Shown: positions 1 through 64,000 of the stretch, piece by piece
Position numbering within the stretch: the first letter of the stretch is position 1
Layout of the letters: each line of letters begins with the position of its first letter
NCBI GenBank assembly: GCA_963809895.1
Contig: CAWELD010000003.1
Location: forward strand, 3,232,001 to 3,296,000
Direction of reading: 5' to 3'
Length of the DNA: 64,000 nucleotides
Source: an uncultured Gemmatimonadales bacterium
GTDB lineage: Bacteria; Gemmatimonadota; Gemmatimonadetes; Longimicrobiales; Gaopeijiaceae
The notes under the pieces: generated by a model
The model's input: the letters and a program-made list of their open reading frames with translations, nothing else
Database searches by the model: none
What the model was told of the DNA's origin: nothing
Program-made: the position numbers and the translations under genes

Positions 1-680
1 CCCACGCCTTGCACCTGCGTGAGCACCCTCGTCTCCGGATAGTTCGTGCGCGCCAGCTCCTCGATCCAGCGATCCATCTCTCTGATCTGCGACGTGAGCT
101 CGGCGATCGTGTCGAGGACCGGGAGCAACGCCGCGTACAGCGGTTCGGGGATATCCTCCTCGACCTTCCAGTGGAAGCTCTCCGTCGAGCAGGGCGGCAA
201 CCGACCACCCATCGCCTTGACGGTCGAGCGCATGTGATTGACCAGCGCCGTCCGGGCCTCGACCAGGGCGCTCCGGGACCGGATCACCGCCAGGTCCGCC
301 TGCGCGTCCTCGCTCCGGTGGATGACCGGTGCCAGTAGCTTCGGATCGAGCCGTCCGACCCGAGCCAGGTACTCGGCATCGGCGCGGTCGCTCTTCTGAT
401 CGTTCTCGTAGATGAACCGGAGCTTGCGAGGATTGGCGACGATCACCTCGTGGCCCAGGCCGTGGAGCAGCCGACTGATCCACGGCGAGTGGGGCCCCAC
501 CTCGAGAACCACCCGCGTCGGCTCCTCGCGCTCGAACCGACGGGTCAGCGCCGGCGCCGAGGTCGAGAGCCGCGATTCCTCGACCACCTCGCCCGACGCG
601 TCCACCACGCACAGGTGACTCACTCGGTCGCTCACGTCCAATCCGATTGTCCGCTCCGGTGCCTTCGCCGTATCTTGCAT
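1..680 (-). CDS. IS110-family (DEDD) transposase, 5' part; runs off the window start
   Basis: Manual minus-strand translation from ATG at 680 (RBS GGAGG upstream): MQDTAKAPERTIGLDVSDRVSHLCVVDASGEVV...VVLEVGPHSPW...VANPRKLRFI...KSDRADAEYLAR. This gives the DEDD RuvC-like catalytic pattern. Absent from the ORF track because it is open at the edge. Confidence 0.9.
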   Translation of the reverse strand, partial: MQDTAKAPERTIGLDVSDRVSHLCVVDASGEVVEESRLSTSAPALTRRFEREEPTRVVLEVGPHSPWISRLLHGLGHEVIVANPRKLRFIYENDQKSDRADAEYLARVGRLDPKLLAPVIHRSEDAQADLAVIRSRSALVEARTALVNHMRSTVKAMGGRLPPCSTESFHWKVEEDIPEPLYAALLPVLDTIAELTSQIREMDRWIEELARTNYPETRVLTQVQGV

Positions 681-682
681 TC

Positions 683-780
683 GGCCAACCTCCGTGCCTT
701 GGGCTTCGAGCCCGCTTCTAGTTTGGGGCGCCCGAAAGGGTAACCCCGACTCCGCCGGGGGTTGGCCTTCTCATTTCATC
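683..780 (-). ncRNA. Candidate IS110 bridge-RNA-like structured leader
   Basis: GGCCAACC (683-690) and GGTTGGCC (760-767) close a stem that contains sub-hairpins GGGCTTCGAGCCC and CCC-GAAA-GGG. IS110 elements are known to encode guide RNAs in non-coding ends. Confidence 0.45.
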
Positions 781-793
781 CCACGAGCAGCTG

Positions 794-838
794 GAAGACC
801 CTGGCGGAGCGGGCGGCACTCAGCGTCACCTGCGAGTG
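794..838 (+). repeat. Conserved intergenic motif copy A (CTGGC-N20-TCACCTGCGA), promoter-like
   Basis: Near-identical to 30689-30733 (3 mismatches in 45 bp). Lies ~40 bp upstream of the first cassette G|TT site. Confidence 0.8.
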
Positions 839-1052
839 AGCGGTTGGGACGGGGGCCGGTTCGGAGGCCCTAGAACGTTATCAGCCATTGCCCGGACGAG
901 AGGATCGCGGGAGCGTGAGTGAGGCATGCTGCGCGCCGCGCGCCTCTGGCCGGGTGCGGCCCGGAGGTCGAGGATCTTGCGAGCATGAGTGCCCGGAGCA
1001 AGTGTTGGCGAACGAGGAGGGCCCTCCCGAGCGAGTGAGGGGTAATCAAAGC

Positions 1053-1280
1053 ATGAACTACCGAGACCGAATCACCATCGAACCAGGCAAGCGGAGCGGC
1101 AAGCCGTGTATCCGTGGCATGCGGATCACGGTTTCGGACGTGCTCGACTACCTGGCGTCCGGGATGACGGAGGACGAGATCCTGGCGGAGTTCCCAGATC
1201 TCGAGAAGGACGACATCAAGGCGGCTCTTGCGTTCGCAGCGGACCGGGAGCGTCGGTTGATGTCGGTGCCTCCAGCATGA
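1053..1280 (+). CDS. DUF433 family antitoxin
   Basis: MNYRDRITIEPGKRSGKPCIRGMRITVSDVLDYLASG...DIKAALAFAA is a classic DUF433 sequence. Confidence 0.92.
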   Translation: MNYRDRITIEPGKRSGKPCIRGMRITVSDVLDYLASGMTEDEILAEFPDLEKDDIKAALAFAADRERRLMSVPPA

Positions 1281-1284
1281 TCCT

Positions 1285-1617
1285 GTGAAGCTCCTTTTCG
1301 ATCAGAATCTCGCTCCCCGCTTGGCTCGCGATCTCGCCGACATCTTCCCGGGCTCGGTGCACGTTCGTGGCCTGGGAATGGCACAGGCCTCGGATCGACA
1401 GATCTGGGATCACGCGAGAGAGGAGGGCTTCGTGATCGTGTCGAAGGACAACGACTTCCAGCAAATGAGCTTCGTATTCGGCGCTCCGCCGAAGGTCATC
1501 TGGATCCGCCGCGGGAACTGCAGTGTGGAAGAATCCGCAGGGGTCCTGCGGGAGAACGCAGCTCGGATAGGCGAGTTCGAGATCGATCAAGTGGCTACCT
1601 ACCTTGTCCTGTCCTGA
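1285..1617 (+). CDS. DUF5615 PIN-like toxin (VapC45-like)
   Basis: MKLLFDQNL...D..IW..A....IVSKDNDF...GAPPKVIWIR; directly follows DUF433. Confidence 0.9.
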   Translation: MKLLFDQNLAPRLARDLADIFPGSVHVRGLGMAQASDRQIWDHAREEGFVIVSKDNDFQQMSFVFGAPPKVIWIRRGNCSVEESAGVLRENAARIGEFEIDQVATYLVLS

Positions 1618-1630
1618 CAGACGGCAACGG

Positions 1631-1734
1631 CTGATAACAGGCTGGGTTGCCACTCGCGTCGGCCTGCGGCCGGTGCGGCCCTTCGGGACACCCGCCCCGC
1701 GGGCGGGCGTCGGGAACCGCCGGAACGTTATCTG
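1631..1734 (+). repeat. attC-like recombination site 1
   Basis: R'' CTGATAAC lies 14 bp after the stop codon and R' GTTATCT at 1727. Inner pairing GGTT(G)CC/GGAACC has one extrahelical base. R'' is complementary to the cassette start GTTATCAG at 877. Confidence 0.75.
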
Positions 1735-1790
1735 AAGCTGGCTTCGCAACCCCCACTCACGCGTCGCGACGGGAACTGACTCGGAGGCTC

Positions 1791-1819
1791 TGGCGTAAGT
1801 ATACCAGTATCGGTATACT
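1791..1819 (+). promoter_or_regulatory. Sigma70-like promoter with palindromic operator for the TA operon (probably leaderless mRNA)
   Basis: TGGCGT-N17-TATACT; inverted repeat AGTATACC/GGTATACT (1798-1819); ATG 6 nt after the -10. Confidence 0.7.
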
Positions 1820-1824
1820 CGTTC

Positions 1825-2193
1825 ATGAGTGACGCGACGCCCAAGCCGGTGTTCTGGCTCGGATCGGCCCGATCGGACCTACGCTCGTTCCCGGAGGAGG
1901 TCCGCACGGACGTGGGCTTCGCCCTCTGGGTGGCACAACGGGGTGGACGGCCCGCCCAAGCGAAGACGCTCAAGGGAATCGTCTCCGGTGCGGGCGTGCT
2001 CGAGCTGGTCGAGCGCCACGACGGGGACACCTATCGGGTGGTGTACACAGTACGGTTCGCGGATGCCGTGTACGTACTCCACGCATTCCAGAAGAAGTCG
2101 AAGCGCGGAATCAAGACGCCGAAGCATGAGATCGACCTGATTCGGTCGCGGCTCAAGGCCGCGGAAGAGCACTACGGTGGGAGCGGACGATGA
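1825..2193 (+). CDS. RelE/HigB (Gp49-like) toxin
   Basis: W.GSARSDLRSFP...GDTYRVVYTVRF..AVYVLHAFQKKSK.GIKTP. Confidence 0.9.
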   Translation: MSDATPKPVFWLGSARSDLRSFPEEVRTDVGFALWVAQRGGRPAQAKTLKGIVSGAGVLELVERHDGDTYRVVYTVRFADAVYVLHAFQKKSKRGIKTPKHEIDLIRSRLKAAEEHYGGSGR

Positions 2194-2519
2194 CCAAGGA
2201 CCAGATCGAGGAGAGTTCGGGGAACGTATTCGCGGACCTAGGTCTCGCCGAGGCGGAAGAACTCCATACAAAGGCTCAGCTTGCGCATCGGATCGGCGAG
2301 ATCGTTCGCGGTCGCCACCTCACGCAGGCCGAGGCTGCGGACGTGCTTGGTGCGACGCAGCCGATCGTCTCGAGGCTGATGCGTGGCCAGCTGCACGGAT
2401 TCTCGCTAGAGCGTCTCATGCGGTTCCTCAACGCTCTGGACCGCGACGTTGAGATCGTGGTCCGGCGCCGGCCACGGAGTCGAGATCACGGCGAGACACG
2501 GGTGAAGGTCACCGGCTGA
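2190..2519 (+). CDS. HigA-like XRE/HTH antitoxin
   Basis: SSGNVFADLGL...LTQAEAA..LG.TQP.VS.L..G....FSLERL; ATGA overlap with the toxin. Confidence 0.9.
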   Translation: MTKDQIEESSGNVFADLGLAEAEELHTKAQLAHRIGEIVRGRHLTQAEAADVLGATQPIVSRLMRGQLHGFSLERLMRFLNALDRDVEIVVRRRPRSRDHGETRVKVTG

Positions 2520-2610
2520 CCCGTCGAGTAACGACAGTCACCCGCTTGGAGAGACGCCCGAGTTGGGTTCGTTTCAGCCGCTCTGGTTCTCCGACCAGCG
2601 AAGCCATCAA

Positions 2611-2703
2611 CAGATAACTCCAGGCTCCCGGCTCCGCACCGCTGAACGCGGCGCTCCGTCCCAACTGGCCTCGGCCGTCTCTCCGGTGAGCCTCATGTTG
2701 TCC
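2611..2703 (+). repeat. attC-like recombination site 2
   Basis: R'' CAGATAAC is complementary to the cassette start GTTATCTG (1727). Stem AGGCTC-CCGG / CCGG(T)GAGCCT; R' GTTGTCC at 2697. Confidence 0.75.
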
Positions 2704-2717
2704 GGGAGGGCTGAGCC

Positions 2718-2948
2718 ATGAACGACGAGTCTACAAAGGATGAGGTGGTCGAGGAGTTGAACCGATTGGCCGAAGCCGATCGGCGTCGGGTCCTGGACTA
2801 CGCTCGTTCACTCGGCCGCCGCGTCTCGAAGGGCGTGGCCGGCGACTCACTTCTGTCGTTGGCTGGGTCGTTACCAGAGGCGGAGGCATCGGCCATGGAG
2901 GCGGCCATTGAGGATGGGTGTGAGCGAGTGAACCTCGGTGCCTGCTAG
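2718..2948 (+). CDS. Putative antitoxin (VapB-like)
   Basis: Small ORF with RBS, overlapping a downstream PIN gene. Confidence 0.7.
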   Translation: MNDESTKDEVVEELNRLAEADRRRVLDYARSLGRRVSKGVAGDSLLSLAGSLPEAEASAMEAAIEDGCERVNLGAC

Positions 2949-3324
2949 GGCACTTCTCGATACGAGTGCTGTCGTCGGGCTCCTGCGCGGCGATACGTCT
3001 GCAGTAAAGAAGGTCTGATCTCTGGACGAGGCATTCACGAGCATCGTGGTAATCGGCGACTCCTTTACGGAGCTCGCCTCTCGACGGGTGCAGAAACGAA
3101 CCTGGCGCTGGTTGCCTCGTTTGCGTCGTCGATCACCGTCCTCGCCTGCGACCGCGTGACGGCGGAAGCGTACGCACGTCTGAAGCATGGCCTGCGAGCC
3201 AAGGGGCGTCCGATCCCGGATAACGACCTATGGATCGCGGCCACGGCGGCGCGAGCGTGGTGACCCTCATCTCACGCGACGCGCACTTCGTGGTATCGAG
3301 GAACTCGGCCACGAGTCCGTGTAG
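2938..3324 (+). pseudogene. VapC PIN toxin, multiply frameshifted
   Basis: ALLDTSAVV... and LRAKGRPIPDNDLWIAATA...LISRDAHF lie in different frames. Confidence 0.8.
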
Positions 3325-3471
3325 GCCTCGAGCTTCATAAACGGGACGTTACGCGAAAACCGACACCGACCGGAGAGACGTGGCGTTCAGGAGTCGAACG
3401 CTGCAGCGTAGGGTATGGGGTGAAGGTCGGAACTGGGTGGGCTCGCGCCAACTGGTTGATTTGGAGGACGG

Positions 3472-3700
3472 ATGTCGGAGCGAATCGTCTCGGACCCTGA
3501 GATTATGCTTGGTAAGCCCGTGGTCCGTGGCACTCGGATCACGGTGAGAGCATCGTCGAGCGACTCGGAGCCGGCGAATCGGTTCAGGCGATCGTCGATG
3601 CCCATCTACGCCTCACGCGACAAGACGTCCTCGCTGCGATCGCCTTTGCTGCTGAGGCACCAAGTCGGTGGGTGCATACCGGATTTCCACCGGCGCCGCG
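3472..3700 (+). pseudogene. Second DUF433 antitoxin, frameshifted
   Basis: MSERIVSDPEIMLGKPVVRGTRITV followed by frame breaks. Confidence 0.8.
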
Positions 3701-3920
3701 TGAAGCTCCTCTGCGACGAGGGAGTCGAACGCCATATCGTCGACGCTCTGCGCTCGTCCGCTCACGAGGTCACCTACGTTGCCGAGATCGCTCCAGCATC
3801 CCAGCGGAGGTCCTCCGGCGGGCCGCCGAGCGGGAGGCCATCCTGGTCACCTCTGACAAGGACTTCGGTGAACTCGTCTACCGGCAGGGACGAGCGCACG
3901 CAGGTATTGTCCTGCGGGAC
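3700..3920 (+). pseudogene. Second DUF5615 PIN-like toxin, frameshifted and truncated
   Basis: MKLLCDEGV...HEVTYVAE / EVLRRAAEREAILVTSDKDFGELVYRQG. Confidence 0.8.
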
Positions 3921-4175
3921 TGGGATGGAGTCCGAGCGCTCTTCTACCCGAGCGCCCTTCTTCATAGCGAACTGACCTTGCCGGACAGGAGCCACCAGTC
4001 CGGGACTTGGACGGCTCTCCGGACTCTGATCCCGTGGGGCGCGGCATCAATGCCGTACATCTTCTGCGCCGGGACGGGGCGTGGCGCATCACCGGCCTCA
4101 TCTTCCAGATGGAGAGAGGCACGGCCGGGATTCCAGATCGCTACCTCTGACCTGCGGGTACCTGGACACGGGCCG

Positions 4176-4244
4176 CCGTAACGGATAGGCGAGGCGAGGG
4201 GGAGGAACTCGTTGCGAACTCCGGTTCGCGCGCACACGTTGGCC
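4176..4244 (+). repeat. Possible degenerate attC site
   Basis: CCGTAAC ... GTTGGCC; R'' partly matches GTTACG at 3348; inner pairing is weak. Confidence 0.3.
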
Positions 4245-4335
4245 GGGCTCAGTAATCCCGATCGTCCGTCCGGCTGGACGCCGCAGCCAATGGAGAGAGG
4301 CCATTCGTAGATCGTATCGTTCGATCCTGATCCTG

Positions 4336-5001
4336 GTGATGGGGCTGAGTCCGGCCGTGGTGCTTCCAGCGCGGGCCAATGCTCAGGCCGCAGAGCGGAA
4401 TGCCGCGATCGTAGAGCATTGGGTCAACCAGTCCTTGGCTGGCGACCTTTCCGGAGCGGACACCCTCCTCGCTGCGCACGTCACGTTGCACGCCGTCCCC
4501 GGCACGACCACGAGGACTCGTCGCGCCTTCCTCGATTTCCTCAGCAACGGTGTTGCGGAGGGCGGCAGGCTTCAGGTTAGCCAGATCGAGGTGTTCGGAG
4601 AGGGCGACGAGGTTTGTGTCCTGTATTCGGCTGACGGCCATGACGGTCCGGTGAGCGCGGTCCGGTTCTATCGTGTCGTGGATGAGCGAATTGCCGAAGC
4701 CTGGTGGGGGCCATCGGCTGAAGTACGCTGGTCTTGGGACAACGAGCTCAATGGTGACCTCGATGTCCAAGCGAACCGGCAGGTCCTGGCCCGCTGGTAC
4801 GAGGACGTCTACGCTGAGGGGGACTGGCAGCTGGTTCCTGACCTCGTTGGCCCGACCTTCCTGCGCCATGAGGACCGGGAGTTCTCCAGGGCCCGGAAGA
4901 GTACCGTGACCGTCTCAGCCGCATGTTTGGAAGCTGCTCTGAGGCTCAGGTATGAAGTAGTGGGGACACGACAAGGTCGCCGTCATCGGGAGAGTACCTG
5001 A
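4336..5001 (+). CDS. SnoaL/NTF2-like domain protein, likely frameshifted at the 3' end
   Basis: Repeated N..IV..W / N..VL.RWYEDVY..GD...V.DL pattern. Confidence 0.5.
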   Translation: MMGLSPAVVLPARANAQAAERNAAIVEHWVNQSLAGDLSGADTLLAAHVTLHAVPGTTTRTRRAFLDFLSNGVAEGGRLQVSQIEVFGEGDEVCVLYSADGHDGPVSAVRFYRVVDERIAEAWWGPSAEVRWSWDNELNGDLDVQANRQVLARWYEDVYAEGDWQLVPDLVGPTFLRHEDREFSRARKSTVTVSAACLEAALRLRYEVVGTRQGRRHREST

Positions 5002-5250
5002 TGGGAGGGGGTTCCTTCAGGCCTGGCGCGTTCGTGACGGCCGCCTTGTGGAGAGTTGGTGGGCGCCGGGTCTTGCTGAATGGTGAACCTCGTGCGGGGC
5101 GGCCATCGCTGGCACCGCCTGACCAGGGTTTCAGCCTCACGGCGGAGGCCGGAGGGTCGGCTGGTTGTTCGGCTTGCACCTACAACCGCCGCTGCGCATG
5201 TTGCTCCCGCGCGTTGAACCCCAAGTCTTCAGGCGGCGGAGGACGTCGAC

Positions 5251-5714
5251 TTGAGTGCCGAGAACAAGAAGGATTCGCGCTGGCTCGAGATCCTTGGAGT
5301 GGTCACCGTCATCGTGTCCGTTCTGTTGCTCGCATGGGAAATCCGGCAGAACACGCAGACGGCAACGGCTCAGGCGATGCTCGACCTCAACACGATGGCG
5401 AACGAAGTGCTGAGTGCTGAAGCCCAGAGCGCGCAGTTGGCTGCGGTGCTGGTGAAAGGAGAGGAAGATCTGGGTTCCCTGTCACCGGTGGAGTACCGGC
5501 AGTTTCAATCCCACGTATATGCGTCGATAAATGCAATCAAGGCTGCACACGGCTTCTTCACTCAGGGTATCCTGGACGAAGAAGACTTTTCAGGGTGGAG
5601 GACTATACCTGCCCCTACCTGGGCGGTTCCTCCGTCAATGCGATATAGGAGTCTTTCAAGCCCACATGGGGGACTGAGTTTGTAGCCTTCGTGGAGGAGA
5701 CCTGCGGGCTTTGA
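5251..5714 (+). pseudogene. Hypothetical membrane-anchored protein (E-I-R-Q-N-T family), paralog 1, 3' frameshift
   Basis: WLEILGVVTVIVSVLLLAWEIRQNT. Confidence 0.6.
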
Positions 5715-5874
5715 TCGCGGCGAACTAGGTACCAGCGCCGCCTGACCATGGAGAACCCGCCGGCTGGGGACATCCAGCGGCTGCTGCCGTCCTCCCTCGA
5801 GCCAGAGCTCGCTACGAGTCGAAACCACTCGCTCTGACGCCCCGCTAGGCGGCACAATCCAATGAGATTCCCCC

Positions 5875-6340
5875 ATGACGAAGCGGAACCTGTCCGAATC
5901 GCTGCACCTGCTCGCCAACCTGGGCGTCATCGCCAGCATCGTGTTCCTCGGCGTCGAACTCAGCAGAACAACCAGCTGATGGAGATGGAGGCGCGAGCGA
6001 CCCTCACGGAAAACCTGCAGGACGGCTGGTACCAGCTGTCCAGCGATCCGGGCCTCACGGAGTTGTTCATCAAGGACCGGAGCGGCCAGGAGCTGTCCGA
6101 GGCTGACGAAATGCGTCTCAACGCCTACTGGATGGGGATGCTGCTGCGCCGCGAGTGGCAGCACGAGCATTTTCCCGACGCCGTGACGGCATGGCCGGCC
6201 TGCAACGCCTCTTTTCGACCTACGGCTCCCTGCGCCGGGCATGGGGTGGCACCAACAGCGCCTCGCGTGGGGCGGGCAAGGACAACTTCTCTCCGGAGTT
6301 CGTGCGTTTCATCGAGACAGAGATCCTGCCCGCGTCCTGA
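5875..6340 (+). pseudogene. Same family, paralog 2, frameshifted
   Basis: MTKRNLSESLHLLANLGVIASIVFLGVEL/QNNQLM, split across frames. Confidence 0.6.
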
Positions 6341-6387
6341 GCAGTGGAGACCTTCTTCAGTCAAGACCAGCCGGAGGTGACCGGGCG

Positions 6388-6848
6388 ATGGCAATAGGGA
6401 TGACAGGATGGAAGGAAGTGATAGCAGCTCTCGGAGTCGTCCTCTCACTCGTGTTTGTCGGCTTCGAGGTTCGGCAGAACACGAGGGATCCCAGGCTACG
6501 GTACGCAATGATCTGGCTACGGCATCTCGGGAGTACCTGCTCGCGCAGGCGACAAGCCCTGAGTTGAGCGCCGCCTACGAACTCTGGCTCAGCGGTGGAG
6601 AGATAGCCCGGTTCAAGACCGGATGGTGATGACCTCCACCATGGCCTTGATTCGCAACATCGAGAACGTCTTCCTCCAAGCGGAATTGAGGAGCATCAGA
6701 CTCTGACGTTGTCGGGTCGTTTGAGCCATGAGAGCCCCGATCTTTCAGTCTGAGAAGTTTCGACAGTTCTGGGAATCAGGGACCAGGGGCAGCGTAGACC
6801 CCGGATTCGCGGAGGCCTTTGGTACGGCGAACGGGTATTAGGGCCTGA
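6388..6848 (+). pseudogene. Same family, paralog 3, frameshifted
   Basis: WKEVIAALGVVLSLVFVGFEVRQNT followed by frame breaks. Confidence 0.55.
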
Positions 6849-6860
6849 AAGGGAGACCTG

Positions 6861-7625
6861 GTGGCGAATTCTGCTCACACACATCGACGAGGGCACCCTC
6901 TGCTGGTCGAGGGCATCGTCATTCTTGCCAGTATTCTGGTGGCTTTCTGGTTGGATGGATGGCGTGCAGACCGTGAAATGGATCGCGATCTCACCCAGGA
7001 GTTGGAAAGCGTCTACCGCGAGGTCCAACGGAACCGGGACCTGGTGGTCGCCGAGTTGATCGTCCTCAACCGACTCACGGCGAGCGCGGATGCGCTGTTG
7101 GCTGACCTCAGCGCCAGCCCACGATCATCGACGATGGCGGTCACGGATTCGATCGCCTGGCTCGCAACGTCCTGGTCCGCGACCATCGATCCTTCACTGG
7201 GCGCCGTGCAAGCCATGATCGACTCGGGCCGGCTGGCCCAGGTCCCCAACCCCCGGCTCCGGCAGGGCCTCGCGGGGCTGAGGGATCAGTTCGAGGACGC
7301 CGTCGAAGAGGAGGTGTTGGCCCGCGAGGTATTCAGCAATCAGATATTTCCGCTGACTCGGGACCGCTTGGACTATCAAGCCTTCGGCGCACTCTTGCCG
7401 CAGCTCCTGGGACCAGCGAGTGGCGGCAGGCTGAGTCAGGAGAGCTTGTCCAAGCGGTCGTTTCCCACCCAAGGAACGATCGAGTACCCGAACAGCCCTG
7501 CCATTCGCAATGCCTTGGAGTTGAGGAGGGAATGGAACGTCGCGGCTCAAGATGAGATGGCCCAGCTGAAGATCGTCCTGAATGAACTTCTTACGGCCCT
7601 GGAAGACGAGTTGGCGGATCAATGA
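6861..7625 (+). CDS. Hypothetical N-terminally anchored helical protein (DUF6090-like)
   Basis: LLVEGIVILASILVAFWLDGW; paralogs at 12569, 14186 and 61883. Confidence 0.7.
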   Translation: MANSAHTHRRGHPLLVEGIVILASILVAFWLDGWRADREMDRDLTQELESVYREVQRNRDLVVAELIVLNRLTASADALLADLSASPRSSTMAVTDSIAWLATSWSATIDPSLGAVQAMIDSGRLAQVPNPRLRQGLAGLRDQFEDAVEEEVLAREVFSNQIFPLTRDRLDYQAFGALLPQLLGPASGGRLSQESLSKRSFPTQGTIEYPNSPAIRNALELRREWNVAAQDEMAQLKIVLNELLTALEDELADQ

Positions 7626-7650
7626 TCTTTCCCGTCGCACAGATTTCGGC

Positions 7651-7717
7651 TCTCCAACAAGTTTTCGCGGCTCTGGCGCCGGACGTTGCAGGTGAATGTT
7701 CGAACATGCCGTTGGAA
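7651..7717 (+). repeat. attC-like site
   Basis: TCTCCAAC 26 bp after a stop codon, GTTGGAA at 7711; 67 bp in total; short TTCG/CGAA inner pairing. Confidence 0.5.
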
Positions 7718-7755
7718 AGACATCGGGGTGGGCACTTCGGCTGGGTGGACGTGAC

Positions 7756-8506
7756 ATGAAACCGGAACTGGGCCTCGGACGATGGGCAGGCGGAGCGGCG
7801 ACGGCTGTTGCGCTGGTCATGACCGGCTGTCAGGCCGGAGGCGATGGGCCAAGAGAACCCGAATCGACCGCCCTCGACCTGGTTCTGGAGCCGGTGACAG
7901 TAATCGGTGAGATCGAGGGGCCGGCGGACTACGTGTTTGGAGATGTGCGTGCCGTTGCGGTCGACGATCAGGGCCACGTCTACGTAGGAGCCCGGATCGG
8001 AGCAACGGTTCGGGTCTACTCAGCGCGAGGGGAGTTCATCACCGGCGGAGCTGTCTAGCGACACGCTGATGGTGCCATACTACGCGGGGATGGAGGCGCA
8101 GCGCACGGCGTTCGATCTCATCGGGCAGTCGAACGGCCGCATCGTCGAGGGACTGAGCCACATGCCGTTCGCAGCTGTTCCCACGTGGGACGTATCCGGC
8201 CGAGGAACGGTCCTTAGCACGGACGGAGACAGTGGTGACCTCTTGGAGTCGACCTTTGGAGGCGACACCGTCGGCGTCCTGGCGTTGGCGAGCAGCCCCC
8301 GCCGCCCCATCCCCCCGGCGGAGCGCGCCGACAGCCTGAAGGCCTTGGAGGCCCGCATCGATTCGCTTCCCGTCCCGCTGGACGAGGTCGTGAACCTCGG
8401 GAGGGGTGTCGCTGATCGGCATCTCCCGGAGTTCCTCCCGACGACGGTATCCTTGCGGGTCGCGACAGGTGGCCTGATTTGGGTAGAGCGGTGGCCCCAA
8501 CATTGA
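7756..8506 (+). pseudogene. 6-bladed beta-propeller lipoprotein, internally deleted or broken
   Basis: Signal peptide ending LVMTGC, then IGEIEGPADYVFGDVRAVAVDDQG; C-terminal part is in a separate ORF (8069-8506). Confidence 0.65.
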
Positions 8507-8518
8507 GGCTCCGACGTC

Positions 8519-8642
8519 TTCCAACACGGTGCCGAGAGACTCGCGCGGTAGGTAGGTGGGCTGCATGTGCCTCTTGAACTCATATGCCCCGTACCAGATT
8601 TCGAAAACAGCTTGGTGAAGTGCGGCAAGCGTGCCGTTTCCT
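8519..8642 (+). repeat. Possible attC site closing the 7711 cassette
   Basis: TTCCAAC R'' with extended complementarity to 7711-7726; candidate R' GTT at 8636; TGCCG/CGGCA pairing. Confidence 0.35.
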
Positions 8643-8656
8643 CAGGGAGCTATCCG

Positions 8657-9826
8657 ATGACCGCCCCGAACCAGATCGTGCTGCTGATCGCGCTCGGCTC
8701 CGTGTGCGCGACGCCCGCCATCGCTCAGCAATCCACCGGAGAGAGGGCGAGAGATCTCGGCATTCCGCTCAATGGGACGCCCGGGTCACACAACGCCATT
8801 ACGGATGTGCCCGGCGTTGAGGTCGGCTATTCGACCGTTGTCAAAGGAACGGGCGCCTGGCGAATCGGCGAAGGACCTATTCGGACAGGTGTGACGGTCG
8901 TTTTGCCACGAGGGAAGACGGAGGGCTCCTACAACGTCGGTCAATTCGTGTTCAATGGCGACGGCGAGATGACCGGCGTCCCGTACATCCAGGACTATGG
9001 CCGGGCTGGAGGCCCCATAGGCATTACCAACACCAACAGTGTCGGCGTTGTCAGGGATGCAATCGGGGAGTGGATGTACAGGAGGTTTGCTTCCAACGGT
9101 CCGATGGATTTCTCATTCGGCTTGCCCATCGTCGGCGAGACCTGGGACGGCGGACTCAACGACATCAATGGCCACCACGTCAAGCGGGAACACGTATTCG
9201 AGGCGATCGATGGCGCCGCGGGTGGGCCTATCGCCGAGGGCAATGTAGGTGGGGGGACGGGGATGACCTGCTATTGGTTCAAGTGCGGAACCGGCACGTC
9301 GTCCCGGGTGCTACGGATCGGCACGAGGGACTATACCGTTGGTGTGCTTGTGCAGGCGAACTTCGGCAGACGGGACGATCTCGTCATCGCCGGCGTACCG
9401 GTCGGGAAGGAGATCACCGACTTCGACATGGTGGGGGCACCGGAGCAGGACGGGTCCATCATCATCGTGATCGGGACCGACGCACCTCTGACTTCGTCAC
9501 AGTTGAATCTCGTTGCAAGACGGGCAACGCTAGGGATGGGGCGCACGGGAACAATCGGCGACAGCCGATCCGGCGATATCTTCCTCGCGTTCTCGACGAA
9601 TACCGGGCAATACGATGAGGCGACCGACATCATCTCGGCCGATCGGCTGTCCACAGCAGGACTCAGTCAGGTGTTTCGCGCTACCGTGGAGGCAACAGAA
9701 GAGGCAATCATCAACGCCCTCGTTGCTGCCAAGGACATGGAGGGAATCAACGGGAACAAGGCATTCGCGATTCCACACGACAGGTTGCGAGAAGTAATGA
9801 GGATGTACAACCGACTGACACCATAG
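8657..9826 (+). CDS. dmpA: P1 family (DmpA) L-aminopeptidase/D-esterase with signal peptide
   Basis: RARDLGI...NAITDVPGVEVG...EGNVGGGTGM...QANFG...DGSIIIVIGTDAPL (Gly-Ser autocleavage site)...SGDIFLAFST. Confidence 0.9.
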   Translation: MTAPNQIVLLIALGSVCATPAIAQQSTGERARDLGIPLNGTPGSHNAITDVPGVEVGYSTVVKGTGAWRIGEGPIRTGVTVVLPRGKTEGSYNVGQFVFNGDGEMTGVPYIQDYGRAGGPIGITNTNSVGVVRDAIGEWMYRRFASNGPMDFSFGLPIVGETWDGGLNDINGHHVKREHVFEAIDGAAGGPIAEGNVGGGTGMTCYWFKCGTGTSSRVLRIGTRDYTVGVLVQANFGRRDDLVIAGVPVGKEITDFDMVGAPEQDGSIIIVIGTDAPLTSSQLNLVARRATLGMGRTGTIGDSRSGDIFLAFSTNTGQYDEATDIISADRLSTAGLSQVFRATVEATEEAIINALVAAKDMEGINGNKAFAIPHDRLREVMRMYNRLTP

Positions 9827-9965
9827 GCCGCTGTTCGCCAGGCTATTGCCTCATCTCGGGCCTACTACTGCCCCTGGGGCTCGAGAGGTCGCGAAGGGAA
9901 GTGAGGGCCGCTTCGTAGATCCTAGATGTGGACCCCATAGCACAGCTTCCTGGAGCATCTCTTTG

Positions 9966-10433
9966 ATGCACCGCCCCGTGGACCCGGACTCGCCTCGACA
10001 CAATGATGAACAGACGTTGATCCGACGTGCCCTACGGCTGGGCGCCTGGCCTGTGGTAATCGCCCTGTTCATCACTCCGATTCGCTTCTTCCTCGAATTG
10101 GCAGGCGTCCCGACGGTCTACGTGTTCCTGCTCGGACTGCTCTGGTTGTCGTTGGGGCTCTCAATCTACTGGGGCTTCAGATTGTCCGCCGAACCCCATC
10201 CGTACCGGCTCCTTTGGTTGAGTCTCGCGTTCTTCTCACCCCCTTCCAGGTTTCCGGTGTTCCTGCTCTGGTGGATTACCACCACCTGGGGGCTTGGCAC
10301 CCACTACAACATCTTTGACAGCTGGGACCAAGCGCTCGTCGGGCAGCTCTTCTACGGGTCCCTACTCCAGATCATCCCCGGTGGCTTGCTGGGTTCACTG
10401 ACGCTCGCTATCAGACGGGCAAGAACTGCGTGA
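9966..10433 (+). CDS. Hypothetical membrane protein
   Basis: About four hydrophobic segments. Confidence 0.65.
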   Translation: MHRPVDPDSPRHNDEQTLIRRALRLGAWPVVIALFITPIRFFLELAGVPTVYVFLLGLLWLSLGLSIYWGFRLSAEPHPYRLLWLSLAFFSPPSRFPVFLLWWITTTWGLGTHYNIFDSWDQALVGQLFYGSLLQIIPGGLLGSLTLAIRRARTA

Positions 10434-10500
10434 GGCCGTCCTCATGCGTTACTTGACCAGGTGTATCCTATTGGCAATAGCCGGGCGGGTGCGGCCTCGG

Positions 10501-10575
10501 GTCACTCAGGCTTCCGGCTCCGCGCCGCTGAACGCGCGCTCTGTCCCAATTCGCTACGCGGAAATACGCCTCATG
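10501..10575 (+). repeat. Degenerate (dead) copy of attC site 2
   Basis: 10507-10549 matches 2621-2664 at 40/44 positions and also ends in GCCTCATG, but AAC has become CAC and GTT is lost. Confidence 0.7.
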
Positions 10576-10663
10576 GCGCGAAGTGGGTCGGGTCGCCACT
10601 TTCCCTTCCGTGAGGGTTCTTGACGATGAGGTCAGAAGCAACGGATGGGCAGAGTGGTAGGAC

Positions 10664-11392
10664 ATGACTCGGAATAGGTTTCGCTTTCTATCCCGCGGTA
10701 CGGCCACGATGGCCTTGACTGCGTTCTTGGGGTTGAGTCCTCGCTCGCTTTCCAGTCAGAACGCGGTGAGGGATTCGACCTGGACGGCGTTGATCCTTTA
10801 CAACCGAACTTTGGTGAGTTCGTTTGCCGCTGCGATGCGAGCTGTCCGCAGTGCTGATTCGCTCCTCGCGATCGCCGCTGGGAAAGACGTCCAAAGCCCC
10901 TCTGATTCCGTGGGGATGTGGGTGGCCCGAGTCGTAGAACCGCCATTGACCGACTTTCGCCCCTATAGCCGCTTCGTGAGCGACGACATTCTGAATGCGA
11001 TTGTCGACGACTCGCTCCTTCTCGCCGCCCGGACTCACCTCGTGAGGTCGTCCTCGGACATTGAGGCCAAGAATCGCCTTGTTCTCGATTATCTGAGCTC
11101 GTTCCAAGATTCGGGGATGTCCGCGCGCCTGGGGTGGCAGGGTACCACCCGAGACCCACGAGAACGGACCATCACGCGAGCGCAGATTGCAGAGGACCGG
11201 GAGTTCGTCAGGTTTGTTCGCGATCTCCGCGTGATTCTGTTGGATCTCGCTCGCACCGCAGGGAGTGCGGCGCGGGAAGGGGGGGGCGTTGGCGGCGGCC
11301 TTCGAACGAGCCTTCGGGCACAGACGGCACGGCGGGCGAGGCATTCATGCTCTACTTTGACGAGCGTACCGTCTCGAGGAAGTTCGACGTGA
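10664..11392 (+). CDS. Hypothetical secreted protein; 3' end probably disrupted
   Basis: Signal-like N-terminus; the tail overlaps the next gene fragment. Confidence 0.45.
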   Translation: MTRNRFRFLSRGTATMALTAFLGLSPRSLSSQNAVRDSTWTALILYNRTLVSSFAAAMRAVRSADSLLAIAAGKDVQSPSDSVGMWVARVVEPPLTDFRPYSRFVSDDILNAIVDDSLLLAARTHLVRSSSDIEAKNRLVLDYLSSFQDSGMSARLGWQGTTRDPRERTITRAQIAEDREFVRFVRDLRVILLDLARTAGSAAREGGGVGGGLRTSLRAQTARRARHSCSTLTSVPSRGSST

Positions 11393-11562
11393 ACCTGCGA
11401 GGCAACGTGCTGAAGTGGTGGCGTGATGATGCCGCATTCTCACAGCGCTTTGTGGGTACGATCAGCGAGGACGGCAACGCAATCGTCTGGAAAGGGGAGA
11501 TGTCGCGGGGCGGCTCACCCTGGGAAGACGACTTGGAGCTGACCTACACGAGGGTGCGTTGA
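11347..11562 (+). pseudogene. 3' fragment of a conserved hypothetical beta-rich protein
   Basis: MLYFDERTVSR...FSQRFVGTISEDG...WEDDLELTYTR. Confidence 0.5.
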
Positions 11563-11584
11563 GAGAAAGAGGCAGGCCAGCGGG

Positions 11585-11647
11585 AACGACCAGCTCGAAG
11601 CAGCGATCGAGTTCTACACCGCGACGTTTCCGAACTCCGAAGTACGC
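11585..11647 (+). pseudogene. Tiny remnant of a PhnB/VOC-family gene
   Basis: NDQLEAAIEFYTATFPNSEVR, with no start codon or continuation. Confidence 0.5.
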
Positions 11648-11750
11648 ACCGGCGCCCGCACCTGACGGGTCAGGGCTGGCCCTTGCATGCGCGGGCGCCG
11701 GTGAACCCGGGCGGTCCGTCTGAGAGCGGTTCCCAATGGAGGCAAGCAGG

Positions 11751-12255
11751 ATGCATCCGGCTGACGATCAGGTAGCGAAGGTCTTGCACTGGATCAGCGA
11801 TGTCTTCGCCCGGGCCGGCGCACAGTATCAAGTCGTAGGTGGACTCGCCGCGCGTGCGTATGGGGCGACTCGTCCTCTCGTCGACCTCGACTTCTACGTC
11901 TCGAGCTCGAGACATGCCCCGAGTATTGGTAACTGTGGGCGACTCCTGCGTGTGGGGGCCCGAGCACTTCAGGGACGAAAACTGGGATCTGACCTTCGCC
12001 AAGCTCGAGAAGAACGGTGTGCAGATTGAGGTGGCCGAAGCAGAAGGGGCTCGGTTCTACAGCCCGAGTGCCGGCCGATGGCTAGACCAGAACATCGCAT
12101 TCCATGACTCCGATAGGAGGGTGATTCTCGGAGTGGAGATGGAGGTCATGCCAAAGGATCAGCTCGTCGAGTACAAGAGAGCTTTGAATCGACCGGTGGA
12201 CCGATTGGACCTCAGCGAGATTCTTGGAATGAGGTTGAACGAGAGGCACGAGTAA
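11751..12255 (+). pseudogene. Nucleotidyltransferase-fold protein, frameshifted
   Basis: VVGGLAARAYGATRPLVDLDFYV (GG...DxD motif), continued in another frame. Confidence 0.7.
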
Positions 12256-12568
12256 GGCGGTCGGGGAGGATCCCCGTCCGTGAACTGGGGATTCATGATG
12301 ACAGCACAGGCTTCGGGATCGGGGTCGTCCTTTTCGCATGGGCTCCGACCGCCGCTCTCCGCGCACGTGTCCGAGAGCTGGAAAGCCGACTCGGTAGCTC
12401 GTGACAGGGGTCACCTGGCCGCTCGTGGCGGTCGCCTACCAAGCGATCGCCGGTCAGCCCACGGCTACTTGCAGCAACACAAATTCTGGCATACTACGTT
12501 GAGGCCACGCCGTCTGCCGCATCCGCGGCGGGTCCACGGACAAGCCAGAGAACCTCTACCACGCGCCG

Positions 12569-13319
12569 ATGGCCGCCGAGACCTCCCGCAGGCAGCGTTG
12601 GATCAAGCTCGGCCTCGAGTCCGCTGCCGTCTTGCTGAGCATCCTGACCGCGTTCGCGATCGACGCTGGCTGGGACCACCACACTGCCCGCCAGGATGAG
12701 CAGGCGGCGCTCGCCAGACTGCTCGACGAGTTCGAGGCCAACCAGGAAGAACTGGAGGCAGTCCGAGCGGGCCATCAGATCCTGCACGACAACGGGGTTC
12801 AACTTCTCCGGGTCGCGTACGGCCTCAGTCAGCCAGCGAGGAATCCCCCGAGCAACTTCGCCGTGTGCTCGGAATGTCGATCTACTTCGACCCGAGCATG
12901 GGGGCTCTGAACCGATTCCTTGCGAGCGACGAGACGGGAAACGTGGCCGGCCCCGAGCTTCTCGATCGGCTCGCGGGCTATCCCGCGAAGGTGGACGAGC
13001 TCTGGCAACAAGAACGGATGCTGCGGGAGATGATCGCTAGCTCATCGACCCCTTTGTCGTTCAATCCGCAGACCGACTCGTCCTCCTGCCCCCTGCCACG
13101 TCGTCGGAAGACCTGCAGAGCCTTCGAACTGAGGTGCCCCGTCAGGTAGACACCGAGATGCTCATGTCGCTCCTCGCGCAGCGCGAACTCCGCAACCTCA
13201 TCACGACACGGGTCATCCTCGAAGCACAATCGCTGATGAAATACGAGGTCGTGGCGGCCGAGTTCGACGCGATCTTGACCGAACTCCGCAGGATCGCGGG
13301 GACGGGTGAGCATCCCTAG
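12569..13319 (+). pseudogene. DUF6090-like anchored protein, frameshifted in three pieces
   Basis: LGLESAAVLLSILTAFAIDAGW; ORFs at 12569, 12865 and 13134. Confidence 0.65.
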
Positions 13320-13397
13320 ATCCTCCTCTCGCTCGGGAGCCTGCCAGATGGGGAATTCGCGACTGCGGACAGAAGTCTCAGCGCGCGGTAATCGTAG

Positions 13398-14129
13398 GTG
13401 GTGCATGCAAGCTCTCCTACAGAAAGTGACTCATGCGTGATTGGTCTGATCCTTCTGGCCGTGTCCTTCGTCCTGCTGCGGCTCGAAGGGAAGAGTCTCA
13501 GGTCTATCGGACTCGACAAGCCGGCCCAACGCTCCCGGGAGTTTCTGGTCGGGCTCCTCGCCGCCGCACTGGTGGTGGTCGTTCAGCAGCTGGGCCTCGC
13601 CATCTCAGTCGGAACGAGCTGGACCGTAAACCCGGCGTTTGATGCTTCGCTGGGACTCGAACTCCTCAGGCTGAACGTCAATTCAGTCCTGTTCGAGGAG
13701 CTCATGTTCCGCGGGTACCTCCTCCTTCTTGCGATCCGGTACCTGGGTACCCGCCGAGCGGTCGTGGCGGACGCCGTACTCTTCGGGATCTATCACTGGT
13801 TCAGCTACGGCGTAGTCGGCGACCCCGTCTCGATGTTCTTCGTCTTCATACTGACCGCGTCGGCTGGCATGATGTTCGCGACGGCGTTCGCGGCGACCGA
13901 ATCCGTCATTGCCCCGATCTCGCTGCACCTCGGATGGAATCTGACGAGCTACGGCGTGTTCTCTGGTGGCCCGTGGGGCCCGGGGCTGCTGCTCCCGTCT
14001 GATGGCTCGGTGCCATTGCAGGCGGATAGCGCGACGGGATTGCTTCTGAGCCTGGTCTTGCCGATCGGATTTGCGGTTGGCACGACACTGTTTCTGCGTC
14101 GCTTCGCGCTCCGTGGTCGACTACCTTGA
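13398..14129 (+). CDS. CPBP/Abi family intramembrane glutamic endopeptidase
   Basis: EELMFRG, FGIYHW and LHLGWN motifs. Confidence 0.88.
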   Translation: MVHASSPTESDSCVIGLILLAVSFVLLRLEGKSLRSIGLDKPAQRSREFLVGLLAAALVVVVQQLGLAISVGTSWTVNPAFDASLGLELLRLNVNSVLFEELMFRGYLLLLAIRYLGTRRAVVADAVLFGIYHWFSYGVVGDPVSMFFVFILTASAGMMFATAFAATESVIAPISLHLGWNLTSYGVFSGGPWGPGLLLPSDGSVPLQADSATGLLLSLVLPIGFAVGTTLFLRRFALRGRLP

Positions 14130-14185
14130 CCCCCGAAACGTGCATCGGCACCAGATCTTCCTCTCATTCGGGATCCCCGTAGACC

Positions 14186-14881
14186 GTGCGAGCCCCATCC
14201 CACTGGAAGCGAATTCTCGCGGAGTTCCTGGCGATCTTCGCTGGCGTCGTACTGGGCCTGTTGGCCGACGATTGGCGCGAGGCCCGGCAGGACAGGGAGC
14301 GGGAATCGTTCGCACTCCAGGAGATCCTCGCCGACCTGAAGGGAGATTCTGCGGAGCTGGCATCCTTCGATCGCCAGGCGAGAGACTGGAACTCGGCCGG
14401 GCTTTGGGTTGCGAAGCATCGTGGGGTATCCGTTCCCGCAGATTCGGTGGTCAACGCCATCCGTCCGGTCTACTTCACCTACGTGTATCGGCCTCAGCAC
14501 GCAGCGTATGTCGGGCTACGTGACGCAGGGGAGCTGGACCTCATCCGCGATCGAGCGTTGCGTCGCCAGTTGGTGGATTACTTCGAGACGCAACAGCCAT
14601 ACGCCGAATCCCTGTATCAACGAACGAACGAGATGTACTTCGACGCGGGAAAGGCCACCCGAGCGTACTTCAGATTGACCGTGACAGCGGATGCCCAGTC
14701 CCTGCGAGGCGACACGGGTCTGGAACTCCTGCGACCCTGGTTGGACGCGTCTCGAGACCAGGAGTTCACCGCAGCGGTGATCATGCTCGGGGTGGGCGGC
14801 GCGACGGTGGCACTCAGGCTCCCGGATGTGCGGAAGGCTAACGCTTCGCTGATGGCGGCGATTGCAGAACACATCCGGTGA
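14186..14881 (+). CDS. DUF6090-like anchored protein
   Basis: ILAEFLAIFAGVVLGLLADDW...YVGLRDAGELDLIRDRALR. Confidence 0.72.
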   Translation: MRAPSHWKRILAEFLAIFAGVVLGLLADDWREARQDRERESFALQEILADLKGDSAELASFDRQARDWNSAGLWVAKHRGVSVPADSVVNAIRPVYFTYVYRPQHAAYVGLRDAGELDLIRDRALRRQLVDYFETQQPYAESLYQRTNEMYFDAGKATRAYFRLTVTADAQSLRGDTGLELLRPWLDASRDQEFTAAVIMLGVGGATVALRLPDVRKANASLMAAIAEHIR

Positions 14882-14975
14882 TCATCGAGCGGAATGAGAG
14901 AGGGTGCGCTCAGGAACGGCACCGCCCGCGGATGATGTGAACGGCGCGGGGTACCGCGTACGAAGAGGAGGGGGT

Positions 14976-15506
14976 ATGGCCAGGCTCGTGTTCGGAATGA
15001 ATCAGTCGCTGGACGGCTACGTCGACCATACGGGCTTTGCACCGGGGCCGACGCTCTTCCGGCACTTCGTCGAAGAGGCTCAGGGACAGGCGGGCAGCGT
15101 GTACGGTCGCCGGATCTACGAGATCATGCGCTACTGGGACGACGATCATCCCGAATGGGATGCCGACGAATACGCCTTCGCGGAGGCGTGGCGGGACCAG
15201 CCGAAATGGGTCGTCTCGCGCACGTTGAAGTCCGTCGGCCCCAACGCCACGCTCATCGGGGACGACCTGGAGAGCGCGATTCGCAGGATCAAGGCCGAGC
15301 GCGATGGAGAGATCGAGGTCGCGGGTCCGGCCTTGGCGCACAGTCTCACCCAGCTCGGCTTGATCGACGAATACCGCATCTACCTGCACCCCGTCGTCCT
15401 CGGGCACGGCAAGCCGTATTTCGCCGGACCCCGGCCGCGCCTCCGCCTCGTGACCCATGATCGGATTGGCGAGGACGTGATCCGGCTGACCTACGTTCCT
15501 GCTTGA
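14976..15506 (+). CDS. Dihydrofolate reductase family (RibD C-terminal) protein
   Basis: MNQSLDGY...YGRRIYE...GLIDEYRIYLHPVVLGHGKPYF. Confidence 0.9.
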   Translation: MARLVFGMNQSLDGYVDHTGFAPGPTLFRHFVEEAQGQAGSVYGRRIYEIMRYWDDDHPEWDADEYAFAEAWRDQPKWVVSRTLKSVGPNATLIGDDLESAIRRIKAERDGEIEVAGPALAHSLTQLGLIDEYRIYLHPVVLGHGKPYFAGPRPRLRLVTHDRIGEDVIRLTYVPA

Positions 15507-15615
15507 TCGCATCGACCGAGGACACCCGGCATGGTCGCGGGGCACCAATCCCCCCGGATGCGCAGGTCGCACCTCGAGGCTACGATGGGGCGTCCTTCTG
15601 CCTGAACCCTGAGGG

Positions 15616-16221
15616 GTGTGCTTGGACCAATTCGAATACGTCATGGTCCTGGTGTCGATCATCATCGGCCTCGGGATCGCACACCAGCTTCTTGGTCTCG
15701 CTGGGGTCGTGGACCGCGTTGCCGGGGGCAAGAATCCGCTCGGTCTGAGCGTCGCCTACTTCTCCTGGCTCGGCGTCGTGTTCTTGTGGACCGTCACCTT
15801 CTGGTGGTGGGAATTCCGGTTCACCGAGTTCGTGACGGAATGGACGATCGGCCTGTACTTCTTCCTCGTGGTCTACGCCGTGGTGCTCTTCCTGCTGGCG
15901 GCGATTCTGGTTCCTCAGACCTGGGATGGAGTCGCCGAGCTCAATCAGTATTTCCTCGAGAGGAGGGCCTGGTTCTACTCCCTGCTGCTGCTGGCCAACA
16001 GCCTGGATATCCTCGACTCCTATTTGAAGGGGGGGATGGGAAATCTGATTGCGACACCTCCTGTGACCTATGCGATGTGGGGCTCGTTGGCGGTGGCCGG
16101 CGTCGTGGGACTGCGCGCCAAGTCCATCCGTGTACACAAGGTTCTGGGGCTGATGGTTCTCGCGTTGCAGGTCCTGTCGGCCTTCGAAGCGCTGCCGAAG
16201 CTCGGGCAGCTGAACGGTTAG
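15616..16221 (+). CDS. Hypothetical multi-pass membrane protein
   Basis: FEYVMVLVSIIIGLGI...FWWWEF; about six TM segments. Confidence 0.75.
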   Translation: MCLDQFEYVMVLVSIIIGLGIAHQLLGLAGVVDRVAGGKNPLGLSVAYFSWLGVVFLWTVTFWWWEFRFTEFVTEWTIGLYFFLVVYAVVLFLLAAILVPQTWDGVAELNQYFLERRAWFYSLLLLANSLDILDSYLKGGMGNLIATPPVTYAMWGSLAVAGVVGLRAKSIRVHKVLGLMVLALQVLSAFEALPKLGQLNG

Positions 16222-16261
16222 ATAGAGAAGCTTGTGTCCCCTTCCGGCTGTGGAGGAATCG

Positions 16262-16708
16262 ATGCGGCCCCGACATCACGTTACGCTGTTCACGGTTGCG
16301 GCCGTCTTGGGCCTGAGTCCCAGTCTCGTGGCCGGGCAGGCCCGCCGATACGTGGAACCGGTTATGGCGGGCGACACGGCCAGCCTTCCGTTCAGCGACG
16401 CCGTCCTGGTCGGCAACACGCTCTACGTCGGCGGTACGGTGGGCCGCCTGCGTCAACAGGTACCCGAGACCGCTGCCGAGGAGGCCCGCGCTCTCATGGA
16501 GTACTTGCAGGAGACCCTGGCGGACGCCGACATGACCATGGACGACCTGGTCATGGTGCAGGTGTTCTGCTCGGACTTATCCGCATATGCCGATTTCAAC
16601 CGGGTCTACCGCACATTCTTCACGAGAGAGGTTCCGCCACGAGCGTTCGTTGGGGCGGAACTCCTGGGTGGCCGGTTCGAGGTCACAGCCATCGCAGTGA
16701 AGCGGTGA
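16262..16708 (+). CDS. RidA/YjgF family protein with signal peptide
   Basis: PFSDAVLVGNTLYVGG...FNRVY..FF...PPRAFVG...EVTAIAV. Confidence 0.88.
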   Translation: MRPRHHVTLFTVAAVLGLSPSLVAGQARRYVEPVMAGDTASLPFSDAVLVGNTLYVGGTVGRLRQQVPETAAEEARALMEYLQETLADADMTMDDLVMVQVFCSDLSAYADFNRVYRTFFTREVPPRAFVGAELLGGRFEVTAIAVKR

Positions 16709-16821
16709 TGCCGGAGAGCCGGTCACGCCAGCGACCAGGGGTCGCGCGGCGGTTCCTGATGGTCTGTCCGGCACGTGTTCTCAGGCAGATCTCGCTGTGT
16801 TCGAACCTCCCCCGCCGCCTC

Positions 16822-17049
16822 ATGAACACGCGTCGACTCCATAGCCTCTGCTGCCTTCTCGCGTTGCTGGCCACGCCCGGCAGGACCATTGATCTATCCC
16901 TGGACGTGCACTGGGGCTCCTATCCCACCCCGGCTCTGGAGGGACCGGCGCCCCAGGACCCGGACCTGGAGGCCATCAGTCGTCAGATCGGACTCTCCTT
17001 GGGGGTGACGTGGGTGGTTTCTCTTGGAAGAGAGGAGGAAAACAGATGA
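16822..17049 (+). pseudogene. Remnant: signal peptide joined to C-terminal beta-strands
   Basis: MNTRRLHSLCCLLALLATPG directly followed by ...QIGLSLGVTW. Confidence 0.35.
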
Positions 17050-17699
17050 CACGGATTCGAGTCGAGAGCTTCACGATCTCCCTCGATGGATACGGGGCTG
17101 GTCCGAACCAGGACCTGGACCATCCACTCGGCGTGGGCGGGACGGAGCTGCACGAGTGGTTCCTGCCGACTCGCACCTTCCGCCGAGCGCACACCGGTGC
17201 CGAGGACGGTACCACGGGACTCGACGACGAGTTTGCTGCCCGGGGCTTCGAGAACATCGGCGCCTGGATCCTGGGCAGGAACATGTTCGGGCCGATCCGC
17301 GGGCCCTGGCCGGACTTGGATTGGAGAGGGTGGTGGGGTGACGATCCGCCCTATCACGTGCCGGTGTTCGTCCTGACCCACTACCCGCGGCCACCGATCG
17401 AGATGCAGGGCGGCACCACGTTCCAGTTCGTCACAGGGGGGATTCACGATGCGCTGGCCCTGGCGCGGGAAGCCGCCGCGGGCATGGACGTGCGCATCGG
17501 TGGCGGGTGCGATGTGATTCGACAGTATCTTCGCGCCGGCCTCATCGATGAGCTGCACATCGCCATCGCGCCGATCCTCCTCGGCAGCGGCGAGCGCCTC
17601 TTCGAGGACCTCGACATGCGGGCCCTGGGCTATCACTGCATCCGCTTCGCAGCGTCGGACAAGGCGACACACATGGTGCTGCGGCGCCAGGCGCCGTGA
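17046..17699 (+). CDS. Dihydrofolate reductase family protein
   Basis: FTISLDGYGAGP...ILGRNMFGP...GWWGDDPPYH...GLIDELHIAIAP. Confidence 0.9.
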   Translation: MTRIRVESFTISLDGYGAGPNQDLDHPLGVGGTELHEWFLPTRTFRRAHTGAEDGTTGLDDEFAARGFENIGAWILGRNMFGPIRGPWPDLDWRGWWGDDPPYHVPVFVLTHYPRPPIEMQGGTTFQFVTGGIHDALALAREAAAGMDVRIGGGCDVIRQYLRAGLIDELHIAIAPILLGSGERLFEDLDMRALGYHCIRFAASDKATHMVLRRQAP

Positions 17700-17824
17700 T
17701 CGGCGCGAATGAGTCGGAAGACAGCACTGCCCGCGAATTTGCCCGCCCAAGGTCCGCGTAGCAGAATCACTTGGCCAGACCCCGAGGCTCGTCGTTCCTC
17801 TGCCCCCCACTGACGCGCGCTGCC

Positions 17825-18319
17825 ATGACTGTCCTGGACTCGATGGGAACGCTGGCGGAGCTGTCCATCACCGTGGTCGGGTTCACGGGCGTCGTCATCG
17901 CGCTTCGAACCGGATCGAGGGAGCCGTTGCGAGAGGCGGTGATGAGCATGCTGTTCGGCTTTGGGTTCAGTGGAGTCGTGTGGGCGATGCTACCCCAGGT
18001 CCTTCTGGGCGCGGGGATCGACCAGACGCTGGTGTGGCGGGGCCTCAGCGCCGCCTTCGCCGCGACCATGATGTCGTTGGCGGTTCTTCGCCGCAGTCAG
18101 GCCCGTCGGCTCGGCGCATCGTGGAACCAGATCGGCGCGATCGTCCCGATTCTGTCCGCGTGTCAGTTCTGCGTGCTCGGCCTGAACATCTTCCTGGGCT
18201 CCGCATCGCTCTTCCTGACCGCGTTGCTCTCCAACCTCTCCATCGGTGTTCTGCTGTTCTGGCGGCTCATCCAGCCGAGCGACGGGCCGCTTCGCGGCGC
18301 CGGATCGGAATCCCCCTGA
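17825..18319 (+). CDS. Hypothetical membrane protein
   Basis: LAELSITVVGFTGVVIAL; multiple TM segments. Confidence 0.7.
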   Translation: MTVLDSMGTLAELSITVVGFTGVVIALRTGSREPLREAVMSMLFGFGFSGVVWAMLPQVLLGAGIDQTLVWRGLSAAFAATMMSLAVLRRSQARRLGASWNQIGAIVPILSACQFCVLGLNIFLGSASLFLTALLSNLSIGVLLFWRLIQPSDGPLRGAGSESP

Positions 18320-18395
18320 CCGGGCACGCAACGCGAGCCGGAGTTCGAGATGCGGTTGTGCCCTGACCGGCAGCGTATCCGGCAAGCGCAAAGCT

Positions 18396-18758
18396 CACGA
18401 GTTCACGGGACTGAAGGTGCGGCTCCAGACCTCAGACATCGCGGCAACGGTCTCCTTCTATCGCGACGTGCTGGGGCTCGACGTCGTGGATCAGTGGTCG
18501 GAAGAGGATGATGCCGGGGTCATCTTCGGGCTCGAAGGCGTGGACGGCCGGGCGTTTCTGGAATTCGGGCAAGTGAAATCCCCGGACAACGGTGCCGCGT
18601 CTGTCCAGCTTCGGATCGGAGATATGGCGAGCTTTGTCGCACGGCTGGGCGATGCCTGGGCGATCGACGGACCCCATGAGCGGCCCTGGGGCAGCGTCTA
18701 TAGCTACCTGCGCGACCCGAACGGCGTTCAGGTCATCGTGTACGCGGGGACGGTGTGA
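18396..18758 (+). CDS. VOC/glyoxalase family protein (start uncertain)
   Basis: DI.AT.SFYRDVLGL...ERPWGS..SYLRDPNG. Confidence 0.8.
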   Translation, partial: HEFTGLKVRLQTSDIAATVSFYRDVLGLDVVDQWSEEDDAGVIFGLEGVDGRAFLEFGQVKSPDNGAASVQLRIGDMASFVARLGDAWAIDGPHERPWGSVYSYLRDPNGVQVIVYAGTV

Positions 18759-18778
18759 GGCGATGGCTCGCGAGCCCA

Positions 18779-18898
18779 CCCTGGCGCAACCGACGGCAAT
18801 CAGCGTAACCTGCGAAGGGAAGATATGAACGGGGGATTGGCCCGTAGGTGGTGGGCGACCCAGCCTCCTGACGACGAAGAGGAGAATGAAGAGATGTC
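18779..18898 (+). repeat. Motif copy B within a 120-bp duplicated leader
   Basis: About 99/120 identical to 19884-20002 by manual alignment. Confidence 0.85.
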
Positions 18899-19421
18899 GC
18901 GCTTGCTGACCTCCCTGGCCGGTCTGGTATTCGTCTCGGGGTGCGCGAGCGCCCCTGCCCCCCAGCCAGCGCCGGATGCTGCGGACCTGGCGACGTTCGA
19001 GCTTCTGGACGTCTCTCCCGCTCCGGGAGAGGGCATCCAGGAGGGCACGGTGATGAAGGCCCGACTGCACTACGCGGTCCGAGACACCGAGGCCTTCCCC
19101 GGACCGTACACCGTCCAGCTGATGTTCAAGTCGGATGGCAAGTATACGCGCATCGCGACTCCGGAAGAGCGCGAGGCGGGCGGCCTCACGTCGCCTCGAT
19201 TCGATGAGGCCGAGCGTGACGTCGTCGTCGAGTATCCTCTGGACCTGGCGCGGCAGTCCCCGGACGTGGTGCAACCGGTTACGGTCGTGTTCCTCTTCCG
19301 TCAGGCCTTGAACCCGCGTGATGACCCGGCGGTGTACCAAGAAGAGGCCGGAGGATGGCAGGTTCAAGGCACGCTCGGGAAGCTCTGGCGGACGATCGAG
19401 GCGCCGTTCGATGGCGGCTGA
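18894..19421 (+). CDS. Hypothetical lipoprotein
   Basis: MSRLLTSLAGLVFVSG-C lipobox. Confidence 0.7.
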   Translation: MSRLLTSLAGLVFVSGCASAPAPQPAPDAADLATFELLDVSPAPGEGIQEGTVMKARLHYAVRDTEAFPGPYTVQLMFKSDGKYTRIATPEEREAGGLTSPRFDEAERDVVVEYPLDLARQSPDVVQPVTVVFLFRQALNPRDDPAVYQEEAGGWQVQGTLGKLWRTIEAPFDGG

Positions 19422-19472
19422 CCTGAGCGGCCACGAGCCGGGGGCCTGGCCTCCGCAAGATTTCGCGGCACT

Positions 19473-19853
19473 GTGGCTCTGATCCCCTGCCCTGGTTGCG
19501 GCGCCGAGATCTCCTCGGCAGCCCCGGCGTGGGTCCTCGTCGCATTCGCTCTCCTCTGGATCGTGCGCAGGATCCGGAAGAAGCCCCGCCAGACACTTCG
19601 ATGGTACGCCGTCCTGGGCGTCGGTGTGCTCGGCTCGATGTCGATTGGTGGATTCGCAGCCGCCGCAGCGACGTACCCGGACGAACTGCTGGGTGGTGCC
19701 TTGATGGCCGGCATCGCCGTGGTGGTCTCGGTGCCGTTCGGCCTCGCATTCGGCCTTGTCTTCGGGACGGCCGCGGCGCTGCTCCTCTACGGCGTACGGG
19801 GTCCGGCGCAGCGGCCTACCGCGGACGGATCCTCATCCCCTCCGGTCGGATGA
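19473..19853 (+). CDS. Hypothetical membrane protein with half a zinc ribbon
   Basis: MALIPCPGCGAEIS (second CxxC missing), followed by TM helices. Confidence 0.55.
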   Translation: MALIPCPGCGAEISSAAPAWVLVAFALLWIVRRIRKKPRQTLRWYAVLGVGVLGSMSIGGFAAAAATYPDELLGGALMAGIAVVVSVPFGLAFGLVFGTAAALLLYGVRGPAQRPTADGSSSPPVG

Positions 19854-19883
19854 TGGGCAGCTCGGAATGGACGGCGCGCAGGA

Positions 19884-20002
19884 CCCTGGCGCGGCAGGCG
19901 ACGCTCAGCGTAACCTGCGAACGGAAGACGTGAGCGGGGCTCGGCCCGGAGCCGGTGGGCGACCCATCCTCCTGCCGACGAAGAGGGGAATGAAGCGATG
20001 TC
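19884..20002 (+). repeat. Motif copy C within the 120-bp duplicated leader
   Basis: CCCTGGCGC...TCAGCGTAACCTGCGAA...GGTGGGCGACCCA.CCTCCTG.CGACGAAGAGG.GAATGAAG. Confidence 0.85.
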
Positions 20003-21207
20003 TCGGCCTCGGGCTGCTTGTTATCGCCACAACGGGGGCCAGTGGCTGTGAGAAGCAGGGGGCGCTGCCGCCTCCTGAGCTGGTTCGGATGGACTCGGCG
20101 GGGGTCGAGGTGGTCCGGATCCCCGGTAGCCTCCTGGACTCGCTTCGATTGGCGAGCCTCTCGCCCCCGACGGTCGAGTTCGGTGGCGATCAGCTACCCG
20201 ATTTTCCTCTTTCCAGGATCGAGGGCGGCGTATTCCTGCCTTCCGGAAACGTCAGTCTCGCAGACGGCATCCTGAATCGGGTGGCCATCGTCAGCCCGAA
20301 GGGCGAGTTGCTGAAGACGTTCGGGCGGGTCGGAGAGGGCCCCGGTGAGTTCTCGGGAATCGACGGCCTTCGTCGCGCACCGGACGGCGGCCTCGCCGTA
20401 TGGGACGAAGTGCGGGGCCGGACGTTCCTGTATGACACCACCGGATCGTTCACCGGCATGATTCAGACGCCACCGATGAGGACCGCCCAGCGGATGTTGC
20501 CGTTCAAGGGATTCCTCGAAGACGGGACGCTGCTATTCGAGCGACGAAGCCTTGATCCCAGCGTGCAGAGCCACGAAGAGGGTCGGTATCGACCTGAGTT
20601 CACGGTTGATCAGTTCGGCACGGACGGCGGGCTCGTGGGGGCGATGGCTTCGGTGCCGGGCGCCGAACGAATCGGACAAGTGGACGCTCGAGGCAACTTC
20701 TCCGCAGCACCCGTCGTGCTCTCGGGCTCGGCGCACCTGGCGGTAGGCGGCGGTCGGGGATTCGTCGGAAATGGACGGCGGTTCGTGATCCAGCAGCTCT
20801 CGAGTTCGGGCCTCGTCGGGATCCTCGAGATACAACGTCCACAACGGCCAGCCTCGTCCGCCCGGAAACGGTCCGAGATCCGGAAGATAAGACAGCGCTG
20901 GGCGCAGGTCGTCGCATCCGGTCCAGGGTCGGCAGAGGTCTCCGTCTTCGTCGCTTCTGACTCGCTGCCCTTCTTCGATCGACTCGAAGCCGATCAGGAC
21001 GGCCGACTCTGGGTGCGTGAGGTTCCTGCCGATGACGAGGAATGCTGCAACTGGATGGTGTTCGACTCCACCGGCGTGCCGACCTTTCAAGTCCGGATAC
21101 CTGAGGCCTTCACGTTTCTCGATGCCCAGGACAGCCTGGTGCTGGGATTCATGCAGGACAGGTTCGATGTGCCCACCCTCACCGTGCAGAAGCTCTTGTT
21201 CAGGTGA
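19990..21207 (+). CDS. 6-bladed beta-propeller lipoprotein
   Basis: Lipobox ASGC, RMDSAGV, FGRVGEGPGEF, DQDGRLWV. Confidence 0.8.
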   Translation: MKRCLGLGLLVIATTGASGCEKQGALPPPELVRMDSAGVEVVRIPGSLLDSLRLASLSPPTVEFGGDQLPDFPLSRIEGGVFLPSGNVSLADGILNRVAIVSPKGELLKTFGRVGEGPGEFSGIDGLRRAPDGGLAVWDEVRGRTFLYDTTGSFTGMIQTPPMRTAQRMLPFKGFLEDGTLLFERRSLDPSVQSHEEGRYRPEFTVDQFGTDGGLVGAMASVPGAERIGQVDARGNFSAAPVVLSGSAHLAVGGGRGFVGNGRRFVIQQLSSSGLVGILEIQRPQRPASSARKRSEIRKIRQRWAQVVASGPGSAEVSVFVASDSLPFFDRLEADQDGRLWVREVPADDEECCNWMVFDSTGVPTFQVRIPEAFTFLDAQDSLVLGFMQDRFDVPTLTVQKLLFR

Positions 21208-21234
21208 TCGCCCCGTAGCCGGAGAACCCGATCC

Positions 21235-22341
21235 ATGACAGACGCGCTTCGACCGCAACGGCGGTTCACCACCTGGCTCCTCCTTGCCCTCGTCTTGCTC
21301 GTCGCCTCTTCCTGCAGCGACTCCGGCGGCTCAGACGCCGATCCCGATAGTCTCGGATATCGTGAGGTGATCCGGCTCGGAGTCCGGGAGGGCCCAGGCG
21401 AGTTGGGCGGCATGCCCATGGACCTGCTCGCATCGAGCGACGGCCGACTCACGCTGCTGTCGTCCTTTTCGGGTGGGGATGGGCTGCCCATGCGCTTCGA
21501 TCCCCAAGGTCAGTTCGTCGAGAAGATCGGTGCTCTCGGCCAGGGACCGGGGGAATTCCTGGCGGCCCTCGCGGGCTTCTTCACACCGGAAGACAGCCTC
21601 GTCATCCACGACCTCCGCCAGCGTCGACTAACCGTGCTCTCCCCGACCGGGGAGGCCGGGCGTTCCATCTCGTTCGGAGGAGGTCAGGTAGCCAAGCTGA
21701 TCCCGATCGCGTGGCCCGACACTGTGTTGGCCGTCCTGGGGCCATTCGGACGCGAGGGCCGATCGTTCCATCTGGTCTCCCTCTCGGGGTCCGACGCGGA
21801 GACGCTGCGGGAGTTCGGCGAGCCCTGGCCAACGGAGCCCCAGGCCATCAACCGCTTCCGTCGCTTCGCCAGCCAACCGCTCGATGGCAGGCTCTGGACC
21901 GCAGCGAACTATAGCTACCGACTCACGGAATGGAGCACCCGGGGCGACAGCCTGACGACGCTGGCTCTCAGCTCGAAATGGTTCGAACAGCCCGGTATGG
22001 GTTTCGCGCCCGACTCCATCCCCGAGACCCGGATCGTGGCAGTCCAGCAGTTGAAGGGGGATACCCTCGCCGTCGGGCTGAGCGTGGCTCGCGAAGGATG
22101 GCAGAAAGCCTGGGACGGGATCGATGTCTCCCACGGCGAATTCCGAGGACCGGAGCTCTCCGGGCTGTACGAGGGCCTGATCGAACTTCGCAACGCACGC
22201 ACCGGCGAGCTGCTGGGATCCCAGAGACTCCGCGGCGTCATCTTCGCGATCCTGCCGGATGGCCGCGTCGCCACGCACTACACCGAAGGCCCGGGCTTCC
22301 CGTTCGTGACCGTGTACGCGCGGAGCGGCGCGGCACCGTAG
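21235..22341 (+). CDS. 6-bladed beta-propeller lipoprotein
   Basis: Lipobox ASSC, IGALGQGPGEF. Confidence 0.78.
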   Translation: MTDALRPQRRFTTWLLLALVLLVASSCSDSGGSDADPDSLGYREVIRLGVREGPGELGGMPMDLLASSDGRLTLLSSFSGGDGLPMRFDPQGQFVEKIGALGQGPGEFLAALAGFFTPEDSLVIHDLRQRRLTVLSPTGEAGRSISFGGGQVAKLIPIAWPDTVLAVLGPFGREGRSFHLVSLSGSDAETLREFGEPWPTEPQAINRFRRFASQPLDGRLWTAANYSYRLTEWSTRGDSLTTLALSSKWFEQPGMGFAPDSIPETRIVAVQQLKGDTLAVGLSVAREGWQKAWDGIDVSHGEFRGPELSGLYEGLIELRNARTGELLGSQRLRGVIFAILPDGRVATHYTEGPGFPFVTVYARSGAAP

Positions 22342-22352
22342 GCCTGGTTCTG

Positions 22353-22398
22353 TTGACAGGAGGACGTCCGCGGAGCATTGTGAGTCACAATGTGACTC
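22353..22398 (+). promoter_or_regulatory. Sigma70 promoter and palindromic operator upstream of padR
   Basis: TTGACA-N17-CATTGT, followed by the perfect palindrome GAGTCACA-A-TGTGACTC (22382-22398). Confidence 0.75.
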
Positions 22399-22413
22399 TT
22401 TACGGGTTTCCTC

Positions 22414-22746
22414 ATGTCCAGTTCTCTCGCTGAGTTCGAGTTCCTCGTCATGCTCGCCACGCTCAGGTTGGGCCCCGACGAGGCCTACACGGTGTCCATC
22501 GCCGCGGACATCGCCGAGCGGACAGGTCGATCCGTGCGGCGGGCGAACGTATTCACCACGCTTCAGCGCCTGGAGTCGAAGGGTCTCGTCTCTACGCGCC
22601 TGAGTGAGCCGCGCGATGAACGGGGCGGCCGACCACGCCGTTTGGTGACGGTGGAGCCCGACGGGCTCGCCGCATTGCGCGCAACCACCGGCGCGATCCG
22701 CTCGATGATCGGCAATCTGGGAGACACCGTCGGGGGCGTGGGATGA
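22414..22746 (+). CDS. padR: PadR family transcriptional regulator
   Basis: LAEFEFLVMLA...VFTTLQRLESKGLV...RGGRPRR. Confidence 0.88.
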   Translation: MSSSLAEFEFLVMLATLRLGPDEAYTVSIAADIAERTGRSVRRANVFTTLQRLESKGLVSTRLSEPRDERGGRPRRLVTVEPDGLAALRATTGAIRSMIGNLGDTVGGVG

Positions 22747-25442
22747 GCCTCCCTCGCCTGGCCGCGTTCGTGGTGAGGCGCCTGGCCCAGCCCGGCCGGG
22801 TGAAGGAACTCCTGGGTGACCTGGAGGAAGTGCACCGGGAGCGACTGCTGCGACGGAGCCGGGCCATCGCGACGCTGCTCACCGTGCTCGAGGCGGTGGA
22901 GTGCGCCGCCGCCTCGGGGCTCATGCGGCTTGGCACCTCATGGGCTCCCCCCGTCTCCTGGATCGACTTCAAGCTCGGCGCTCGCATGCTCGTGAAGTAC
23001 CCGGGGCTCACGCTGGTAGGCGGAGCCGCCATGGCTTTCGGAATCTTCGCCGGAGCGGCCTGCTACGAGGGCTACTCCCAGGTGCTCCACCCCCGTCTCC
23101 CCTTCGACGAGGGCGAGCGCGTCGTCATGGTCGACCTCCTGGACGACCGCACCCAGGCCCGGGAGCTCCGGGTTCTGCACGACTTCGCCCAGTGGCGAAC
23201 CGATCTTTCCACGGTCGAGCAACTCGGGGCGGCGAACTCACTCGCTCCGTATCTCGTCACCGATAACGGCCGTGGCCAACCCGTCCGCGCCGCGGCCATG
23301 ACAGGCTCCGCGTTCCAGATGACCCGCGTACCTCCCCTGATGGGTCGAACCCTGGACGCCGCCGACGAGTCACCGGCCGCGCCCGACGTGCTCGTCCTCG
23401 GCTACGACGTCTGGCAGAGCCGCTTCGGCGGTGACCTCGACGTGCTCGGCCGGAAGGTTGTCGTCGGCGACACCGAGTACGCGATCGTCGGCGTCATGCC
23501 GCAGGGGTTCGGCTTCCCGGCGAGAGAGCAGGCGTGGTTCCCTCTGCGATTCGATCCGTCCGTCGAGACCCTCCAGGGACCGGCGACCCTCGTCTTCGGT
23601 CGCTTGGCCCCCGGCGTCTCCTTCGACCAGGCGCAGGCGGAAGTGAATCGCTACATCGCTCAGGCTGCGGCAGAGCGACCCGCGGAGTACGCGCATCTCC
23701 ACGCGCGGGTGATGCCCTACGCGGAGGCCATGCTGGACATCCGCGAGCGCGCGGACCGGCTCGGGGTCATGTCCGTCAACGTGTTCGCGGGCCTCTTCCT
23801 CATGTTGGTCTGCGGCAACGTCGCACTCCTGATGTTCGCCCGCGCCGCGGCCCGGGAGGGCGAGCTCGTCGTGCGTAACGCCCTGGGTGCGACTCGGCGC
23901 CGCATCGTCTCCCAGCTCTTCGCCGAGGCGCTGGTGCTGGGCTTGGTCGCCGCCTTCGTGGGCGTGGCGGCAGCGGGCTGGGGCCTCGATCGGTTCGCGA
24001 ACGCCTTCCAGAGCACGGTACCCCTGATGTTCTGGTACCACACCTCGCTGTCACCTCGGACCTACGTATACGCCGCCCTGCTGACGCTGTTCGCGGCGGC
24101 CATCGCTGGCGTGGTGCCAGGACTCAAGGTCACGTCGGGAAAGGTCGATTCACGCCTCCGGCGTCTCACCGCCGGCGGCGGCGGACTCCGGTTCGGAGGG
24201 CTCTGGACGGCGGTGATCGTCGTGCAGATCGCGGCGACGGTGACATTCCCGGTCGTGGGCTACTTCGTGCGTCGCGACGCCGTGAACATCGAAAGCTACG
24301 AGTTCGGCGTGCCTACCGAGGAGTATGTTTCGGCACGACTGCACCTGAATCCCGCCATGTCTGGAGAGATTGGCGAGGATGCCGACACTCTTCCGTTCAC
24401 CACTCGCTTCGGGAGCGCGGCACGAGGTCTCATGCAGCGCCTGGAAGCCGAGCCGGAGGTCGCCGGCGTCACCATGAGCCGTACCGAGCCCGGGACGTAC
24501 CACGCGTGGCGCCGTATCGAGATGGACGCGGGATACCAGACGCCCCGCACGGAGTTGGACGAGAAGGGCCCGGGCCGGTGGGTGGCTGGCGGCGTGGTGG
24601 CGCCGAACTTCTTCGACGTGATGGGAACCGAGCCGCTGCAGGGGCGCACGTTCCATGCTGACGACGCGGACCCCGAGGCGCGCACCGTGATCGTCAACCA
24701 ACCGTTCGTGGACGTGGTCCTGGGCGGAAGGAACCCCATCGGGCGCCGGCTGCGCTACGTGGCCTCGCCCGACGGCTGGGATGGTGTGGAGCGAGCCGGC
24801 AGCGAGCCCGGCCCGTGGTACCGCATCGTCGGTGTCGTGCCAGAGCTGGGAATGAGGAACGGGGCCAACGTCGGAATCTACCATGCCCGAGAGCCGGAGT
24901 CCCTGTGGACGCCGACGCTTCTCGTGCACGTGAACGGCGATGCCCGCGCGTTCACGGGTCGTCTCATCGCGATCGCCGGCGAGGTGGAGCCGGATCTGGC
25001 CCTCCTGGCGCCTCGCACGCTGGATATGGTGAAGGAGAACGATCTCCGGCTCTATTCCTACTGGCTCTGGCTCATCGCGGGCGTCAGTGGCCTGGCGGTC
25101 CTTCTCTCCTTGGCCGGGATCTACTCGGTGATGGCGTTCACCGTAGCCCGCCGCACGCGAGAAATCGGTGTGCGCGTGGCGCTGGGCGGAAGGTCCGCTC
25201 GCATTGCCGGAGCCATCTTCAGAAAGCCGCTACTACAGGTGGCGTGGGGGATCCTCCTGGGCCTCCTGATCTCGACGTACCTGGGGTGGGGCATCGACGC
25301 CGAGGGACTTTGGGGCAAGCCCCTGCTGGTGCTATTGGGCTATGGCACGGTCATGACGGGAGTATGTTTGTTGGCCTGCTTGCTCCCACTGCGGCGCGCC
25401 CTGAGCGTGGAGCCGAGCCAGGCACTGGCTGCGGATGGGTAG
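22743..25442 (+). CDS. MacB/FtsX-type duplicated ABC permease (ADOP-like)
   Basis: DFKLGARMLVKYPGLT, NVALLMFARA..REGE..VR.ALGA, RRTREIGVRVALG. Confidence 0.9.
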   Translation: MSLPRLAAFVVRRLAQPGRVKELLGDLEEVHRERLLRRSRAIATLLTVLEAVECAAASGLMRLGTSWAPPVSWIDFKLGARMLVKYPGLTLVGGAAMAFGIFAGAACYEGYSQVLHPRLPFDEGERVVMVDLLDDRTQARELRVLHDFAQWRTDLSTVEQLGAANSLAPYLVTDNGRGQPVRAAAMTGSAFQMTRVPPLMGRTLDAADESPAAPDVLVLGYDVWQSRFGGDLDVLGRKVVVGDTEYAIVGVMPQGFGFPAREQAWFPLRFDPSVETLQGPATLVFGRLAPGVSFDQAQAEVNRYIAQAAAERPAEYAHLHARVMPYAEAMLDIRERADRLGVMSVNVFAGLFLMLVCGNVALLMFARAAAREGELVVRNALGATRRRIVSQLFAEALVLGLVAAFVGVAAAGWGLDRFANAFQSTVPLMFWYHTSLSPRTYVYAALLTLFAAAIAGVVPGLKVTSGKVDSRLRRLTAGGGGLRFGGLWTAVIVVQIAATVTFPVVGYFVRRDAVNIESYEFGVPTEEYVSARLHLNPAMSGEIGEDADTLPFTTRFGSAARGLMQRLEAEPEVAGVTMSRTEPGTYHAWRRIEMDAGYQTPRTELDEKGPGRWVAGGVVAPNFFDVMGTEPLQGRTFHADDADPEARTVIVNQPFVDVVLGGRNPIGRRLRYVASPDGWDGVERAGSEPGPWYRIVGVVPELGMRNGANVGIYHAREPESLWTPTLLVHVNGDARAFTGRLIAIAGEVEPDLALLAPRTLDMVKENDLRLYSYWLWLIAGVSGLAVLLSLAGIYSVMAFTVARRTREIGVRVALGGRSARIAGAIFRKPLLQVAWGILLGLLISTYLGWGIDAEGLWGKPLLVLLGYGTVMTGVCLLACLLPLRRALSVEPSQALAADG

Positions 25443-25447
25443 TCGAG

Positions 25448-25491
25448 ACCGCATTTTTGCAGCCGGGCGACGCTTCGGGCTGGGTGCGGTC
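25448..25491 (+). terminator. Possible stem-loop after the permease
   Basis: GACCGCA...CAGCC / GGCTG...TGCGGTC pairing; no U-tract. Confidence 0.3.
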
Positions 25492-25662
25492 GGTTCCGAT
25501 CAGCTCTAGATTCGGTCCATGAGCTCTCGCCCTCTGGATACGTCGCCCGCCGCATGGGCCAAGTACCGCTCCGTCCTCGATCAAATGGACGGCGCGGCGC
25601 GCGTTCAGGCCGCAATCGACTCCAGCCACCACGGGGGGTAGCACCGGAGAATGGAGCCTGGA

Positions 25663-26265
25663 ATGGGACGTATCGTCGTGATGAACCACGTGACCCTCGA
25701 CGGCGTGATGCAGGCGCCGGGCCGGGTTGACGAAGATACCCGAGGCGGATTCGCGCACGGTGGCTGGGGCAGCCGCTCCGCATCGCCTGACGACGCTGCG
25801 GCCAGGGCGATGGGTGAGCGGATGGCCGCCGGTGGCGGCTTGAAGGGGTGGCTGTTCGGACGGCGCACCTACGAGGACCTGCTCGCGACCTGGAACGCCC
25901 GCGGAGGCCCGTTCAAGGACGGGCTCAACAACACACCGAAGTATGTGGCCTCGACCACCCTGAGCGAACCGCTTCCCTGGCCCAACTCGACCCTCCTGCG
26001 CGGTGACGTCGCCGAGGCTGTAGGCGCCCTCAAGACCCAGGTCGAAGGCGTGTTGGCGATCATGGGCAGCGGCGAACTGACCAACGCCCTGATGCGTGCC
26101 GACCTGATAGACGAGTACCTGCTGTTCATTCACCCGCTCGTGCTGGGCACTGGACGGCGGTTGTTCGCCGAGGGCACGCCTCCGCGCACGCTTCAGCTCG
26201 TCGGCTCGACCACATCCACCACCGGCATTGTCGTCGCCACATACGAACCGGCCATTACCCCATGA
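25663..26265 (+). CDS. Dihydrofolate reductase family protein
   Basis: HVTLDGVMQAPG..DEDTRGGF.HGGW...FGRRTYE...LIDEYLLFIHPLVLG. Confidence 0.9.
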   Translation: MGRIVVMNHVTLDGVMQAPGRVDEDTRGGFAHGGWGSRSASPDDAAARAMGERMAAGGGLKGWLFGRRTYEDLLATWNARGGPFKDGLNNTPKYVASTTLSEPLPWPNSTLLRGDVAEAVGALKTQVEGVLAIMGSGELTNALMRADLIDEYLLFIHPLVLGTGRRLFAEGTPPRTLQLVGSTTSTTGIVVATYEPAITP

Positions 26266-26744
26266 CGAATCCAGCCCCCGACACGGCGATCCTCCGCTGC
26301 CCATCGTGTGGGCGGGACACGGAAGAGGTTATGCCGCGGAACGCCTGTCGGTTCTTCTGGACGTGTCCCCATTGCGACACGCGTCACCGGCCCGAGCCCG
26401 GCGACTGCTGCGTCTTCTGCTCCTACGGCAGCCGGCCGTGCCCACCCGTGGAGAACAACATGCCTGCAGACTGTAAGGACCCGGCCGTACTGAAGGCGCT
26501 ACAACGGATTCCCGGCGTCGGACGACAGGTCAGCGTCGACCTCTGGAATCTGGGGATGCGCGAAGTCGGCGACCTTCGAGAGAGGGATCCCGAAGAGCTG
26601 TACGCGCGCTTGTGCCAGATCCAGGGCCAGCACGTCGACCGCTGCATGCTCTACACCCTGCGATGCGCCGTCTACTTCGCATCCACGGAGGATCCGGATC
26701 CCGAGCTCCTGAAGTGGTGGAACTGGAAGGACTCCGACGCATAA
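26262..26744 (+). CDS. GDCCVxC-domain protein fused to a Cdd1-like helix-hairpin-helix domain
   Basis: CPSC...CPHC...GDCCVFCSYG..PCPP, then LQRIPGVG...DRCMLY.LRCAVYFA...KWWNWKD. Confidence 0.8.
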   Translation: MTNPAPDTAILRCPSCGRDTEEVMPRNACRFFWTCPHCDTRHRPEPGDCCVFCSYGSRPCPPVENNMPADCKDPAVLKALQRIPGVGRQVSVDLWNLGMREVGDLRERDPEELYARLCQIQGQHVDRCMLYTLRCAVYFASTEDPDPELLKWWNWKDSDA

Positions 26745-26840
26745 CGCGGGACGGCGACGTTGCAGGCGTGAGCGCGCGGGGAGCACATTCGGTCCGGGGT
26801 GGCGGCGATACGACTGGACCGTCCTGACAGGAGTCGTTGC

Positions 26841-27443
26841 ATGATCCGGCGAGCGGTGCGAGGCCTTTGGATTCCCGCGATGGTGCTCTGCACCGTGCCG
26901 GAGGTAGCGGCGTGTCAGCACGTCTTGATCGTCTACCACAGTCGGACCGGACACACGGCACAACTGGCTCAGGCAGTGGCGGAAGGGGCGCGCGGAGTCG
27001 AGGGCAGCGAGGTTCGACTGTTGCCTGTCGACAGTGCCTCACAGGACGACGTGGCCTGGGCAGATGCCCTGATCGTCGGCAGTCCCGTGCATTCCGCCAA
27101 CATCGCTACGCCGATCCTGGACTTCCTGAACACGCTCCCGTTCGATGGGGGGATGCGCGACAAGATCGGGGCTGCGTTCGTGACAGGGGCTGGCATCTCT
27201 TCGGGCGAGGAGACCGTTCAACTCGCCATTCTGCGCGCGCTGTTGGTTTACAACATGATCGTGGTCGGAGGACCCGATTGGACCGAGCCGTTCGGCGCCT
27301 CCGCGGTTACCGGAGAACCCCCATTCGCGGATACTGCAGACACAGCCGCGATCGACTCCATGTTCGCGACGAAAGGCTCGAGGCTGGGTGCCCGGGTCGC
27401 GGAGGTGGCCAAGATGGTGAAGGGCGGTAGCGAGCCACCGTGA
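26841..27443 (+). CDS. Flavodoxin/WrbA-like NAD(P)H oxidoreductase with signal peptide
   Basis: VLIVYHSRTGHT..LA.AV..G...ADALIVGSP...KIGAAFVT. Confidence 0.85.
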   Translation: MIRRAVRGLWIPAMVLCTVPEVAACQHVLIVYHSRTGHTAQLAQAVAEGARGVEGSEVRLLPVDSASQDDVAWADALIVGSPVHSANIATPILDFLNTLPFDGGMRDKIGAAFVTGAGISSGEETVQLAILRALLVYNMIVVGGPDWTEPFGASAVTGEPPFADTADTAAIDSMFATKGSRLGARVAEVAKMVKGGSEPP

Positions 27444-27554
27444 CCCCGGCCCGGCTGGCTTGGGTCGCGCTGGCAAGAATGGACGGCGCGTGGCATGATG
27501 GCGGGAATCGGGCTGCCGACCGGCAGCGATGCCCCCCCGTCCCGAGCCATTCCC

Positions 27555-29585
27555 ATGTGGACCCCAGTCGTGCATCTCATCACCCCCCGCCGGTCAGCGC
27601 TCATCCTGTGCGTTACCCTCGCCGCCTGCGAATCGACCCAACTCTCGTTCTACACCGCGGACCAGGCCGCCCGAGGCGCCGCCGTCTATGAGAGCCAGTG
27701 CTCGTCCTGCCACCAGCCGGACCTGAGTGGCGGAGGACTCGTCCCCGCCCTGGCGGGTGAGGGGGTGCTGGCGGGATGGGAGGACAGCGGCCTGACGGTA
27801 GACGACCTCTTCTACATCGTCCGCGCCAACATGCCGCCCGGGGCGTCAGCTTCGTTGAGCCCCGACCAACGCCTGGACGTCGTCGCCTACCTGCTTCAGG
27901 AGAACGGCCTGCAAGCAGGCGGCACACCGCTTCGGGCCGAGGCCGACTACCTCTCCGGTCTCGCCCTCAGGGCTGGCAACTCCGAGGCGTCCGGCGCGCG
28001 CGGTGAAGCTCCCACGTACATCGAAGGACCGGGAGGCACGAGCCCGCAGGGGTCCGCGCCCACGGCCACCGAATTGGCCGCGAAACGTACCGGTGACGAG
28101 GATTGGCTCTATCACACGGGCAACTACAGCGGGAGTCGCTATTCCGGCTTGCGACAGATCACCGCCGAGAACGTCGGCGACCTCGGGGTCGTCTGCCGCT
28201 ACACGATGGGCGAACAGTCCAACATGGAGACCGGCCCCATCGTGCATGCGGGCACCATCTACGTCACGACCCTCCATGAGACCGCGGCCATCGACGCCAC
28301 GACCTGCGCGGAGCGTTGGACCCACATGTGGGATGCGCCCGCGGGCGACGTGTGGGGCGTCAATCGCGGCGTGGCCGTATCGTCGGGACGCGTGATTCGG
28401 GGCACCTCGGACGGCTACCTCGTCGCCCTCGACGCCGAAACCGGGACTCTGTTGTGGGCGCGACAGGTCGCCGACGCGAGAAAGGGCGAGACCATCACCA
28501 TGGCGCCACTCATCTGGGAGGACCTGGTGCTGGTGGGTCCGGCGGGCAACGAGAACGCCGTCCAGGGATGGGTGGGCGCCTTCTCCGTCGAGGACGGAAC
28601 GCCGCTGTGGAAGTTCGATCTGGTGCCCGGCCCTGGCGAACCCGGCTACGACAGTTGGGACCACTCCAACGGATTTCCCATGGGAGGCGGGGCGACGTGG
28701 ACGCCCATGTCCATGGACGTGGATGAGGGCCTCGTGTTTGTCGCGGCAGGAAATCCCTCTCCTGACTTCCCCGCAGCGCTGAGGGGCGGCGACAACCTCT
28801 ATACCAACTCGGTGGTCGCCCTCGACGCCCGCACCGGTCAGCTCGTCTGGCACGAGCAGCTCGTCCCCTCGGACGACCACGACTGGGATCTAACGCAGGT
28901 GAGTCCCGCCTTCTCGGGCTCCGCCCAGGGCCAGAACAGGAAGCTGCTGGCAACCGTGGGGAAGGAAGGGGTGCTCCGCCTTCTGGACCGGGACGCGCAC
29001 CAGATCCTGTGGGAGACCGCGGTGACGACGCGTGAGAACGCGGATGCGCCCGTGACCGTGGAGGGGACGCATGCGTGTCCTGGGGTCCTCGGGGGCGTCG
29101 AATGGAATGGGCCGGCCTACAATCCGGCCACCCACATGCTCTACACGCCCGCCGTAGACTGGTGTGGAACCTTCTATGCCGCGGACACGGTCCGATATGT
29201 TCCAGGTGCCAACTACCTGGGCGGAACCTACATGGCCGATGCAGACGCGAGCGGTTGGCTCACCGCCGTCGATGTCGAGACCGGTGAGGTGGCATGGCGG
29301 TACGCCTCCCCGCGACCGATGGTCGGGGCGGTGCTCTCGACGGCCGGGGGTCTGGTGCTGGCCGGCGAGGTCACCGGTGATCTGATTGCATTTCAGGCCG
29401 ACTCGGGCGAGGAGTTGGCCAGGATCCCCACCGGTGCGCCCATCGGCGGCGGTGTCGTCACCTACGGGGTGGACCAGCGCCAGTACGTGGCGGTAGCGAC
29501 CGGAATGCCGTCCCCCTTCTGGGCCTCGGAGGATGTCGGGCCGCCGACGATCGTGGTGTTGGCGTTGGGCAGGGGGGGCCCCTGA
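27555..29585 (+). CDS. PQQ-dependent dehydrogenase with N-terminal cytochrome c (lipoprotein)
   Basis: LAAC lipobox, CSSCH heme motif, RYSGLRQIT..NV..L, GDNLYTNSVVALD..TG...W, DDHDWD, STAGGLV. Confidence 0.9.
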   Translation: MWTPVVHLITPRRSALILCVTLAACESTQLSFYTADQAARGAAVYESQCSSCHQPDLSGGGLVPALAGEGVLAGWEDSGLTVDDLFYIVRANMPPGASASLSPDQRLDVVAYLLQENGLQAGGTPLRAEADYLSGLALRAGNSEASGARGEAPTYIEGPGGTSPQGSAPTATELAAKRTGDEDWLYHTGNYSGSRYSGLRQITAENVGDLGVVCRYTMGEQSNMETGPIVHAGTIYVTTLHETAAIDATTCAERWTHMWDAPAGDVWGVNRGVAVSSGRVIRGTSDGYLVALDAETGTLLWARQVADARKGETITMAPLIWEDLVLVGPAGNENAVQGWVGAFSVEDGTPLWKFDLVPGPGEPGYDSWDHSNGFPMGGGATWTPMSMDVDEGLVFVAAGNPSPDFPAALRGGDNLYTNSVVALDARTGQLVWHEQLVPSDDHDWDLTQVSPAFSGSAQGQNRKLLATVGKEGVLRLLDRDAHQILWETAVTTRENADAPVTVEGTHACPGVLGGVEWNGPAYNPATHMLYTPAVDWCGTFYAADTVRYVPGANYLGGTYMADADASGWLTAVDVETGEVAWRYASPRPMVGAVLSTAGGLVLAGEVTGDLIAFQADSGEELARIPTGAPIGGGVVTYGVDQRQYVAVATGMPSPFWASEDVGPPTIVVLALGRGGP

Positions 29586-29683
29586 GGCCCGGAGAAGCCC
29601 GCCGGTCATCCGCAGCGGAGCGCGCGCGTATGCTTCTATAGTTCGCGCGTTTGAGCACGTAGTATGGCAGCCGGAGAAGAGCA

Positions 29684-30115
29684 TTGAGTCGAGGTTCTGA
29701 GCCTGGTGACCATACGCGGGCGATCGGCCGGAGAATACTGTTGATATCTCTCTTGGCGTGGCTCGCTTGCACGGATCCCCTGGCATCGAAGACAGACGGG
29801 ATGGCAGCCGTCTTCCCGGACTTCCCTCCGGTATTCGAGCTCGAGGGTCCCTCCGTCCTAAGCTGGCAATTCGCCTTCGGGACCGGCGCCTGTTGTGGGG
29901 TGGAGTCCAAGTTGGAGCGTGAGATCGAAGGGAACCTCGTGACCTTCGTCCCCCGATTCCGATACGTGCCGTGTGGGGATCGTTGTTTCGCATGGATCAC
30001 AGATGCGGGGGTACACGACTTCTCCGGTCACTCCGAGGTCCGCTTCCGCGTGATGGGGTGGGACGAAGACCGTAGGCTCGTGGAGAAATGGGACTCCGTC
30101 GTCCCCCTCCGGTGA
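29684..30115 (+). CDS. Hypothetical lipoprotein
   Basis: LLISLLAWLA-C. Confidence 0.55.
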   Translation: MSRGSEPGDHTRAIGRRILLISLLAWLACTDPLASKTDGMAAVFPDFPPVFELEGPSVLSWQFAFGTGACCGVESKLEREIEGNLVTFVPRFRYVPCGDRCFAWITDAGVHDFSGHSEVRFRVMGWDEDRRLVEKWDSVVPLR

Positions 30116-30670
30116 TGGGGAAGCACCAGAGTGCTCGAGAGATCTTCAACCGGTCGCAGGCGTGTCTGACGTCACTTCTCCTCTGTACCCTGACGGTCGG
30201 TTGGGGCTGTGAAGCCCGCACCGCCGTCTCACCCGGTCTCAGCGGAACCTGTCTCGCTCCTGAAGTCCAACATTGGTCGTGGAAGGCCACTGCCATGGAG
30301 CCGGCGCCCACGCGTCCACATCCCAAATCGCTGCCTCCGGGCGTGCCTGCAGCGTTCGCGTTGACAGATTCGGTCGGACACGGCTTGTTCGGGCGTATTT
30401 CGTCCGAGAAGTCTGGATGGAAGCTCACTTCTCCGGCCCCTGACGAAGTGGGAGTCAGGCGGAGAATACAGGGTGCGAAACTGGCGAGTTGAAGGTGACT
30501 CCCTTCATCTTTCGTGGTCGACCGGCTGGCAGTGGGCCACCGGTGAGTTTGTCCGCGTGGCGCACTCCAACTCATGGCAGGGAGAGCTCAGTTCGGATAC
30601 CGACGAGGTCGGTCCAGGCACCTGGGTCGGCTCAGCGATTCTCCGGGAGGTCGAATGCCCTCGACGCTGA
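30115..30670 (+). pseudogene. Hypothetical secreted protein, frameshifted near 30475
   Basis: ORFs 30088-30492 and 30473-30670 read as one protein. Confidence 0.45.
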
Positions 30671-30688
30671 GGGGCCGGGGGTCGAGCC

Positions 30689-30733
30689 GAAGACCCTGGC
30701 GGAGCAGGCGGCACTCGGCGTAACCTGCGAGTG
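30689..30733 (+). repeat. Motif copy D
   Basis: GAAGACCCTGGCGGAGCAGGCGGCACTCGGCGTAACCTGCGAGTG. Confidence 0.85.
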
Positions 30734-30837
30734 GCGCCGTTGGATGAGGCTGCGCCGACCAATCGCTTCCGCGGCACCAGCGAGCCCAGAAGCAGAGAGG
30801 CTCGGGGGGACTCGGGCAGGAACACAGGAGCTGAACA

Positions 30838-31494
30838 GTGGCTGTTGAAGCAGGCCCTCTGGTTCCGACCAGCGACGACGCACAGCACCGCGCGTACGTA
30901 AGAAGATTCGCCTGGATCGGCATTGCAGTGGTCATTCTGGCCTTGATCCCCGTGTTCCTCGCGATCGGTCAGGAGGAGTTTCGTACTGTCGGCTGGCTGC
31001 TCGCTCCCGGCGGCTTCTTGATCTTCCGGGCAATTCAGGCGCTCCGTCATCCCGAGCGCGTGGCGCGATTCCAGAAACGAGTGAAGACCGACCAACTCCT
31101 CGGCCCAGTAGTGCCGTACATCGAAGAGGGCCTGTCTGAGGCCAATAGGGCTAGCCGACGACTGGCCGTTCAGGACGCGCTCGACGCCATAGAGCGCCAG
31201 AGGGGTACTCTGCGCGGGTCGGCGGGCGGGCAGATCGCAGCCGGCATCGGGACCGTGGGGTGGCTGATTGGCGCCATCGTCTCTCTGGTCAAGCATGACC
31301 TGGCCTCGGCCGGCATCTGTGTCATCCCAGCGGTCGGATTCGGAAGTCTCTGGCTGTACCTGACCCGAGTGAGCAAACGACTCAAGAGTTCACAGGTTGT
31401 GCTCGAAGAGCAGCTGCGATCGCTGGAAGCACACGATGACATGCCGGCTGGGGGCCGTCTCAGCGGCCCGCAGACCGAACCTCCGGATTCATGA
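30838..31494 (+). CDS. Hypothetical membrane protein
   Basis: Four TM segments; RBS AGGAG. Confidence 0.7.
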   Translation: MAVEAGPLVPTSDDAQHRAYVRRFAWIGIAVVILALIPVFLAIGQEEFRTVGWLLAPGGFLIFRAIQALRHPERVARFQKRVKTDQLLGPVVPYIEEGLSEANRASRRLAVQDALDAIERQRGTLRGSAGGQIAAGIGTVGWLIGAIVSLVKHDLASAGICVIPAVGFGSLWLYLTRVSKRLKSSQVVLEEQLRSLEAHDDMPAGGRLSGPQTEPPDS

Positions 31495-31539
31495 GTGATC
31501 TCGGGGCCCCTGTGGAGTCCGACACCGGGAGGGGACCCA

Positions 31540-32172
31540 TCACGGCATGCGGACCATGGGCGGTTTGTGGAAGAGGCACCCCCCCGCTCCGATCACCAGC
31601 AGAGACATGACCCCGCAGTAGCGGTCGCCGTGTCCGGTCACGAGTCCCACAGGCCGGACACCGGTTGGGATTCGGAATGATCGAGAGGTGGCAAGCGACT
31701 CGCCGGGACCCAGGAGTGTGTCGAGGGGGATTGCGTCGCTCGCCACCTCGGGCGCGAACCGTCGCCCGTGCTCGTCAAGAAGGTAGATCCAGGCCCCCCG
31801 TGCCCGCTGGGATACGCGACGAGCGCGGCTGTAGAGGCGAAGGCCCACATCGTAGGAGAGCCCTGCGGGGGCGGACATGGTGGCGACGGTCACGGCCTCG
31901 ACGGTCAGACACCAGTCGTCGAAGCACCACGGCTCGCCCACGCGAACGACTCGCTGCGGCTTCAAGAAGGACACGCCGAGGCCAACCACGAGGTACCCGG
32001 CAACGGCGACCCCCAGGCAACGCAGGGCCCGGAACGACGCCCCTCGTCGTCCCACCAGGGCGAGTACCACCACCATCACCAGCGACACGGCCGTGGCCAG
32101 GACGCACACCAGAAACAGAAGGTCGAAGACGCTCACGGAGCGTACGAAACGCCGATCACGGCAAGATGGCAA
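31540..32172 (-). CDS. Hypothetical membrane protein (start uncertain)
   Basis: Two TM segments plus a soluble domain with CFDDWC. Confidence 0.65.
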   Translation of the reverse strand: MPSCRDRRFVRSVSVFDLLFLVCVLATAVSLVMVVVLALVGRRGASFRALRCLGVAVAGYLVVGLGVSFLKPQRVVRVGEPWCFDDWCLTVEAVTVATMSAPAGLSYDVGLRLYSRARRVSQRARGAWIYLLDEHGRRFAPEVASDAIPLDTLLGPGESLATSRSFRIPTGVRPVGLVTGHGDRYCGVMSLLVIGAGGCLFHKPPMVRMP

Positions 32173-32301
32173 GTCCAGGGTGAATCGCGTAGGGTACGGA
32201 AGACGGCGGCCCCGGACATTGGAGCGAGGACGTGATCCTCAGGCGATTCGCGTGTCCAGAGCCTTGGGAATCAGCGCGACAGGGGGAGTTGAGAGAGAGT
32301 C

Positions 32302-34794
32302 ATGGGGACCCTGACGTTCGACGTGCGCTACGCGATGCGCCGGCTCACGCGGGACTGGCGATTCACGATCCCCGCGGTGTTGGTGCTGGCGGTGGGAATC
32401 GGCGCGAACACCGCCATGTTCAGCGTCGTGAACCGGGCGCTCTTCAAGCCGCTCCGTTTCCGCGACATCGATCGACTGGTCAACGTCTACCAGAACCAGG
32501 GACGGGCCGCCGAACCCATCGGGAGCTCGTATCCCGCCTATCGGGACATGGCCGGCCTCACCGACGTCTTCTCGGGTGTCGCAGCCTTCTCGATGCCCCT
32601 GGGCACGCGGTACCTGATCGGCGACCGCATCGTGACGGGGCTCGTCGAATACGCCACGCCCAACTATCCGGCGGTGCACGGCCTGACCCCCGCGTTGGGG
32701 CGCTGGTTCACGCCCGAAGAAGACCGGCCAGACGCCAGTGTGGTCGGCGTCCTGAACCACCACACCTGGGTCTCGCGATTCGATGGAGACCCCGCGGTGG
32801 TCGGCACCTCCATCCGCATCGGCGGCGTACCGGTCACGATCGTGGGGATCGGACCCGAGGGCTACAGCAGCAGCCTGCACTCGAGCCTCGTGACGGACTT
32901 CTGGTTGCCCGTGTCCGCCACCGCCTCGGTGGGTGGATTCCAGGGGATGCTCGAGAACCGGAAGGGCAACGAGTTTCTGGTGCGGGCCCGCCTGCGTGAC
33001 GGCGTGAGCCTGCCCCAGGCGCAAGCCGCGCTGACGGCCCTCGGCGCCAGCCTGGCGGAGAAGTATCCCGGCGACGACCCCGGTCGCGGCATCTCCGTCA
33101 TCCCCACGGACGAAGTGCTGATCCATCCCCAGCTCGACAAGATGCTCGATGCGGGGGCTTCATTCCTGATGATCGTGGTGGCGATGCTCCTGACCATCGC
33201 CTGCACCAACCTCGCGACCTGGCTCCTGGTCCGGGGGATGGCGCGCGGGCGAGAGGTGTCGGTCCGACTGGCCCTGGGAGCGTCGCGGGCCCAGGTGGTG
33301 CGCCACCTCGTCGTCGAGAGCACCCTGCTCGCGGCGTTGGGGGGCGCCGTGGGATACGTCCTCGCCGACTGGGTGATGGGAATCGTGGCGACCCTGGACC
33401 TTCCCGTCGAGGTCGGCACGGGCCTCGACTACCGGGTGCTGGGGTTCACCCTGGCGCTGTCCTTGTTGACCGGGGTGGCATTCGGCCTGGCCCCCGCGCT
33501 CGCCGCGACCCGAGGCAGGCTGGCGCCCGCCCTGCGGGGCGACGGTGACATCGGGTCCAGCGGAGGCCGGAGATTCGGCCTCAAGCACGCGCTGGTCGTG
33601 TCGCAGGTCGTGCTCTCGTGCGTCCTGCTGGGGGTCGAGGGCGTCTACGTGCGTGCGCTCACGGCAACCCAGGACGTGGACCTCGGCTTCGACGTCGACC
33701 GCCTCGCGTTCGTCGAAACGGCGGCATCGTTCGCAGGGTACAGCAGCACCGAGGCCACCGCCCTCCAAGAGAACCTGCGGCAACGCCTCGCGGCGTCCCC
33801 TGGCGTCGAGTCGGCGACCCTCACCGTCGGCCCCCCGACGGGTTGGGACGGCAGCGGCGTGCCCATCGTGGACGGCTATCAGCCGGTCGATGGCGAGGGC
33901 TCCTATCTCCCGTGGATCTGGGCGGGGCCCGAATACTTCGAGGTCCTGGGGATTCCCTTGTTGCGGGGGCGCGCCTTCAGTGACGCCGATCGCGCCGACA
34001 CCCCGCGGGTCGCGATCATCAACGAGAGCCTCGCGCGCCGGTACTTCGGAACGTCCGACCCGGTGGGCCGGCGCCTGAGTGTTTCGGAGGGACCCCAGTC
34101 AGGCGACTCTGACGTGTCCGCCACGGACTTCGAGATCGTCGGCGTCGTGCCGGACGTGCGCACCTCGCTGGCGGATCCCCCGGGGCCGCTGATGTACCGC
34201 GCCTATCGCCAGGGACCAGCGAGTCCCACGACCGTGCTCGTGCGCACGAAGGGTGATCCAGCGAGTCTCCTGCGCCCCATGCGCGACGCGGTGCGCGAGC
34301 TCGACGAGGCCGTGCCGGTCATCTCGGCGACCACCCTGAGCAAGCAGGTCGCACGGGAGCTCGGGGCGGGGCGCACGCTGGTGTCGTTGCTGGGCGCACT
34401 CGGCGTGCTGGGACTCGGGCTGGCCAGTCTGGGGCTGTTCGCCGTGGTCTCCTTCGCCGTGTCGCGGCGCTCCCGGGAAATCGGGATCCGCACGGCGCTC
34501 GGTGCGCGACGGGCCGGGGTCATCTGGACGCTGTCGAAAGGCATGGCGACGCAGTTGGCGATCGGGCTGGCCGTCGGCCTCGCACTCGCGTGGCTGGCCG
34601 TCGGGAGCCTCGGGACGGTGGTGGCGAACCTGGGCCAGGCCGAGGGCGTGAACCTGAACTCCGCTCCCGCGCCCGACGCTCTGGCCTTCGGGGTGGTCGC
34701 GCTGGTCATGGCAGGCGTGGGGCTCGCGGCGACCCTCCTGCCTGCCTGGCGCGCGACCCGCCGCAGCCCGCACACGGTGTTGCGGGACCTGTAG
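32302..34794 (+). CDS. MacB/FtsX-type duplicated ABC permease (ADOP-like)
   Basis: DVRYAMRRL...LAVGIGANTAMFSVVN...IACTNLA...RRSREIGIRTALGA. Confidence 0.92.
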   Translation: MGTLTFDVRYAMRRLTRDWRFTIPAVLVLAVGIGANTAMFSVVNRALFKPLRFRDIDRLVNVYQNQGRAAEPIGSSYPAYRDMAGLTDVFSGVAAFSMPLGTRYLIGDRIVTGLVEYATPNYPAVHGLTPALGRWFTPEEDRPDASVVGVLNHHTWVSRFDGDPAVVGTSIRIGGVPVTIVGIGPEGYSSSLHSSLVTDFWLPVSATASVGGFQGMLENRKGNEFLVRARLRDGVSLPQAQAALTALGASLAEKYPGDDPGRGISVIPTDEVLIHPQLDKMLDAGASFLMIVVAMLLTIACTNLATWLLVRGMARGREVSVRLALGASRAQVVRHLVVESTLLAALGGAVGYVLADWVMGIVATLDLPVEVGTGLDYRVLGFTLALSLLTGVAFGLAPALAATRGRLAPALRGDGDIGSSGGRRFGLKHALVVSQVVLSCVLLGVEGVYVRALTATQDVDLGFDVDRLAFVETAASFAGYSSTEATALQENLRQRLAASPGVESATLTVGPPTGWDGSGVPIVDGYQPVDGEGSYLPWIWAGPEYFEVLGIPLLRGRAFSDADRADTPRVAIINESLARRYFGTSDPVGRRLSVSEGPQSGDSDVSATDFEIVGVVPDVRTSLADPPGPLMYRAYRQGPASPTTVLVRTKGDPASLLRPMRDAVRELDEAVPVISATTLSKQVARELGAGRTLVSLLGALGVLGLGLASLGLFAVVSFAVSRRSREIGIRTALGARRAGVIWTLSKGMATQLAIGLAVGLALAWLAVGSLGTVVANLGQAEGVNLNSAPAPDALAFGVVALVMAGVGLAATLLPAWRATRRSPHTVLRDL

Positions 34795-34843
34795 GCGCGG
34801 CACCAGAGACGGCGCCGACCGCCTGCACCGGCGAGGCAACGAT

Positions 34844-34879
34844 CTGGCGGAGTGGACCGCATCGAGCGTAACCTGCGAG
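34844..34879 (+). repeat. Motif copy E
   Basis: CTGGCGGAG...GAGCGTAACCTGCGAG. Confidence 0.8.
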
Positions 34880-34910
34880 GCGATCCCTCGGTCCGAGCTC
34901 GGGAGGCGAC

Positions 34911-36287
34911 GTGAGCGTTCGTCGGATGTTGGTAACAGCGGTCGGCGCCGTGTCCTTCTCCGCCGCGTGCGGCGACGGGCTGCGCGAAGCGGGCGAAGAT
35001 CCGGCTTTCACGGAGAGGGACAGCGCAGGCGTAACGATCGTCGAGAACGGGAATCCCACGATCGCTCCGGCAGCCCTCAGGGAGACGCTCCGGATCGGAT
35101 TCATGGACGGACCCCCGGAGTATCAGTTCGTCCGCCTGAGAGACGTGGCGATCGACCAGGACGGGACGATCTACGCCTTGGACCTGGGTACGGCCGACGT
35201 GCGTGTCTACGACGCGGACGGAACGCACCTGCGCACGTGCGGCCGCTCCGGGCAAGGACCCGGGGAATTCCGTTCACCGAACAGACTGTGGCTCCTGGGC
35301 GACACCCTCGTCGTCAGTGACCTGGACCCGGCGCGGCTCACTCGCCTCACGAAGCACTGCGACGTGATCGCGACACAATCGATGAGGGGGTCCAACCGCG
35401 ATCAACTCCTCCCACTCGGGGCCGTGCCCGGTGCCTGGTTGGCTATCCCCTTGCGATGGTCCACGGCTTTCAACTATCAGCCCGGCGTGGAGCAGAGGGA
35501 CACGACGCTCGTGCTGCGGGTGACTTCCTTCGGCGACGCTCTCGAGAGCATGCAATCCTCGGGCGACGTGCCCTTGGCTGGACGACCCGGCATCGGAGGC
35601 ATCGTCGTCCGGATGATCGGAGGTCGGCGAGTCGGCGTGCGAGGGACCATGCCAAGCCCTGATGGGACCACCCAGTCTCTGCTGACGGTGGCCACCCCCT
35701 TGTTCGAGCCGTCTCCGAACCGGGCAATCGACGGGCTGGGTCACCTGCATTACACGAGCGGCAAGACGTACGAGATCGAGACCTACGATTCGGACGGGCG
35801 CCTTCTCCGGCGTCTGCGCCGAGCATACGAGCCCGTTCCCATTTCCGAGTCTCTGATCGACCGCTTTCGCGATGCGCAGCGCAGCTACTGGGATACGGTG
35901 ACGATGCGTGGAGAATCGGGTTTGGCGAAGGCCAACGACGAGGCCCGGTCCAGCATGCCCACGGTCGCCTCGCTCCCCCCCATTTCTCAACTCCTGGCCT
36001 CGAGAGAGGGCGCACTCTGGGTACGGCGCGCGGACCTTCTCGACGACCCCCTCGAGTTGGAATGGCGCCGGCCTCCGCCACCGCGTCGAGGGACCATATG
36101 GGACCGCTTCGACCCGGAAGGGCGCTACCTCGGCTCCGTCGCCGTAGACGCGTCGCTGACCCCACTTGTGGTGGGTCAGGACTGGGTGGTGGGCATCCTC
36201 CGGGACTCCCTCGATGTCCAGTATCTCGCGCGCTTCGAGGTCGTCCGCGATCTGACCACTCGTGACGGGGAGTCCGGCGATTGGTAG
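34911..36287 (+). CDS. 6-bladed beta-propeller lipoprotein
   Basis: SAAC lipobox, RDSAGVTIVEN, GRSGQGPGEF, WDRFDPEGRYLG. Confidence 0.82.
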   Translation: MSVRRMLVTAVGAVSFSAACGDGLREAGEDPAFTERDSAGVTIVENGNPTIAPAALRETLRIGFMDGPPEYQFVRLRDVAIDQDGTIYALDLGTADVRVYDADGTHLRTCGRSGQGPGEFRSPNRLWLLGDTLVVSDLDPARLTRLTKHCDVIATQSMRGSNRDQLLPLGAVPGAWLAIPLRWSTAFNYQPGVEQRDTTLVLRVTSFGDALESMQSSGDVPLAGRPGIGGIVVRMIGGRRVGVRGTMPSPDGTTQSLLTVATPLFEPSPNRAIDGLGHLHYTSGKTYEIETYDSDGRLLRRLRRAYEPVPISESLIDRFRDAQRSYWDTVTMRGESGLAKANDEARSSMPTVASLPPISQLLASREGALWVRRADLLDDPLELEWRRPPPPRRGTIWDRFDPEGRYLGSVAVDASLTPLVVGQDWVVGILRDSLDVQYLARFEVVRDLTTRDGESGDW

Positions 36288-36504
36288 ACTTCGTCACGCA
36301 ATGGGTGTCGAATGGACCAAGCGCTCGGCCGGCGGAGCACTGTGTGCCCGTTCGAGCATCGTGGGCGTGCCGAATGCCACCCGTCGCTCGTGAGGCGTCG
36401 ACGCTTGATCCGTTCTTCACCTCCACCGGACGGACCGACGAAGGGTCGTATCCCGTCACCGAGCGAGACGCAGGACGGCGTGCCCTCTGCAGAGGATTCG
36501 CGAC

Positions 36505-37197
36505 ATGACACTGCACCGGGAAGTGCATCGGACCGCACGAATCGGATGGCTCCGCGCGGCGGTCCTCGGAGCCAATGACGGGATCGTCTCGACGGCCAGC
36601 TTGATCGTGGGTGTGGCCGCCGCAGCCGTGGACCAGTCGGGAATCCTGCTCGCCGGCGTGGCGGGGCTCGTGGCGGGAGCCATGTCCATGGCTGCCGGCG
36701 AATACGTGTCGGTCAGCTCGCAGGCGGACACCGAGGCCGCAGATCGGCGGCGCGAAGAGGCCGAGCTGGCGGCGGAGCCGGATGCGGAGCTCACCGAGCT
36801 CACCAACATCTACGTGAGCCGCGGCCTGGCGCCGGAGCTGGCGCGTGAGGTGGCCGTGCAGATGACGCAACGCGGAGCCCTGACCGCGCACCTCCGCGAC
36901 GAGCTCGGCCTCACGGAACTCCACGCGGCACGTCCCGTTCAGGCCGCGCTCGCCTCGGCGGCCTCGTTCGCCGTGGGTGCGACGATCCCGCTGGTGGTGG
37001 CGGCTGTCGCCCCGCTCTCGAGCGTCGTCCCGTTCGTGTCGGGCGCCTCGCTCGTGTGCCTCGCGACCCTGGGTGCCATCTCGGCCAAAGCCGGCGGCGC
37101 CCCCGTCCTGCGTGCCACGCTACGGGTGTGTTTCTGGGGGGTGCTCGCGATGGCGTTGACGGCCCTGATCGGTCGGCTCTTCGGCGCGGTGGTGTAG
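36505..37197 (+). CDS. VIT1/CCC1 family iron/manganese transporter
   Basis: GWLRAAVLGANDGIVSTASL...SMAAGEYVSVSSQAD. Confidence 0.95.
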   Translation: MTLHREVHRTARIGWLRAAVLGANDGIVSTASLIVGVAAAAVDQSGILLAGVAGLVAGAMSMAAGEYVSVSSQADTEAADRRREEAELAAEPDAELTELTNIYVSRGLAPELAREVAVQMTQRGALTAHLRDELGLTELHAARPVQAALASAASFAVGATIPLVVAAVAPLSSVVPFVSGASLVCLATLGAISAKAGGAPVLRATLRVCFWGVLAMALTALIGRLFGAVV

Positions 37198-37199
37198 GC

Positions 37200-39113
37200 T
37201 CACCCTCCCTGCCAGCCGTTGTTCGACGAGTCGGCATCGACCCAGATGCCGCTGTCGATCTCCACGGCCTGAAGGTCACCCTGCGGGTCGACCGACACCG
37301 TGGCGCGCGCCGGGTCCGCCTCCCAGACGGCGGCCGTCTGGTGCTGGCGAGTGGTGGTACCATCCGCCCAGGTCAGGACCAGGTCGAACGGCGCAGCCAT
37401 CCCCCCGATGTTGTCTACCGTGACCGTGTATCCGTGGCCTTCCTGGGCCACGCTTCCGACCCCGAGGTCGATGTAGTTGTTGCTGAAGAACCAGTTGCTC
37501 CAGAACCAGTCCAGAGAGCGCCCGGCCACGTCGTCGAAGGTGTAGAAGAAGTCCCAGGGCGTCGGGTGCTTGCCGTGCCAGCGCGTCATGTACGCATGCA
37601 GGCAGCGTCGGAAAAGCTCGTCACCCAGCATGTCCTTGACGGCCAGGTAGCCCAGGGCGGGCTTGCCGTAGGCGTTGATGCCGTAGGCGTTACCCGTGAG
37701 CACGTCGGCGGGCGTGATGATGGGCAGGTCCTTTACGGGCGTCGTGCTCCGGGCCCAATCGTTCACGCGGAAGGCCTCGAAGAACTCCCCCGCCGCGTCC
37801 ACGCCCCGGTCCGCCGAGTTGATCAGATACTCGAACGTGGTCGCCCAGCCTTCGTCCATGAAGGCGTAGCGCGTCTCGTTGATGCCCATGTAGAACGGCA
37901 TGTAGGTGTGGGCGATCTCGTGCGCCACGACGAACAGTGAGAACGCGGGATCATCGTAGGCCTGATCGTTGGCCATCATCGGATACTCCATCCCCGCGCC
38001 GCCCTCGAAGGCCGTCATCTTCTCCCAGGGATAGGGCACCCCGGGCCACTCGTGCGAGAGGAAGTCCAGGGAGTGCTGCACATTGCCCACCATCTCGTGA
38101 ACATCGGGCGCGTCGTCGCTGTACGCCGCCTGCGTACTCGTCCGTCGGCCCGTCGCATCGTCCACCACGACGCTCGCAGCTTCCCAGTCGTAGTGATCGC
38201 TCAGACCGAAGGCCACGTCCGGTACGTTGCTGGACGTGAAATGCCAGGTGTTGGTCAGGTGCTCAGCCGTGACGGCTCCGGCACCGATCTGTGTGGCCGT
38301 GCCGATCACGATGGTCGTATCGGAGGTCATCGACGCCCGGTAGCGCGCGAGCGCCGCCGGCTGCAGCACGTCCTCGTCGTTGACCAGCGTGCCGGTCCCC
38401 CACACCGCATAGGTGCCCGGGACCGTCACCGTCACATCGTAGTCGTTGAAGTCGCTGTAGAACTCGTGGCCCGTGTGGGCCATGGTGTCCCAGCCGTTGT
38501 AGTCGTCGTAGACCGCCACGCGCGGATAGAAATAGGCCAGGTAGAAGGTGGTCTCGTCGATGGCGCCTTCCCGGCCGGGCTGCACCGACACGTCCCATTC
38601 CCAGGTGAACGCGAGATGGACGGAGTCCTGGGGTGACAGCGGCTGCGGGAGTTGGACGTTCGCAACCGTGAAGATGGGCCGATCGTCCGGCCACGGGCGC
38701 GTCTCGCCGTTCACCGAGAAGGACCGGATGTGAACGCCGGACGTGAGGAAGTCCGGTCCCGCACCGCCATCTCTGGGCGCGCCGGGCTTGTGGATGTTGT
38801 TGAGCAGACGGATCACCAGGTTGGACAGCGTGTCGGGGCTGTTGTTGAAGTAGGTGATCGTCTCCCTGCCCGTGACGGTCCGGTCCGGCGGCGTCGCGCT
38901 GATCGCGATCGTGTATCGCCCGCGATTCTGCCAGTACCGGGGGCCCGGATTCCCGTCCAGGGATCGGGTGCCCTCGGCATACGTGCGCTTGATGGAGCGC
39001 GGCGTGTAGAGCGACTGGGCCGCCGCAGGGGCCGCCACCGCCGCGAGGATGAGTGTGCCGAGAACGATCGGAGCCATCCGTGGAGCGCGAGAAGCCGGCA
39101 TGTCGATATCCAT
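37200..39113 (-). CDS. M1 family metalloaminopeptidase, secreted
   Basis: GAGMEYP, HEIAH...DEG; signal peptide. The real start is downstream of the long ORF call. Confidence 0.9.
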   Translation of the reverse strand: MDIDMPASRAPRMAPIVLGTLILAAVAAPAAAQSLYTPRSIKRTYAEGTRSLDGNPGPRYWQNRGRYTIAISATPPDRTVTGRETITYFNNSPDTLSNLVIRLLNNIHKPGAPRDGGAGPDFLTSGVHIRSFSVNGETRPWPDDRPIFTVANVQLPQPLSPQDSVHLAFTWEWDVSVQPGREGAIDETTFYLAYFYPRVAVYDDYNGWDTMAHTGHEFYSDFNDYDVTVTVPGTYAVWGTGTLVNDEDVLQPAALARYRASMTSDTTIVIGTATQIGAGAVTAEHLTNTWHFTSSNVPDVAFGLSDHYDWEAASVVVDDATGRRTSTQAAYSDDAPDVHEMVGNVQHSLDFLSHEWPGVPYPWEKMTAFEGGAGMEYPMMANDQAYDDPAFSLFVVAHEIAHTYMPFYMGINETRYAFMDEGWATTFEYLINSADRGVDAAGEFFEAFRVNDWARSTTPVKDLPIITPADVLTGNAYGINAYGKPALGYLAVKDMLGDELFRRCLHAYMTRWHGKHPTPWDFFYTFDDVAGRSLDWFWSNWFFSNNYIDLGVGSVAQEGHGYTVTVDNIGGMAAPFDLVLTWADGTTTRQHQTAAVWEADPARATVSVDPQGDLQAVEIDSGIWVDADSSNNGWQGG

Positions 39114-39168
39114 GACTGAGGTCCATCCGCGGGACGCTGACCCTACGCAGTGGGGGGCCGCCGGGTTC

Positions 39169-39204
39169 CCCTGGCGGTTGGGGTGAGACCGAGGATAACC
39201 TGCG
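39169..39204 (+). repeat. Motif copy F
   Basis: CCCTGGCGG...GGATAACCTGCG. Confidence 0.6.
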
Positions 39205-39480
39205 CCTGGGCCAGAGATTGCGATCAGCGTGAGACGCTGGGCAGCGACTCTCTCTACGGGCGTCCGGATCCGGGACTCTACTACTCGGTGGTACTCAGCC
39301 TCAATGGCCGCTTCGTCGAGGTGCCGGTGATGCCGTAGGATGCACGGAGAGCGAGGGCGATCCAGCCTGACTTCGCCAAGGAGAAGAAGCCGCGGCCCAC
39401 CGGCAAAGCGTAACGCAACCTGAAAGCGATCGGCCCCAACCTCGGTACCATGTTCAGTTCCCTCCAACGGAGACACTGCC

Positions 39481-40746
39481 ATGGTCCGATTCCTCGTCCG
39501 ATCCCCATCCGGAGCTCGCGCACGATCCCAGGTCATTCTCGCCAGCCTTCTCCTGGCTGCCTGCGGGGGGGATGGAGGCACCACCGAGCCTCCCATGCCC
39601 GGGCCCGTGGTCTCGGTAGCCGTGAGTCCATCGAGTCCCTCCATCACGTTCCTGGACGAGACGGTGCAGCTTTCGGCCACGGCCCGGGACGCCAACGGCA
39701 CCGTGGTGCCGGACGCGAGCGTCACCTGGAGCTCGTCTGACCTCTCCGTCGCCACGGTGAGCGACGCGGGCCTGGTGACGGCCGTGGGCGGCGGCAGTGC
39801 GGACATCACCGCCACGGCCGCGGGCCACAGCGATGTCGCGAGGATTTCCGTCACCGGACCCTCCGACCTGGACTTCCTGAGGTCCGATTGGACCGGCGAG
39901 GCGACGGCCTACACCGACGCCGGCACGGAGACCTTGGCACTGGCCGGCACAGGCGTCGCGCGGGTGGACGGCGCAGCGACGCGGCTGGGTCTGGTCGTGG
40001 GCACCGGTGACGACGCGCGGGAGCTCGTGCTCCTGGGACACCTGGACGGATCCGTCCGGGTCCTGCTGGGGCTGGCGGACGGCTACCGCGGGACCTTCGC
40101 CATGACCGAGGGCGTCTTCGACGGCCTGGGCGGGGCCAGCTTCGACTCCCGGCAACGCCTCGGTGACCAGCGCATGGAGCGCGTGCGCATGGGCGAGTTC
40201 CGCGAGTCGAGCTTCGAGCTTCTCGTGGACGTTTCAGACGACGCCGGCGCCACGTGGAGCCCGGTGTGGGCCTTCCATCTCGAGAAGACCAACGACGGCC
40301 CGGCGCTCCCCGACCTGGAATCCCCCGAGTGCGCAGCCGTGGACTACGCCGACTTCGGATTCTGGCAGGGAGACTGGAACGTGACCGCCGGAGGTGGGCA
40401 GGCCGGCACCGACCTGGTCGAGCCTCTGGCCTCCATGTGCGGCATCCAGGAGAACTGGACCGCCACGGGCGGGAGCACCGGCATCAGCCTCAACATGTAC
40501 GATCCCCGGTCGGGCCTCTGGACCCAGTACTGGGTGGATTCCGCCGGCGCGTATCTCGAGCTCACCGGAGGACTACAGGGGAATTCCATGGTGCTCCAGG
40601 GACTTCGCGGTGGGGCCGGGAACGTGCTGGACCGCGTGACCTGGACGCCCAACGCTGACGGTTCCGTGCGGCAACTCTGGGAGACCAACACCGGCGGGAC
40701 CGGATGGACGACGACCTTCGACGGGCTCTATCGGCCCAAGGGATAG
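39481..40746 (+). CDS. Lipoprotein with Big_2 Ig-like domain and beta-rich C-terminal domains
   Basis: LAAC; VTWSSSD.SVATVSDAGLVTAV; C.....DFGFWQGDW...W.Q.WVD. Confidence 0.8.
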   Translation: MVRFLVRSPSGARARSQVILASLLLAACGGDGGTTEPPMPGPVVSVAVSPSSPSITFLDETVQLSATARDANGTVVPDASVTWSSSDLSVATVSDAGLVTAVGGGSADITATAAGHSDVARISVTGPSDLDFLRSDWTGEATAYTDAGTETLALAGTGVARVDGAATRLGLVVGTGDDARELVLLGHLDGSVRVLLGLADGYRGTFAMTEGVFDGLGGASFDSRQRLGDQRMERVRMGEFRESSFELLVDVSDDAGATWSPVWAFHLEKTNDGPALPDLESPECAAVDYADFGFWQGDWNVTAGGGQAGTDLVEPLASMCGIQENWTATGGSTGISLNMYDPRSGLWTQYWVDSAGAYLELTGGLQGNSMVLQGLRGGAGNVLDRVTWTPNADGSVRQLWETNTGGTGWTTTFDGLYRPKG

Positions 40747-41215
40747 GGGGCTCGCGCGCGTGGCCCTCTCAGCGCAGTCGATAGGTCGCCGTCGCTCGGC
40801 AAGGAATACCGGCACCCACGCGTGCTCCGGTCCGTCGGCGAAGGGATGGATCTCCTCATCGGACGTCTGGCCGTACCTGGAGACATCGAATCCGTAGTGA
40901 CCTGCACTGACACCCGCAGTGAAGCGGGCGGCGCGGTGCACAGCGTGCCCATGCGGGTATCGGTGCCCCACCACCGGGCCAGGCTGCCCCGGATCCCCAG
41001 GAGCCTGCCCGCGGGTACGGTGGCCTCTACGCGCACGCCCGGCCCACCCTCGAGGGCGAGCCGACGCATGACCTCGCTGAGGTGAAGCTCGTGCTTCGCT
41101 GAAGCCGCGGAGCTCAGATCCAGCGACCGTCGCACCCCGTCGGATACGGCCATGGCCCCGACCCGGCGCCGACCCTATCATTCAATCTCACCATCGCTCC
41201 CTCCTCACGCTGGTC

Positions 41216-41773
41216 ATGATCCTCCAGGACCAACTCCGCGAGCTCCTTCGGCGCCAGGACGGCTTCTCCGAGCAACTCGGTGACGTCGTTCGGTCGCAAG
41301 GCACGATGGTGGAGCGTCTGGGGTCGGCCGAGACGACGCAGGTGAGCATCCTGAATCGGCTCGATTCTCTCGAGACGACGCAGGTGAGCATCCTGAATCG
41401 GCTCGATTCTCTCGAGACGACGCAGGCGAGCATCCTGAATCGGCTCGACTCTCTCGAGACGACGCAGGCGAGCATCCTGAATCGGCTCGATTCTCTCGAG
41501 ACGACGCAGGCGAGCATCCTGAATCGGCTCGATTCCATGGAGCGGAGACAGGAAGCGGCGTCGGAGGAGTTCGGCCAGCTCGTCCAGTTTCTGGGCCGGA
41601 AGTTCGCGTCGATCGACCGACGCTTCGAGGCAGTCGATGAGCGATTCGTCCGGCTGGAGGTCGGTCTCGAGGGCGTCCGTGACGAGATCCGGATCCTCGC
41701 CGAGGGCATCGGAGGCCTGAACCAGCGCCTGGACCGCTTCATGGAGCGGATGGAGAGACTCGAGGCGAACTGA
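41216..41773 (+). CDS. Coiled-coil protein with a 14-aa tandem repeat
   Basis: ETTQ(V/A)SILNRLDSL repeated 5 times. Confidence 0.75.
   Translation: MILQDQLRELLRRQDGFSEQLGDVVRSQGTMVERLGSAETTQVSILNRLDSLETTQVSILNRLDSLETTQASILNRLDSLETTQASILNRLDSLETTQASILNRLDSMERRQEAASEEFGQLVQFLGRKFASIDRRFEAVDERFVRLEVGLEGVRDEIRILAEGIGGLNQRLDRFMERMERLEAN
41330..41535 (+). repeat. 42-bp in-frame tandem repeat, ~4.9 copies
   Basis: GAGACGACGCAGG(T/C)GAGCATCCTGAATCGGCTCGA(T/C)TCTCTC. Confidence 0.97.
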
Positions 41774-41853
41774 GGGTAGGCTCCGTCGGGGAACCGGAAC
41801 TGCGAGTCCTGACCGGAAGTAGTGTCGTTGGCTTCTCTGGACCTGGAGCGCAC

Positions 41854-42879
41854 GTGAGCGCAGTCCGCCTCACCGTTTCCGCTGCCCTGCTGACTGGCGC
41901 CCTCTGGGTCTCAGCGTGCGAGCGCGCCCCTGGAGATTCCGGGCGAGGCGCCGAGTCACTGCCCGATCATCGGAGCCGGATGCTCGACCTCGGCGGCCAT
42001 GAGACGGAGGTCGTCGAGTGGGGGGATGCGGGTCCCGCGGTGATCCTGATCCACGGCGCAAACATGTCCCCGCACATGTTCGACGACTTCGCGCCGAGAT
42101 TCGCCGACCGCTATCACCTGGTGGCCTTCGCCCGGCGGGGACACGGGAAAGCGACCCCGCCCAGCGAGTCCTTCGATATCGACGACCTCGCCAACGACAT
42201 CGCAGTCGTCATGGATTCTCTGGGTATCGAGCAAGCCGTCCTGATGGCGCATTCGTTCGGCGGAAACGAGATCACGCGCTTCGTCGCCGTGCACCCGGAC
42301 CGGGTGACGGGCCTCGTGTATCTGGATGCAGATTTCGGCGGGGCGGACCAAGGGGTGCTGGAACTCCTGGCGGCTGGGCCCGTGCCCCCGTGTGCGGAGC
42401 ACAGCGGGGACTCGTTCGCCTCGCTCCGGCGATGCATCGCGGACTACCTCATGGCGCCACACGCCTGGAACGCTTCGTTGGAGGAGCTGATCCGCGATAT
42501 TGCCGATACGACAGGTCCGGTGACTTTCAAGACCGAGGCCGAACACGTCGGAACCTCGATGGAGGCGGTGAACTCGAACTATCACCGCGATTACGGAGCC
42601 ATTCAGGTTCCCGTGTTGTTCCTGGTCTCGGACACGTATTTCTCGGTCCAGACCGCAGATACGGCCTGGAACCGGAGCTTCCAGGCATGGAACGACACCA
42701 GTGGCTACGCAGAAGCCAAGTTCGCCAACGTCGAGCGGCTCCGCCGCCTGTTTCCGGAGGGGCGCGTCGTCGTGGTGCCCGGGACCTCGCACGACAATTT
42801 CGTCCTGTTCGATCAGGTGGCGCAGGAGGTCGGTGCCTTTCTCCGAGACCTGCCGGTGAGGCGCCGGCGCCGTGGGTGA
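41854..42879 (+). CDS. Alpha/beta hydrolase lipoprotein
   Basis: VSAC; LIHG; RRGHG; AHSFGG nucleophile elbow. Confidence 0.88.
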   Translation: MSAVRLTVSAALLTGALWVSACERAPGDSGRGAESLPDHRSRMLDLGGHETEVVEWGDAGPAVILIHGANMSPHMFDDFAPRFADRYHLVAFARRGHGKATPPSESFDIDDLANDIAVVMDSLGIEQAVLMAHSFGGNEITRFVAVHPDRVTGLVYLDADFGGADQGVLELLAAGPVPPCAEHSGDSFASLRRCIADYLMAPHAWNASLEELIRDIADTTGPVTFKTEAEHVGTSMEAVNSNYHRDYGAIQVPVLFLVSDTYFSVQTADTAWNRSFQAWNDTSGYAEAKFANVERLRRLFPEGRVVVVPGTSHDNFVLFDQVAQEVGAFLRDLPVRRRRRG

Positions 42880-43678
42880 GCGTGACCGGACCCGCGAACT
42901 GATCGTGGGCGCGTTTCAGTTCGCCGGTAGCGCCGATCCAGCCCGCAATGCAGCGGCCCTGGAACGTGGGATCAGCGATGCGGCACAACAGGGGGTGCGC
43001 CTCCTGGCAACGCAGGAATGCGCCCTGTCCGGCTATGCGCCGTCGGAAGTGGAATCCCCCGAGACCATCGATCGGACGGCCCAACGAACTGCCCTCCATC
43101 GCATCGTCGAGCTGGTCAGGCACCGTGACATGTACCTGGTCCTCGGCATGACCACCTTCCAGAGCCACCGCGCCCGCAACACCGTGCGGCTCGTGACGCC
43201 CGACGGTGCTCTGCGAAAGCCGTATCACAAGCGTGCGCTGTACGGGTGGGACGAGACCCACTACGTGCCGGGCGCGGCCGCCGGAGGTGTACACCTGGTC
43301 GACGGCGTGCGCATCGGACTGCGGATCTGCTACGAGGTACGCTTCCCCGAGTATTTCCGGGAGCTGTTCCGGAGGAGGGTCCAGCTCGCCGTCGTGTCGT
43401 TCGCGGACGTGGGGCCCCACAAGGACAAGTACGATGTCGTACTGGCTCATCTGGTCAGTCGAGCCGCCGAGAACGCCATGTACGTCCTCTCTGCGAACAG
43501 CGTGTCGGGACCCCAGGTGGCCCCGACATGTCTCGTGGATCCCGACGGACGGCTGCTCGCCCGCGCGCCGCGCACGGGAGAAGCATTGATCACGAAAACG
43601 ATCAGCATCGATCCACCGAACTTCGGCCGAATCGGACGAATCAAGCTGTCGTCGAAACTGGTATCAGAACCTACCTGA
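42872..43678 (+). CDS. Carbon-nitrogen hydrolase (nitrilase superfamily)
   Basis: TQECALSGY, YHK, ICYEVRFPE (E-K-C triad). Confidence 0.9.
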   Translation: MGERDRTRELIVGAFQFAGSADPARNAAALERGISDAAQQGVRLLATQECALSGYAPSEVESPETIDRTAQRTALHRIVELVRHRDMYLVLGMTTFQSHRARNTVRLVTPDGALRKPYHKRALYGWDETHYVPGAAAGGVHLVDGVRIGLRICYEVRFPEYFRELFRRRVQLAVVSFADVGPHKDKYDVVLAHLVSRAAENAMYVLSANSVSGPQVAPTCLVDPDGRLLARAPRTGEALITKTISIDPPNFGRIGRIKLSSKLVSEPT

Positions 43679-43724
43679 TGCGCGCCTGACGAGGGACGCG
43701 ACCGCGGAGCCGTACCGGCCACAG

Positions 43725-43764
43725 GACCCTGGCCCTAGAGGCGCTGCCCAGAGTAACCTGTGAG
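43725..43764 (+). repeat. Motif copy G
   Basis: GACCCTGGCC...GAGTAACCTGTGAG. Confidence 0.65.
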
Positions 43765-43848
43765 TCGGATGATCTCAGGCGGGGGCAGCCGAGTGGTGAT
43801 GAGGTTCCGATCCGCGTCGGGACATTCCTCCTTTCGCGAGGGCTGCAT

Positions 43849-44835
43849 ATGCGCAGACGACGGCATGGGCCGCGAGGGCGACTCCGAAACACGGCGCGTC
43901 CAACACCGTTGTCGCAGATGTGCGTTGCCGTGGTCGTCTCCTTGGCTGTGCCAGGGACGGCGACAGGCCAGGCACCGGCCGATTCCGTGACCCTTCTCAA
44001 CTACGTCGAGGAGTACCAAACCGTCTGGAACACCCGCGATCCAGCACGTGTTGCGGCATTCTTCACCGAGGACGCGGATCTCGTCATGGGCAATCAGCCT
44101 CCGGCCGAGGGACGTGACGCGATCGAAGGCTGGTGGCGGGCGTACTTCGAGGTGCAGGAGCAGGGGCGAGGCGGGAGGTTCGATGTAACCTCGCTCAAGC
44201 TCCTCGGCCCTACCGCCGCACTCGTTGATATCACGAGCACGACGGGCGCTGCGGATACCGCGCACGAAGCACTCGTAACCAGGAAGGCCCGCGGGACGTG
44301 GCTGTTGCGCAAGCGAGGCGACGGTTGGCTGATCGCGGCGATGCGTGGCCTGCCGAGCGAGGGAGACGAGGTCGAATTGAATCCCTCGCAGGAAGATGCC
44401 GAAGAACTGAGGCCGCAGATACGCGCGTTCGTTGGCGCGTACGAAGACGCCTTCAATCGTCACGATGCCGACGCGTTGAGCGCCTTCTACGGGAGTGACG
44501 CCGACATCGTCGTGCGAGAGTTGCCTGCCGTTCGGGGGATCGAAGCTATCAGGGCCTGGTGGCGCACCTACTTCAGTCAGCCGCGACCGTACTACGCCTT
44601 GATGGTGATCCGAGAGATCAAGATGATCACGGACGATGTCGCGCTGCTGAATGTGATCGGAACGGGCGCGCCCTATGAGCACACCACCGAGGTCGAGCCA
44701 GTCCGGACCGCGCGTGCGACGTGGGTCGTGGCACGTACGGACGGTGAGTGGCGAATCGTCGCTTTGCGCGTGTTGCCCAGCGAGCCTGATCGCGTGATTC
44801 GTGCGTCGGGTGGCGGGGGCCAGAGCGAGTTCTGA
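43849..44835 (+). CDS. Tandem SnoaL/DUF4440 (SgcJ/EcaC-like) secreted protein; start uncertain
   Basis: Two copies of W/FN..D...A.F...DAD...G..AI..WWR.YF. Confidence 0.8.
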   Translation: MRRRRHGPRGRLRNTARPTPLSQMCVAVVVSLAVPGTATGQAPADSVTLLNYVEEYQTVWNTRDPARVAAFFTEDADLVMGNQPPAEGRDAIEGWWRAYFEVQEQGRGGRFDVTSLKLLGPTAALVDITSTTGAADTAHEALVTRKARGTWLLRKRGDGWLIAAMRGLPSEGDEVELNPSQEDAEELRPQIRAFVGAYEDAFNRHDADALSAFYGSDADIVVRELPAVRGIEAIRAWWRTYFSQPRPYYALMVIREIKMITDDVALLNVIGTGAPYEHTTEVEPVRTARATWVVARTDGEWRIVALRVLPSEPDRVIRASGGGGQSEF

Positions 44836-44862
44836 GTCGGAACCCTGGTCAGCAGGTGACCC

Positions 44863-45153
44863 ATGAACACCGAACGGACAGTCCCCGACGCAGAAGAAGA
44901 GCGGCGAGGTGACGACGAGGCCGCTCGCTTCCCTTTGTGGAGGACGTTGACCGAGCCTGCGGTCGCTGCGGGGGTCGCCAGCGTCCTGTCGATGCTCTAT
45001 GCACCCTCGCTGTTTGTCGCCGCAGTACCGGCAGCGATCTTCGCTGCTGCACTCAGGCTTCGTCGGGAGTACGCCGGCAGCGACCGTCGGAGCCTGGAGT
45101 CGGGAGACGCGCGAGACGCGTTGCTCGAGGAGCACCCCGATCCCTTGAGCTAG
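44863..45153 (+). CDS. Small hypothetical membrane protein
   Basis: Two hydrophobic segments; RBS. Confidence 0.55.
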   Translation: MNTERTVPDAEEERRGDDEAARFPLWRTLTEPAVAAGVASVLSMLYAPSLFVAAVPAAIFAAALRLRREYAGSDRRSLESGDARDALLEEHPDPLS

Positions 45154-45173
45154 CGTAGTGGCGCCTGGATCCG

Positions 45174-46640
45174 CTATTCCCGCACGCGCGTACCGCACCA
45201 GGCGCTCAGCGCGTCGGCCAACCCCGACTGGCTTCCCTCGCCCACCCACGCCACGTATCCGTCCGGGCGGACAAGCACCGCCGTGGGAGCCTCCACCGTC
45301 CCGAGCACGGGGAGCTCCCACGGGCCCTCGCAGGTGGCCTCGACCGTACGAACCCGATCGGCCCATGGGGAGAGGTCGAAGCCGCTCGCGCCGCCGAGAT
45401 CGAGCAGCACCGGCCGGGCCTCGTGCAGAAGCGTGAAGACCCGCACGGTGCCGTCGTCGGTGCGGAGGTCGAGGTCGGGCATGCGACGGCCCAGCAGCGG
45501 GTGCCCCTCGCCGAGATCGTAGTGGAGGTCGAGACCGGACATCATCCCGGCGAGGTGCTTTCGGGGCTCCTCCATGCCGAGCAGGTCAGCCACGATCTCC
45601 CGCAGGGCCTCGGTGCGGTCGTCGGTGCGGAGCAGCGCGACCTGGGCCATCGTGTCCCTGAGCACACGCGCAGCGATCGGGTGCCGCTCGGCACGGTAGG
45701 TATCGAGCAGACTCTCCGGCGATGTGCCCTTCACGACCTGGGCCAGCTTCCAGCCCAGGTTGACGGCATCCTGCACGCCGATGTTGAGACCCTGCCCGCC
45801 CACCGGGTAGTGCACGTGCGCGGCGTCGCCGGCCAACAATACTCGCCCCTCGCGGTAGCTCGCGGCCTGTCGGGCCATATCGGTGAACCGCGAAATCCAG
45901 GTGGGATTGTGGACGCCGTAATCCGTTCCGAACGCGGCGACGAGCTCCTCACTCAGGTCGCGTAGCGTGGGATCGCCGGTCCGGTCGCGCCGCTGTTCGG
46001 TGACCATGACCCCCACCGGACCCCCCTCCTCCGTCCGGCTCCACGCGTAGATGCCCTGCGGCTTGCGATGGAGGCCCCACTCCGGCTCCTCGGTCACCTG
46101 GACCTCGGCCAGCAGGTTGCTGATCGTGGCATCCCATCCCGGAAACTCGATGCCGGCGGCCTTCCGGATCAGGCTCCGTCCGCCGTCGCATCCCACGAGA
46201 TAATCCCCCCGCAGTGAGGTGCCGTCGGACACCTCCACATCGACGCCGGTATCGTCCTGCGCGAACCCCGTCACCTCGCGTCCGCGATAGATCGTCACCC
46301 GCAACTCGTCGACCCACCCGGCGAGGATGCGCTCGATGTGCATCTGCGGCAGCGCGAGCCCGTAGTGGTGGCGGGTGGGAAAGTCGCTGATGTCCAGAGG
46401 GATCCAGGCGAATCCCGCCACCTGTGCCGTGCTTCCCTCGGAGAGAAAGCGATCGGCGATCCCCCGCTGATCCAGGACCTCGATGGTACGTGCGTGCAGA
46501 CCGCCTGCCCGTCGGCCGGGGAGGTCCTGATCGGGGCGTCGCTCGACGACGGCGACGTCGATGCCCGCCAACGCCAGCTCACCCGCCAGCATCAATCCGG
46601 TTGGTCCTCCCCCAGCAATCACCACCGCGTGCTCGGTCAT
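45174..46640 (-). CDS. FAD-dependent monooxygenase (Rox/PheA-like)
   Basis: VIAGGGPTG, LVGCDGGRS, LAGDAAHVHYPVGGQGLN, LVRPDGYVAW. Confidence 0.9.
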   Translation of the reverse strand: MTEHAVVIAGGGPTGLMLAGELALAGIDVAVVERRPDQDLPGRRAGGLHARTIEVLDQRGIADRFLSEGSTAQVAGFAWIPLDISDFPTRHHYGLALPQMHIERILAGWVDELRVTIYRGREVTGFAQDDTGVDVEVSDGTSLRGDYLVGCDGGRSLIRKAAGIEFPGWDATISNLLAEVQVTEEPEWGLHRKPQGIYAWSRTEEGGPVGVMVTEQRRDRTGDPTLRDLSEELVAAFGTDYGVHNPTWISRFTDMARQAASYREGRVLLAGDAAHVHYPVGGQGLNIGVQDAVNLGWKLAQVVKGTSPESLLDTYRAERHPIAARVLRDTMAQVALLRTDDRTEALREIVADLLGMEEPRKHLAGMMSGLDLHYDLGEGHPLLGRRMPDLDLRTDDGTVRVFTLLHEARPVLLDLGGASGFDLSPWADRVRTVEATCEGPWELPVLGTVEAPTAVLVRPDGYVAWVGEGSQSGLADALSAWCGTRVRE

Positions 46641-46756
46641 GAAATACCGCCTCCCTTCGTGCAGAATCCGGCGCTTCTTCGGACCATCAAACCTGCATTT
46701 CGACCCCGGGCTTGCTGCAAGTCCCCCGGGGCCCGATACATTAGAACCGAGGGGAA

Positions 46757-46794
46757 GCCTGGCAGAGCACGCGTGACGCTGCGTCACCTGCGAG
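46757..46794 (+). repeat. Motif copy H
   Basis: GCCTGGCA...GCGTCACCTGCGAG. Confidence 0.7.
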
Positions 46795-46814
46795 GCGTCG
46801 GGAAGGGAGTGTGC

Positions 46815-47722
46815 GTGGTCTCGACTCGCAGTGATTTCATCGCCCCCGACGGGGTTCGCCTCTCCTTCGTGCGAGCAGGCGAGGAAGACCGCACGCTCCT
46901 GGTCCTCAACGGCTTCTACCTCTTCGAAGACTTCTCCTGGCTCGCCGAGAGCCGGACCGTGGTCGGGCTCGATCTCCGCAACCGCGGTCATTCGGAGTGG
47001 ATCCGAGATCCCTCGAAGCTCTCGCGTGGGGTTTGCAGGACGTGGACGACATCGAGGCGATGCGGCGGCACCTCGGGGTGGAGCGAGTCGACCTGCTCGC
47101 GCACTCCTACGCGGGCCTGGTGGCGATGCTCTACGCCATGAACCATCCATCCCACGTCGGTCGCGTCGTCCTGATCAGCCCCATGCAGCCCGACACGGAT
47201 GTGGAATACCCCGAAGCTCTGGCCAATCGCGACGCCATCCTGTCGGAGTTCGTCGCGGCGGCCGGCACGCTGCAGGTGCAAAGGAAGAGCTACTCGCCTC
47301 AGGAATTTTGCCAGGCCTTCTGGGAGCTCCTTCGCGGGCTGTACGTGTTCGATCCAACGGATGCCGGAAAGCTCCACCATTGGGAGGCATGCGATCTCGA
47401 CACGGAGCTCCATTTCATGCGCTACTGGTCCGAGTTTCTCATGCCCTCGATCCAGCGGCTCGACTTCGGCGCCGCGGGAACTGCCGAGGCGACCATGCCG
47501 ATCCTGGTGATCCACGGCACGAAGGATCGGAGCGCGCCCTATGGTGGCGGGCGGGATTGGGCGGGGCTCCTGCCGAACGCTCGCCTGCTTACGATAGAGG
47601 ATGTGGCTCACGCGCCCTGGATCGAGGCGCCGGGTGAGGTCCTGGAGCCTATCCGGACCTTCCTCGACGGTGCGTGGCCGGAGCGGGCCGAGCGCGTGCG
47701 CAGCTTCGCGCCGGCAGGTTAG
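46815..47722 (+). pseudogene. Alpha/beta hydrolase with a single frameshift near 47030 (possible homopolymer error)
   Basis: DLRNRGHS in one frame; AHSYAG...HGTKD...HAPW in the next. Confidence 0.8.
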
Positions 47723-47780
47723 CTTGCCCGCCGCAGACGACTCTGCGAACCCGACCGGCCATACCCCCTGCGAGGGTCCC

Positions 47781-49121
47781 ATGACGCAACTCCCCCTCTC
47801 CCGCCGCAACTTCCTCAAAGCCGGCGGCGCGGCCGCCGCGTTGGCGTCTCTCGGGGGATGCGAGACGAGCGTCGCCGATTCGAGCTCCGGGGGCGACTCG
47901 ACCTTCGACCTCTCCTCCATCCGGCCCCCCGTCGGCGCCACCCCCGAAGCGCTGGCCTCGAACCAGGCGTACTGGGCGACGGTCGCCGCGCAGTACGACG
48001 TTCTGGACGACGTCATCCAGCTCGAGAACGGAAACTGGGGGATGATGGCCCGCCCGGTGCTCGCGCGGTACGAGCGTCTCACCGAGATGGTCAACCGGAG
48101 GAACTCCTTCTACGCGCGCCGAGCGTATGGTGGAGACCTGAGTGGGGTCCGGAAACGGGTCGCCGACGCCCTGGGGGTGAGCGAGGACGAGATCGCACTG
48201 ACGCGGAACGCCACCGAGGCGCTGCAAGCGCTGATCGGAGGCTACAACCGCCTGCGCCCCGGCGATGCCGTGCTCTACGCGGACCTCGACTACGACAGCA
48301 TGCAGATGGCCATGGACTGGCTCCGTGCGCGGCGGGATGTGGAGGTGGTCACCTTCGACATTCCCGAGCCGGCCACGCGCCAGAATGTGCTGGACGCCTA
48401 CGCCGCGGCTCTGGAAGCCAATCCACGCATCCGCATGGTGCTGCTCACCCACCTGAGCCACCGCACCGGTCTGGTCCTGCCCATCGCGGACATCTCCGAT
48501 CTGGCCCGCCAGCACGGCGCCGACGCAATCGTCGACGCCGCCCATTCGTTCGGGCAGATGGACTTCGAGGTGGGCGACCTGAACGCCGACTTCGTCGGGT
48601 TCAACCTGCACAAGTGGATCGGCGCTCCCCTGGGCGTCGGCGTGATGTACATCGCCAGGGACCGCGTGGCGGACGTGGACCGCTACATGGCCGATCTGGA
48701 CAGGCCCGACGACCGTGTGACGTCCCGCGTCCACCCGGGCACGTCGAACTTCGCGGCCGTCCTGGCCGTGCCCGAGGCTCTGGAGTTCCACGAGGCCATC
48801 GGTGCGCCCTTCAAGGAGGCGCGTCTGAAGCACCTGCGAGCCCTGTGGGCCGAAGAGCTTCGGGGCCGCCCAGGCATCGAGATCCTCACGCCCGACGACC
48901 CGACCATGCACGCCGGCATCACGTCGTTTCGCCTCACTGGCCGCACCAGCGCCGACGACAACATCGAAGTGGCCCGGCGACTGCTGGACGAGAGCAATAT
49001 CTTCACCGTGCACCGTACCGGCGTCGCCGCCGGCGCGTGCGTGAGGGTAACCCCCGCCCTGTTCACGTCGGAAGATGATGTGACGGCGCTGCGTGAGGCA
49101 TTGGTGAGGATGACGGCCTGA
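47781..49121 (+). CDS. Class V aminotransferase (isopenicillin-N-epimerase-like) with Tat signal
   Basis: SRRNFLK; TRNATE; VDAAHSFG; NLHKW (PLP lysine). Confidence 0.9.
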   Translation: MTQLPLSRRNFLKAGGAAAALASLGGCETSVADSSSGGDSTFDLSSIRPPVGATPEALASNQAYWATVAAQYDVLDDVIQLENGNWGMMARPVLARYERLTEMVNRRNSFYARRAYGGDLSGVRKRVADALGVSEDEIALTRNATEALQALIGGYNRLRPGDAVLYADLDYDSMQMAMDWLRARRDVEVVTFDIPEPATRQNVLDAYAAALEANPRIRMVLLTHLSHRTGLVLPIADISDLARQHGADAIVDAAHSFGQMDFEVGDLNADFVGFNLHKWIGAPLGVGVMYIARDRVADVDRYMADLDRPDDRVTSRVHPGTSNFAAVLAVPEALEFHEAIGAPFKEARLKHLRALWAEELRGRPGIEILTPDDPTMHAGITSFRLTGRTSADDNIEVARRLLDESNIFTVHRTGVAAGACVRVTPALFTSEDDVTALREALVRMTA

Positions 49122-49131
49122 GGAGGCGAGC

Positions 49132-50475
49132 GTGCCCAGACTGAGTCTGTTGATCGCGCCCTGCGTGGCGGGCGGGGGCGCGATGAGCCACGGTCAGCCG
49201 CCGGGTTGCCGGAGAAGCCCCCACGACATCGCACTGGCGTGCTTCGTCGCCACGCTGGCCCTCAGCGCCTGTAGCAGCGGCGCTGCCGACCGCGCCGGAG
49301 ACGGCTGGACCGCGACCGTCGACACCGTCGCCGGCATCGTGCACGTCGTGAACACTCCACCGGCAGGTGGCGCGGAGCCTACGCTCGTGGGCGAAGAGGA
49401 TCTCAGAATCGGCACGATGGAAGGAGGGCTGCCCACCGCGTTCGGCCTCATTCGTGCCATCGCGGTGCTGCCCGACGGCCGGATTGCGGTCGCGGACGCG
49501 CAGGCGTCGGAGGTGCGCGTGTTCGCCAGTGACGGACGGCACCTGAAGACCTTCGGTGGCCAAGGTCAGGGACCCGGAGAGCTCGCGGGGATGCAGGGCG
49601 TGCATGTGTACCGGGGGATGCTGCGCGTCGCCGAGCAAGCGAACGGCAGGCTCTCCGTGTTCGATCCGGACACCGGCTTCGTCCGCACATACCCGCTCCA
49701 ACTCCACAGCTACAGCTTCAGGGGACCGTGGAAAGCGGCCGTGGACTCCGAGGGCCGCACTCTCGTGGCATCGGCGGGTCAGTATGGTGAAGGCCGGTTC
49801 TGGAACATGGTGCGAGTCTATGACTCCGCCATGGTCCAGATCGACTCCCTTCCCTATCACGACTACACGGACGAGGGCCAGGCCGACGAGCTTCCCGGCT
49901 ATTGGAGGGTGAACCTCGGGAGCAACGCCTGGTCCTGGGCACCCATTCCCTTCTACGCCCAGGCGCAGGAGGTCCTGGCACCGACGGGAGAGTTCTGGAC
50001 CACGACAGCGGGGAGTCCCCAGCTCGAGGTCGCGCGGTGGAGCCCGCCTGCGGACACCTCGCTGGTCATCACGAGTCAGCGCATGGGGGACCCGGTAACG
50101 CCCGCCGAGCGAGACTCCGCCATCAGTGCGCTGCGGGAGAGCCTCTCGGACCGAGGGGGGAGTGCACCAGCCGCGAATGCATCGAGTATCCCCGCCACGA
50201 AGCCGACGGCCTACGGGCTATCGCTGGATGACCAGGGTCGGGTCTGGGTGCGCCTCACGGAGCCGACCCGGGACACGACAGCCTACGATGTCTTCACCCC
50301 GGATGGTCGCCACGCCGCCACCGTGCGGCTGCCGTTCCGCGTCGATCCCTCGATACCTCCGGTGGTGCGGGGCGAGATCGTGTGGGCGGTAGTCGTTGAC
50401 GACGTGGAGGTGCAGTACGTGGTCCGAGCCGGGCTGCGGCCTGTCGGACGGTCGAATTCGACAACGGAGGACTAG
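49132..50475 (+). CDS. 6-bladed beta-propeller lipoprotein (start may be 49183)
   Basis: LSAC; FGGQGQGPGEL; DDQGRVWV; YDVF. Confidence 0.82.
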   Translation: MPRLSLLIAPCVAGGGAMSHGQPPGCRRSPHDIALACFVATLALSACSSGAADRAGDGWTATVDTVAGIVHVVNTPPAGGAEPTLVGEEDLRIGTMEGGLPTAFGLIRAIAVLPDGRIAVADAQASEVRVFASDGRHLKTFGGQGQGPGELAGMQGVHVYRGMLRVAEQANGRLSVFDPDTGFVRTYPLQLHSYSFRGPWKAAVDSEGRTLVASAGQYGEGRFWNMVRVYDSAMVQIDSLPYHDYTDEGQADELPGYWRVNLGSNAWSWAPIPFYAQAQEVLAPTGEFWTTTAGSPQLEVARWSPPADTSLVITSQRMGDPVTPAERDSAISALRESLSDRGGSAPAANASSIPATKPTAYGLSLDDQGRVWVRLTEPTRDTTAYDVFTPDGRHAATVRLPFRVDPSIPPVVRGEIVWAVVVDDVEVQYVVRAGLRPVGRSNSTTED

Positions 50476-50476
50476 C

Positions 50477-50968
50477 TTGTCTTTGCTCAAGCGGTTGCGT
50501 GGCGCCATCAAGACGGGTCTGACGTGGGGCGCCTCCTGGGGAGTGTTTGGTGCCGTCCTCCATGGCGTGGCTGTAGCGTTCGGCTGGAGGGAGATCATTC
50601 TGCCTGCCTTGATCGACGATGTGCTCGCCTTCTCCGCCCTGGGATTGATCGGGGGAACCGTCTACTCCGCTGGCTTGGTCCTTTCCGAGCGGGGCCGGTC
50701 CATCGAGCATCTCCGGATCGGAAGGTTCGCGCTCTGGGGATTGGTCGCGGGCCTCGTGGGTCCGGTGGGGATCTGGATCTTGGGCGGAAACTCGTCCTGG
50801 ATCAGCCTGAGCACCGCGTGGTCCTTCTACGTCGGGACGGCGATGTTGGGCGCCGGGAGCGGCGGCACCATGGCGGCGATCGCGCGCGCAGCGGCGCGAG
50901 ATGCTCTTGGGGACGCAGACCCCGATGCGGTGCTGGACGATGTGGCGAGTGGCGTTGCCCGGGTATGA
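50477..50968 (+). CDS. Hypothetical membrane protein (paralog of 57536)
   Basis: LKRLRGAIKTGLTWG...RFALWG. Confidence 0.7.
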   Translation: MSLLKRLRGAIKTGLTWGASWGVFGAVLHGVAVAFGWREIILPALIDDVLAFSALGLIGGTVYSAGLVLSERGRSIEHLRIGRFALWGLVAGLVGPVGIWILGGNSSWISLSTAWSFYVGTAMLGAGSGGTMAAIARAAARDALGDADPDAVLDDVASGVARV

Positions 50969-51013
50969 GCCGTCGCGCCAGCCTCTCCGACGTCCCGGAT
51001 TCCGACGCGTAGC

Positions 51014-52111
51014 ATGGCGTCCCTCACCGACGCCCAGCGGAACGCGATCTCACACGTCGAGGGCCACGCACTCGCGATGCGCCCAGAAGCAGACGCGGCT
51101 CTCCGCGAAGCTCTGCGCGCGTACTCCGTGTCCGATGAGGTCTACGGGTCCGCCATGGCGCGGCTCCGACGCGAAGCCCGGGTCGCACTCGCATTTCATC
51201 CGGATCGCCTGACGCGGAGCGGTCGCACCGTCGCTCAGGGGCTCCTCGCGGACGGGCAGTACCGCAATCAGTTCGAGACCGGAGTGTCGAGCGGCAGCAC
51301 GTCCGGCTTCGCAGGGGGACGACGCGACGAATGGGAGCGCTCGCTGTTCGGAGGTCACTACCACCAGGACGGCGTCTCCTGGGAAGAGCGACCCAAGTAC
51401 GGCGCTCTCCAGTTGGTGGACCATCCCGACGGCCCGTGTCCGCGCTTCGGCTCCTGCTACCTGGTGCTCCGCTCGTCGGTGTCGGCGCGGTGCACGTTCA
51501 CTCCGCTGGGTAGCCAGGGGAGTCGCGCCGCCGAGCAGAGCGGCACCCTCGACGTGTTCGAGCCCGTCTTACTCGCACTGGCCCACCATCTGGCCAGCGT
51601 CCCCGATGCCCTCGGGTGCGAGGGACTCGATCTCGGAGAACTCGTCACTCGCATGAGCGCCGCGCTGCCGTTCGCTCCCCCTGGGGGATCCCCCGGACGA
51701 ATGGGACGAGCATTGGACAGCTTCGTCGAAGCACAGGTCCACGGCCCCATCGAGCTCGGCCGTGATGCGGAGAGGCTCGTGGCTGACGCCTCGTTTCGGG
51801 GGACTCACGTTGCTGAGTCCCTCGAAGCGCTGTCATCGACCTACGGCATCCCCCTGAGCTGGCACCCGGGCTTCGCACTCTCTGCCCGAGCGTTCCCAGA
51901 CGAATTCCGAGGCTTCGAGATCCGGCGCGTGGCAGAGCGTGTGGCGGTCGCTGGCAGGGTCGACGCGGCGAGCCTCGGAGCTGGCGAGAACGATTTCAGG
52001 ACGAATCCTGAGGCGTGGCACGGATTCGGCTCGACGTCGGAGATCCTCACGAAGTTCCGGCGCGTGTGGCATGTCCTGGTGCTCCGGGGGACGCCGGCCT
52101 CAGCGAGTTGA
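51014..52111 (+). CDS. DUF3626 domain protein
   Basis: FHPDR...G.YRNQFETG.S...WE..LFGG...ERPKYGAL...RFGSC...EAQVHG. Confidence 0.85.
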   Translation: MASLTDAQRNAISHVEGHALAMRPEADAALREALRAYSVSDEVYGSAMARLRREARVALAFHPDRLTRSGRTVAQGLLADGQYRNQFETGVSSGSTSGFAGGRRDEWERSLFGGHYHQDGVSWEERPKYGALQLVDHPDGPCPRFGSCYLVLRSSVSARCTFTPLGSQGSRAAEQSGTLDVFEPVLLALAHHLASVPDALGCEGLDLGELVTRMSAALPFAPPGGSPGRMGRALDSFVEAQVHGPIELGRDAERLVADASFRGTHVAESLEALSSTYGIPLSWHPGFALSARAFPDEFRGFEIRRVAERVAVAGRVDAASLGAGENDFRTNPEAWHGFGSTSEILTKFRRVWHVLVLRGTPASAS

Positions 52112-52117
52112 AAGACC

Positions 52118-53932
52118 TCAGGTGCTCGGAGTTCCCGGGAAATACACACTGAAGGTGGTCCCCTTCCCGGGGACCGAGCGTACCGACACGGCTGCCTCGT
52201 GGACGCGCAGGATGCCCATGAGCGTTGCGAGTCCCAACCCGCGACCCGTAAAGCGCGTGGAAAAGAAGGGATCGAAGATCTGATCCTCGATAGAGGGGTG
52301 GATTCCCTCACCGTCATCGCTCACAGAGAGCACCACGAACCCGTCGGGGGCGGGCTCGGGAGTATAGTCGGCAACCAGGCCTCCAGGCAGCGTCGACTTC
52401 TGGTCCGTGCGGACCTCGACGGTGCCCCTTCGCTCCCCGATCGCGTCGGCACCGTTGCCGACCAGGATCTCCAGGACCTCGGCCACCAGCTCCGGATCGG
52501 CCGACACCGGCGGCAATTCAGCAGCTCCCGGCGAGTAGCGTAGCTTCACACTGGCCGGCTGTGTGCAGCGCAGTTCCTCACAGTGCTTGCGCACTGCGTC
52601 GCCCAGGTCCAGCGCGTGGCGGCGACCGCCGAGCTGTCCCAGATAGACGAGCATTTGCCGCGTGAGCCGCGCGGCCTTGTGCGCGGCCGTGGCCACCTCT
52701 TCCACGAAGACTCGAGCCGATGAATCCGGCGGGAGATCTTGCCTGAGAAGCTCGATGTTCCCGAGGATCCCGGTGAGAAGGTTGTTGAAGTCGTGGGCCA
52801 ACCCCGCCGCCATGCGCGACGTGGCCTTGCGCTTCTGTGTCTGACGGAGTTCCCGCTCCAGACGTACCCACTCGGTGACATCCAGGAGCTGGGCGATACG
52901 CTGATCCGTGCCCCCGACCTCTGCAACGTGCACCAGTACCTGGCGTGCCTGGCCGGTCCGGGTGAACAACCCTACAGGCGCGCTCGCTCCATCGACGCCG
53001 GTCCCGGACCCGAAGGAATCTGTGAGGCGCCCGCGATCTTCCGGACGCACGAATTCGTCCAGTGCAAGGCCCGGAAGCTCGTCGGGTCCGAACGCCACCA
53101 GGCGTGCCAACGCCTCATTGGCGCGGAGGATCGTGCCTTCGGGGCCGAGCAGCGCCATACCCACGGGAGCGGACGCGAACGCCCGACGGAAGCGCTCTTC
53201 GCTCACGAGCAGAGCCTCGTACGTCCGTCGGTGTTCGGTCGTGAGCAGCAGGTAGTAGCCGAGGCCGATACCGGCCTGCCAAACGGTATCCCAGGCGAAC
53301 GCCCAACCGGACCCGTACCACGCCAGAAAGACACCGCTGGGATCCCCTCCCCCGACGACCGTCAGTAGCTGGTGCAACGCCATGCCGCCGTACACCGCCT
53401 GATTCGCTCCGTACAAGGCGAAGGACGATGCGGTCACCAGCGTGGCGAGATCTGGCCTCCCCTCACGTCTCCGGAGGAGTTGGAGGGCACAGGCGCCGAA
53501 GACGGCCGCCATGCCCAGCCCGCGCGGCGCCACACGGCCAGCGATGGCGACGGTCGCCTGATCCTGGAGAGAAGGCAGAGACAGATCCAAGCCCAGCGCC
53601 AGCAAAGAGGTCGTGAGCAGCGCCAGGATGACGGTGCGCCGGGATGGACTCACCCCCCGTCGCATCTCGTACACGCCCAGGCCGAAGAGTGTCACCTGCA
53701 GCAGACCCCCCTGCGAACCCACCAACTCGAGGGGATTCCTTCCGTTGTCGAGAGAGGCCAGGACGGTCACACGGAAGACCACCATACCGCCGGCGAAGGC
53801 CAGCCAACCCCACGTCCACCAACGAAACTCGCGCTTGCCCGCACCCGTGTGATCCAGGGTCCAGGAGAGGACGAACAGCACGAGAGTGAGGGCGAGCTGG
53901 ATGTCCGCCGGCCCGACGAATGATGTGGCCAT
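52118..53932 (-). CDS. Membrane PAS sensor histidine kinase (no receiver domain)
   Basis: Multiple TM helices, PAS domain, AHDFNNLL, N box, DDGEG, FDPFFSTRFTGRGLGL. Confidence 0.9.
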   Translation of the reverse strand: MATSFVGPADIQLALTLVLFVLSWTLDHTGAGKREFRWWTWGWLAFAGGMVVFRVTVLASLDNGRNPLELVGSQGGLLQVTLFGLGVYEMRRGVSPSRRTVILALLTTSLLALGLDLSLPSLQDQATVAIAGRVAPRGLGMAAVFGACALQLLRRREGRPDLATLVTASSFALYGANQAVYGGMALHQLLTVVGGGDPSGVFLAWYGSGWAFAWDTVWQAGIGLGYYLLLTTEHRRTYEALLVSEERFRRAFASAPVGMALLGPEGTILRANEALARLVAFGPDELPGLALDEFVRPEDRGRLTDSFGSGTGVDGASAPVGLFTRTGQARQVLVHVAEVGGTDQRIAQLLDVTEWVRLERELRQTQKRKATSRMAAGLAHDFNNLLTGILGNIELLRQDLPPDSSARVFVEEVATAAHKAARLTRQMLVYLGQLGGRRHALDLGDAVRKHCEELRCTQPASVKLRYSPGAAELPPVSADPELVAEVLEILVGNGADAIGERRGTVEVRTDQKSTLPGGLVADYTPEPAPDGFVVLSVSDDGEGIHPSIEDQIFDPFFSTRFTGRGLGLATLMGILRVHEAAVSVRSVPGKGTTFSVYFPGTPST

Positions 53933-54384
53933 CTGGTTGGTTGGCGGTGCGCGACGCAATCCGTCCCGCACTCGGACTTGAGCCTGGACGATCGTGCAAG
54001 GTATCTACAACAGACCGAACCAACGACACCCTTGCACCGTCGGGATTTCAGCGCAGAACTTGCGATGAACGTCCGCATCGGAGGAGGTCGAGCGCCTCGA
54101 GACCGGGCGGAAGAAGCCGGCTGCGCTCGAGGCCACACGATCATGAGCGACTGATCCATGGAGTATTTCTGGTACACAGGCCGGAGGACTCTCATCCGCC
54201 TCCGATCGTGCGTGAGCCGAGTGAGCTTCGCGCCTCCGATCGCGTGGCGATCTCGTGTACGCAGATCGGGTGGCCCGCGTCACGCCAGGCCTTCTCCATC
54301 GCGGCCCTGTTTGCCGCCCTTGCGTGCGGTGACGTGTCCTCCACGCGTGCGTATCCACCGGATCCTCAGGGACTGATCTGCCAC

Positions 54385-55620
54385 GTGAGCCGCTCGCGCT
54401 CCCCGCGCCTCGCCTGCATCCTCCTGCTCACCCTCGCCGCCTGCGGCGAGCCGCCCGCGAGCAGCGGGGTCACCGCCGCCCGCGACAGCGCAGGCGTCAC
54501 CATCACAGAGCCGTCTCCACCCTATCCGGCCTTGTCGCTGAGCCCGACGCCCGTCCTGCGCATCGGTGTGGTCAACGGCGACCCCGAGTATCAGCTCTCG
54601 AGGGTGGCGTACGCAGCGCGGCTTTCCGACGGGGGAGTCGTGCTCATCGATGGTGCCTCCGCGGAGGTCCGGTGGTACGGTGCCGACGGCACCTTCCGGG
54701 CCCGGGCCGGAGGCCGAGGCGAAGGACCGGGGGACCTTCTCTGGGTGGTCGGCGCCACGCTGACTCCCGAAGACACACTGGTGTTGTACGACGCGAGGAA
54801 CCAGCGACTGAGCTGGTTCGGGCCTGATGGCACGCTGGCTCGGACGCACCGTCTTGCCCTGGCGTCGGACATGGAACTCCACGCCCTTCGAGCCGGACGA
54901 CTCCTCCTCACCGAGGAGCGGCATACCCTGAACATCGGCGGACGCCAATACAATCCCGCCCGGGACACGATGCGGGTCCTGCTCACGTCCAGCGCCGCCG
55001 AGACCGTGGACACCGTGATGCAGCTTCCCGGGCAGGAAGCGGCGACCTGGGTGGACTACGTCGACGGTACGCCGACCGCCACGCGGCAGTTCGGCGTCCC
55101 CTACGGCCAGGTGACGTTGGTCGGCGGCGCCGGGGACCGAATCGCGGTGGTGTATAGCGGACGCCATGATCTGGCCCTCCTCGACGAGAGTGGCACGCTC
55201 CGGCGGCTCACCCGCCGCCAGGATGTGAATCCCCCCGGCGTCACCGCCTCGCTCCGACGAGAGTACGTGACCTCTGCCGTGGACCAGGCCGAAGAGCGGG
55301 GGATGGCAGCGGGGCCTGCAGAGGAAGGAGCGGAAGAGCTCATCGACCTCCTGCCCGAGGGGCGGACCGTGCCCGCGTTCGACCGGCTCCTTTCCGCCGC
55401 CGTCGACGAACAGATCTGGCTGCGAGACTTCCTGCCCGAATGGCGCTCCCAGCAGGCGCGACGCTGGACGATCCACGATCTGAGTGGCAAGGTGGTCGGT
55501 CAGGTAACCACCCCAGCCGATCTCGAGTTGATCCACGTAGGAAGGGGGTACCTCGTGGGGCTGGAGCGCGACGGAATGGGCGTGGAGCACGTGGCAGTCT
55601 ACTCCCTCGACAGGAGCTGA
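54385..55620 (+). CDS. 6-bladed beta-propeller lipoprotein
   Basis: LAAC; RDSAGVTI; GGRGEGPGD. Confidence 0.82.
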   Translation: MSRSRSPRLACILLLTLAACGEPPASSGVTAARDSAGVTITEPSPPYPALSLSPTPVLRIGVVNGDPEYQLSRVAYAARLSDGGVVLIDGASAEVRWYGADGTFRARAGGRGEGPGDLLWVVGATLTPEDTLVLYDARNQRLSWFGPDGTLARTHRLALASDMELHALRAGRLLLTEERHTLNIGGRQYNPARDTMRVLLTSSAAETVDTVMQLPGQEAATWVDYVDGTPTATRQFGVPYGQVTLVGGAGDRIAVVYSGRHDLALLDESGTLRRLTRRQDVNPPGVTASLRREYVTSAVDQAEERGMAAGPAEEGAEELIDLLPEGRTVPAFDRLLSAAVDEQIWLRDFLPEWRSQQARRWTIHDLSGKVVGQVTTPADLELIHVGRGYLVGLERDGMGVEHVAVYSLDRS

Positions 55621-55665
55621 CCCCACTAGTTCATGTACCCGGATCGCGTTAGGCCGGCCCCCCGA

Positions 55666-56104
55666 CTAGGCGTTCGACCCCCGGCTCTTCGGCACTGCGG
55701 TGCGCGTGTTGTAGGCGATGGCTCGGCGCAGCATCGCCTCCAGGGCGGCTGTGTCGATCTCGTCATCCTCGGCGATGTCGATGGCCCGCCACTTGTTGCC
55801 GCCCAGGCCCGCGTTGAAGAGGCCGTCGGGATCGTCGAGTTGCGCACCGTGAAAGAAGGTCAGCTTCACCTTCTTCTTGTGCGCGTTGCCGACCAGGTAC
55901 ATCCCCTCGTGTGACCAGACGGGCGCGCCCCGCCACTTCCAGTCCTCGACCACCTCGGGATCCACCTCGTGGATGAGCGCGCGGATCTGCGCCAGCCGCT
56001 CGCCTCGCCAGTCGTCCAACTCGGCGATCATCCGGTCGATCCGCGCCGGTGCTCCCCCGGAGTCCCCGCATCCCGCATCTCTCTTTCGTCGATTTGCTCG
56101 CCAT
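55666..56104 (-). CDS. DUF1801 (YdhG-like) protein, apparent frameshift near the 5' end
   Basis: DWRGERL..IR.LI...DP...E.WKW...PVW. Confidence 0.82.
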
Positions 56105-56130
56105 CGTAGTTGCTCCGGCCCGGTGTGTCG

Positions 56131-56559
56131 CTAAGGCGTCCAATCACGCAGCGCCGCCGCTTGCTCGATCCACGACGTCCACTGCGCTTCATCGATCTCT
56201 TCTCCCTCGTGGACGTGGGCATACCGCGTGTCCTCGCTCTTCGATTCCACCGGGGGCGGCGGACGGAGCGACGAGCCACGAAAGAACGCCACCTTGATGT
56301 ACTTCGTGTAGCAATGGAAGCTGAGGAACCAGCCCTGACCTTCGACGCCGTAGAAGGGCGAATTCCATTTCACGGCCTTGCGCACATCCGGGACGGTCCG
56401 CGTGACGAGGGCATCCAACCGACGACCGACGTCACGCTTCCAATCGGGCATGGCCGCGATGTAGGCCTGGACCGGGGCGTCGCCGTCCCCCTTCGGGATC
56501 TGGGGATTCCCGCCCGCGAGCAGGACCGGCTTCCTCGGCTTCGAGTCCTTGGCACTCAT
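56131..56559 (-). CDS. DUF1801 protein
   Basis: LLAGGNPQIPKGDGDAPVQAYIAAMP.WK...KAVKWNSPFYG. Confidence 0.88.
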   Translation of the reverse strand: MSAKDSKPRKPVLLAGGNPQIPKGDGDAPVQAYIAAMPDWKRDVGRRLDALVTRTVPDVRKAVKWNSPFYGVEGQGWFLSFHCYTKYIKVAFFRGSSLRPPPPVESKSEDTRYAHVHEGEEIDEAQWTSWIEQAAALRDWTP

Positions 56560-56987
56560 GACCGCCGCACGCCACGCCGCACCACGTCTCCGAGCGCGCC
56601 GAGCATCTTCTCCCACCCGAGCTCCGCGCCCCTGAAGGCGGCCTTACTCCACGGCTCGACGACCTCGAAGCCGCTCTGCTCGAAGAAGAGACGCGTCCCG
56701 TCACCCTCGGGCTCGAGCTGGAAGCTCACCCGGGTATCCAGGCCCGCCGCAGCCCACGAGTAGACGAGACGGGAGGGCGCCTCGCACTCCAGCACCTCGC
56801 AGTGGATCAAGCCGTCGAAGCCCACCTTGGGATTGGGTTGGGACTCGAGAGTGAAGCGGTGTCCCACCCGGGGCTCGAAGTCGTTGGGCATGAGCCAATC
56901 GGCCATGGCCTCGCTCTCGGTGAGCGCGCGCCACACGTCGGTCGGAGGATGGGGAAGGAAATGCTCTCGTTGGATGCTCTTGGTCAT
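56556..56987 (-). CDS. SRPBCC/AHSA1 domain protein
   Basis: VWRALT...WLMPNDFEPRVGHRF...RLVYSW...GW. Confidence 0.9.
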   Translation of the reverse strand: MTKSIQREHFLPHPPTDVWRALTESEAMADWLMPNDFEPRVGHRFTLESQPNPKVGFDGLIHCEVLECEAPSRLVYSWAAAGLDTRVSFQLEPEGDGTRLFFEQSGFEVVEPWSKAAFRGAELGWEKMLGALGDVVRRGVRRS

Positions 56988-57319
56988 TCCTTCGTACTCG
57001 CCTTCGCCAGGTGGACCTGGAGTCGTTGGAGGTGGTCGTCCCAGAATTGCTCGTAGTGAGCGATCCAGTCGCGCACCACCACGAGGGGATCGGGGGTCAG
57101 ACGGTAGCGCCGCTCCCGGCCGCGGCGCTCCTCGGTAACCAGACCGGCGTCCAGGAGCACCCGCAGGTGTTGCGAGACCGCCGGCCGGCTCATCTCGAAC
57201 TCCCCGGCCAGGGCGTGCACGGGCCGCTCGCCCTCGACCAGAAGGTCGAGCATGCGACGCCGCGCCGGGTGGCTGATGGCGCCGAAGATTGCCGTCGCCC
57301 GCTCCGTCATCTGAACCAT
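56984..57319 (-). CDS. ArsR/SmtB family regulator
   Basis: IFGAISHPARRRMLDLL...SRPAVSQHLRVL..AGLV...GRER.Y. Confidence 0.92.
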   Translation of the reverse strand: MVQMTERATAIFGAISHPARRRMLDLLVEGERPVHALAGEFEMSRPAVSQHLRVLLDAGLVTEERRGRERRYRLTPDPLVVVRDWIAHYEQFWDDHLQRLQVHLAKASTKE

Positions 57320-57325
57320 GGCCCG

Positions 57326-57355
57326 AAAATACGTAAGCACTTTCTTACATGTCAA
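57326..57355 (-). promoter_or_regulatory. Sigma70 promoter with operator for the arsR operon
   Basis: Minus strand TTGACA-N18-TATTTT; palindrome GTAAG-N6-CTTAC in the spacer. Confidence 0.7.
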
Positions 57356-57457
57356 TCCTGGGAGCGTGTGAGAGCGGCAGCCGGTCCGTCCTGCATCGTC
57401 GACCTCACTCAGCGCTACGAGATAGCCGGAGACCTGGCCGGCCAGGCGGAGATCGAC

Positions 57458-57500
57458 TTGACCCGGGTCCCACCGCAAGAATACTTTGTGACGCAGAGTA
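57458..57500 (+). promoter_or_regulatory. Putative promoter/operator
   Basis: TTGACC-N18-TACTTT; imperfect palindrome TACTTTG-N5-CAGAGTA. Confidence 0.45.
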
Positions 57501-57535
57501 CTGTGCACCAACACTGGATCGCAACGGATGGCAGC

Positions 57536-58006
57536 ATGAAGAGATGGTGGAGGCGGATCCGCGGCGCCTTGGGCCTCGGTGTCGTATGGGCAGGCGGGGG
57601 AGCCTTCATCGGGGGGCTGATCGAGCTGATCAGCAACCTGTTCCCCGGTCTTCCGTTGCGATTCATCGACATGTGGATCCCACTGTTGGCGATCCCCGGA
57701 TTCCTCGGTGGAGTGTGCTTCTCCGTCGTGCTGGGAGTTGCGGCGAGACGGCGCAGATTCGACGAGTTGTCCCTCCCGCTGGTTGCCGTCATGGGAGCGG
57801 TGGGAGGGTTGTTCCTCGGAGGGTTCATGGTGGCCCGCGGGGTGAATCCCCTGATTCTCGCGCCCGCAACGCTGTTGAGTGCCCTCGGCGCGTCACTCTC
57901 GCTGGGGATCGCCAGAATGGGGGAGCGTCAGGAGCTGCTCGACGCCGGCGCCGAGTTCGACTCGATCCGCCTCACCGAACAAGAGCAGCGAGAGCTGTTG
58001 GGCTGA
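57536..58006 (+). CDS. Hypothetical membrane protein
   Basis: MKRWWRRIRGALGLGVVWA...RRRFDELSLP. Confidence 0.78.
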   Translation: MKRWWRRIRGALGLGVVWAGGGAFIGGLIELISNLFPGLPLRFIDMWIPLLAIPGFLGGVCFSVVLGVAARRRRFDELSLPLVAVMGAVGGLFLGGFMVARGVNPLILAPATLLSALGASLSLGIARMGERQELLDAGAEFDSIRLTEQEQRELLG

Positions 58007-58132
58007 TCGCGCCACTCCGCTACGAGCGCCCCCGGTGCTCCCAACTGCCGGGGCGGCCAGGGTCTCGAGATCACCGAGCGGATCGCGAGGGCCGAAGGCA
58101 GGTCGCCGAGTTCGAGGCGCTTCAGGAAAGCT

Positions 58133-58519
58133 TCACAGCGTCGCCAGCTCGATCCCCATGGCCGACGCGGCCGCATTCATCCGCTCGTCGTAGGCCGCCA
58201 GGCGCACGGCCTTGCCCCGCTCCAGGAGAAAGGAGACCGAGGCCAGGTGGAGCGCATCAAGCGTGCGGACCGGCGCAGGAAACGGACGGGTCGCCCGTCC
58301 CAGCACCTCCGGACGGAGCTCGACCCACGCCAGTCGGGCGAGGAGCAGCCGGACGAGGTCTCCGTGGGTGCGTTCGAGGTCGCGCGCGTGGATGCGGGTC
58401 CACATCTCGTATTCCAGGAGCCGACTCGAGACCAGCTCCTCCTGCCACAGCGCGTCGGGGGGCCTGCGGTCCTCGGCCAGCAGATGGGCCAGAGCCACGG
58501 ACGTGTCGAGATAGATCAA
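58133..58519 (-). CDS. VapC PIN-domain toxin
   Basis: MIYLDTSV...VRTLDALHLAS...AYDER. Confidence 0.92.
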   Translation of the reverse strand: MIYLDTSVALAHLLAEDRRPPDALWQEELVSSRLLEYEMWTRIHARDLERTHGDLVRLLLARLAWVELRPEVLGRATRPFPAPVRTLDALHLASVSFLLERGKAVRLAAYDERMNAAASAMGIELATL

Positions 58520-58800
58520 CCCTCGCCCCGATCCGACGCCAGTTCGTCCAGGAGATCCCTCAGGGCGGCCATGGGCGCGGCGGGGGGTGGCGCTCCCGGG
58601 CTCGAGGCCGCCGGCGTGACGTAGCCCTCGTCGGCCAGGTCGCGAAGTGCCCCCGAGTAACGCAGGGCGTCCATGGCCCGGATGCCTCGGCGGAGCGCCT
58701 CCGAGCGGGAAACACCCATGACCTCGGCGGCGCGGTCGAGCTCCCGCCGCTCCTGGGGCGTCAGATAGACCTGGATGGGTTCGCGTACGACCTTGGCCAT
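58516..58800 (-). CDS. CopG/RHH antitoxin
   Basis: IQVYLT...LDRAAEVMGVSRSEALRRGI; overlaps the toxin start. Confidence 0.85.
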   Translation of the reverse strand: MAKVVREPIQVYLTPQERRELDRAAEVMGVSRSEALRRGIRAMDALRYSGALRDLADEGYVTPAASSPGAPPPAAPMAALRDLLDELASDRGEG

Positions 58801-58875
58801 GGCTCCAAATTTGCCGAATGCCTAAACAAAGTCAACGCGTGAGGCGCCCACCCAGGCCTGCGGGGACCAGGGGAT

Positions 58876-59370
58876 TCACCCGCCCCAGCCCTCGTCGGCC
58901 GTCGGTCCATAGATCGACGGGAGCGGCACGTCCAACAGCCGCAGGTAGACCGTGAGCTGACCGCGGTGATGGCTCAGGTGGCGGAGCGTCTCGCGTGCCA
59001 CCTCACCCTTCGGCTGCGTCGAGAGCACCTGATCGCCCATCTTGAGCGACCATGGGGCGTTCAAGTCGTTGCCGGTGACTCGACCCAGCGCGTCGCGTGC
59101 CTTCTCGACACCAGCATCGAATTGCTCCAGCAAGACGCTCGTCGGCTGAAAGCTGTAGTTCGGCCCACCAGACAGATCGAGTTCGGAGTGATCGAGGATC
59201 AGCGGAAACCAACCGGGCATCCCTGCCACGACCTGCGCGAGGTGGCCCAGCGCGAAGGACTTCTCGTGGGGCTTCCATTCCCCCTTCTCATCGGGTACGC
59301 GCTCCAGCAGGCGGCGCGTGGATGCCATCTCCTTGGCGAACTCCGAGAGCGGGATTGCGGGTGCGGCCAT
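58876..59370 (-). CDS. DinB family protein
   Basis: WKPHEKS..LG.LA...HLSHHRGQLTVYLRLLDVP.PSIYGPTADE. Confidence 0.92.
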   Translation of the reverse strand: MAAPAIPLSEFAKEMASTRRLLERVPDEKGEWKPHEKSFALGHLAQVVAGMPGWFPLILDHSELDLSGGPNYSFQPTSVLLEQFDAGVEKARDALGRVTGNDLNAPWSLKMGDQVLSTQPKGEVARETLRHLSHHRGQLTVYLRLLDVPLPSIYGPTADEGWGG

Positions 59371-59601
59371 GGTCCTTCTCCTGGCTCGAGTGCTCGGATC
59401 GCCGCCCCGGGAGGGTCCTCGGAGTGGATCGGGTTCCGATTGGATTCCGAAATCTACACCGAACAAAGACCGAATCAAGGTCCAGTTTGATCGAGGGTGG
59501 CCGAGACGTCGCCGAAAGCGTAGAAATTGTGGGCGCAGAGGACTGTCGGTTCCCACGTTGGCGACAGAGCACCCGCACCCCCCTCCAAGGAGCAGCGCCG
59601 C

Positions 59602-60438
59602 GTGTACTCGCGACAACAACTCTCGGATGGATTCCGCTCTCTCGGCGTGCGGGCGGGCGACGTCGTCATGCTGCACGCATCGGTGCGGTCGGTGGGCGAG
59701 GTCGCCGGGGGGCCCGACCAGATCCATCTGGCCCTCAAGGACGTTCTCACCCCCGAGGGCACGCTCCTCATGTACGCCGGATGCCCCGACTACGTGGACG
59801 AGGTGGGGCGTGGACGCCTGACGACGGACCAGAAGAGGGAGATCCTGGAGAAGCTGCCGGCCTTCGATGCGGAGACGGCGCGCTCAGCGAGGGACCATGG
59901 GATCCTGGTCGAGTTCCTGCGGACCTTCCCCGGGTCCCACGTGAACGCCCACCCCGCGCGGTTCGTGGCGTGGGGACGCCACGTGCCGGAGCTCTTCGCG
60001 TCGCAGCCGTGGGACTTCGCGTTCGGCGCCGGATCCGCACTGGACCGGCTCGTCACGCTCGACGGCAAGATCCTGCTGCTCGGCTCGGACCACGACGCCA
60101 CGACCTTCCTGCACCACGTCGAGCACGTCGCCGACATCGCCGGCCGGCGCATCGCCAGCTTCAAGGTTCCGGTGCTCGAAGACGGTCGCCGGGTGTGGCG
60201 CGACATGAAGGAGTTCGACACAAGTAGTGCCGGCGCGCATCCGAACTGGCCCGATCGCTTCTTCGCACGGATCGTGGGCAGCCACCTGCGACAAACCGAG
60301 AATCGTGGCGGGCGCGTCGGAGAGGCCCGTTCGTACTACATGTCCGCGCGGGAATTGCTCGCGTTCGCGGACGAGGTGATGCGGCGCGTGGCGGCCGATG
60401 CGGGAGCGGCGGCAGAGATCGCGGAGTGGACGGGCTGA
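59602..60438 (+). CDS. aac(3): AAC(3) family aminoglycoside 3-N-acetyltransferase
   Basis: LGV..GDVVMLHASVRSVG...GTLLM...HP..F.A.G...GKILLLG...T.LH..E (Antibiotic_NAT family). Confidence 0.88.
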   Translation: MYSRQQLSDGFRSLGVRAGDVVMLHASVRSVGEVAGGPDQIHLALKDVLTPEGTLLMYAGCPDYVDEVGRGRLTTDQKREILEKLPAFDAETARSARDHGILVEFLRTFPGSHVNAHPARFVAWGRHVPELFASQPWDFAFGAGSALDRLVTLDGKILLLGSDHDATTFLHHVEHVADIAGRRIASFKVPVLEDGRRVWRDMKEFDTSSAGAHPNWPDRFFARIVGSHLRQTENRGGRVGEARSYYMSARELLAFADEVMRRVAADAGAAAEIAEWTG

Positions 60439-60500
60439 CGCGGTTCGACTTCTCCGGAACGGGGTCGTATGATGTGCGCGTCAGGGCTCATGGAGGTCCG

Positions 60501-60773
60501 ATGCGCGCGACGAACGGCTTGCTGATCCTCGGGACTTTGCTCTTCACTGGCGGAGCGGCGTTGGTGCTGACGTCCCTGGGCCACCGCGGAGACCGACGTC
60601 TCCTTCTGGGGATCCTGGGATTCGTCGGGGCGGTCGCTTGCCTGGGCACCGCCGCATGGAGGATCCATCACAGTGTGGACTGGGAGCGGGTGGACGCGGA
60701 GCAGCGGCTCTGGGAGAGTGGCCCGCTCGGCCGGATCTGGCTGAAGATCCGCCAGGCACGGCTGAAGCGGTGA
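60501..60773 (+). CDS. Small hypothetical membrane protein
   Basis: Two TM segments; RBS GGAGG. Confidence 0.65.
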   Translation: MRATNGLLILGTLLFTGGAALVLTSLGHRGDRRLLLGILGFVGAVACLGTAAWRIHHSVDWERVDAEQRLWESGPLGRIWLKIRQARLKR

Positions 60774-60799
60774 TCGCGAGCGTGGTCGACGGCGTCCGG

Positions 60800-61886
60800 A
60801 TGCGAATGGCCGTCATTGCGCTGCTTGCCATTGCCACGATCGCGTGCGAGTCGAGCGACCGGCAGCCTTCGTCGAGCCCCGCGGAATGGGCCTTCGAGGA
60901 CGTGCCCATCCTCTCCATGGGTCGTCCCTTCGAGGATGGCCCGGAGTTCGATCGCATCACCACAGCGGTCCTTCTCTCGGGGGATTCCATCGCGGTAGCC
61001 GATGCCTCGCTCCAGGTGTGGATCCTCACCCCCGACGGCACGCACGTCCGGACCTTCGGTGGGAAAGGAATGGGCCCAGGGGAATTCGCGAGCATCGCCT
61101 GGGTCAACGAATTGTCGCCCGATTCCTTGCTGGTGTTCGACCAAGCCCTGGACCGGCTGTCAGTGTTTACGCGTGAGGGCACCTTCGTCCGTGCCGTCGA
61201 TCCCGACCCGCGGCCGGGATCCCAGCGCCCACCGAGCTTCATAGGGTGTCTTCGCGGATGGTTCGTTACTCGCGGCGGAGCGACTCCTGGCGCCGCCACC
61301 CATCGGCGGCAGCGGTCGCGTGCGACCCGATCTCGTCCTCATGCGCTACGCGAGCGACGGGTCGTTCATCGACTCCCTCACCACCACCCCGGGCGACGAA
61401 TTCGGCATCGTCGATGGGGTGATCGTAAGGTCGCCAGTACTTGAAGCGGACGGCCTTCGCGGTGGGCACGGGGCGATTCCTCGTCACCAACGGTGAACGC
61501 TTCCGGGCCCGAGCCTTCGATCGTGATGGTCAGCTCGTCGACACCCTGGAGGACCCACGGCCCCGAACCGCGCTCTCGCCCGAATCATGGACGCGCTGGG
61601 CATTCAGGGGCCCAAGGTGGACGTCCTCCCCGACAGCTTGCCGGCGACGACCGACGTCCTCATCGATCCTGAGGGAAGGGTGTGGTTGGGCCGCGCCGAC
61701 GCGGTCCCCGTCGATGCCGGACCGTGGGTCGTATTCGCGGCGGACGGCACCCACCTCGCGCGTGTCGGGATGCCCAGCGGATTCAGGCCCACCGCGATTG
61801 GTGACACGACGGTCCTGGGAGTCTGGACCGATGACCTCGGTGTCGAGTCCCTGCGCCTCTATCGGCTGCCCGTTCCAAGGGAGTGA
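60800..61886 (+). pseudogene. 6-bladed beta-propeller lipoprotein, multiply frameshifted
   Basis: TIAC; FGGKGMGPGEF; IDPEGRVW in a later frame. Confidence 0.75.
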
Positions 61887-62704
61887 ACCACGCCGTGCCC
61901 GCATTCGACGAGAGACCAGAGACACATCCCGGCTCGTCGGGACCGCGCCCCTGGGTGCGCACCGCCCGTTGGCTCGCCGCGGAAACCACGGTGGTCGTGG
62001 TCGGGATCCTCATCGCCATGGCGCTGAATTCGTGGTGGACCCAGCGCCAGGACGACGAGCGAGCTCGATCCTATCTCATCCGCATCGCGGAGGACCTCGA
62101 CCAGGACGCGGACGCCCTCGAGAAGCGGATGGACTACTTCCAGAACGTGCAGGCGTTCGGAGACGGCGCGGCCGCGTACTGGGACTCCGGCACCCTGAGA
62201 AACGGCTCCTATTGGCATACCGTCGTGGCCTTCTTCCAGGCGAGCCAGATCTGGCCCTACGTTTCGACGACCCGGACCTACGACGAGATGCAGAGCGCCG
62301 GGGATCTGCGGTTGATCCGAAGCCCCGATCTGCGCGCTGCCCTCGCCGACTACTACGACGACAGCGAGGTGAGCCAGGGGGGATGGATATTCGGCGTCAT
62401 CCCCGAGTACCGGAACCGCATCCGGAGCATCACGCCCATCGACGTCCAGCGATATCTCTTCGAGTCCTGCGCCGCGCAGGACAGCTACGAGAACCAGGTC
62501 CTCCTCGACTGCGACGCACCCGAAACCATCTCCGAAGACGAGGCTCGGGCGATCCTCGAGCACTACCGCGCGTCTCCGGAGCTCATGGAGGATCTGCGCT
62601 CCTGGATGTCCAATCTCATGGTCACGGACATCATCATGCATCTCACCAGTGATGCGGCACGGAGGCTCGCAGGGCAGGTTCGGGAGGCGGAGGAGGGCGC
62701 CTGA
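61883..62704 (+). CDS. DUF6090-like anchored protein
   Basis: AETTVVVVGILIAMALNSWW...TYDEMQSAGDLRLIRSPDLRAAL.DYY. Confidence 0.78.
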   Translation: MNHAVPAFDERPETHPGSSGPRPWVRTARWLAAETTVVVVGILIAMALNSWWTQRQDDERARSYLIRIAEDLDQDADALEKRMDYFQNVQAFGDGAAAYWDSGTLRNGSYWHTVVAFFQASQIWPYVSTTRTYDEMQSAGDLRLIRSPDLRAALADYYDDSEVSQGGWIFGVIPEYRNRIRSITPIDVQRYLFESCAAQDSYENQVLLDCDAPETISEDEARAILEHYRASPELMEDLRSWMSNLMVTDIIMHLTSDAARRLAGQVREAEEGA

Positions 62705-62753
62705 AGTCGCGGCGAGGGCTGCAAGTTCCCATTCGGAGTGAGCTGATCACACT

Positions 62754-63434
62754 ATGCGCACCAACGTCTCGGCTTCGCTCAAGAGCGCTGGATTCTGGTC
62801 AGCCGTCCTGGCCACGGTCTTCAGCGTCGGCTACAGCGTGTTGCAGATCGGCGAGTGGTTCGGTCTCCTGGGCTCGGCGGGCGGACCGGAGAGCTCGAGC
62901 ACGCCCCTGGGCATCGCCCTCCTCCTGACGCCGTCTCTCCTCCTCGGCCCGTCCTTTCTGGTTCTCATGGTGAGTGTGCACCAACTCACCGAGCGGCAGC
63001 GGAGAGTGTGGACCCAGGCCGCTGTCGCATTCGCGACCATCTACACCGCGCTGATCGCCATCAACTACTACGTGCAGCTCGCCTGGGTCGCGCCCCGACT
63101 GGCCCGCGGAGCGATCGAGGGGATGGAGCCCTTCCTCTTCACGCCCTTCGACTCGTTTCTCTACGCCGTCGACATTCTCGGATACAGCTTCATGAGCGCC
63201 TCGACGCTCATCGCGGCGGCGGCGTTTCGCCGTCCCGGCCTGGAACGCTTGATCCGGTGGTTCCTGATCGCGAACGGGCTGGTGATGCCGTTCCTCCTCT
63301 TCCAGATGTACGTGCACTGGCTGATCTGGGTCGCCTCGGCCTGGGCGATCACCTTCCCGGCATCGACGTGGTCTCTCGCGGTCTTGTTTTCGAGGCTGGA
63401 GGTCGAGGAAGATGGAGTGCAGGCCCAGGCATAA
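62754..63434 (+). CDS. Hypothetical multi-pass membrane protein
   Basis: About six TM segments; SFLYAVDILGYSFMS. Confidence 0.78.
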   Translation: MRTNVSASLKSAGFWSAVLATVFSVGYSVLQIGEWFGLLGSAGGPESSSTPLGIALLLTPSLLLGPSFLVLMVSVHQLTERQRRVWTQAAVAFATIYTALIAINYYVQLAWVAPRLARGAIEGMEPFLFTPFDSFLYAVDILGYSFMSASTLIAAAAFRRPGLERLIRWFLIANGLVMPFLLFQMYVHWLIWVASAWAITFPASTWSLAVLFSRLEVEEDGVQAQA

Positions 63435-63565
63435 GCCTTGTCCGACAGAAAATCGGCGTACAAATTGCGATAGACGGCACCGCCTTCCTGTCCTGGCGGC
63501 TCGCGCCCCCTCCCGCCGTTTCTTCCCATCGCCACGAATGCAACCCGCGACGGAGCAGCACGTCC

Positions 63566-64000
63566 ATGTGGCGCACCCTACGCGGCGATCTGATCCGGGC
63601 TCTCCGTTCGACGTTCAGGAGTCTCGACCTGGTCCTGGCGGTCGTATCCATCGGACTGGGTGGGCGCTTGGCGGCGCGGAGCGGTATCTACCGCGTCTCG
63701 CGAGGGTCCCTCCTGGACGGCCTTCACACGAGTTGGACCGCGCTCTCGGTCCCCTTGCAGCTCGATGTGCGTGTGGCGTCGTCGGGGACGTTGTCCTACC
63801 ACGGCTACGCCGGGCTTTCCCTGGATTCCAAGGGTACGTGTTCGCAAGAGTTCCGATCCGTCGAAGGACGCCGCCGCGACTTTACCGAGGATCTCTGCGG
63901 CTCGCCGGCTGGCAGCTCATCGCTACAAGTCGGCACCCTGATCGGCGCGGGCGTCGAGCTCCGAGGACGGGACGGCGTGACAGCGGTCGGTCGCTTCAGC
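63566..64000 (+). CDS. Partial ORF, apparently chimeric (ABC-permease-like N-terminus plus outer-membrane beta-barrel-like strands)
   Basis: Manual translation is open to the window end: MWRTLRGDLIRALRS...LAVVSIGLG then ...LSVPLQLDVRV...YAGLSL...VGTLIGAGVE. Confidence 0.4.
   Translation, partial: MWRTLRGDLIRALRSTFRSLDLVLAVVSIGLGGRLAARSGIYRVSRGSLLDGLHTSWTALSVPLQLDVRVASSGTLSYHGYAGLSLDSKGTCSQEFRSVEGRRRDFTEDLCGSPAGSSSLQVGTLIGAGVELRGRDGVTAVGRFS

Follow-up and report, generated by a model that had tools for sequence, protein, structure and literature searches.

We consider it probable that the recurrent motif CTGGC-N20-T(A/C)ACCT in the 64,000-nucleotide stretch of DNA analyzed here (the window) is the loop interior of an attC-like site that also serves as a modest promoter of the sigma70 family, and that six copies in the window are armless relics in which selection has kept this promoter. 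The relics are homologous to intact sites and have lost both arms and hairpin. Across relatives, two boxes are conserved with fixed spacing and distance, and they match the promoter grammar of the genome.

Copies of the motif

The initial annotation reported eight plus-strand copies, and the window contains exactly eight, all on that strand, at 801, 18781, 19886, 30696, 34844, 39171, 43729, and 46759 (copies A to H); shuffled versions of the window contained a mean of 0.05 (maximum 1 in 100 shuffles). Copies A and D are identical at 42 of 45 bp, as had been claimed. The intergenic placement was also confirmed: all eight copies precede a plus-strand gene in our own heuristic gene calls, for which start positions are approximate. 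No Rfam family matched within the window at gathering score. The eight copies are not homogeneous: a genome scan with a position weight matrix (PWM), of the kind that the annotation had suggested, here trained only on the interiors of intact sites, placed copies B, C, D, E, G, and H among its top 13 hits, along with a ninth copy beyond the window (window-equivalent position 67587), but missed copy F.

The exact motif was found in 1 of 150 genomes of the family and in three stretches of genome contigs, and in no metagenome contig; a laxer 14-base pattern had at least 120 hits in viral contigs. At E 0.5, the site HMM picked up none of the loci elsewhere that carry the exact or lax motif, and we therefore treat them as chance occurrences. 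A strict pattern of promoter plus arm occurred in 5 of 156 family genomes and in 0 of 144 genomes from two other families of the order; because it also missed G000, it is no measure of range. At 80 distant metagenome recombinase loci, a crude filter returned 10 hairpin candidates with no consistent promoter.

The motif within a long attC-like site

Sequence homology identifies the motif as the loop interior of an attC-like site, ~165 nt long, in an integron-like array. It lies inside five intact sites (C3:3213549, 3214018, 3216679, 3218647, and, on the minus strand, 1892838), where complementary end boxes and L boxes enclose it. Like canonical attC sites, these carriers have complementary R''/R' and L''/L' boxes, a bottom-strand hairpin, and a G|TT crossover. 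The bottom strand of one intact site folds with z -2.86 and places the motif in the terminal part; a second site gives a hairpin with z -1.74. An extrahelical base in the L box is a feature of attC; in the one site that we folded in detail, however, GGCTTCCG is fully paired with CGGAAGCC, and the L box thus differs from the canonical form in pairing without a bulge. Other sites in this genome combine the same arms with different interiors and keep TAnnCT at 45 to 48 nt (TACCCT, TACTCT, and TTCGCA-17-TATGCT).

The array begins next to a recombinase gene (C3:3211291-3212394), ~19 kb before the start of the window. The system shares co-oriented cassettes and an adjoining tyrosine recombinase with canonical integrons; in this recombinase, unlike canonical IntI, TIGR02249 positions 172-218 are missing, and its gene lies on the cassette strand. 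Its match to TIGR02249 is below the cut-off and covers positions 1-171 and 219-314, leaving out the IntI-specific insertion, and the match is split likewise in the recombinase upstream of the array in relative G067. A true IntI is located away from the array, at C10:600939. We describe the locus as an integron-like cassette system in which the recombinase would mediate excision and integration at the putative sites. Along 150 kb, GC3 climbs from 0.74 to 0.89, and the genes are mostly co-oriented.

These data correct two earlier proposals. Copy A had been placed ahead of the first cassette, where Pc/attI, a single site between integrase and first cassette, would be expected; it is instead ~20 kb from the recombinase, with many cassettes between. 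GCGTAAC had been likened to an inverse core (in attC, RYYYAAC complementary to a downstream GTTRRRY); however, of the 38 homologous sites that carry the motif, only 1 has TAAC there, and the true inverse core lies ~85 nt upstream of CTGGC.

Copy A belongs to a long site that was split by an IS110-family element on the minus strand (1..779, starting upstream of the window; PF01548 on 3-680). The element is inserted in the inner 5' stem, 21 nt upstream of CTGGC. The 5' half of the site is at C3:3231270-3231322, and the 3' half resumes at window position 780 (780..883, plus strand; nhmmer E 2e-21 against intact sites), where nhmmer and alignment identify loop interior, L' box, and a G|TT crossover at 877. 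Copy A itself (801..836, plus strand) has a predicted -35 box, TGGCGG (802-807), and a predicted -10 box, TCACCT (826-831), 45 nt before the crossover. The cassette behind it is a plus-strand DUF433/DUF5615 (PIN-like) gene pair identified with Pfam (1053..1617), followed by a short, motif-free attC-like site of another sequence family (1632..1733, plus strand; TGATAAC ... GTTATCT).

Conservation of two boxes in relatives

We examined homologous sites in 25 relatives, which are kin chosen by BLAST likeness to one site. The arrangement T(G/A)GCnn-N17/18-TAnnnT, ending 44 to 48 nt before G|TT, was present in 38 of 89 homologous sites, from nine genomes and five genera; 500 shuffles gave a mean of 0.16 and a maximum of 2. 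TAnnnT ranked first among 64 patterns of the form XYnnnZ (42 vs. 3.7), and when the -35 box was the sole condition, TAnnnT followed 17 to 18 nt onward in 35 of 39 cases. The spacer is 17 nt in 16 sites and 18 nt in 22. Among the 38 motif-bearing sites, the -10 box takes the form of 12 distinct hexamers; between genomes, the spacer is 0.33 identical and the downstream sequence 0.31. When sites were classed by the 5' stem, a criterion independent of the motif, the boxes were present in 33 of 38 sites of one class versus 5 of 51 of the other. The motif is dispensable for the site, since 51 of the 89 lack it at that place. No positioned antisense -10 box emerged from the 47 sites without TAnnnT at 42 to 49 nt.

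Match to host promoters

With the array masked, the upstream regions of this genome show the promoter grammar TTGA/TTGC-17/18-TAnnnT. In these regions, TGGC is the strongest -35 start other than TTG (63 vs. 19.8 expected), and TAGC occurred 16 times (4.6 expected); both are enriched at 17 to 18 nt, yet more weakly than TTGA. The genome encodes three group 1/2 sigma factors. The -35 box of the motif, 17 to 18 nt upstream of the -10 box, is thus of a type used by the organism, and a sigma70-type -10 box (T-12, A-11, and T-7 fixed, middle free) is found in 6 of the 8 window copies. The exceptions, A and H (TCACCT), lack the A-11 that is invariant in the motif of relatives, and the copy A promoter is likely weak or dead. 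None of the 38 motif-bearing sites has a -35 box starting with TTG; for this reason, it may be a weak promoter or one that depends on an additional factor. A scan for the E. coli consensus, which is too strict for this -35 box, found no sites in 18-36 kb.

The suggestion of a portable promoter, TGGCGG-N18-TAACCT, is therefore supported as a predicted promoter whose carrier is the loop of a long attC-like site. We found no support for a dedicated regulon site: the exact motif is essentially genome-specific, its flanks vary between genomes, and functionally mixed genes elsewhere follow the same promoter class. The initial annotation had also set out the opposing case of a housekeeping promoter unconnected to accessory genes; the grammar is indeed that of the genome's housekeeping promoters, yet the association with accessory cassettes holds. 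Taken as a whole, the earlier interpretation is partly supported.

Alternatively, the boxes might only look like a promoter and be bound not by RNA polymerase but by the recombinase, a host factor, or a regulator with a role at the site. The consistent T(G/A)GC in place of TTG and a position tied to the crossover (44 to 48 nt) fit this idea; however, T-A-n-n-n-T at a spacing of 17/18 is the promoter grammar of the genome, the boxes are absent from over half of the sites and persist where no recombination site remains, and the spacer has no consistent dyad. Sigma54 promoters have GG at -24 and GC at -12; GC is found at the -12 position in 13 of 38 sites, which lends binding of another factor some support, whereas 12 of 38 lack the required GG, and we rejected a sigma54 promoter. 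Overall, we regard binding of another factor as very unlikely. An ECF promoter with GTAACC as its -35 box was also rejected, as the copies have no conserved -10 box 16 to 17 nt downstream, as was a structural role of the boxes, because pairing varies from copy to copy. We return to the predicted sigma70-family promoter below.

Relics of the long site

Based on their similarity to intact interiors, copies B, C, D, E, G, and H and the ninth copy are relics of the long site that have lost its arms. All six in the window are on the plus strand: copy B (18781..18836; -35 TGGCGC, -10 TAACCT at 18806-18811), copy C (19886..19950; -10 TAACCT at 19911-19916, with a decayed L' remnant), copy D (30689..30749; -10 TAACCT at 30721-30726), which is the relic closest to an intact interior (E 1.7e-8), copy E (34844..34895; -10 TAACCT at 34869-34874), copy G (43722..43790; -35 TGGCCC, -10 TAACCT at 43754-43759), and copy H (46752..46797; -10 TCACCT at 46784-46789), which precedes a gene for an alpha/beta-hydrolase that is broken across two frames. 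The hairpin signal is absent from relics B to H (z -0.9 to +0.7). Copies B, C, E, and G and the ninth copy begin 17 to 50 nt past a stop codon (22, 32, 49, and 50 nt for B, C, E, and G, respectively), compared with ~85 nt in an intact site; with only 22 nt available, the 5' arm of copy B is deleted. We infer that the genes at 18-47 kb were once cassettes; only the gene after copy E has homologs directly behind intact sites, with family-level similarity.

We scanned the distal array with PWMs of site parts at one common false-positive rate (0.1 per 57 kb). The four windows spanning the -10 box gave 4, 6, 5, and 4 hits, none of the 12 windows from the 5' part gave a plus-strand hit, and the four windows of the 3' arm gave 0, 0, 1, and 0. 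Such scans bear on the possibility that the intact-site interior is a real promoter and the relics are neutral leftovers, surviving through chance deletion and through ascertainment in the initial annotation. The missing A-11 in two copies agrees with neutrality, as do orphan 5' arms that persist without a loop: one of the family of copy A's site, with loop and 3' arm lost (2621..2690, plus strand), a second at 10507..10550 (plus strand), and another in relative G220. Arm-less or arm-decayed copies do occur in relatives (G133, G220, and G067), in keeping with our preferred reading, but they are few, with one arm-less copy in each of three genomes, and none exceeded the threshold in the 80 kb past the G104 array. 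Against neutrality, the equal-threshold scans of every site part find only the -10 region distally, and TAnnCT is kept in 6 of 7 relics (ninth copy included) and the spacing in all, while the spacers have diverged. We judge neutral leftovers to be unlikely.

A further alternative is that copies B to H represent a promoter-leader module that came to lie before accessory genes by some other path and was, in addition, picked up by site loops. Copies B and C share a 70-nt leader with a ribosome-binding site (86%) before different genes, and copy F (39171..39204, plus strand; TGGCGG-N18-TAACCT between divergent genes) fits the pattern without site likeness. However, in B, C, D, and G a decayed resemblance to the site extends as far as the G-run or L' box, no copies lie outside the array region except in one solitary intact site, and one-arm-less intermediates exist, with half-deleted sites that keep the putative promoter in G104, G067, G107, and G133. 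This route seems highly improbable to us. Copy F scored below 13 bits in the PWM scan and has no other resemblance to the long site; we take it to be, in all probability, an ordinary promoter that belongs to the same class. For the six window relics, we favor loss of the arms from long sites with the predicted promoter retained.

Comparison with known systems and proposed model

As described by Michael and Labbate (2010; PMC2945992), a sigma70-type promoter at an attC in DAT722 drives the next cassette; its -35 box occurs in several attC sites, and its -10 box, in cassette 21, is unique in the array. The predicted promoter described here is similarly associated with an attC-like site and aimed at the next cassette. 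It differs from the DAT722 account in that both boxes lie wholly in the loop, 44 to 48 nt before the crossover, are shared by the majority of sites in a subfamily that spans five genera, and outlast the site. Gene-less cassettes bearing promoters occur in Vibrionaceae and Treponema (bioRxiv 10.1101/2023.11.21.568050; PMC11014356), and cmlA, qac, and qnrVC have cassette-borne 5'UTR promoters (PMC8876359). These, too, are internal promoters and allow expression of cassettes distant from Pc; as described there, they lie in cassette bodies or leaders, whereas here the promoter would be a fixed component of the recombination site. In group IIC-attC introns, Pout (PMC3001079) is also a promoter at attC that expresses the following cassette, but it is supplied by the inserted intron rather than by the site itself. 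In the literature covered, mostly papers outside subscription, we found no complete promoter as a standing part of an attC loop and no survival of one after site decay.

In the model that we propose, the predicted promoter (-35 T(G/A)GCnn, 17 to 18 nt, -10 TAnnnT) would point across the crossover into the next cassette. RNA polymerase would start ~38 nt before G|TT, so that, of the full hairpin, the transcript would contain the 3' arm alone. Each cassette could then be driven by the site of its upstream neighbor, at any array position. New cassettes would enter near the recombinase and push older ones away, and displaced cassettes would lose arms by deletion, becoming fixed genes with the promoter retained. 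More tentatively, every long site may bring its own promoter, making expression independent of rank behind Pc, and the array may act as a conveyor, 150 kb long, along which mobile cassettes become fixed chromosomal genes, each with a fossil promoter that remains from its former recombination site.

If true, this would invert textbook integron logic. The findings touch on two questions in integron biology: what allows cassettes far down a long array to be expressed, and by what path captured ones turn into permanent genes. A complete promoter within the recombination site would explain expression of distant cassettes without Pc. The arm-less relics would represent a natural footprint of selection on the predicted promoter, which, by likely outlasting the arms, would keep captured genes on after mobility is lost.

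Long attC-like sites and copy A

Scanning the 64-kb window for CTGGC-N20-T(A/C)ACCT, we found eight matches, all on the + strand, at 801, 18781, 19886, 30696, 34844, 39171, 43729 and 46759 (copies A to H; mean of 0.05 in 100 shuffles); this bears out the eight fixed-spacing copies of the initial annotation, as well as the likeness of copies A and D (42/45 bp identical). Genome scans of the source genome G000 (5.33 Mb, ~69% GC), whose gene content suggests a Gemmatimonadota-like bacterium, place the motif within a repeat of ~165 nt that occurs upstream of the window (C3:3213549, 3214018, 3216679 and 3218647) and in a solitary long site on the minus strand at C3:1892838. In the repeat, here called a long attC-like site, the end boxes are complementary and the L boxes paired, and there is a G|TT crossover. 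The bottom strand of one copy folds at z -2.86, its terminal part containing the motif, and a second copy folds at z -1.74.

A tyrosine recombinase (C3:3211291-3212394) lacking TIGR02249 positions 172-218 precedes the array on the same strand, and homologous arrays in relatives G104 and G067 are likewise preceded by a similar recombinase. Apart from the long-site array, the genome encodes a canonical IntI (C10:600939-601880) that has short-attC cassettes of its own. An IS110-family element interrupts the inner stem of a long attC-like site 21 nt before the motif, and copy A is the 3' half of that site; copy A is therefore not the Pc or attI that had been expected there.

Promoter boxes in G000 and relatives

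Based on tRNA leaders and masked upstream regions, the promoters of G000 follow TTGA/TTGC-17/18-TAnnnT, and the strongest non-TTG start of a -35 box in its upstream regions is TGGC (63 vs 19.8), with functionally mixed genes behind it. At 45-48 nt before the crossover, G000 sites that have the same arms and other interiors carry TACCCT, TACTCT or TTCGCA-17-TATGCT.

BLAST of 314 family genomes led to 16 returned loci and 40 fetched regions, which together contained 107 candidate sites; leaving out 18 that lacked an inner stem or were truncated gave 89 sites from 25 genomes. A match to T(G/A)GCnn-N17/18-TAnnnT whose end lies 44-48 nt ahead of G|TT occurs in 38/89 sites (shuffle mean 0.16; 43/107 counting all candidates), from nine genomes and 5/13 genera. 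TAnnnT ranks first among 64 spaced patterns in the relatives' sites (42 vs 3.7), and it follows after 17-18 nt in 35/39 sites picked by the -35 alone. The motif-bearing sites hold 12 different -10 hexamers, and between-genome identity is near random in the spacer (0.33) and the downstream bases (0.31). When sites were grouped by 5' stem, the motif was present in 33/38 of one group vs 5/51 of the other.

The two conserved boxes, together with the match to G000 promoter grammar, thus suggest that the motif is an ordinary sigma70-family promoter, probably of modest strength, in an unusual place. The portable promoter proposed initially is supported, its carrier being the loop of the long attC-like site. 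Three group 1/2 sigma factors in G000 are each candidate readers.

Six motif-less sites in loci L157, L197 and L203 (G126, G035 and G225) have boxes 35-37 nt before the crossover, T(G/A)GC(G/A)n-N17-TACCT(G/A) or TAATCG, lacking T-7, which could be a second promoter register. Long sites with the putative promoter also lie far from the main array, preceding other accessory genes (C3:1892838(-); L291 and L296 in G104; L292 in G220; L293 in G150). Three similar ORF-less cassettes lie at C3:3213155, 3213630 and 3218255, the second and third directly behind such a site.

Relic copies

The genome scan that had been suggested, run with a PWM trained only on intact-site interiors, placed B, C, D, E, G and H within the top 13 matches and did not recover F. 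It added a ninth copy (C3:3299587, window-equivalent 67587; TGGCGC-N18-TAAGCT), which lies 17 nt past a stop codon, with the next gene 55 nt downstream. Folding detected no hairpin signal in the relics. For B, C, E, G and the ninth copy, 17-50 nt separate the preceding stop codon from the start of the copy, compared with an arm of ~85 nt in an intact site.

Because circularity had to be avoided, the distal 57 kb was scanned at a single false-positive rate with 24 PWMs that together tile the whole site: the four windows covering the -10 gave 4-6 matches each, the 12 windows of the 5' part gave none on the + strand, and the four 3'-arm windows gave one in total. A separate comparison of site parts agrees that the -10 region persists distally. 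However, two orphan 5' arms in the proximal part (window 2621 and 10507) count against promoter-only survival.

A common 70-nt leader (86%; window 18832-18901 and 19936-20005), which includes a ribosome-binding site, accompanies relics B and C before different lipoprotein-like genes, so the decayed site and leader were duplicated together.

Among relatives, G133 and G220 each have one arm-decayed copy distal to the array, G067 has one solo copy as well as two sites that lack the 3' arm, and the 5' arm is missing from sites in G104, G107, G133 and G067. The 80 kb beyond the G104 array held no arm-less copy above threshold, and G220 also carries a loop-less 5' arm; the relatives therefore appear to lend modest support to long-term promoter survival, and the clear series is that of G000.

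Gradient along the array

Based on heuristic gene calls, genes over ~150 kb from the recombinase are mostly co-oriented, and GC3 rises from 0.74 to 0.89 (genome mean 0.88), from which we infer an age gradient. C3:3212000-3370000 is likely a cassette graveyard that far exceeds the intact array in size.

Many genes in window 2900-13300 are split over frames, which decay or assembly indels could explain alike. A toxin-antitoxin-like cassette with its flank is duplicated ~6.5 kb apart (window 1790-2690 and C3:3227328-3228230) and has its own promoter-like box, TGGCGT-N17-TATACT. A small coiled-coil-like ORF (41216-41773) contains six 42-nt tandem repeats (41253-41588). Divergent from copy H is an FAD monooxygenase (45174-46640, minus strand; FAD_binding_3 and Rng_hyd_C) with a 67% identical homolog near the G133 array.

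Comparison with known systems and proposed mechanism

Gemmatimonadota are counted among integron-bearing phyla (PMC8618304). Among the sources cited here, the closest known case is in Vibrio DAT722, where a promoter whose -10 is found in a single cassette spans one attC junction (PMC2945992). Other routes of cassette expression are promoters carried by gene-less cassettes or leaders (10.1101/2023.11.21.568050; PMC8876359) and Pout of IIC-attC introns (PMC3001079). In the literature searched, mostly outside subscription journals, no paper was listed in which attC loops regularly contain a whole promoter. Judged from sequence, the motif copies are real and the predicted loop promoter would be a new form of intra-array promoter.

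Transcription would start ~38 nt before the crossover, so that neither the 5' arm nor the complete hairpin would be part of the RNA; folding energies are -25 to -31 kcal/mol for the predicted leaders (~87 nt) and -78 to -91 kcal/mol for full-site RNAs (~208 nt), a comparison between RNAs of different length. Copies A and H lack A-11; a DUF433/DUF5615 pair follows A and a split hydrolase gene follows H, and, speculatively, a promoter may be dispensable there.

Based on site homology, arm loss, two-box conservation and the fit to host promoter grammar, we consider it quite likely that the motif is a promoter borne in the loop of the long attC-like site, serving the next cassette and outlasting the site arms. 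Each cassette would be driven by the site of its upstream neighbor; arm deletion would fix the downstream gene, and selection would then keep the promoter alone.

Follow-up and report, generated by a model that had tools for sequence, protein, structure and literature searches.

We consider it likely that the window (the whole analysed stretch, 64,000 nucleotides of contig C3 from an uncultured Gemmatimonadales bacterium) carries the eroding distal end of an integron-like, sedentary array served by its own short tyrosine recombinase. An earlier note, made from the letters of the window, had described positions 877 to 10575 as an integrase-less, integron-type cassette array front-loaded with four toxin-antitoxin modules. 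No intI was found within the window, but an intact recombinase of 367 amino acids (C3:3211291-3212394, plus strand) stands at the head of this array, 20 kb upstream and in the same orientation as the cassettes, so that "integrase-less" describes the window and not the array.

An array running from an upstream recombinase into the window

A candidate attI-like entry site at C3:3213152 matches the end of the first cassette and lies 758 bases after the recombinase gene, compared with 30-260 bases in homologs. Promoter- or terminator-like sites were not found in the 1.9 kb around it. From the entry site into the window we count about 20 junctions, all on the same strand and successively no more than 2.5 kb apart as far as window position 4238. 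At the window edge one attC-like site is interrupted by an IS1111-type element, with its left half outside and its right half inside (Table 1), which ties the window and the upstream part into one array. Joined, the two halves give the sequence of an intact site. The element has a DEDD transposase and an 11-bp subterminal inverted repeat (764-774) with 7- and 3-base extensions; such repeats belong to the description of IS1111 in the available part of PMC11187229.

The window thus carries the ~17th and later cassettes, the distal, eroding end of the array, and the toxin-antitoxin modules lie in its distal half rather than at its front. Four toxin-antitoxin-type pairs are indeed present (DUF433+DUF5615 twice, Gp49/HigB+HTH_37 and a VapBC-like pair), the third and fourth along the window carrying stops or frameshifts in the assembly. 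We do not claim these two as pseudogenes because apparent frame switches occur at ~3.8 per 10 kb (25 random 10-kb bins of contig C3) and a related contig differs there by indels. A paralog at 11736..12255 indicates that the eroded tail continues beyond 10575. An ORF-less cassette had no real match among 150 genomes of the order. Rfam, which is not known to have an attC family, gave 0 matches on window positions 1-20000.

Table 1. Features of the array in and next to the window (window positions unless contig C3 is named)
Feature	Position	Strand	Remarks
Left half of IS-split site	C3:3231262-3231319		737 bases before window; left-half profile E 1e-6
IS1111-type element (IS110 family transposase, start codon 680)	1..781	-	PF01548 E 6e-20; sits in attC-like site; extends upstream past window
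Right half of IS-split site (L' + R', crossover G|TT at 877)	782..883	+	right-half profile E 0.003
Cassette, DUF433 (1053-1280) + DUF5615 PIN-like (1285-1617), intact	878..1727	+	~17th cassette; 86% similar copy in run X3 follows another site of this type
Sole complete attC-like site in window	1632..1733	+	L box without bulge; AAC ahead of GTT; interior branched; divergent
HigBA-like cassette, Gp49/DUF891 (1825-2193) + HTH_37 (2190-2519), intact	1728..2681	+	carries left half of own site, 2612-2681; 98% copy at C3:3227267-3228220, starting at crossover, other neighbours
VapBC-like cassette, joined by deletion to truncated site	2682..3348	+	antitoxin 2718-2948; PIN gene from 2938, with stop and frameshifts in present assembly; pair identified through 97% upstream paralog matching PIN; ends at hairpin-less junction 3336-3354
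Second DUF433+DUF5615 cassette	3349..4238	+	frameshifted in present assembly; degenerate site 4176-4244; a contig of run X3, 93% similar and aligned from 3348, differs by single-base indels
SnoaL-like gene	4239..5118	+	probable former cassette
Decayed attC of canonical IntI type, with mutations in both R boxes	5117..5234	+	80-82% to C10-array sites; profile E 5e-8 and E 5e-10
Co-oriented cassette-like genes without recognisable sites	5235..10489	+	membrane proteins; peptidase S58 8567-9826; gene 9846-10433, whose 73% paralog is a cassette of the C10 array
Left-half remnant, site of the array's own type	10490..10561	+	84% to upstream site; weak profile scores E 0.32, 0.005
Paralog (78%) of upstream cassette gene, no site left	11736..12255	+	

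Two toxin-antitoxin cassettes recur upstream in a different order; the duplicates have diverged by 2-3% and have different neighbours, which is unlike a collapsed repeat. This and the rejoining halves of the split site argue that the window part is continuous with the upstream array. The opposite reading, a separate fossil cluster adjoining that array or a continuity created by the assembly, could appeal to the sites after 2681, most of which are eroded or missing, to the frame-switch rate and to the public contigs, none of which was found to span the region; we regard it as very improbable.

Cassette ends and their own starts

The sequence GTTATCAG at 877 is complementary to CTGATAAC at 1631, and GTTATCTG at 1727 to CAGATAAC at 2611, bearing out the claim that cassette ends complement their own starts. 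The first match extends over 10 bases (877-886 with 1629-1638). The chance level is low: of 599 GTT sites in the window, 1 has a 10-base match to its own end within 300-1500 nt downstream, and 12 have an 8-base match. At least five further complementary bases link the own ends of 13 of 17 cassettes, and the own-end match sum is 73, compared with 43.7 when partners are permuted (none of 100000 permutations reached it, p<1e-5). The earlier note's proposal of a sedentary array, its cassettes joined through site-specific recombination at G|TT, is supported.

Finer details of the earlier note fared less well. GTTGTCC at 2697 is not the R' box it was taken for: it belongs to the leader of the VapBC-like cassette, and the upstream paralog of this cassette, with the same leader, begins at another GTT. 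A deletion at 2681 truncates the site after the HigBA-like cassette, and where a hairpin was said to follow each intact cassette, 877-10575 holds one complete site (1632-1733), the rest being halves or remnants. The bottom-strand fold proposed as a check came out no better than shuffles for this site (z -1.15), which also had no match with the half-site profiles, and a search of the joints in four runs, all of them contigs of other strains, gave no circle junction. HigBA homologs are found in arrays of the same site type in two relatives (G015 and G002) and adjoin the recombinase in a third (G006).

Segregated site types of the two arrays

The suggested search for an IntI carrying I2 did find one on another contig, C10 (intact, 388 bits), but this canonical IntI has an array of its own, built from sites of another type. 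Examples of the two types are the compact site at C3:3222587-3222682 and the site at C10:604112-604230. L-stem and profile tests took the place of a loose AAC/GTT hairpin scan, in which background was overwhelming. When base 9 is looped out, pairing improves in 1 of 24 C3-type sites vs 12 of 13 C10 sites, and the stem branches after a median of 13 pairs in the former vs 31 in the latter. Lacking the L-box extrahelical base, the one that I2 reads, the C3 sites do not fit the IntI-type attC chemistry first assumed for them. Their L stems are kept, with 82 of 98 pairs vs 49 with shuffled partners, and covary over 14 distinct sequences. Within the C10 array we found 0 of 15 C3-type left halves vs 25 of 27 IntI-type sites; segregation of the two site types is nearly complete, and one gene family is present in both arrays.

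This segregation weighs against the possibility that the C10 IntI moves the C3 cassettes in trans, in which case the array would be a true CALIN, with the short recombinase a bystander or relic. Such a role is suggested by the intact, I2-bearing IntI in the same genome, by the site at 5117..5234, the only one of IntI type in the C3 array, by the recombination of IntI1, which survives loss of extrahelical bases (available part of PMC2727003), and by the relative G008, with 33 C3-type sites and an IntI, in which the short recombinase was not found. G008, however, also has 10 IntI-type sites, and its C3-type arrays start at contig ends. The same enzyme-array pairing moreover occurs in relatives in which no IntI was found, and in 9 of the 13 loci whose first site was located, the short recombinase is followed at 30-260 bases by an entry site that matches the first cassette end. 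We therefore consider action in trans unlikely and favour the short recombinase as the enzyme of the array.

A short recombinase without I2

The C3 recombinase retains all its catalytic residues (R222, K247, H313, R316, H339 and Y348). It matches TIGR02249 with 210 bits in two pieces, below the cut-off of 265, and lacks I2, ~40 residues of VchIntIA being unmatched. By sequence its best solved relative is archaeal XerA, and NF040815 scores above cut-off. Its catalytic domain without I2 is shared with archaeal XerA and XerCD; unlike Xer, it stands at a variable cassette array and carries IntI's SAM_4 domain, and the XerC- and XerD-like genes of the host are separate loci. The enzyme falls outside the XerC and XerD clades, which contain other genes of this genome, and groups with IntI apart from them (support 100) in a quick tree whose IntI rows all come from relatives, with one stop-containing IntI left out, and in which the position of IntI among the short enzymes is not resolved. 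Its closest named relative is consistent with the Gemmatimonadota host proposed earlier.

Could such an enzyme build the array through ordinary double-stranded sites, Xer-like and with two strand exchanges, the hairpins being binding-site symmetry, terminators or REP-like elements? The resemblance to XerA, the lack of I2 and of the extrahelical base, and the folding energies, which pick no strand (the bottom strand is the more stable in 13 of 24 C3-type sites), would all agree with this. Partner sites, however, range from 94 to 170 bases and have only GTT in common at the crossover, whereas standard Y-recombinases require spacer homology (available part of PMC2727003), and the covariation of the L stem also speaks against it. 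We judge this mode improbable and favour a folded substrate.

Weak evidence points to a predicted HARP-like domain at the N-terminus (residues 11-86). The recombinase itself had no Pfam match above cut-off there (DUF5710 at E 0.12 only), and a protein search with residues 10-95 scored 0 of 120 candidates. The N-terminal domain exceeded the Pfam cut-off in one of six homologs (PF07443); among 40 aligned domains, 10 matched PF07443 and 14 DUF5710 at E<=0.05. The best PDB match of the domain profile is the HARP domain of SMARCAL1 (E 0.053). The structural model has five strands and two helices, in agreement with the description of HARP in the available part of PMC4666394. Its fold comparisons gave weak scores (UvsW N-terminus Z 5.1, rmsd 4.6, 62 aligned; SMARCAL1 HARP Z 3.6), and Foldseek returned nothing at E<=0.001. 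In SMARCAL1 and T4 UvsW the domain sits on a translocase, whereas the predicted C3 domain sits on a recombinase.

Recombinases and sites in relatives

Of 15 relatives that have the recombinase, 9 carry at least five C3-type sites, vs 1 of 25 that lack it; with four training genomes left out, the former figure becomes 5 of 11. G015 (on one contig) and G038 have the short recombinase and the array, and no IntI was found in them. G003 has no site in ~18 kb after the recombinase, and G022 has weak sites only. In four relatives without a found IntI, IntI-type sites are nevertheless present (20, 8, 8 and 8), indicating that arrays outlast their enzymes and that the association is loose at the level of genomes. 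Homologs of the recombinase occur in Bacteroidota, Bacillota and other phyla. Around 80 distant homologs, hairpin sites number 3.6 per 10 kb downstream vs 0.8 upstream, as counted by a strand-symmetric detector that reports enrichment and not orientation.

Proposed mechanism

In our model the C3 recombinase, and not the C10 IntI, would excise cassettes as circles and insert them at the entry site by G|TT exchange, pushing older cassettes outward, where their sites would decay or receive IS elements. The substrate may be a folded single strand, since the L stem stays paired while its sequence changes. Most speculatively, the choice of strand and the block of a second exchange, which classical integrons achieve through I2 and extrahelical bases, might depend here on the unequal spacer and on a three-way junction beside the L stem, read perhaps by the N-terminal HARP-like domain. 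In sedentary integrons toxin-antitoxin cassettes slow array loss, and those described here probably have this effect on the distal array.

Relation to known systems

Canonical sedentary integrons (VchIntIA, PDB 2a3v; TIGR02249) share with the C3 array a recombinase, an entry site (a candidate one in C3), co-oriented AAC...GTT cassettes with chimeric sites, and toxin-antitoxin and defence-like cargo. IS1111-type insertion into sites is likewise common to canonical integrons (available part of PMC11187229), and the hairpin-less junctions resemble delta-attI cassettes as presented in the accessible text of PMC12901181. Unlike canonical integrons, the C3 system has a recombinase without I2 and with the additional predicted HARP-like domain, and sites without the L-box extrahelical base that branch after ~13 pairs and have a 7-8-base spacer before R'. 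The recombinase is also co-oriented with its cassettes, unlike in canonical integrons, but so is the C10 IntI.

With CALINs, defined in the available part of PMC4889954 as attC clusters without an integron-integrase, the array shares at least two attC-like sites and no nearby gene with the IntI-specific domain. To this extent the CALIN label of the earlier note fits, but an intact, array-specific recombinase stands at the head, inside the 4-kb chaining rule of that source. A tool requiring the IntI-specific domain would label the C3 array a CALIN and hide its enzyme.

Tentatively, we raise the broader possibility of a second widespread kind of integron, in which an I2-less recombinase reads a three-way junction in bulge-free sites through its HARP-like domain, sister or ancestral to IntI systems, orthogonal beside a classical integron in one cell, and accounting for part of the "integrase-less" arrays. 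A literature search of main texts, mostly outside subscription journals, found no description of such an I2-less array class. According to the available part of PMC4792948, I2 and extrahelical bases are seen as co-evolved and needed for integron chemistry, their origin being a chicken-egg paradox, and XerCD, in CTX-phage integration, can act on a folded single strand that has no extrahelical bases. Array shuffling without either feature would be a missing intermediate or an independent solution, and with both enzyme-site pairs in one genome a direct comparison is possible. CALINs are frequent in genomes without intI, a frequency left unexplained in the available part of PMC4889954. Tools that depend on the IntI domain would miss arrays like this one or name them integrase-less, which bears on the frequency of CALINs and on the spread of cassettes in Bacteroidota, Bacillota and the other phyla with homologs.

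An intact recombinase heads a shuffled cassette array

The window, which covers C3:3232001-3296000, opens inside an IS110-family transposase with IS1111-type ends (reference features in the available part of PMC11187229). This element interrupts one site, whose two halves, once joined, give the sequence of an intact site. We listed 21 junctions by script and by eye. Over the 19 kb between the split site and an entry-site candidate farther upstream, no gap between junctions reaches 2.5 kb, and at the array head lies a 367-aa tyrosine recombinase (hereafter the short recombinase) on the same strand as the junctions. The earlier note had described an integrase-less array front-loaded with toxin-antitoxin modules. 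Instead, the recombinase is intact and the junctions continue unbroken into the window, where the cassette at 877 comes about 17th in the array; since further toxin-antitoxin cassettes are at about positions 11, 12 and 14, these cassettes cluster distally.

Own-end complementarity extends over at least five further bases in 13 of the 17 cassettes with both ends located. Summed over the cassettes, the matches amount to 73; with partners permuted the figure is 43.7, and none of 100,000 permutations reached the observed sum. The two ends within a single site match over shorter runs (mean 1.5 versus 4.8 for a cassette's own ends). Both box pairs proposed in the window proved correct, with complementarity spanning 10 and 8 bases, lengths reached by chance at 1 and 12 of 599 GTT sites in the window, respectively. 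An upstream copy of HigBA begins at the crossover with other neighbours, and homologs are found within arrays of the same site type (C3-type, after the window's contig) in relatives G015 and G002, and in G006 next to the recombinase. The toxin-antitoxin genes therefore do not have the fixed synteny that the earlier note had named as evidence against an array. The analysis shows that the cassettes of the array have been shuffled, with exchange at G|TT, that an intact recombinase without I2 stands at its head, and that the array has a site type of its own.

All four gene pairs named as modules in the window are of toxin-antitoxin type; modules three and four carry stops and frameshifts. Because apparent frame switches average 3.8 per random 10-kb bin of the contig (25 bins) and a 93% similar contig departs from module four by single-base indels, decay and sequencing error are indistinguishable in these two modules. 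The third proposed R' box, GTTGTCC at 2697, was rejected: an upstream paralog cassette shares the leader yet begins at a different GTT, and the site after HigBA ends abruptly at 2681 whereas the upstream copy continues to a full site. The only complete site among those claimed for the window folds no better than shuffles (z -1.15), is not matched by the site profiles trained without window sites and is assigned to the C3 type by register only.

Features of the array and related loci (L009, contig C3 upstream of the window; L094, another C3 stretch; L092/L093, stretches of contig C10 of the same genome)
Feature	Position	Remarks
Entry-site candidate	C3:3213152	
IS-split site	window 782-883 (right half)	left half 737 bases ahead of window
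First box pair	window 877-886 with 1629-1638	10 bases
Second box pair	window 1727-1734 with 2611-2618	8 bases
Complete site	window 1632-1733	
TA module 1		DUF433+DUF5615
TA module 2 (HigBA)		Gp49+HTH_37
TA module 3		assigned via 97% paralog that matches PIN
TA module 4		second DUF433+DUF5615
Interior C3-type site pieces	window 18778-18835, 19883-19920, 30689-30743	no R or L boxes; precede genes far down the window
Cassette-like co-oriented genes	window, to about 32 kb	
Repeated cassette, 312-318 bases	L009:1152-1470, 1626-1939, 6252-6564 (C3:3213152 onward)	three copies, 83-91% alike; two come first in array
Second IS-like element	L009:2517-4012	subterminal inverted repeats; exactly at a site's G|TT crossover; long ORF without Pfam family match in frame scanned
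Defence-like cargo	L009:6773-14232	kinase-TPR, DUF5131 pair (PADLOC PDC-M30/M41), OLD-like ATPase-TOPRIM
Hairpin-less junctions	L009:11820-11842, 15246-15265	cassette end, then AGGAG spacer of entry site; resemble delta-attI cassettes
Lone C3-type site	L094:8600-12000 (C3:1891600-1895000, minus strand)	far from array; after reverse-transcriptase-like and small membrane-protein genes, before restriction-enzyme-like gene (labels by eye)
C10 array	L092/L093 (C10:600921 to about 641000)	IntI co-oriented with about 25 sites keeping extrahelical base; many toxin-antitoxin cassettes; IS110-family elements in two sites
Secondary IntI-type location	C3:652777-653539	98.8% copy of C10 toxin-antitoxin-like cassette with site
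G008 (relative) sites	contigs C22, C29, C42	33 C3-type and 10 IntI-type

The repeated cassette holds no convincing gene and has no real match among 150 genomes of the order. Its RNA fold has z -3.2, and the cassette may be a structured RNA or serve as a promoter cassette.

The recombinase lacks I2

The short recombinase contains PF13495 and PF00589 with all six catalytic residues. It passes the NF040815 cut-off and scores 210 bits, in two pieces, against the TIGR02249 cut-off of 265. About 40 VchIntIA residues have no counterpart, and alignment to the host's own IntI leaves the same gap. In a quick-method tree of 69 rows, a branch with support 100 places the 50 short enzymes and 6 IntI together, without fixing the order inside this group.

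In the model, residues 11-86 form their own domain, which has five strands and two helices, the HARP topology (available part of PMC4666394). This likeness, first spotted by eye, is weakly supported. The PF07443 cut-off is passed by one of six homologs and not by the short recombinase itself; at E<=0.05, HARP matches 10 of 40 domains and DUF5710 14 of 40. Against solved structures, the best profile match is SMARCAL1 HARP (E 0.053). Fold scores (Z 5.1 for UvsW, 3.6 for SMARCAL1 HARP) are equalled by unrelated rows, and Foldseek with the domain model returned nothing significant.

Two site types in one genome

Contig C10 carries a canonical IntI (388 bits) with its own array. We compared 13 of its sites with 12 complete C3-array sites and 12 from four relatives, chosen by eye and with a detector permitting bulges on either arm. 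Pairing improves in 12 of the 13 C10 sites, and in 1 of the 24 others, when base 9 after AAC is looped out; this base corresponds in position to extrahelical G16 (available part of PMC2727003). The bottom strand branches after a median of 31 pairs in C10 sites versus 13 in the C3 type. Across 14 different sequences, the L stem of the C3 type retains 82 of 98 pairs, compared with 49 for shuffled partners. Before R', the spacer of C10 sites measures 9 bases, which exceeds the textbook attC spacer. With profiles whose training left out window sites, 15 of 15 C3-type left halves are located within the C3 array, all of them on the same strand. Of the 27 IntI-type sites placed in this way, 25 are on C10; the other two are at C3:653 kb and, decayed, at window 5119-5227.

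Fold energies pick no strand, the bottom strand being more stable in 13 of 24 sites. This would leave room for Xer-like exchange on double-stranded sites, which we consider unlikely beside the conserved pairing of the L stem; the host XerC and XerD are genes distinct from the short recombinase.

The array probably works like a sedentary integron and is not a true CALIN. Because it lacks two defining features of integrons, I2 in the recombinase (available parts of PMC9668308 and PMC4889954) and the extrahelical base in the sites, we do not class it as a canonical integron. The open-access literature searched yielded no description of this array class, nor is it covered in the available parts of PMC8618304 and PMC8352920.

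Site type and recombinase in relatives

The short recombinase occurs in 15 of 40 relatives and IntI in 8 of 40. At least five C3-type sites are present in 9 of the 15 carriers and 1 of the 25 others, kin that are not independent, and in 5 of 11 carriers once the four training genomes are removed. Searches for IntI found none in G015 (one contig; recombinase, 16 C3-type sites, one weak IntI-type site) or in G038 (recombinase, 12 C3-type sites). Against this pairing, G008 has 33 C3-type sites and IntI, with no short recombinase found in its 40-contig assembly, no site follows the recombinase of G003, and four genomes without a found IntI carry 8-20 IntI-type sites. The case of G008 would suit action of the C10 IntI on the array in trans, an improbable reading alongside the separation of site types in the host. 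Chance adjacency or misassembly we regard as very improbable next to the two halves of the IS-split site, which join to an intact one.

At the loci of the best 80 of 588 distant homologs (Bacteroidota, Bacillota, archaea and others), we counted TAAC-GTTR hairpins on both sides of the gene: 107 across 294 kb downstream and 48 across 614 kb upstream. Of the 13 loci where a first site could be located, 9 have, 30-260 bases behind the gene, an entry site that matches the end of the first cassette. Since a short inverted repeat stands about 10 bases before G|TT at loci L012, L017, L019, L031, L089, L111 and L114, the entry site itself may be a small hairpin.

We favor, as the probable mechanism, shuffling of cassettes by the short recombinase, which would act on folded single strands with exchange at G|TT. 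New cassettes would enter at the entry site, and the window would therefore hold old cassettes with eroding sites. More speculatively, the HARP-like domain would read the unequal spacer and the early branch, and these would take the place of the extrahelical bases and I2. What this locus contributes is a measured contrast of two site types inside one genome.

Follow-up and report, generated by a model that had tools for sequence, protein, structure and literature searches.

Paired cassette ends with a recurrent A/G mismatch in arrays headed by XerA-like recombinases that lack the IntI insertion

In the available text of Bouvier 2009 (PMC2727003), most integron cassettes are described as self-pairing over 9 to 11 consecutive complementary nucleotides, and an extrahelical base sets the choice of strand for IntI. 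The co-evolution of this base with the I2 domain of the integrase is presented as a chicken-and-egg paradox in the accessible portion of Escudero 2016 (PMC4792948), which also describes XerCD recombining a folded single strand that mimics a duplex, without extrahelical bases, in the case of CTXphi. The dif site consists of 11-nt arms around a 6-nt spacer (PMC8371274, in the section available).

The array described here shares with classical integrons (sedentary chromosomal integrons; VchIntIA-VCR, 2A3V) tandem cassettes bounded at G|TT, a foldable site after AAC, own-end pairing beyond 7 bp, and toxin-antitoxin, defence-like, and ORF-less cassettes. In contrast to classical integrons, the array recombinase lacks the IntI insertion and carries an extra N-terminal domain, the att sites are long and lack the L-box extrahelical base, and the outer stem has about 15 bp with a fixed wobble rather than 9 to 13 perfectly paired bp. 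Judged from sequence, the array is integron-like in layout and lacks two of the features by which integrons are recognized, the IntI insertion and the extrahelical base. As in the Xer/dif systems (XerA, XerC, or XerD with dif; 4A8E, 5HXY), the recombinase is closest by sequence to 4A8E and positive for NF040815, but it heads a cassette array, and no arm symmetry was seen at the putative attI. An IntI-based finder (method in the available part of bioRxiv 10.1101/2022.02.06.479319) would probably call the array a CALIN or miss it, although, unlike a CALIN, it has an intact recombinase and an attI-like site at its head.

The window analyzed (the whole stretch of 64,000 nucleotides, G000:C3:3232001-3296000) holds two cassettes near the tail of this array (Table 1). 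The names of its closest proteins point to Gemmatimonadota. The initial annotation had reported long cassette-specific inverted repeats at both, and these were borne out far above chance. The start arm matched the reverse complement of the end arm at 15 of 16 positions in cassette 1, where the lone mismatch was an A/G pair at position 11, and at 18 of 21 positions in cassette 2; the start of one cassette and the end of the other shared merely 6 consecutive matches. With the first 4 bases fixed and 65% GC, the binomial chance of such pairing was 5.5e-6 for cassette 1 and 3.5e-6 for cassette 2. When the whole window was scanned for GTT...AAC pairs with a separation of 200 to 3000 bp and 13 or more of 16 positions matched, 10 pairs were retained; the top rank went to cassette 1 (15), and cassette 2, with 13 over its first 16 bases, was on par with several unrelated pairs. 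Cassette 1 is a typical member of the array and cassette 2, with G/G at position 11, an atypical one. All four arms, start and end, lay outside reading frames.

The identity of both units as gene cassettes was supported. To judge from the protein families, each looks like a toxin-antitoxin pair: in cassette 1 the DUF433 gene would be antitoxin-like and the DUF5615/PIN-like gene toxin-like, and in cassette 2 we take the Gp49/DUF891 gene, by its family label, to encode a HigB/RelE-like toxin and the HTH gene, presumably, a HigA-like antitoxin. An Rfam scan of the window gave no match, and a promoter scan of window positions 700-2800 gave no sigma-70-type site.

Table 1. Features of the two cassettes and their surroundings (window positions unless a contig is named)
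Feature	Position	Strand	Remarks
XerA-like tyrosine recombinase, 367 aa	C3:3211291-3212394	array strand	ends ~760 bp before array
IS110-family element, 5' part	1..779	-	transposase ORF from 680 to beyond 1; Pfam DEDD_Tnp_IS110 E=6e-20
IS-split att, 3' half, up to the cassette 1 G|TT crossover	780..876	+	82-87% identity to intact array att copies
Cassette 1 start arm	877..892	+	A at position 11
DUF433 gene (cassette 1)	1053..1280	+	Pfam PF04255 E=8e-27
DUF5615/PIN-like gene (cassette 1)	1285..1617	+	Pfam PF18480 E=1.6e-32, PIN_10
Cassette 1 end arm	1623..1638	+	reverse-complemented, has G at position 11; G-T wobble once the bottom strand folds
Cassette 1 att body (folding site)	1639..1726	+	from the fold; by eye slightly decayed
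Cassette 2 start arm, atypical	1727..1747	+	G at position 11; mismatches at 9, 10, 12
Gp49/DUF891 gene (cassette 2)	1825..2193	+	Pfam PF05973 E=7e-25
HTH gene (cassette 2)	2190..2519	+	Pfam HTH_37 E=4e-27
Cassette 2 end arm	2598..2618	+	pairs with 1727-1747
Cassette 2 att, truncated, 5' part only	2619..2681	+	97.9% over 954 nt to C3:3227267-3228220
Headless second copy of upstream antitoxin/PIN cassette	2681..3342	+	97.2% over 465 nt to C3:3226446-3226910

The array starts at C3:3213152, about 19 kb upstream of the window, and consists of tandem cassettes bounded at G|TT with foldable sites between them, whose att copies were mapped. Curation by eye gave 18 cassette starts over about 21 kb, 16 of them with a recognizable end. 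Over positions 5 to 16, own ends had a mean of 9.0 of 12 matches compared to 4.2 for 236 cross pairs; none of 100000 permutations reached the observed sum of own-end matches, and A/G stood at position 11 in 11 of the 16 scorable cassettes. The first cassette is preceded by a non-hairpin site with an AAGGAG core (at about C3:3213144-3213160), a putative attI; sites like it are also found behind related recombinases. No resemblance to the outer arm was seen by eye in the inner att arm or in the left arm of the putative attI. The AAGGAG-core pattern had only three matches in the genome; the two others (C3:3223828-3223840 and C3:3227257-3227270) replace the full att hairpin at internal junctions.

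Mobile elements and duplications have altered the array around the two cassettes. Elements of the IS110/IS1111 group that target att sites are known, and here an IS110 insertion splits the att upstream of cassette 1, the 5' half of which lies at about C3:3231267-3231316. The array has two copies of cassette 2, identical in 872 of 893 columns, and the second copy has a full 150-nt att (C3:3228158-3228307). The end arm of the headless PIN cassette (about 3325-3342) pairs with the start of the upstream copy, with A/G near position 11 if one gap is allowed. Upstream, the PIN cassette precedes cassette 2, whereas the window has cassette 2, a cut att, and then the headless PIN cassette; this swapped order is the circular permutation that would be expected from a re-inserted two-cassette circle. 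Partial immobilization of both cassettes may be the present state, since the IS110 element splits the att upstream of cassette 1 and the att downstream of cassette 2 is truncated at 2681. Among the sequencing runs listed as holders, none was of RNA and the shares were small. In contigs from 2 of 4 sequencing runs, the att that follows cassette c6 was joined to a start of the c6 type; this junction was not counted as evidence of excision, since tandem copies, common among ORF-less cassettes, would produce it just as a circle would.

The array recombinase scored 210.6 bits against TIGR02249, under the cut-off of 265, and lay above the cut-off of NCBIfam NF040815 (XerA-like). Residues R222, K247, H313, R316, H339, and Y348, which are invariant in alignment A1, are all kept. 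The IntI insertion is missing, as an alignment gap that leaves about 59 residues, compared to about 100, between the KG and HxxR motifs. The closest solved structure by sequence was XerA 4A8E (E=4.5e-44), and the best Foldseek match was VchIntIA 2A3V. The recombinase also has an additional alpha/beta domain at its N terminus, about 75 residues long and confidently folded; for this domain Pfam returned only DUF5710 (E=0.094), the Atlas gave matches below 0.9, to hypothetical proteins, and Foldseek gave recombinases alone among the matches listed. A 'HARP-like' label for the domain found no confirmation.

In a quick tree of 115 recombinases (4 short rows dropped), IntI formed a single clade of 22 rows with an SH-aLRT value of 100, and the array-bearing recombinases were not grouped as a single clade. 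Cassettes with A/G at position 11, referred to as wobble cassettes, were found on the array side of 0 of the 22 IntI rows, one row having a single match on the other side; a wobble cassette lay downstream in 21 of the 93 non-IntI rows, many of which have short contigs, and a 34-row clade had none. The NF040815 search in Bacteroidota yielded mostly proteins of about 300 aa. Arrays start directly behind an insertion-less recombinase in several phyla; in the close relatives L034, L164, and L165, no array was seen in the DNA available. The genome has further Xer-like genes. IntI above the cut-off was absent from 9 of the 10 genomes chosen for insertion-less arrays, including the single-contig genome of the same genus, G299, and the adjacent enzyme is therefore favored as the recombinase of the array. 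One Bacillota insertion-less recombinase (L097) had four wobble-type cassettes upstream, the divergent layout of classical integrons.

The genome under study also has an intact canonical IntI integron on contig C10 (600921-601910; intI at L010:10921-11910). Matching ends of 10 to 18 bases were found in 11 of its 12 cassettes. The att models of the two arrays match nearly disjoint places in the genome. A single decayed IntI-type attC, which resembles the C10 sites, lies at window 5118-5227, in the stretch where the insertion-less array decays toward its end; the two systems may have exchanged cassettes. The intI gene on C10 faces its own array, as in most array-bearing Gemmatimonadota loci, and several C10 cassettes have a single end-pairing mismatch at position 6 or 7. 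Solitary att sites, one of each type, lie off both arrays at C3:1892756-1892913 (- strand) and C3:653417-653518 (- strand).

In order to compare end pairing across genomes, cassette borders were called from att bodies alone and duplicates were removed. A strict first version of the att finder overlooked many sites and ran cassettes together; the two-pass version that replaced it still misses some sites (among them the att of cassette 1 in the first pass), and merged cassettes were counted as misses. Loci without a called cassette were 4 of 9 in Gemmatimonadota, 12 of the 20 other insertion-less loci, and 1 of the 6 Vibrionaceae loci entered, and 7 of 20 gammaproteobacterial stretches without a clear array were left out. 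Median end pairing in IntI arrays was 11 nt in Gemmatimonadota (97 cassettes), 10 nt in Vibrionaceae (94), 9 nt in other Gammaproteobacteria (56), and 12 nt in class 1 integrons (6), with matches at background level by about positions 12 to 14. The initial annotation had taken about 7 bp of R''/R' pairing as the norm, which is contradicted by these controls, by the C10 array, and by the 9 to 11 nt given in the available text of Bouvier 2009.

Pairing in the insertion-less Gemmatimonadota cassettes (n=49) was longer, with a median of 15 nt, and position 11 was matched in only 6%. At positions 12 to 15 own ends matched in 73 to 84% compared to 37 to 38% in 456 cross pairs. Pairing beyond 7 bp is not in itself unusual, being routine in IntI arrays. 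In the noisier set from other phyla (n=19) the median was 9 nt; A/G occupied position 11 in 8 of the 11 cassettes with a paired core, and 2 more had an extra base at position 10. In total, at least 14 nt were paired in 42 of 68 distinct insertion-less cassettes versus 15 of 253 IntI cassettes, and A/G at position 11, combined with pairing at 8 or more of positions 1 to 10, was seen in 44 of 68 versus 1 of 253; kin are not independent in these counts, and Fisher p-values therefore overstate the contrast. Typical insertion-less ends have about 10 paired bp, then A (start) and G (end) at position 11, and then 3 to 10 bp more. In 54 cassettes, position 11 was A in 91% of starts and G in 89% of ends, so that folding puts a T-G wobble in the bottom strand and leaves the top strand with an A-C mismatch. 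Set against Xer/dif sites, which have two inverted arms of 11 nt and a single chromosomal copy, the conserved position lies 10 nt into the arm past the crossover, inspection by eye showed no clear symmetry of the arms, and the sites are multi-copy.

Pairing beyond 7 bp is already known, and what is new is a longer stem that bears a wobble and goes with a recombinase lacking the insertion. In the literature searched, neither a cassette system without the insertion nor the wobble at position 11 was described, although supplements and subscription papers may hold more. The signature at position 11 is a simple separator of two cassette pools, even inside one genome.

The att sites themselves also differ. 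Those of insertion-less arrays are long (median, 149 nt), and an extra base 8 to 10 nt into the R'' arm was called in 1 of 43 and 3 of 34 of them (4 of 77), compared to 75 of 82, 32 of 75, and 5 of 5 in the IntI groups (112 of 162). The heuristic under-calls this base, since just 32 of 75 sites were scored in Vibrionaceae.

In our view, the insertion-less, XerA-like recombinase probably drives an integron-like system whose cassette recombination site has these repeats as its outer stem. The strongest competitor, although unlikely, is that these are ordinary CALIN cassettes served in trans by the genome's IntI, with the known pairing of 9 to 11 nt (Bouvier 2009, PMC2727003, in the text available) slightly lengthened in a GC-rich genome and the neighboring recombinase a bystander. 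The intact C10 integron, which could act in trans and has long end pairing of its own, and the decayed IntI-type attC downstream would fit such a scheme. However, it does not account for an A/G mismatch that is frequent in insertion-less arrays and found in a single IntI cassette, for att sites that mostly lack the extrahelical base, for the near-separate matches of the two att models, for arrays placed directly behind insertion-less recombinases in several phyla, or for the absence of IntI above the cut-off from 9 of 10 genomes with such arrays.

Homologous cassettes offered a further view of the arms. A homolog of cassette 1 in G084 with 72% DNA identity kept the wobble; positions 6 and 9 had changed in a compensatory way on both arms, and over positions 5 to 16 no change affected one arm alone. 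This homolog recurs in L168, L170, and L171 within the same G|TT borders and with three different downstream neighbors, and there too it is followed by the att type of cassette 1. The homolog of cassette 2 in G299 (73% DNA identity) had very different ends that were still self-paired. Across 13 homologous pairs, which are not independent, changes were compensatory in 12 cases, one-sided in 15, and double but non-compensatory in 9, so covariation is present without being clean. DUF433 cargo in IntI-style flanks (L172, L217, L268) had 11 to 13 bp of pairing and no wobble, and most loci with DUF433 homologs lay outside recognizable cassettes.

Paired ends might instead be a footprint of how cassettes are created, an idea that the initial annotation had also raised, or of one arm being occasionally copied onto the other by template switching, with no role in recombination. 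Every cassette does have private ends, and the divergent self-paired ends of the G299 homolog would fit re-writing or, equally, long co-evolution. Yet copying would remove rather than preserve an A/G mismatch at one position, and a mismatch fixed across phyla is unlike the copying of one end; in addition, the length of pairing follows the type of recombinase and not the cargo. As the main cause, this origin is disfavored and we regard it as improbable.

The proposed role of the arms as an outer stem makes a prediction about folding that could be evaluated in silico. As the initial annotation had pointed out, the arms lengthen the R-box stem only if a cassette's own ends flank its own att, that is, in the circle. 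Circularization supported the expected difference for both cassettes: the bottom strand of cassette 1 folded at -40.4 kcal/mol in the circle versus -29.4 kcal/mol in the array, with core pairing of 0.98 versus 0.09, and that of cassette 2, given the intact att of its second copy, at -49.4 versus -42.0 kcal/mol with core pairing of 0.95 versus 0.00. For the group comparison, the first 30 usable cassettes of each set were folded. The median circle-minus-array difference was -9.5 kcal/mol in insertion-less arrays (n=30; core pairing, 0.98 versus 0.29), -6.4 kcal/mol in IntI Gemmatimonadota, and -2.6 kcal/mol in Vibrionaceae. IntI cassettes likewise pair past 7 bp, and the advantage of the circle is thus a general cassette trait that is larger in insertion-less arrays. 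Folding gave a more stable structure for the bottom than for the top strand in 23 of 30 insertion-less, 13 of 30 IntI Gemmatimonadota, and 18 of 30 Vibrionaceae cassettes, the edge in the insertion-less set being small (median, -1.6 kcal/mol).

The gain in folding comes mostly from positions 8 to 10, which are common to IntI cassettes. With 7, 10, and 16 of its own bases, cassette 1 reached core pairing of 0.60, 0.97, and 0.97; because 10 own bases suffice for full core pairing, folding alone leaves positions 12 to 16 unexplained.

The arms could also act within the array, with long-range pairing of own ends in single-stranded DNA joining the flanking att sites or keeping those sites unfolded and the cassette thereby locked, which agrees with the stability of the arm duplexes alone (-17.9 and -19.4 kcal/mol, bottom strand) and with the mostly unpaired cores of the array form, but loops of 0.2 to 2.4 kb would have to close and the fixed wobble at position 11 is left unexplained, so that we give this action little credence, even though it can coexist with an outer stem.

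If the repeats do serve as outer stem of the recombination site, folding of the bottom strand of an excised cassette would bring the cassette's own start and end together in a duplex of about 15 bp beside the crossover. This duplex may give the recombinase a full binding arm, the arms of Xer sites being 11 nt long. The circle would then be a far better substrate than the array form, so that insertion is favored and loss is limited; for IntI, low folding lowers excision (PMC5371416, in the text available), and a bias of insertion-less arrays toward insertion and retention would follow from the poor folding of the array form. The G-T wobble (A-C in the top strand) could, in the most speculative part of this scheme, be a selected mark for picking the bottom strand, or it might stop a double-stranded 3' end from serving as a binding arm. 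Speculatively, it would stand in for the extrahelical base read by IntI as the mark of strand and direction.

A broader proposal, which we put forward tentatively and consider rather less likely than not to hold in full, is that such arrays make up a second widespread integron class, without the IntI insertion or extrahelical bases, in which a wobble-marked long outer stem sets strand and direction, and that they are the intermediate demanded by the chicken-and-egg problem of the I2 domain and attC. That paradox becomes testable with a cassette system that lacks both the I2 insertion and the extrahelical base and in which another fixed asymmetry lies beyond the R box. Finders based on IntI would overlook or mislabel such arrays in Gemmatimonadota, Bacteroidota, and other phyla.

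Several smaller observations concern the tail of the array and its cargo. Beyond the end of the headless PIN cassette the att is reduced to 5 nt, followed by the next GTT start (window 3348), and a second, frameshifted DUF433/DUF5615-like pair lies at window 3472-3975. Fragments of the array att family occur further downstream at window 10507-10561, 18778-18835, 19876-19920, and 30685-30744, which suggests a decayed cassette tail reaching to at least about 30 kb. Another insertion sequence, with a transposase-like but broken ORF (C3:3214511-3216020), occupies the G|TT crossover where a cassette begins, and an element with a similar end is found at the equivalent spot in L170. Three cassettes of about 315 nt without a clear gene (C3:3213152-3213472, 3213626-3213941, and 3218252-3218566) are 79 to 91% identical, and repeated cassettes of 200 to 205 nt occur in other arrays (L033, L068). 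One cargo gene has two copies in the array region, at window 11736-12255, where it is apparently frameshifted, and at L009:16318-16857. Further cargo in L009, labeled from PADLOC and Pfam matches, comprises a PDC-M30/M41-like pair (8566-10333), an OLD/Gabija-A-like ATPase-Toprim gene (11911-13653), and a kinase-TPR gene (6773-8338).
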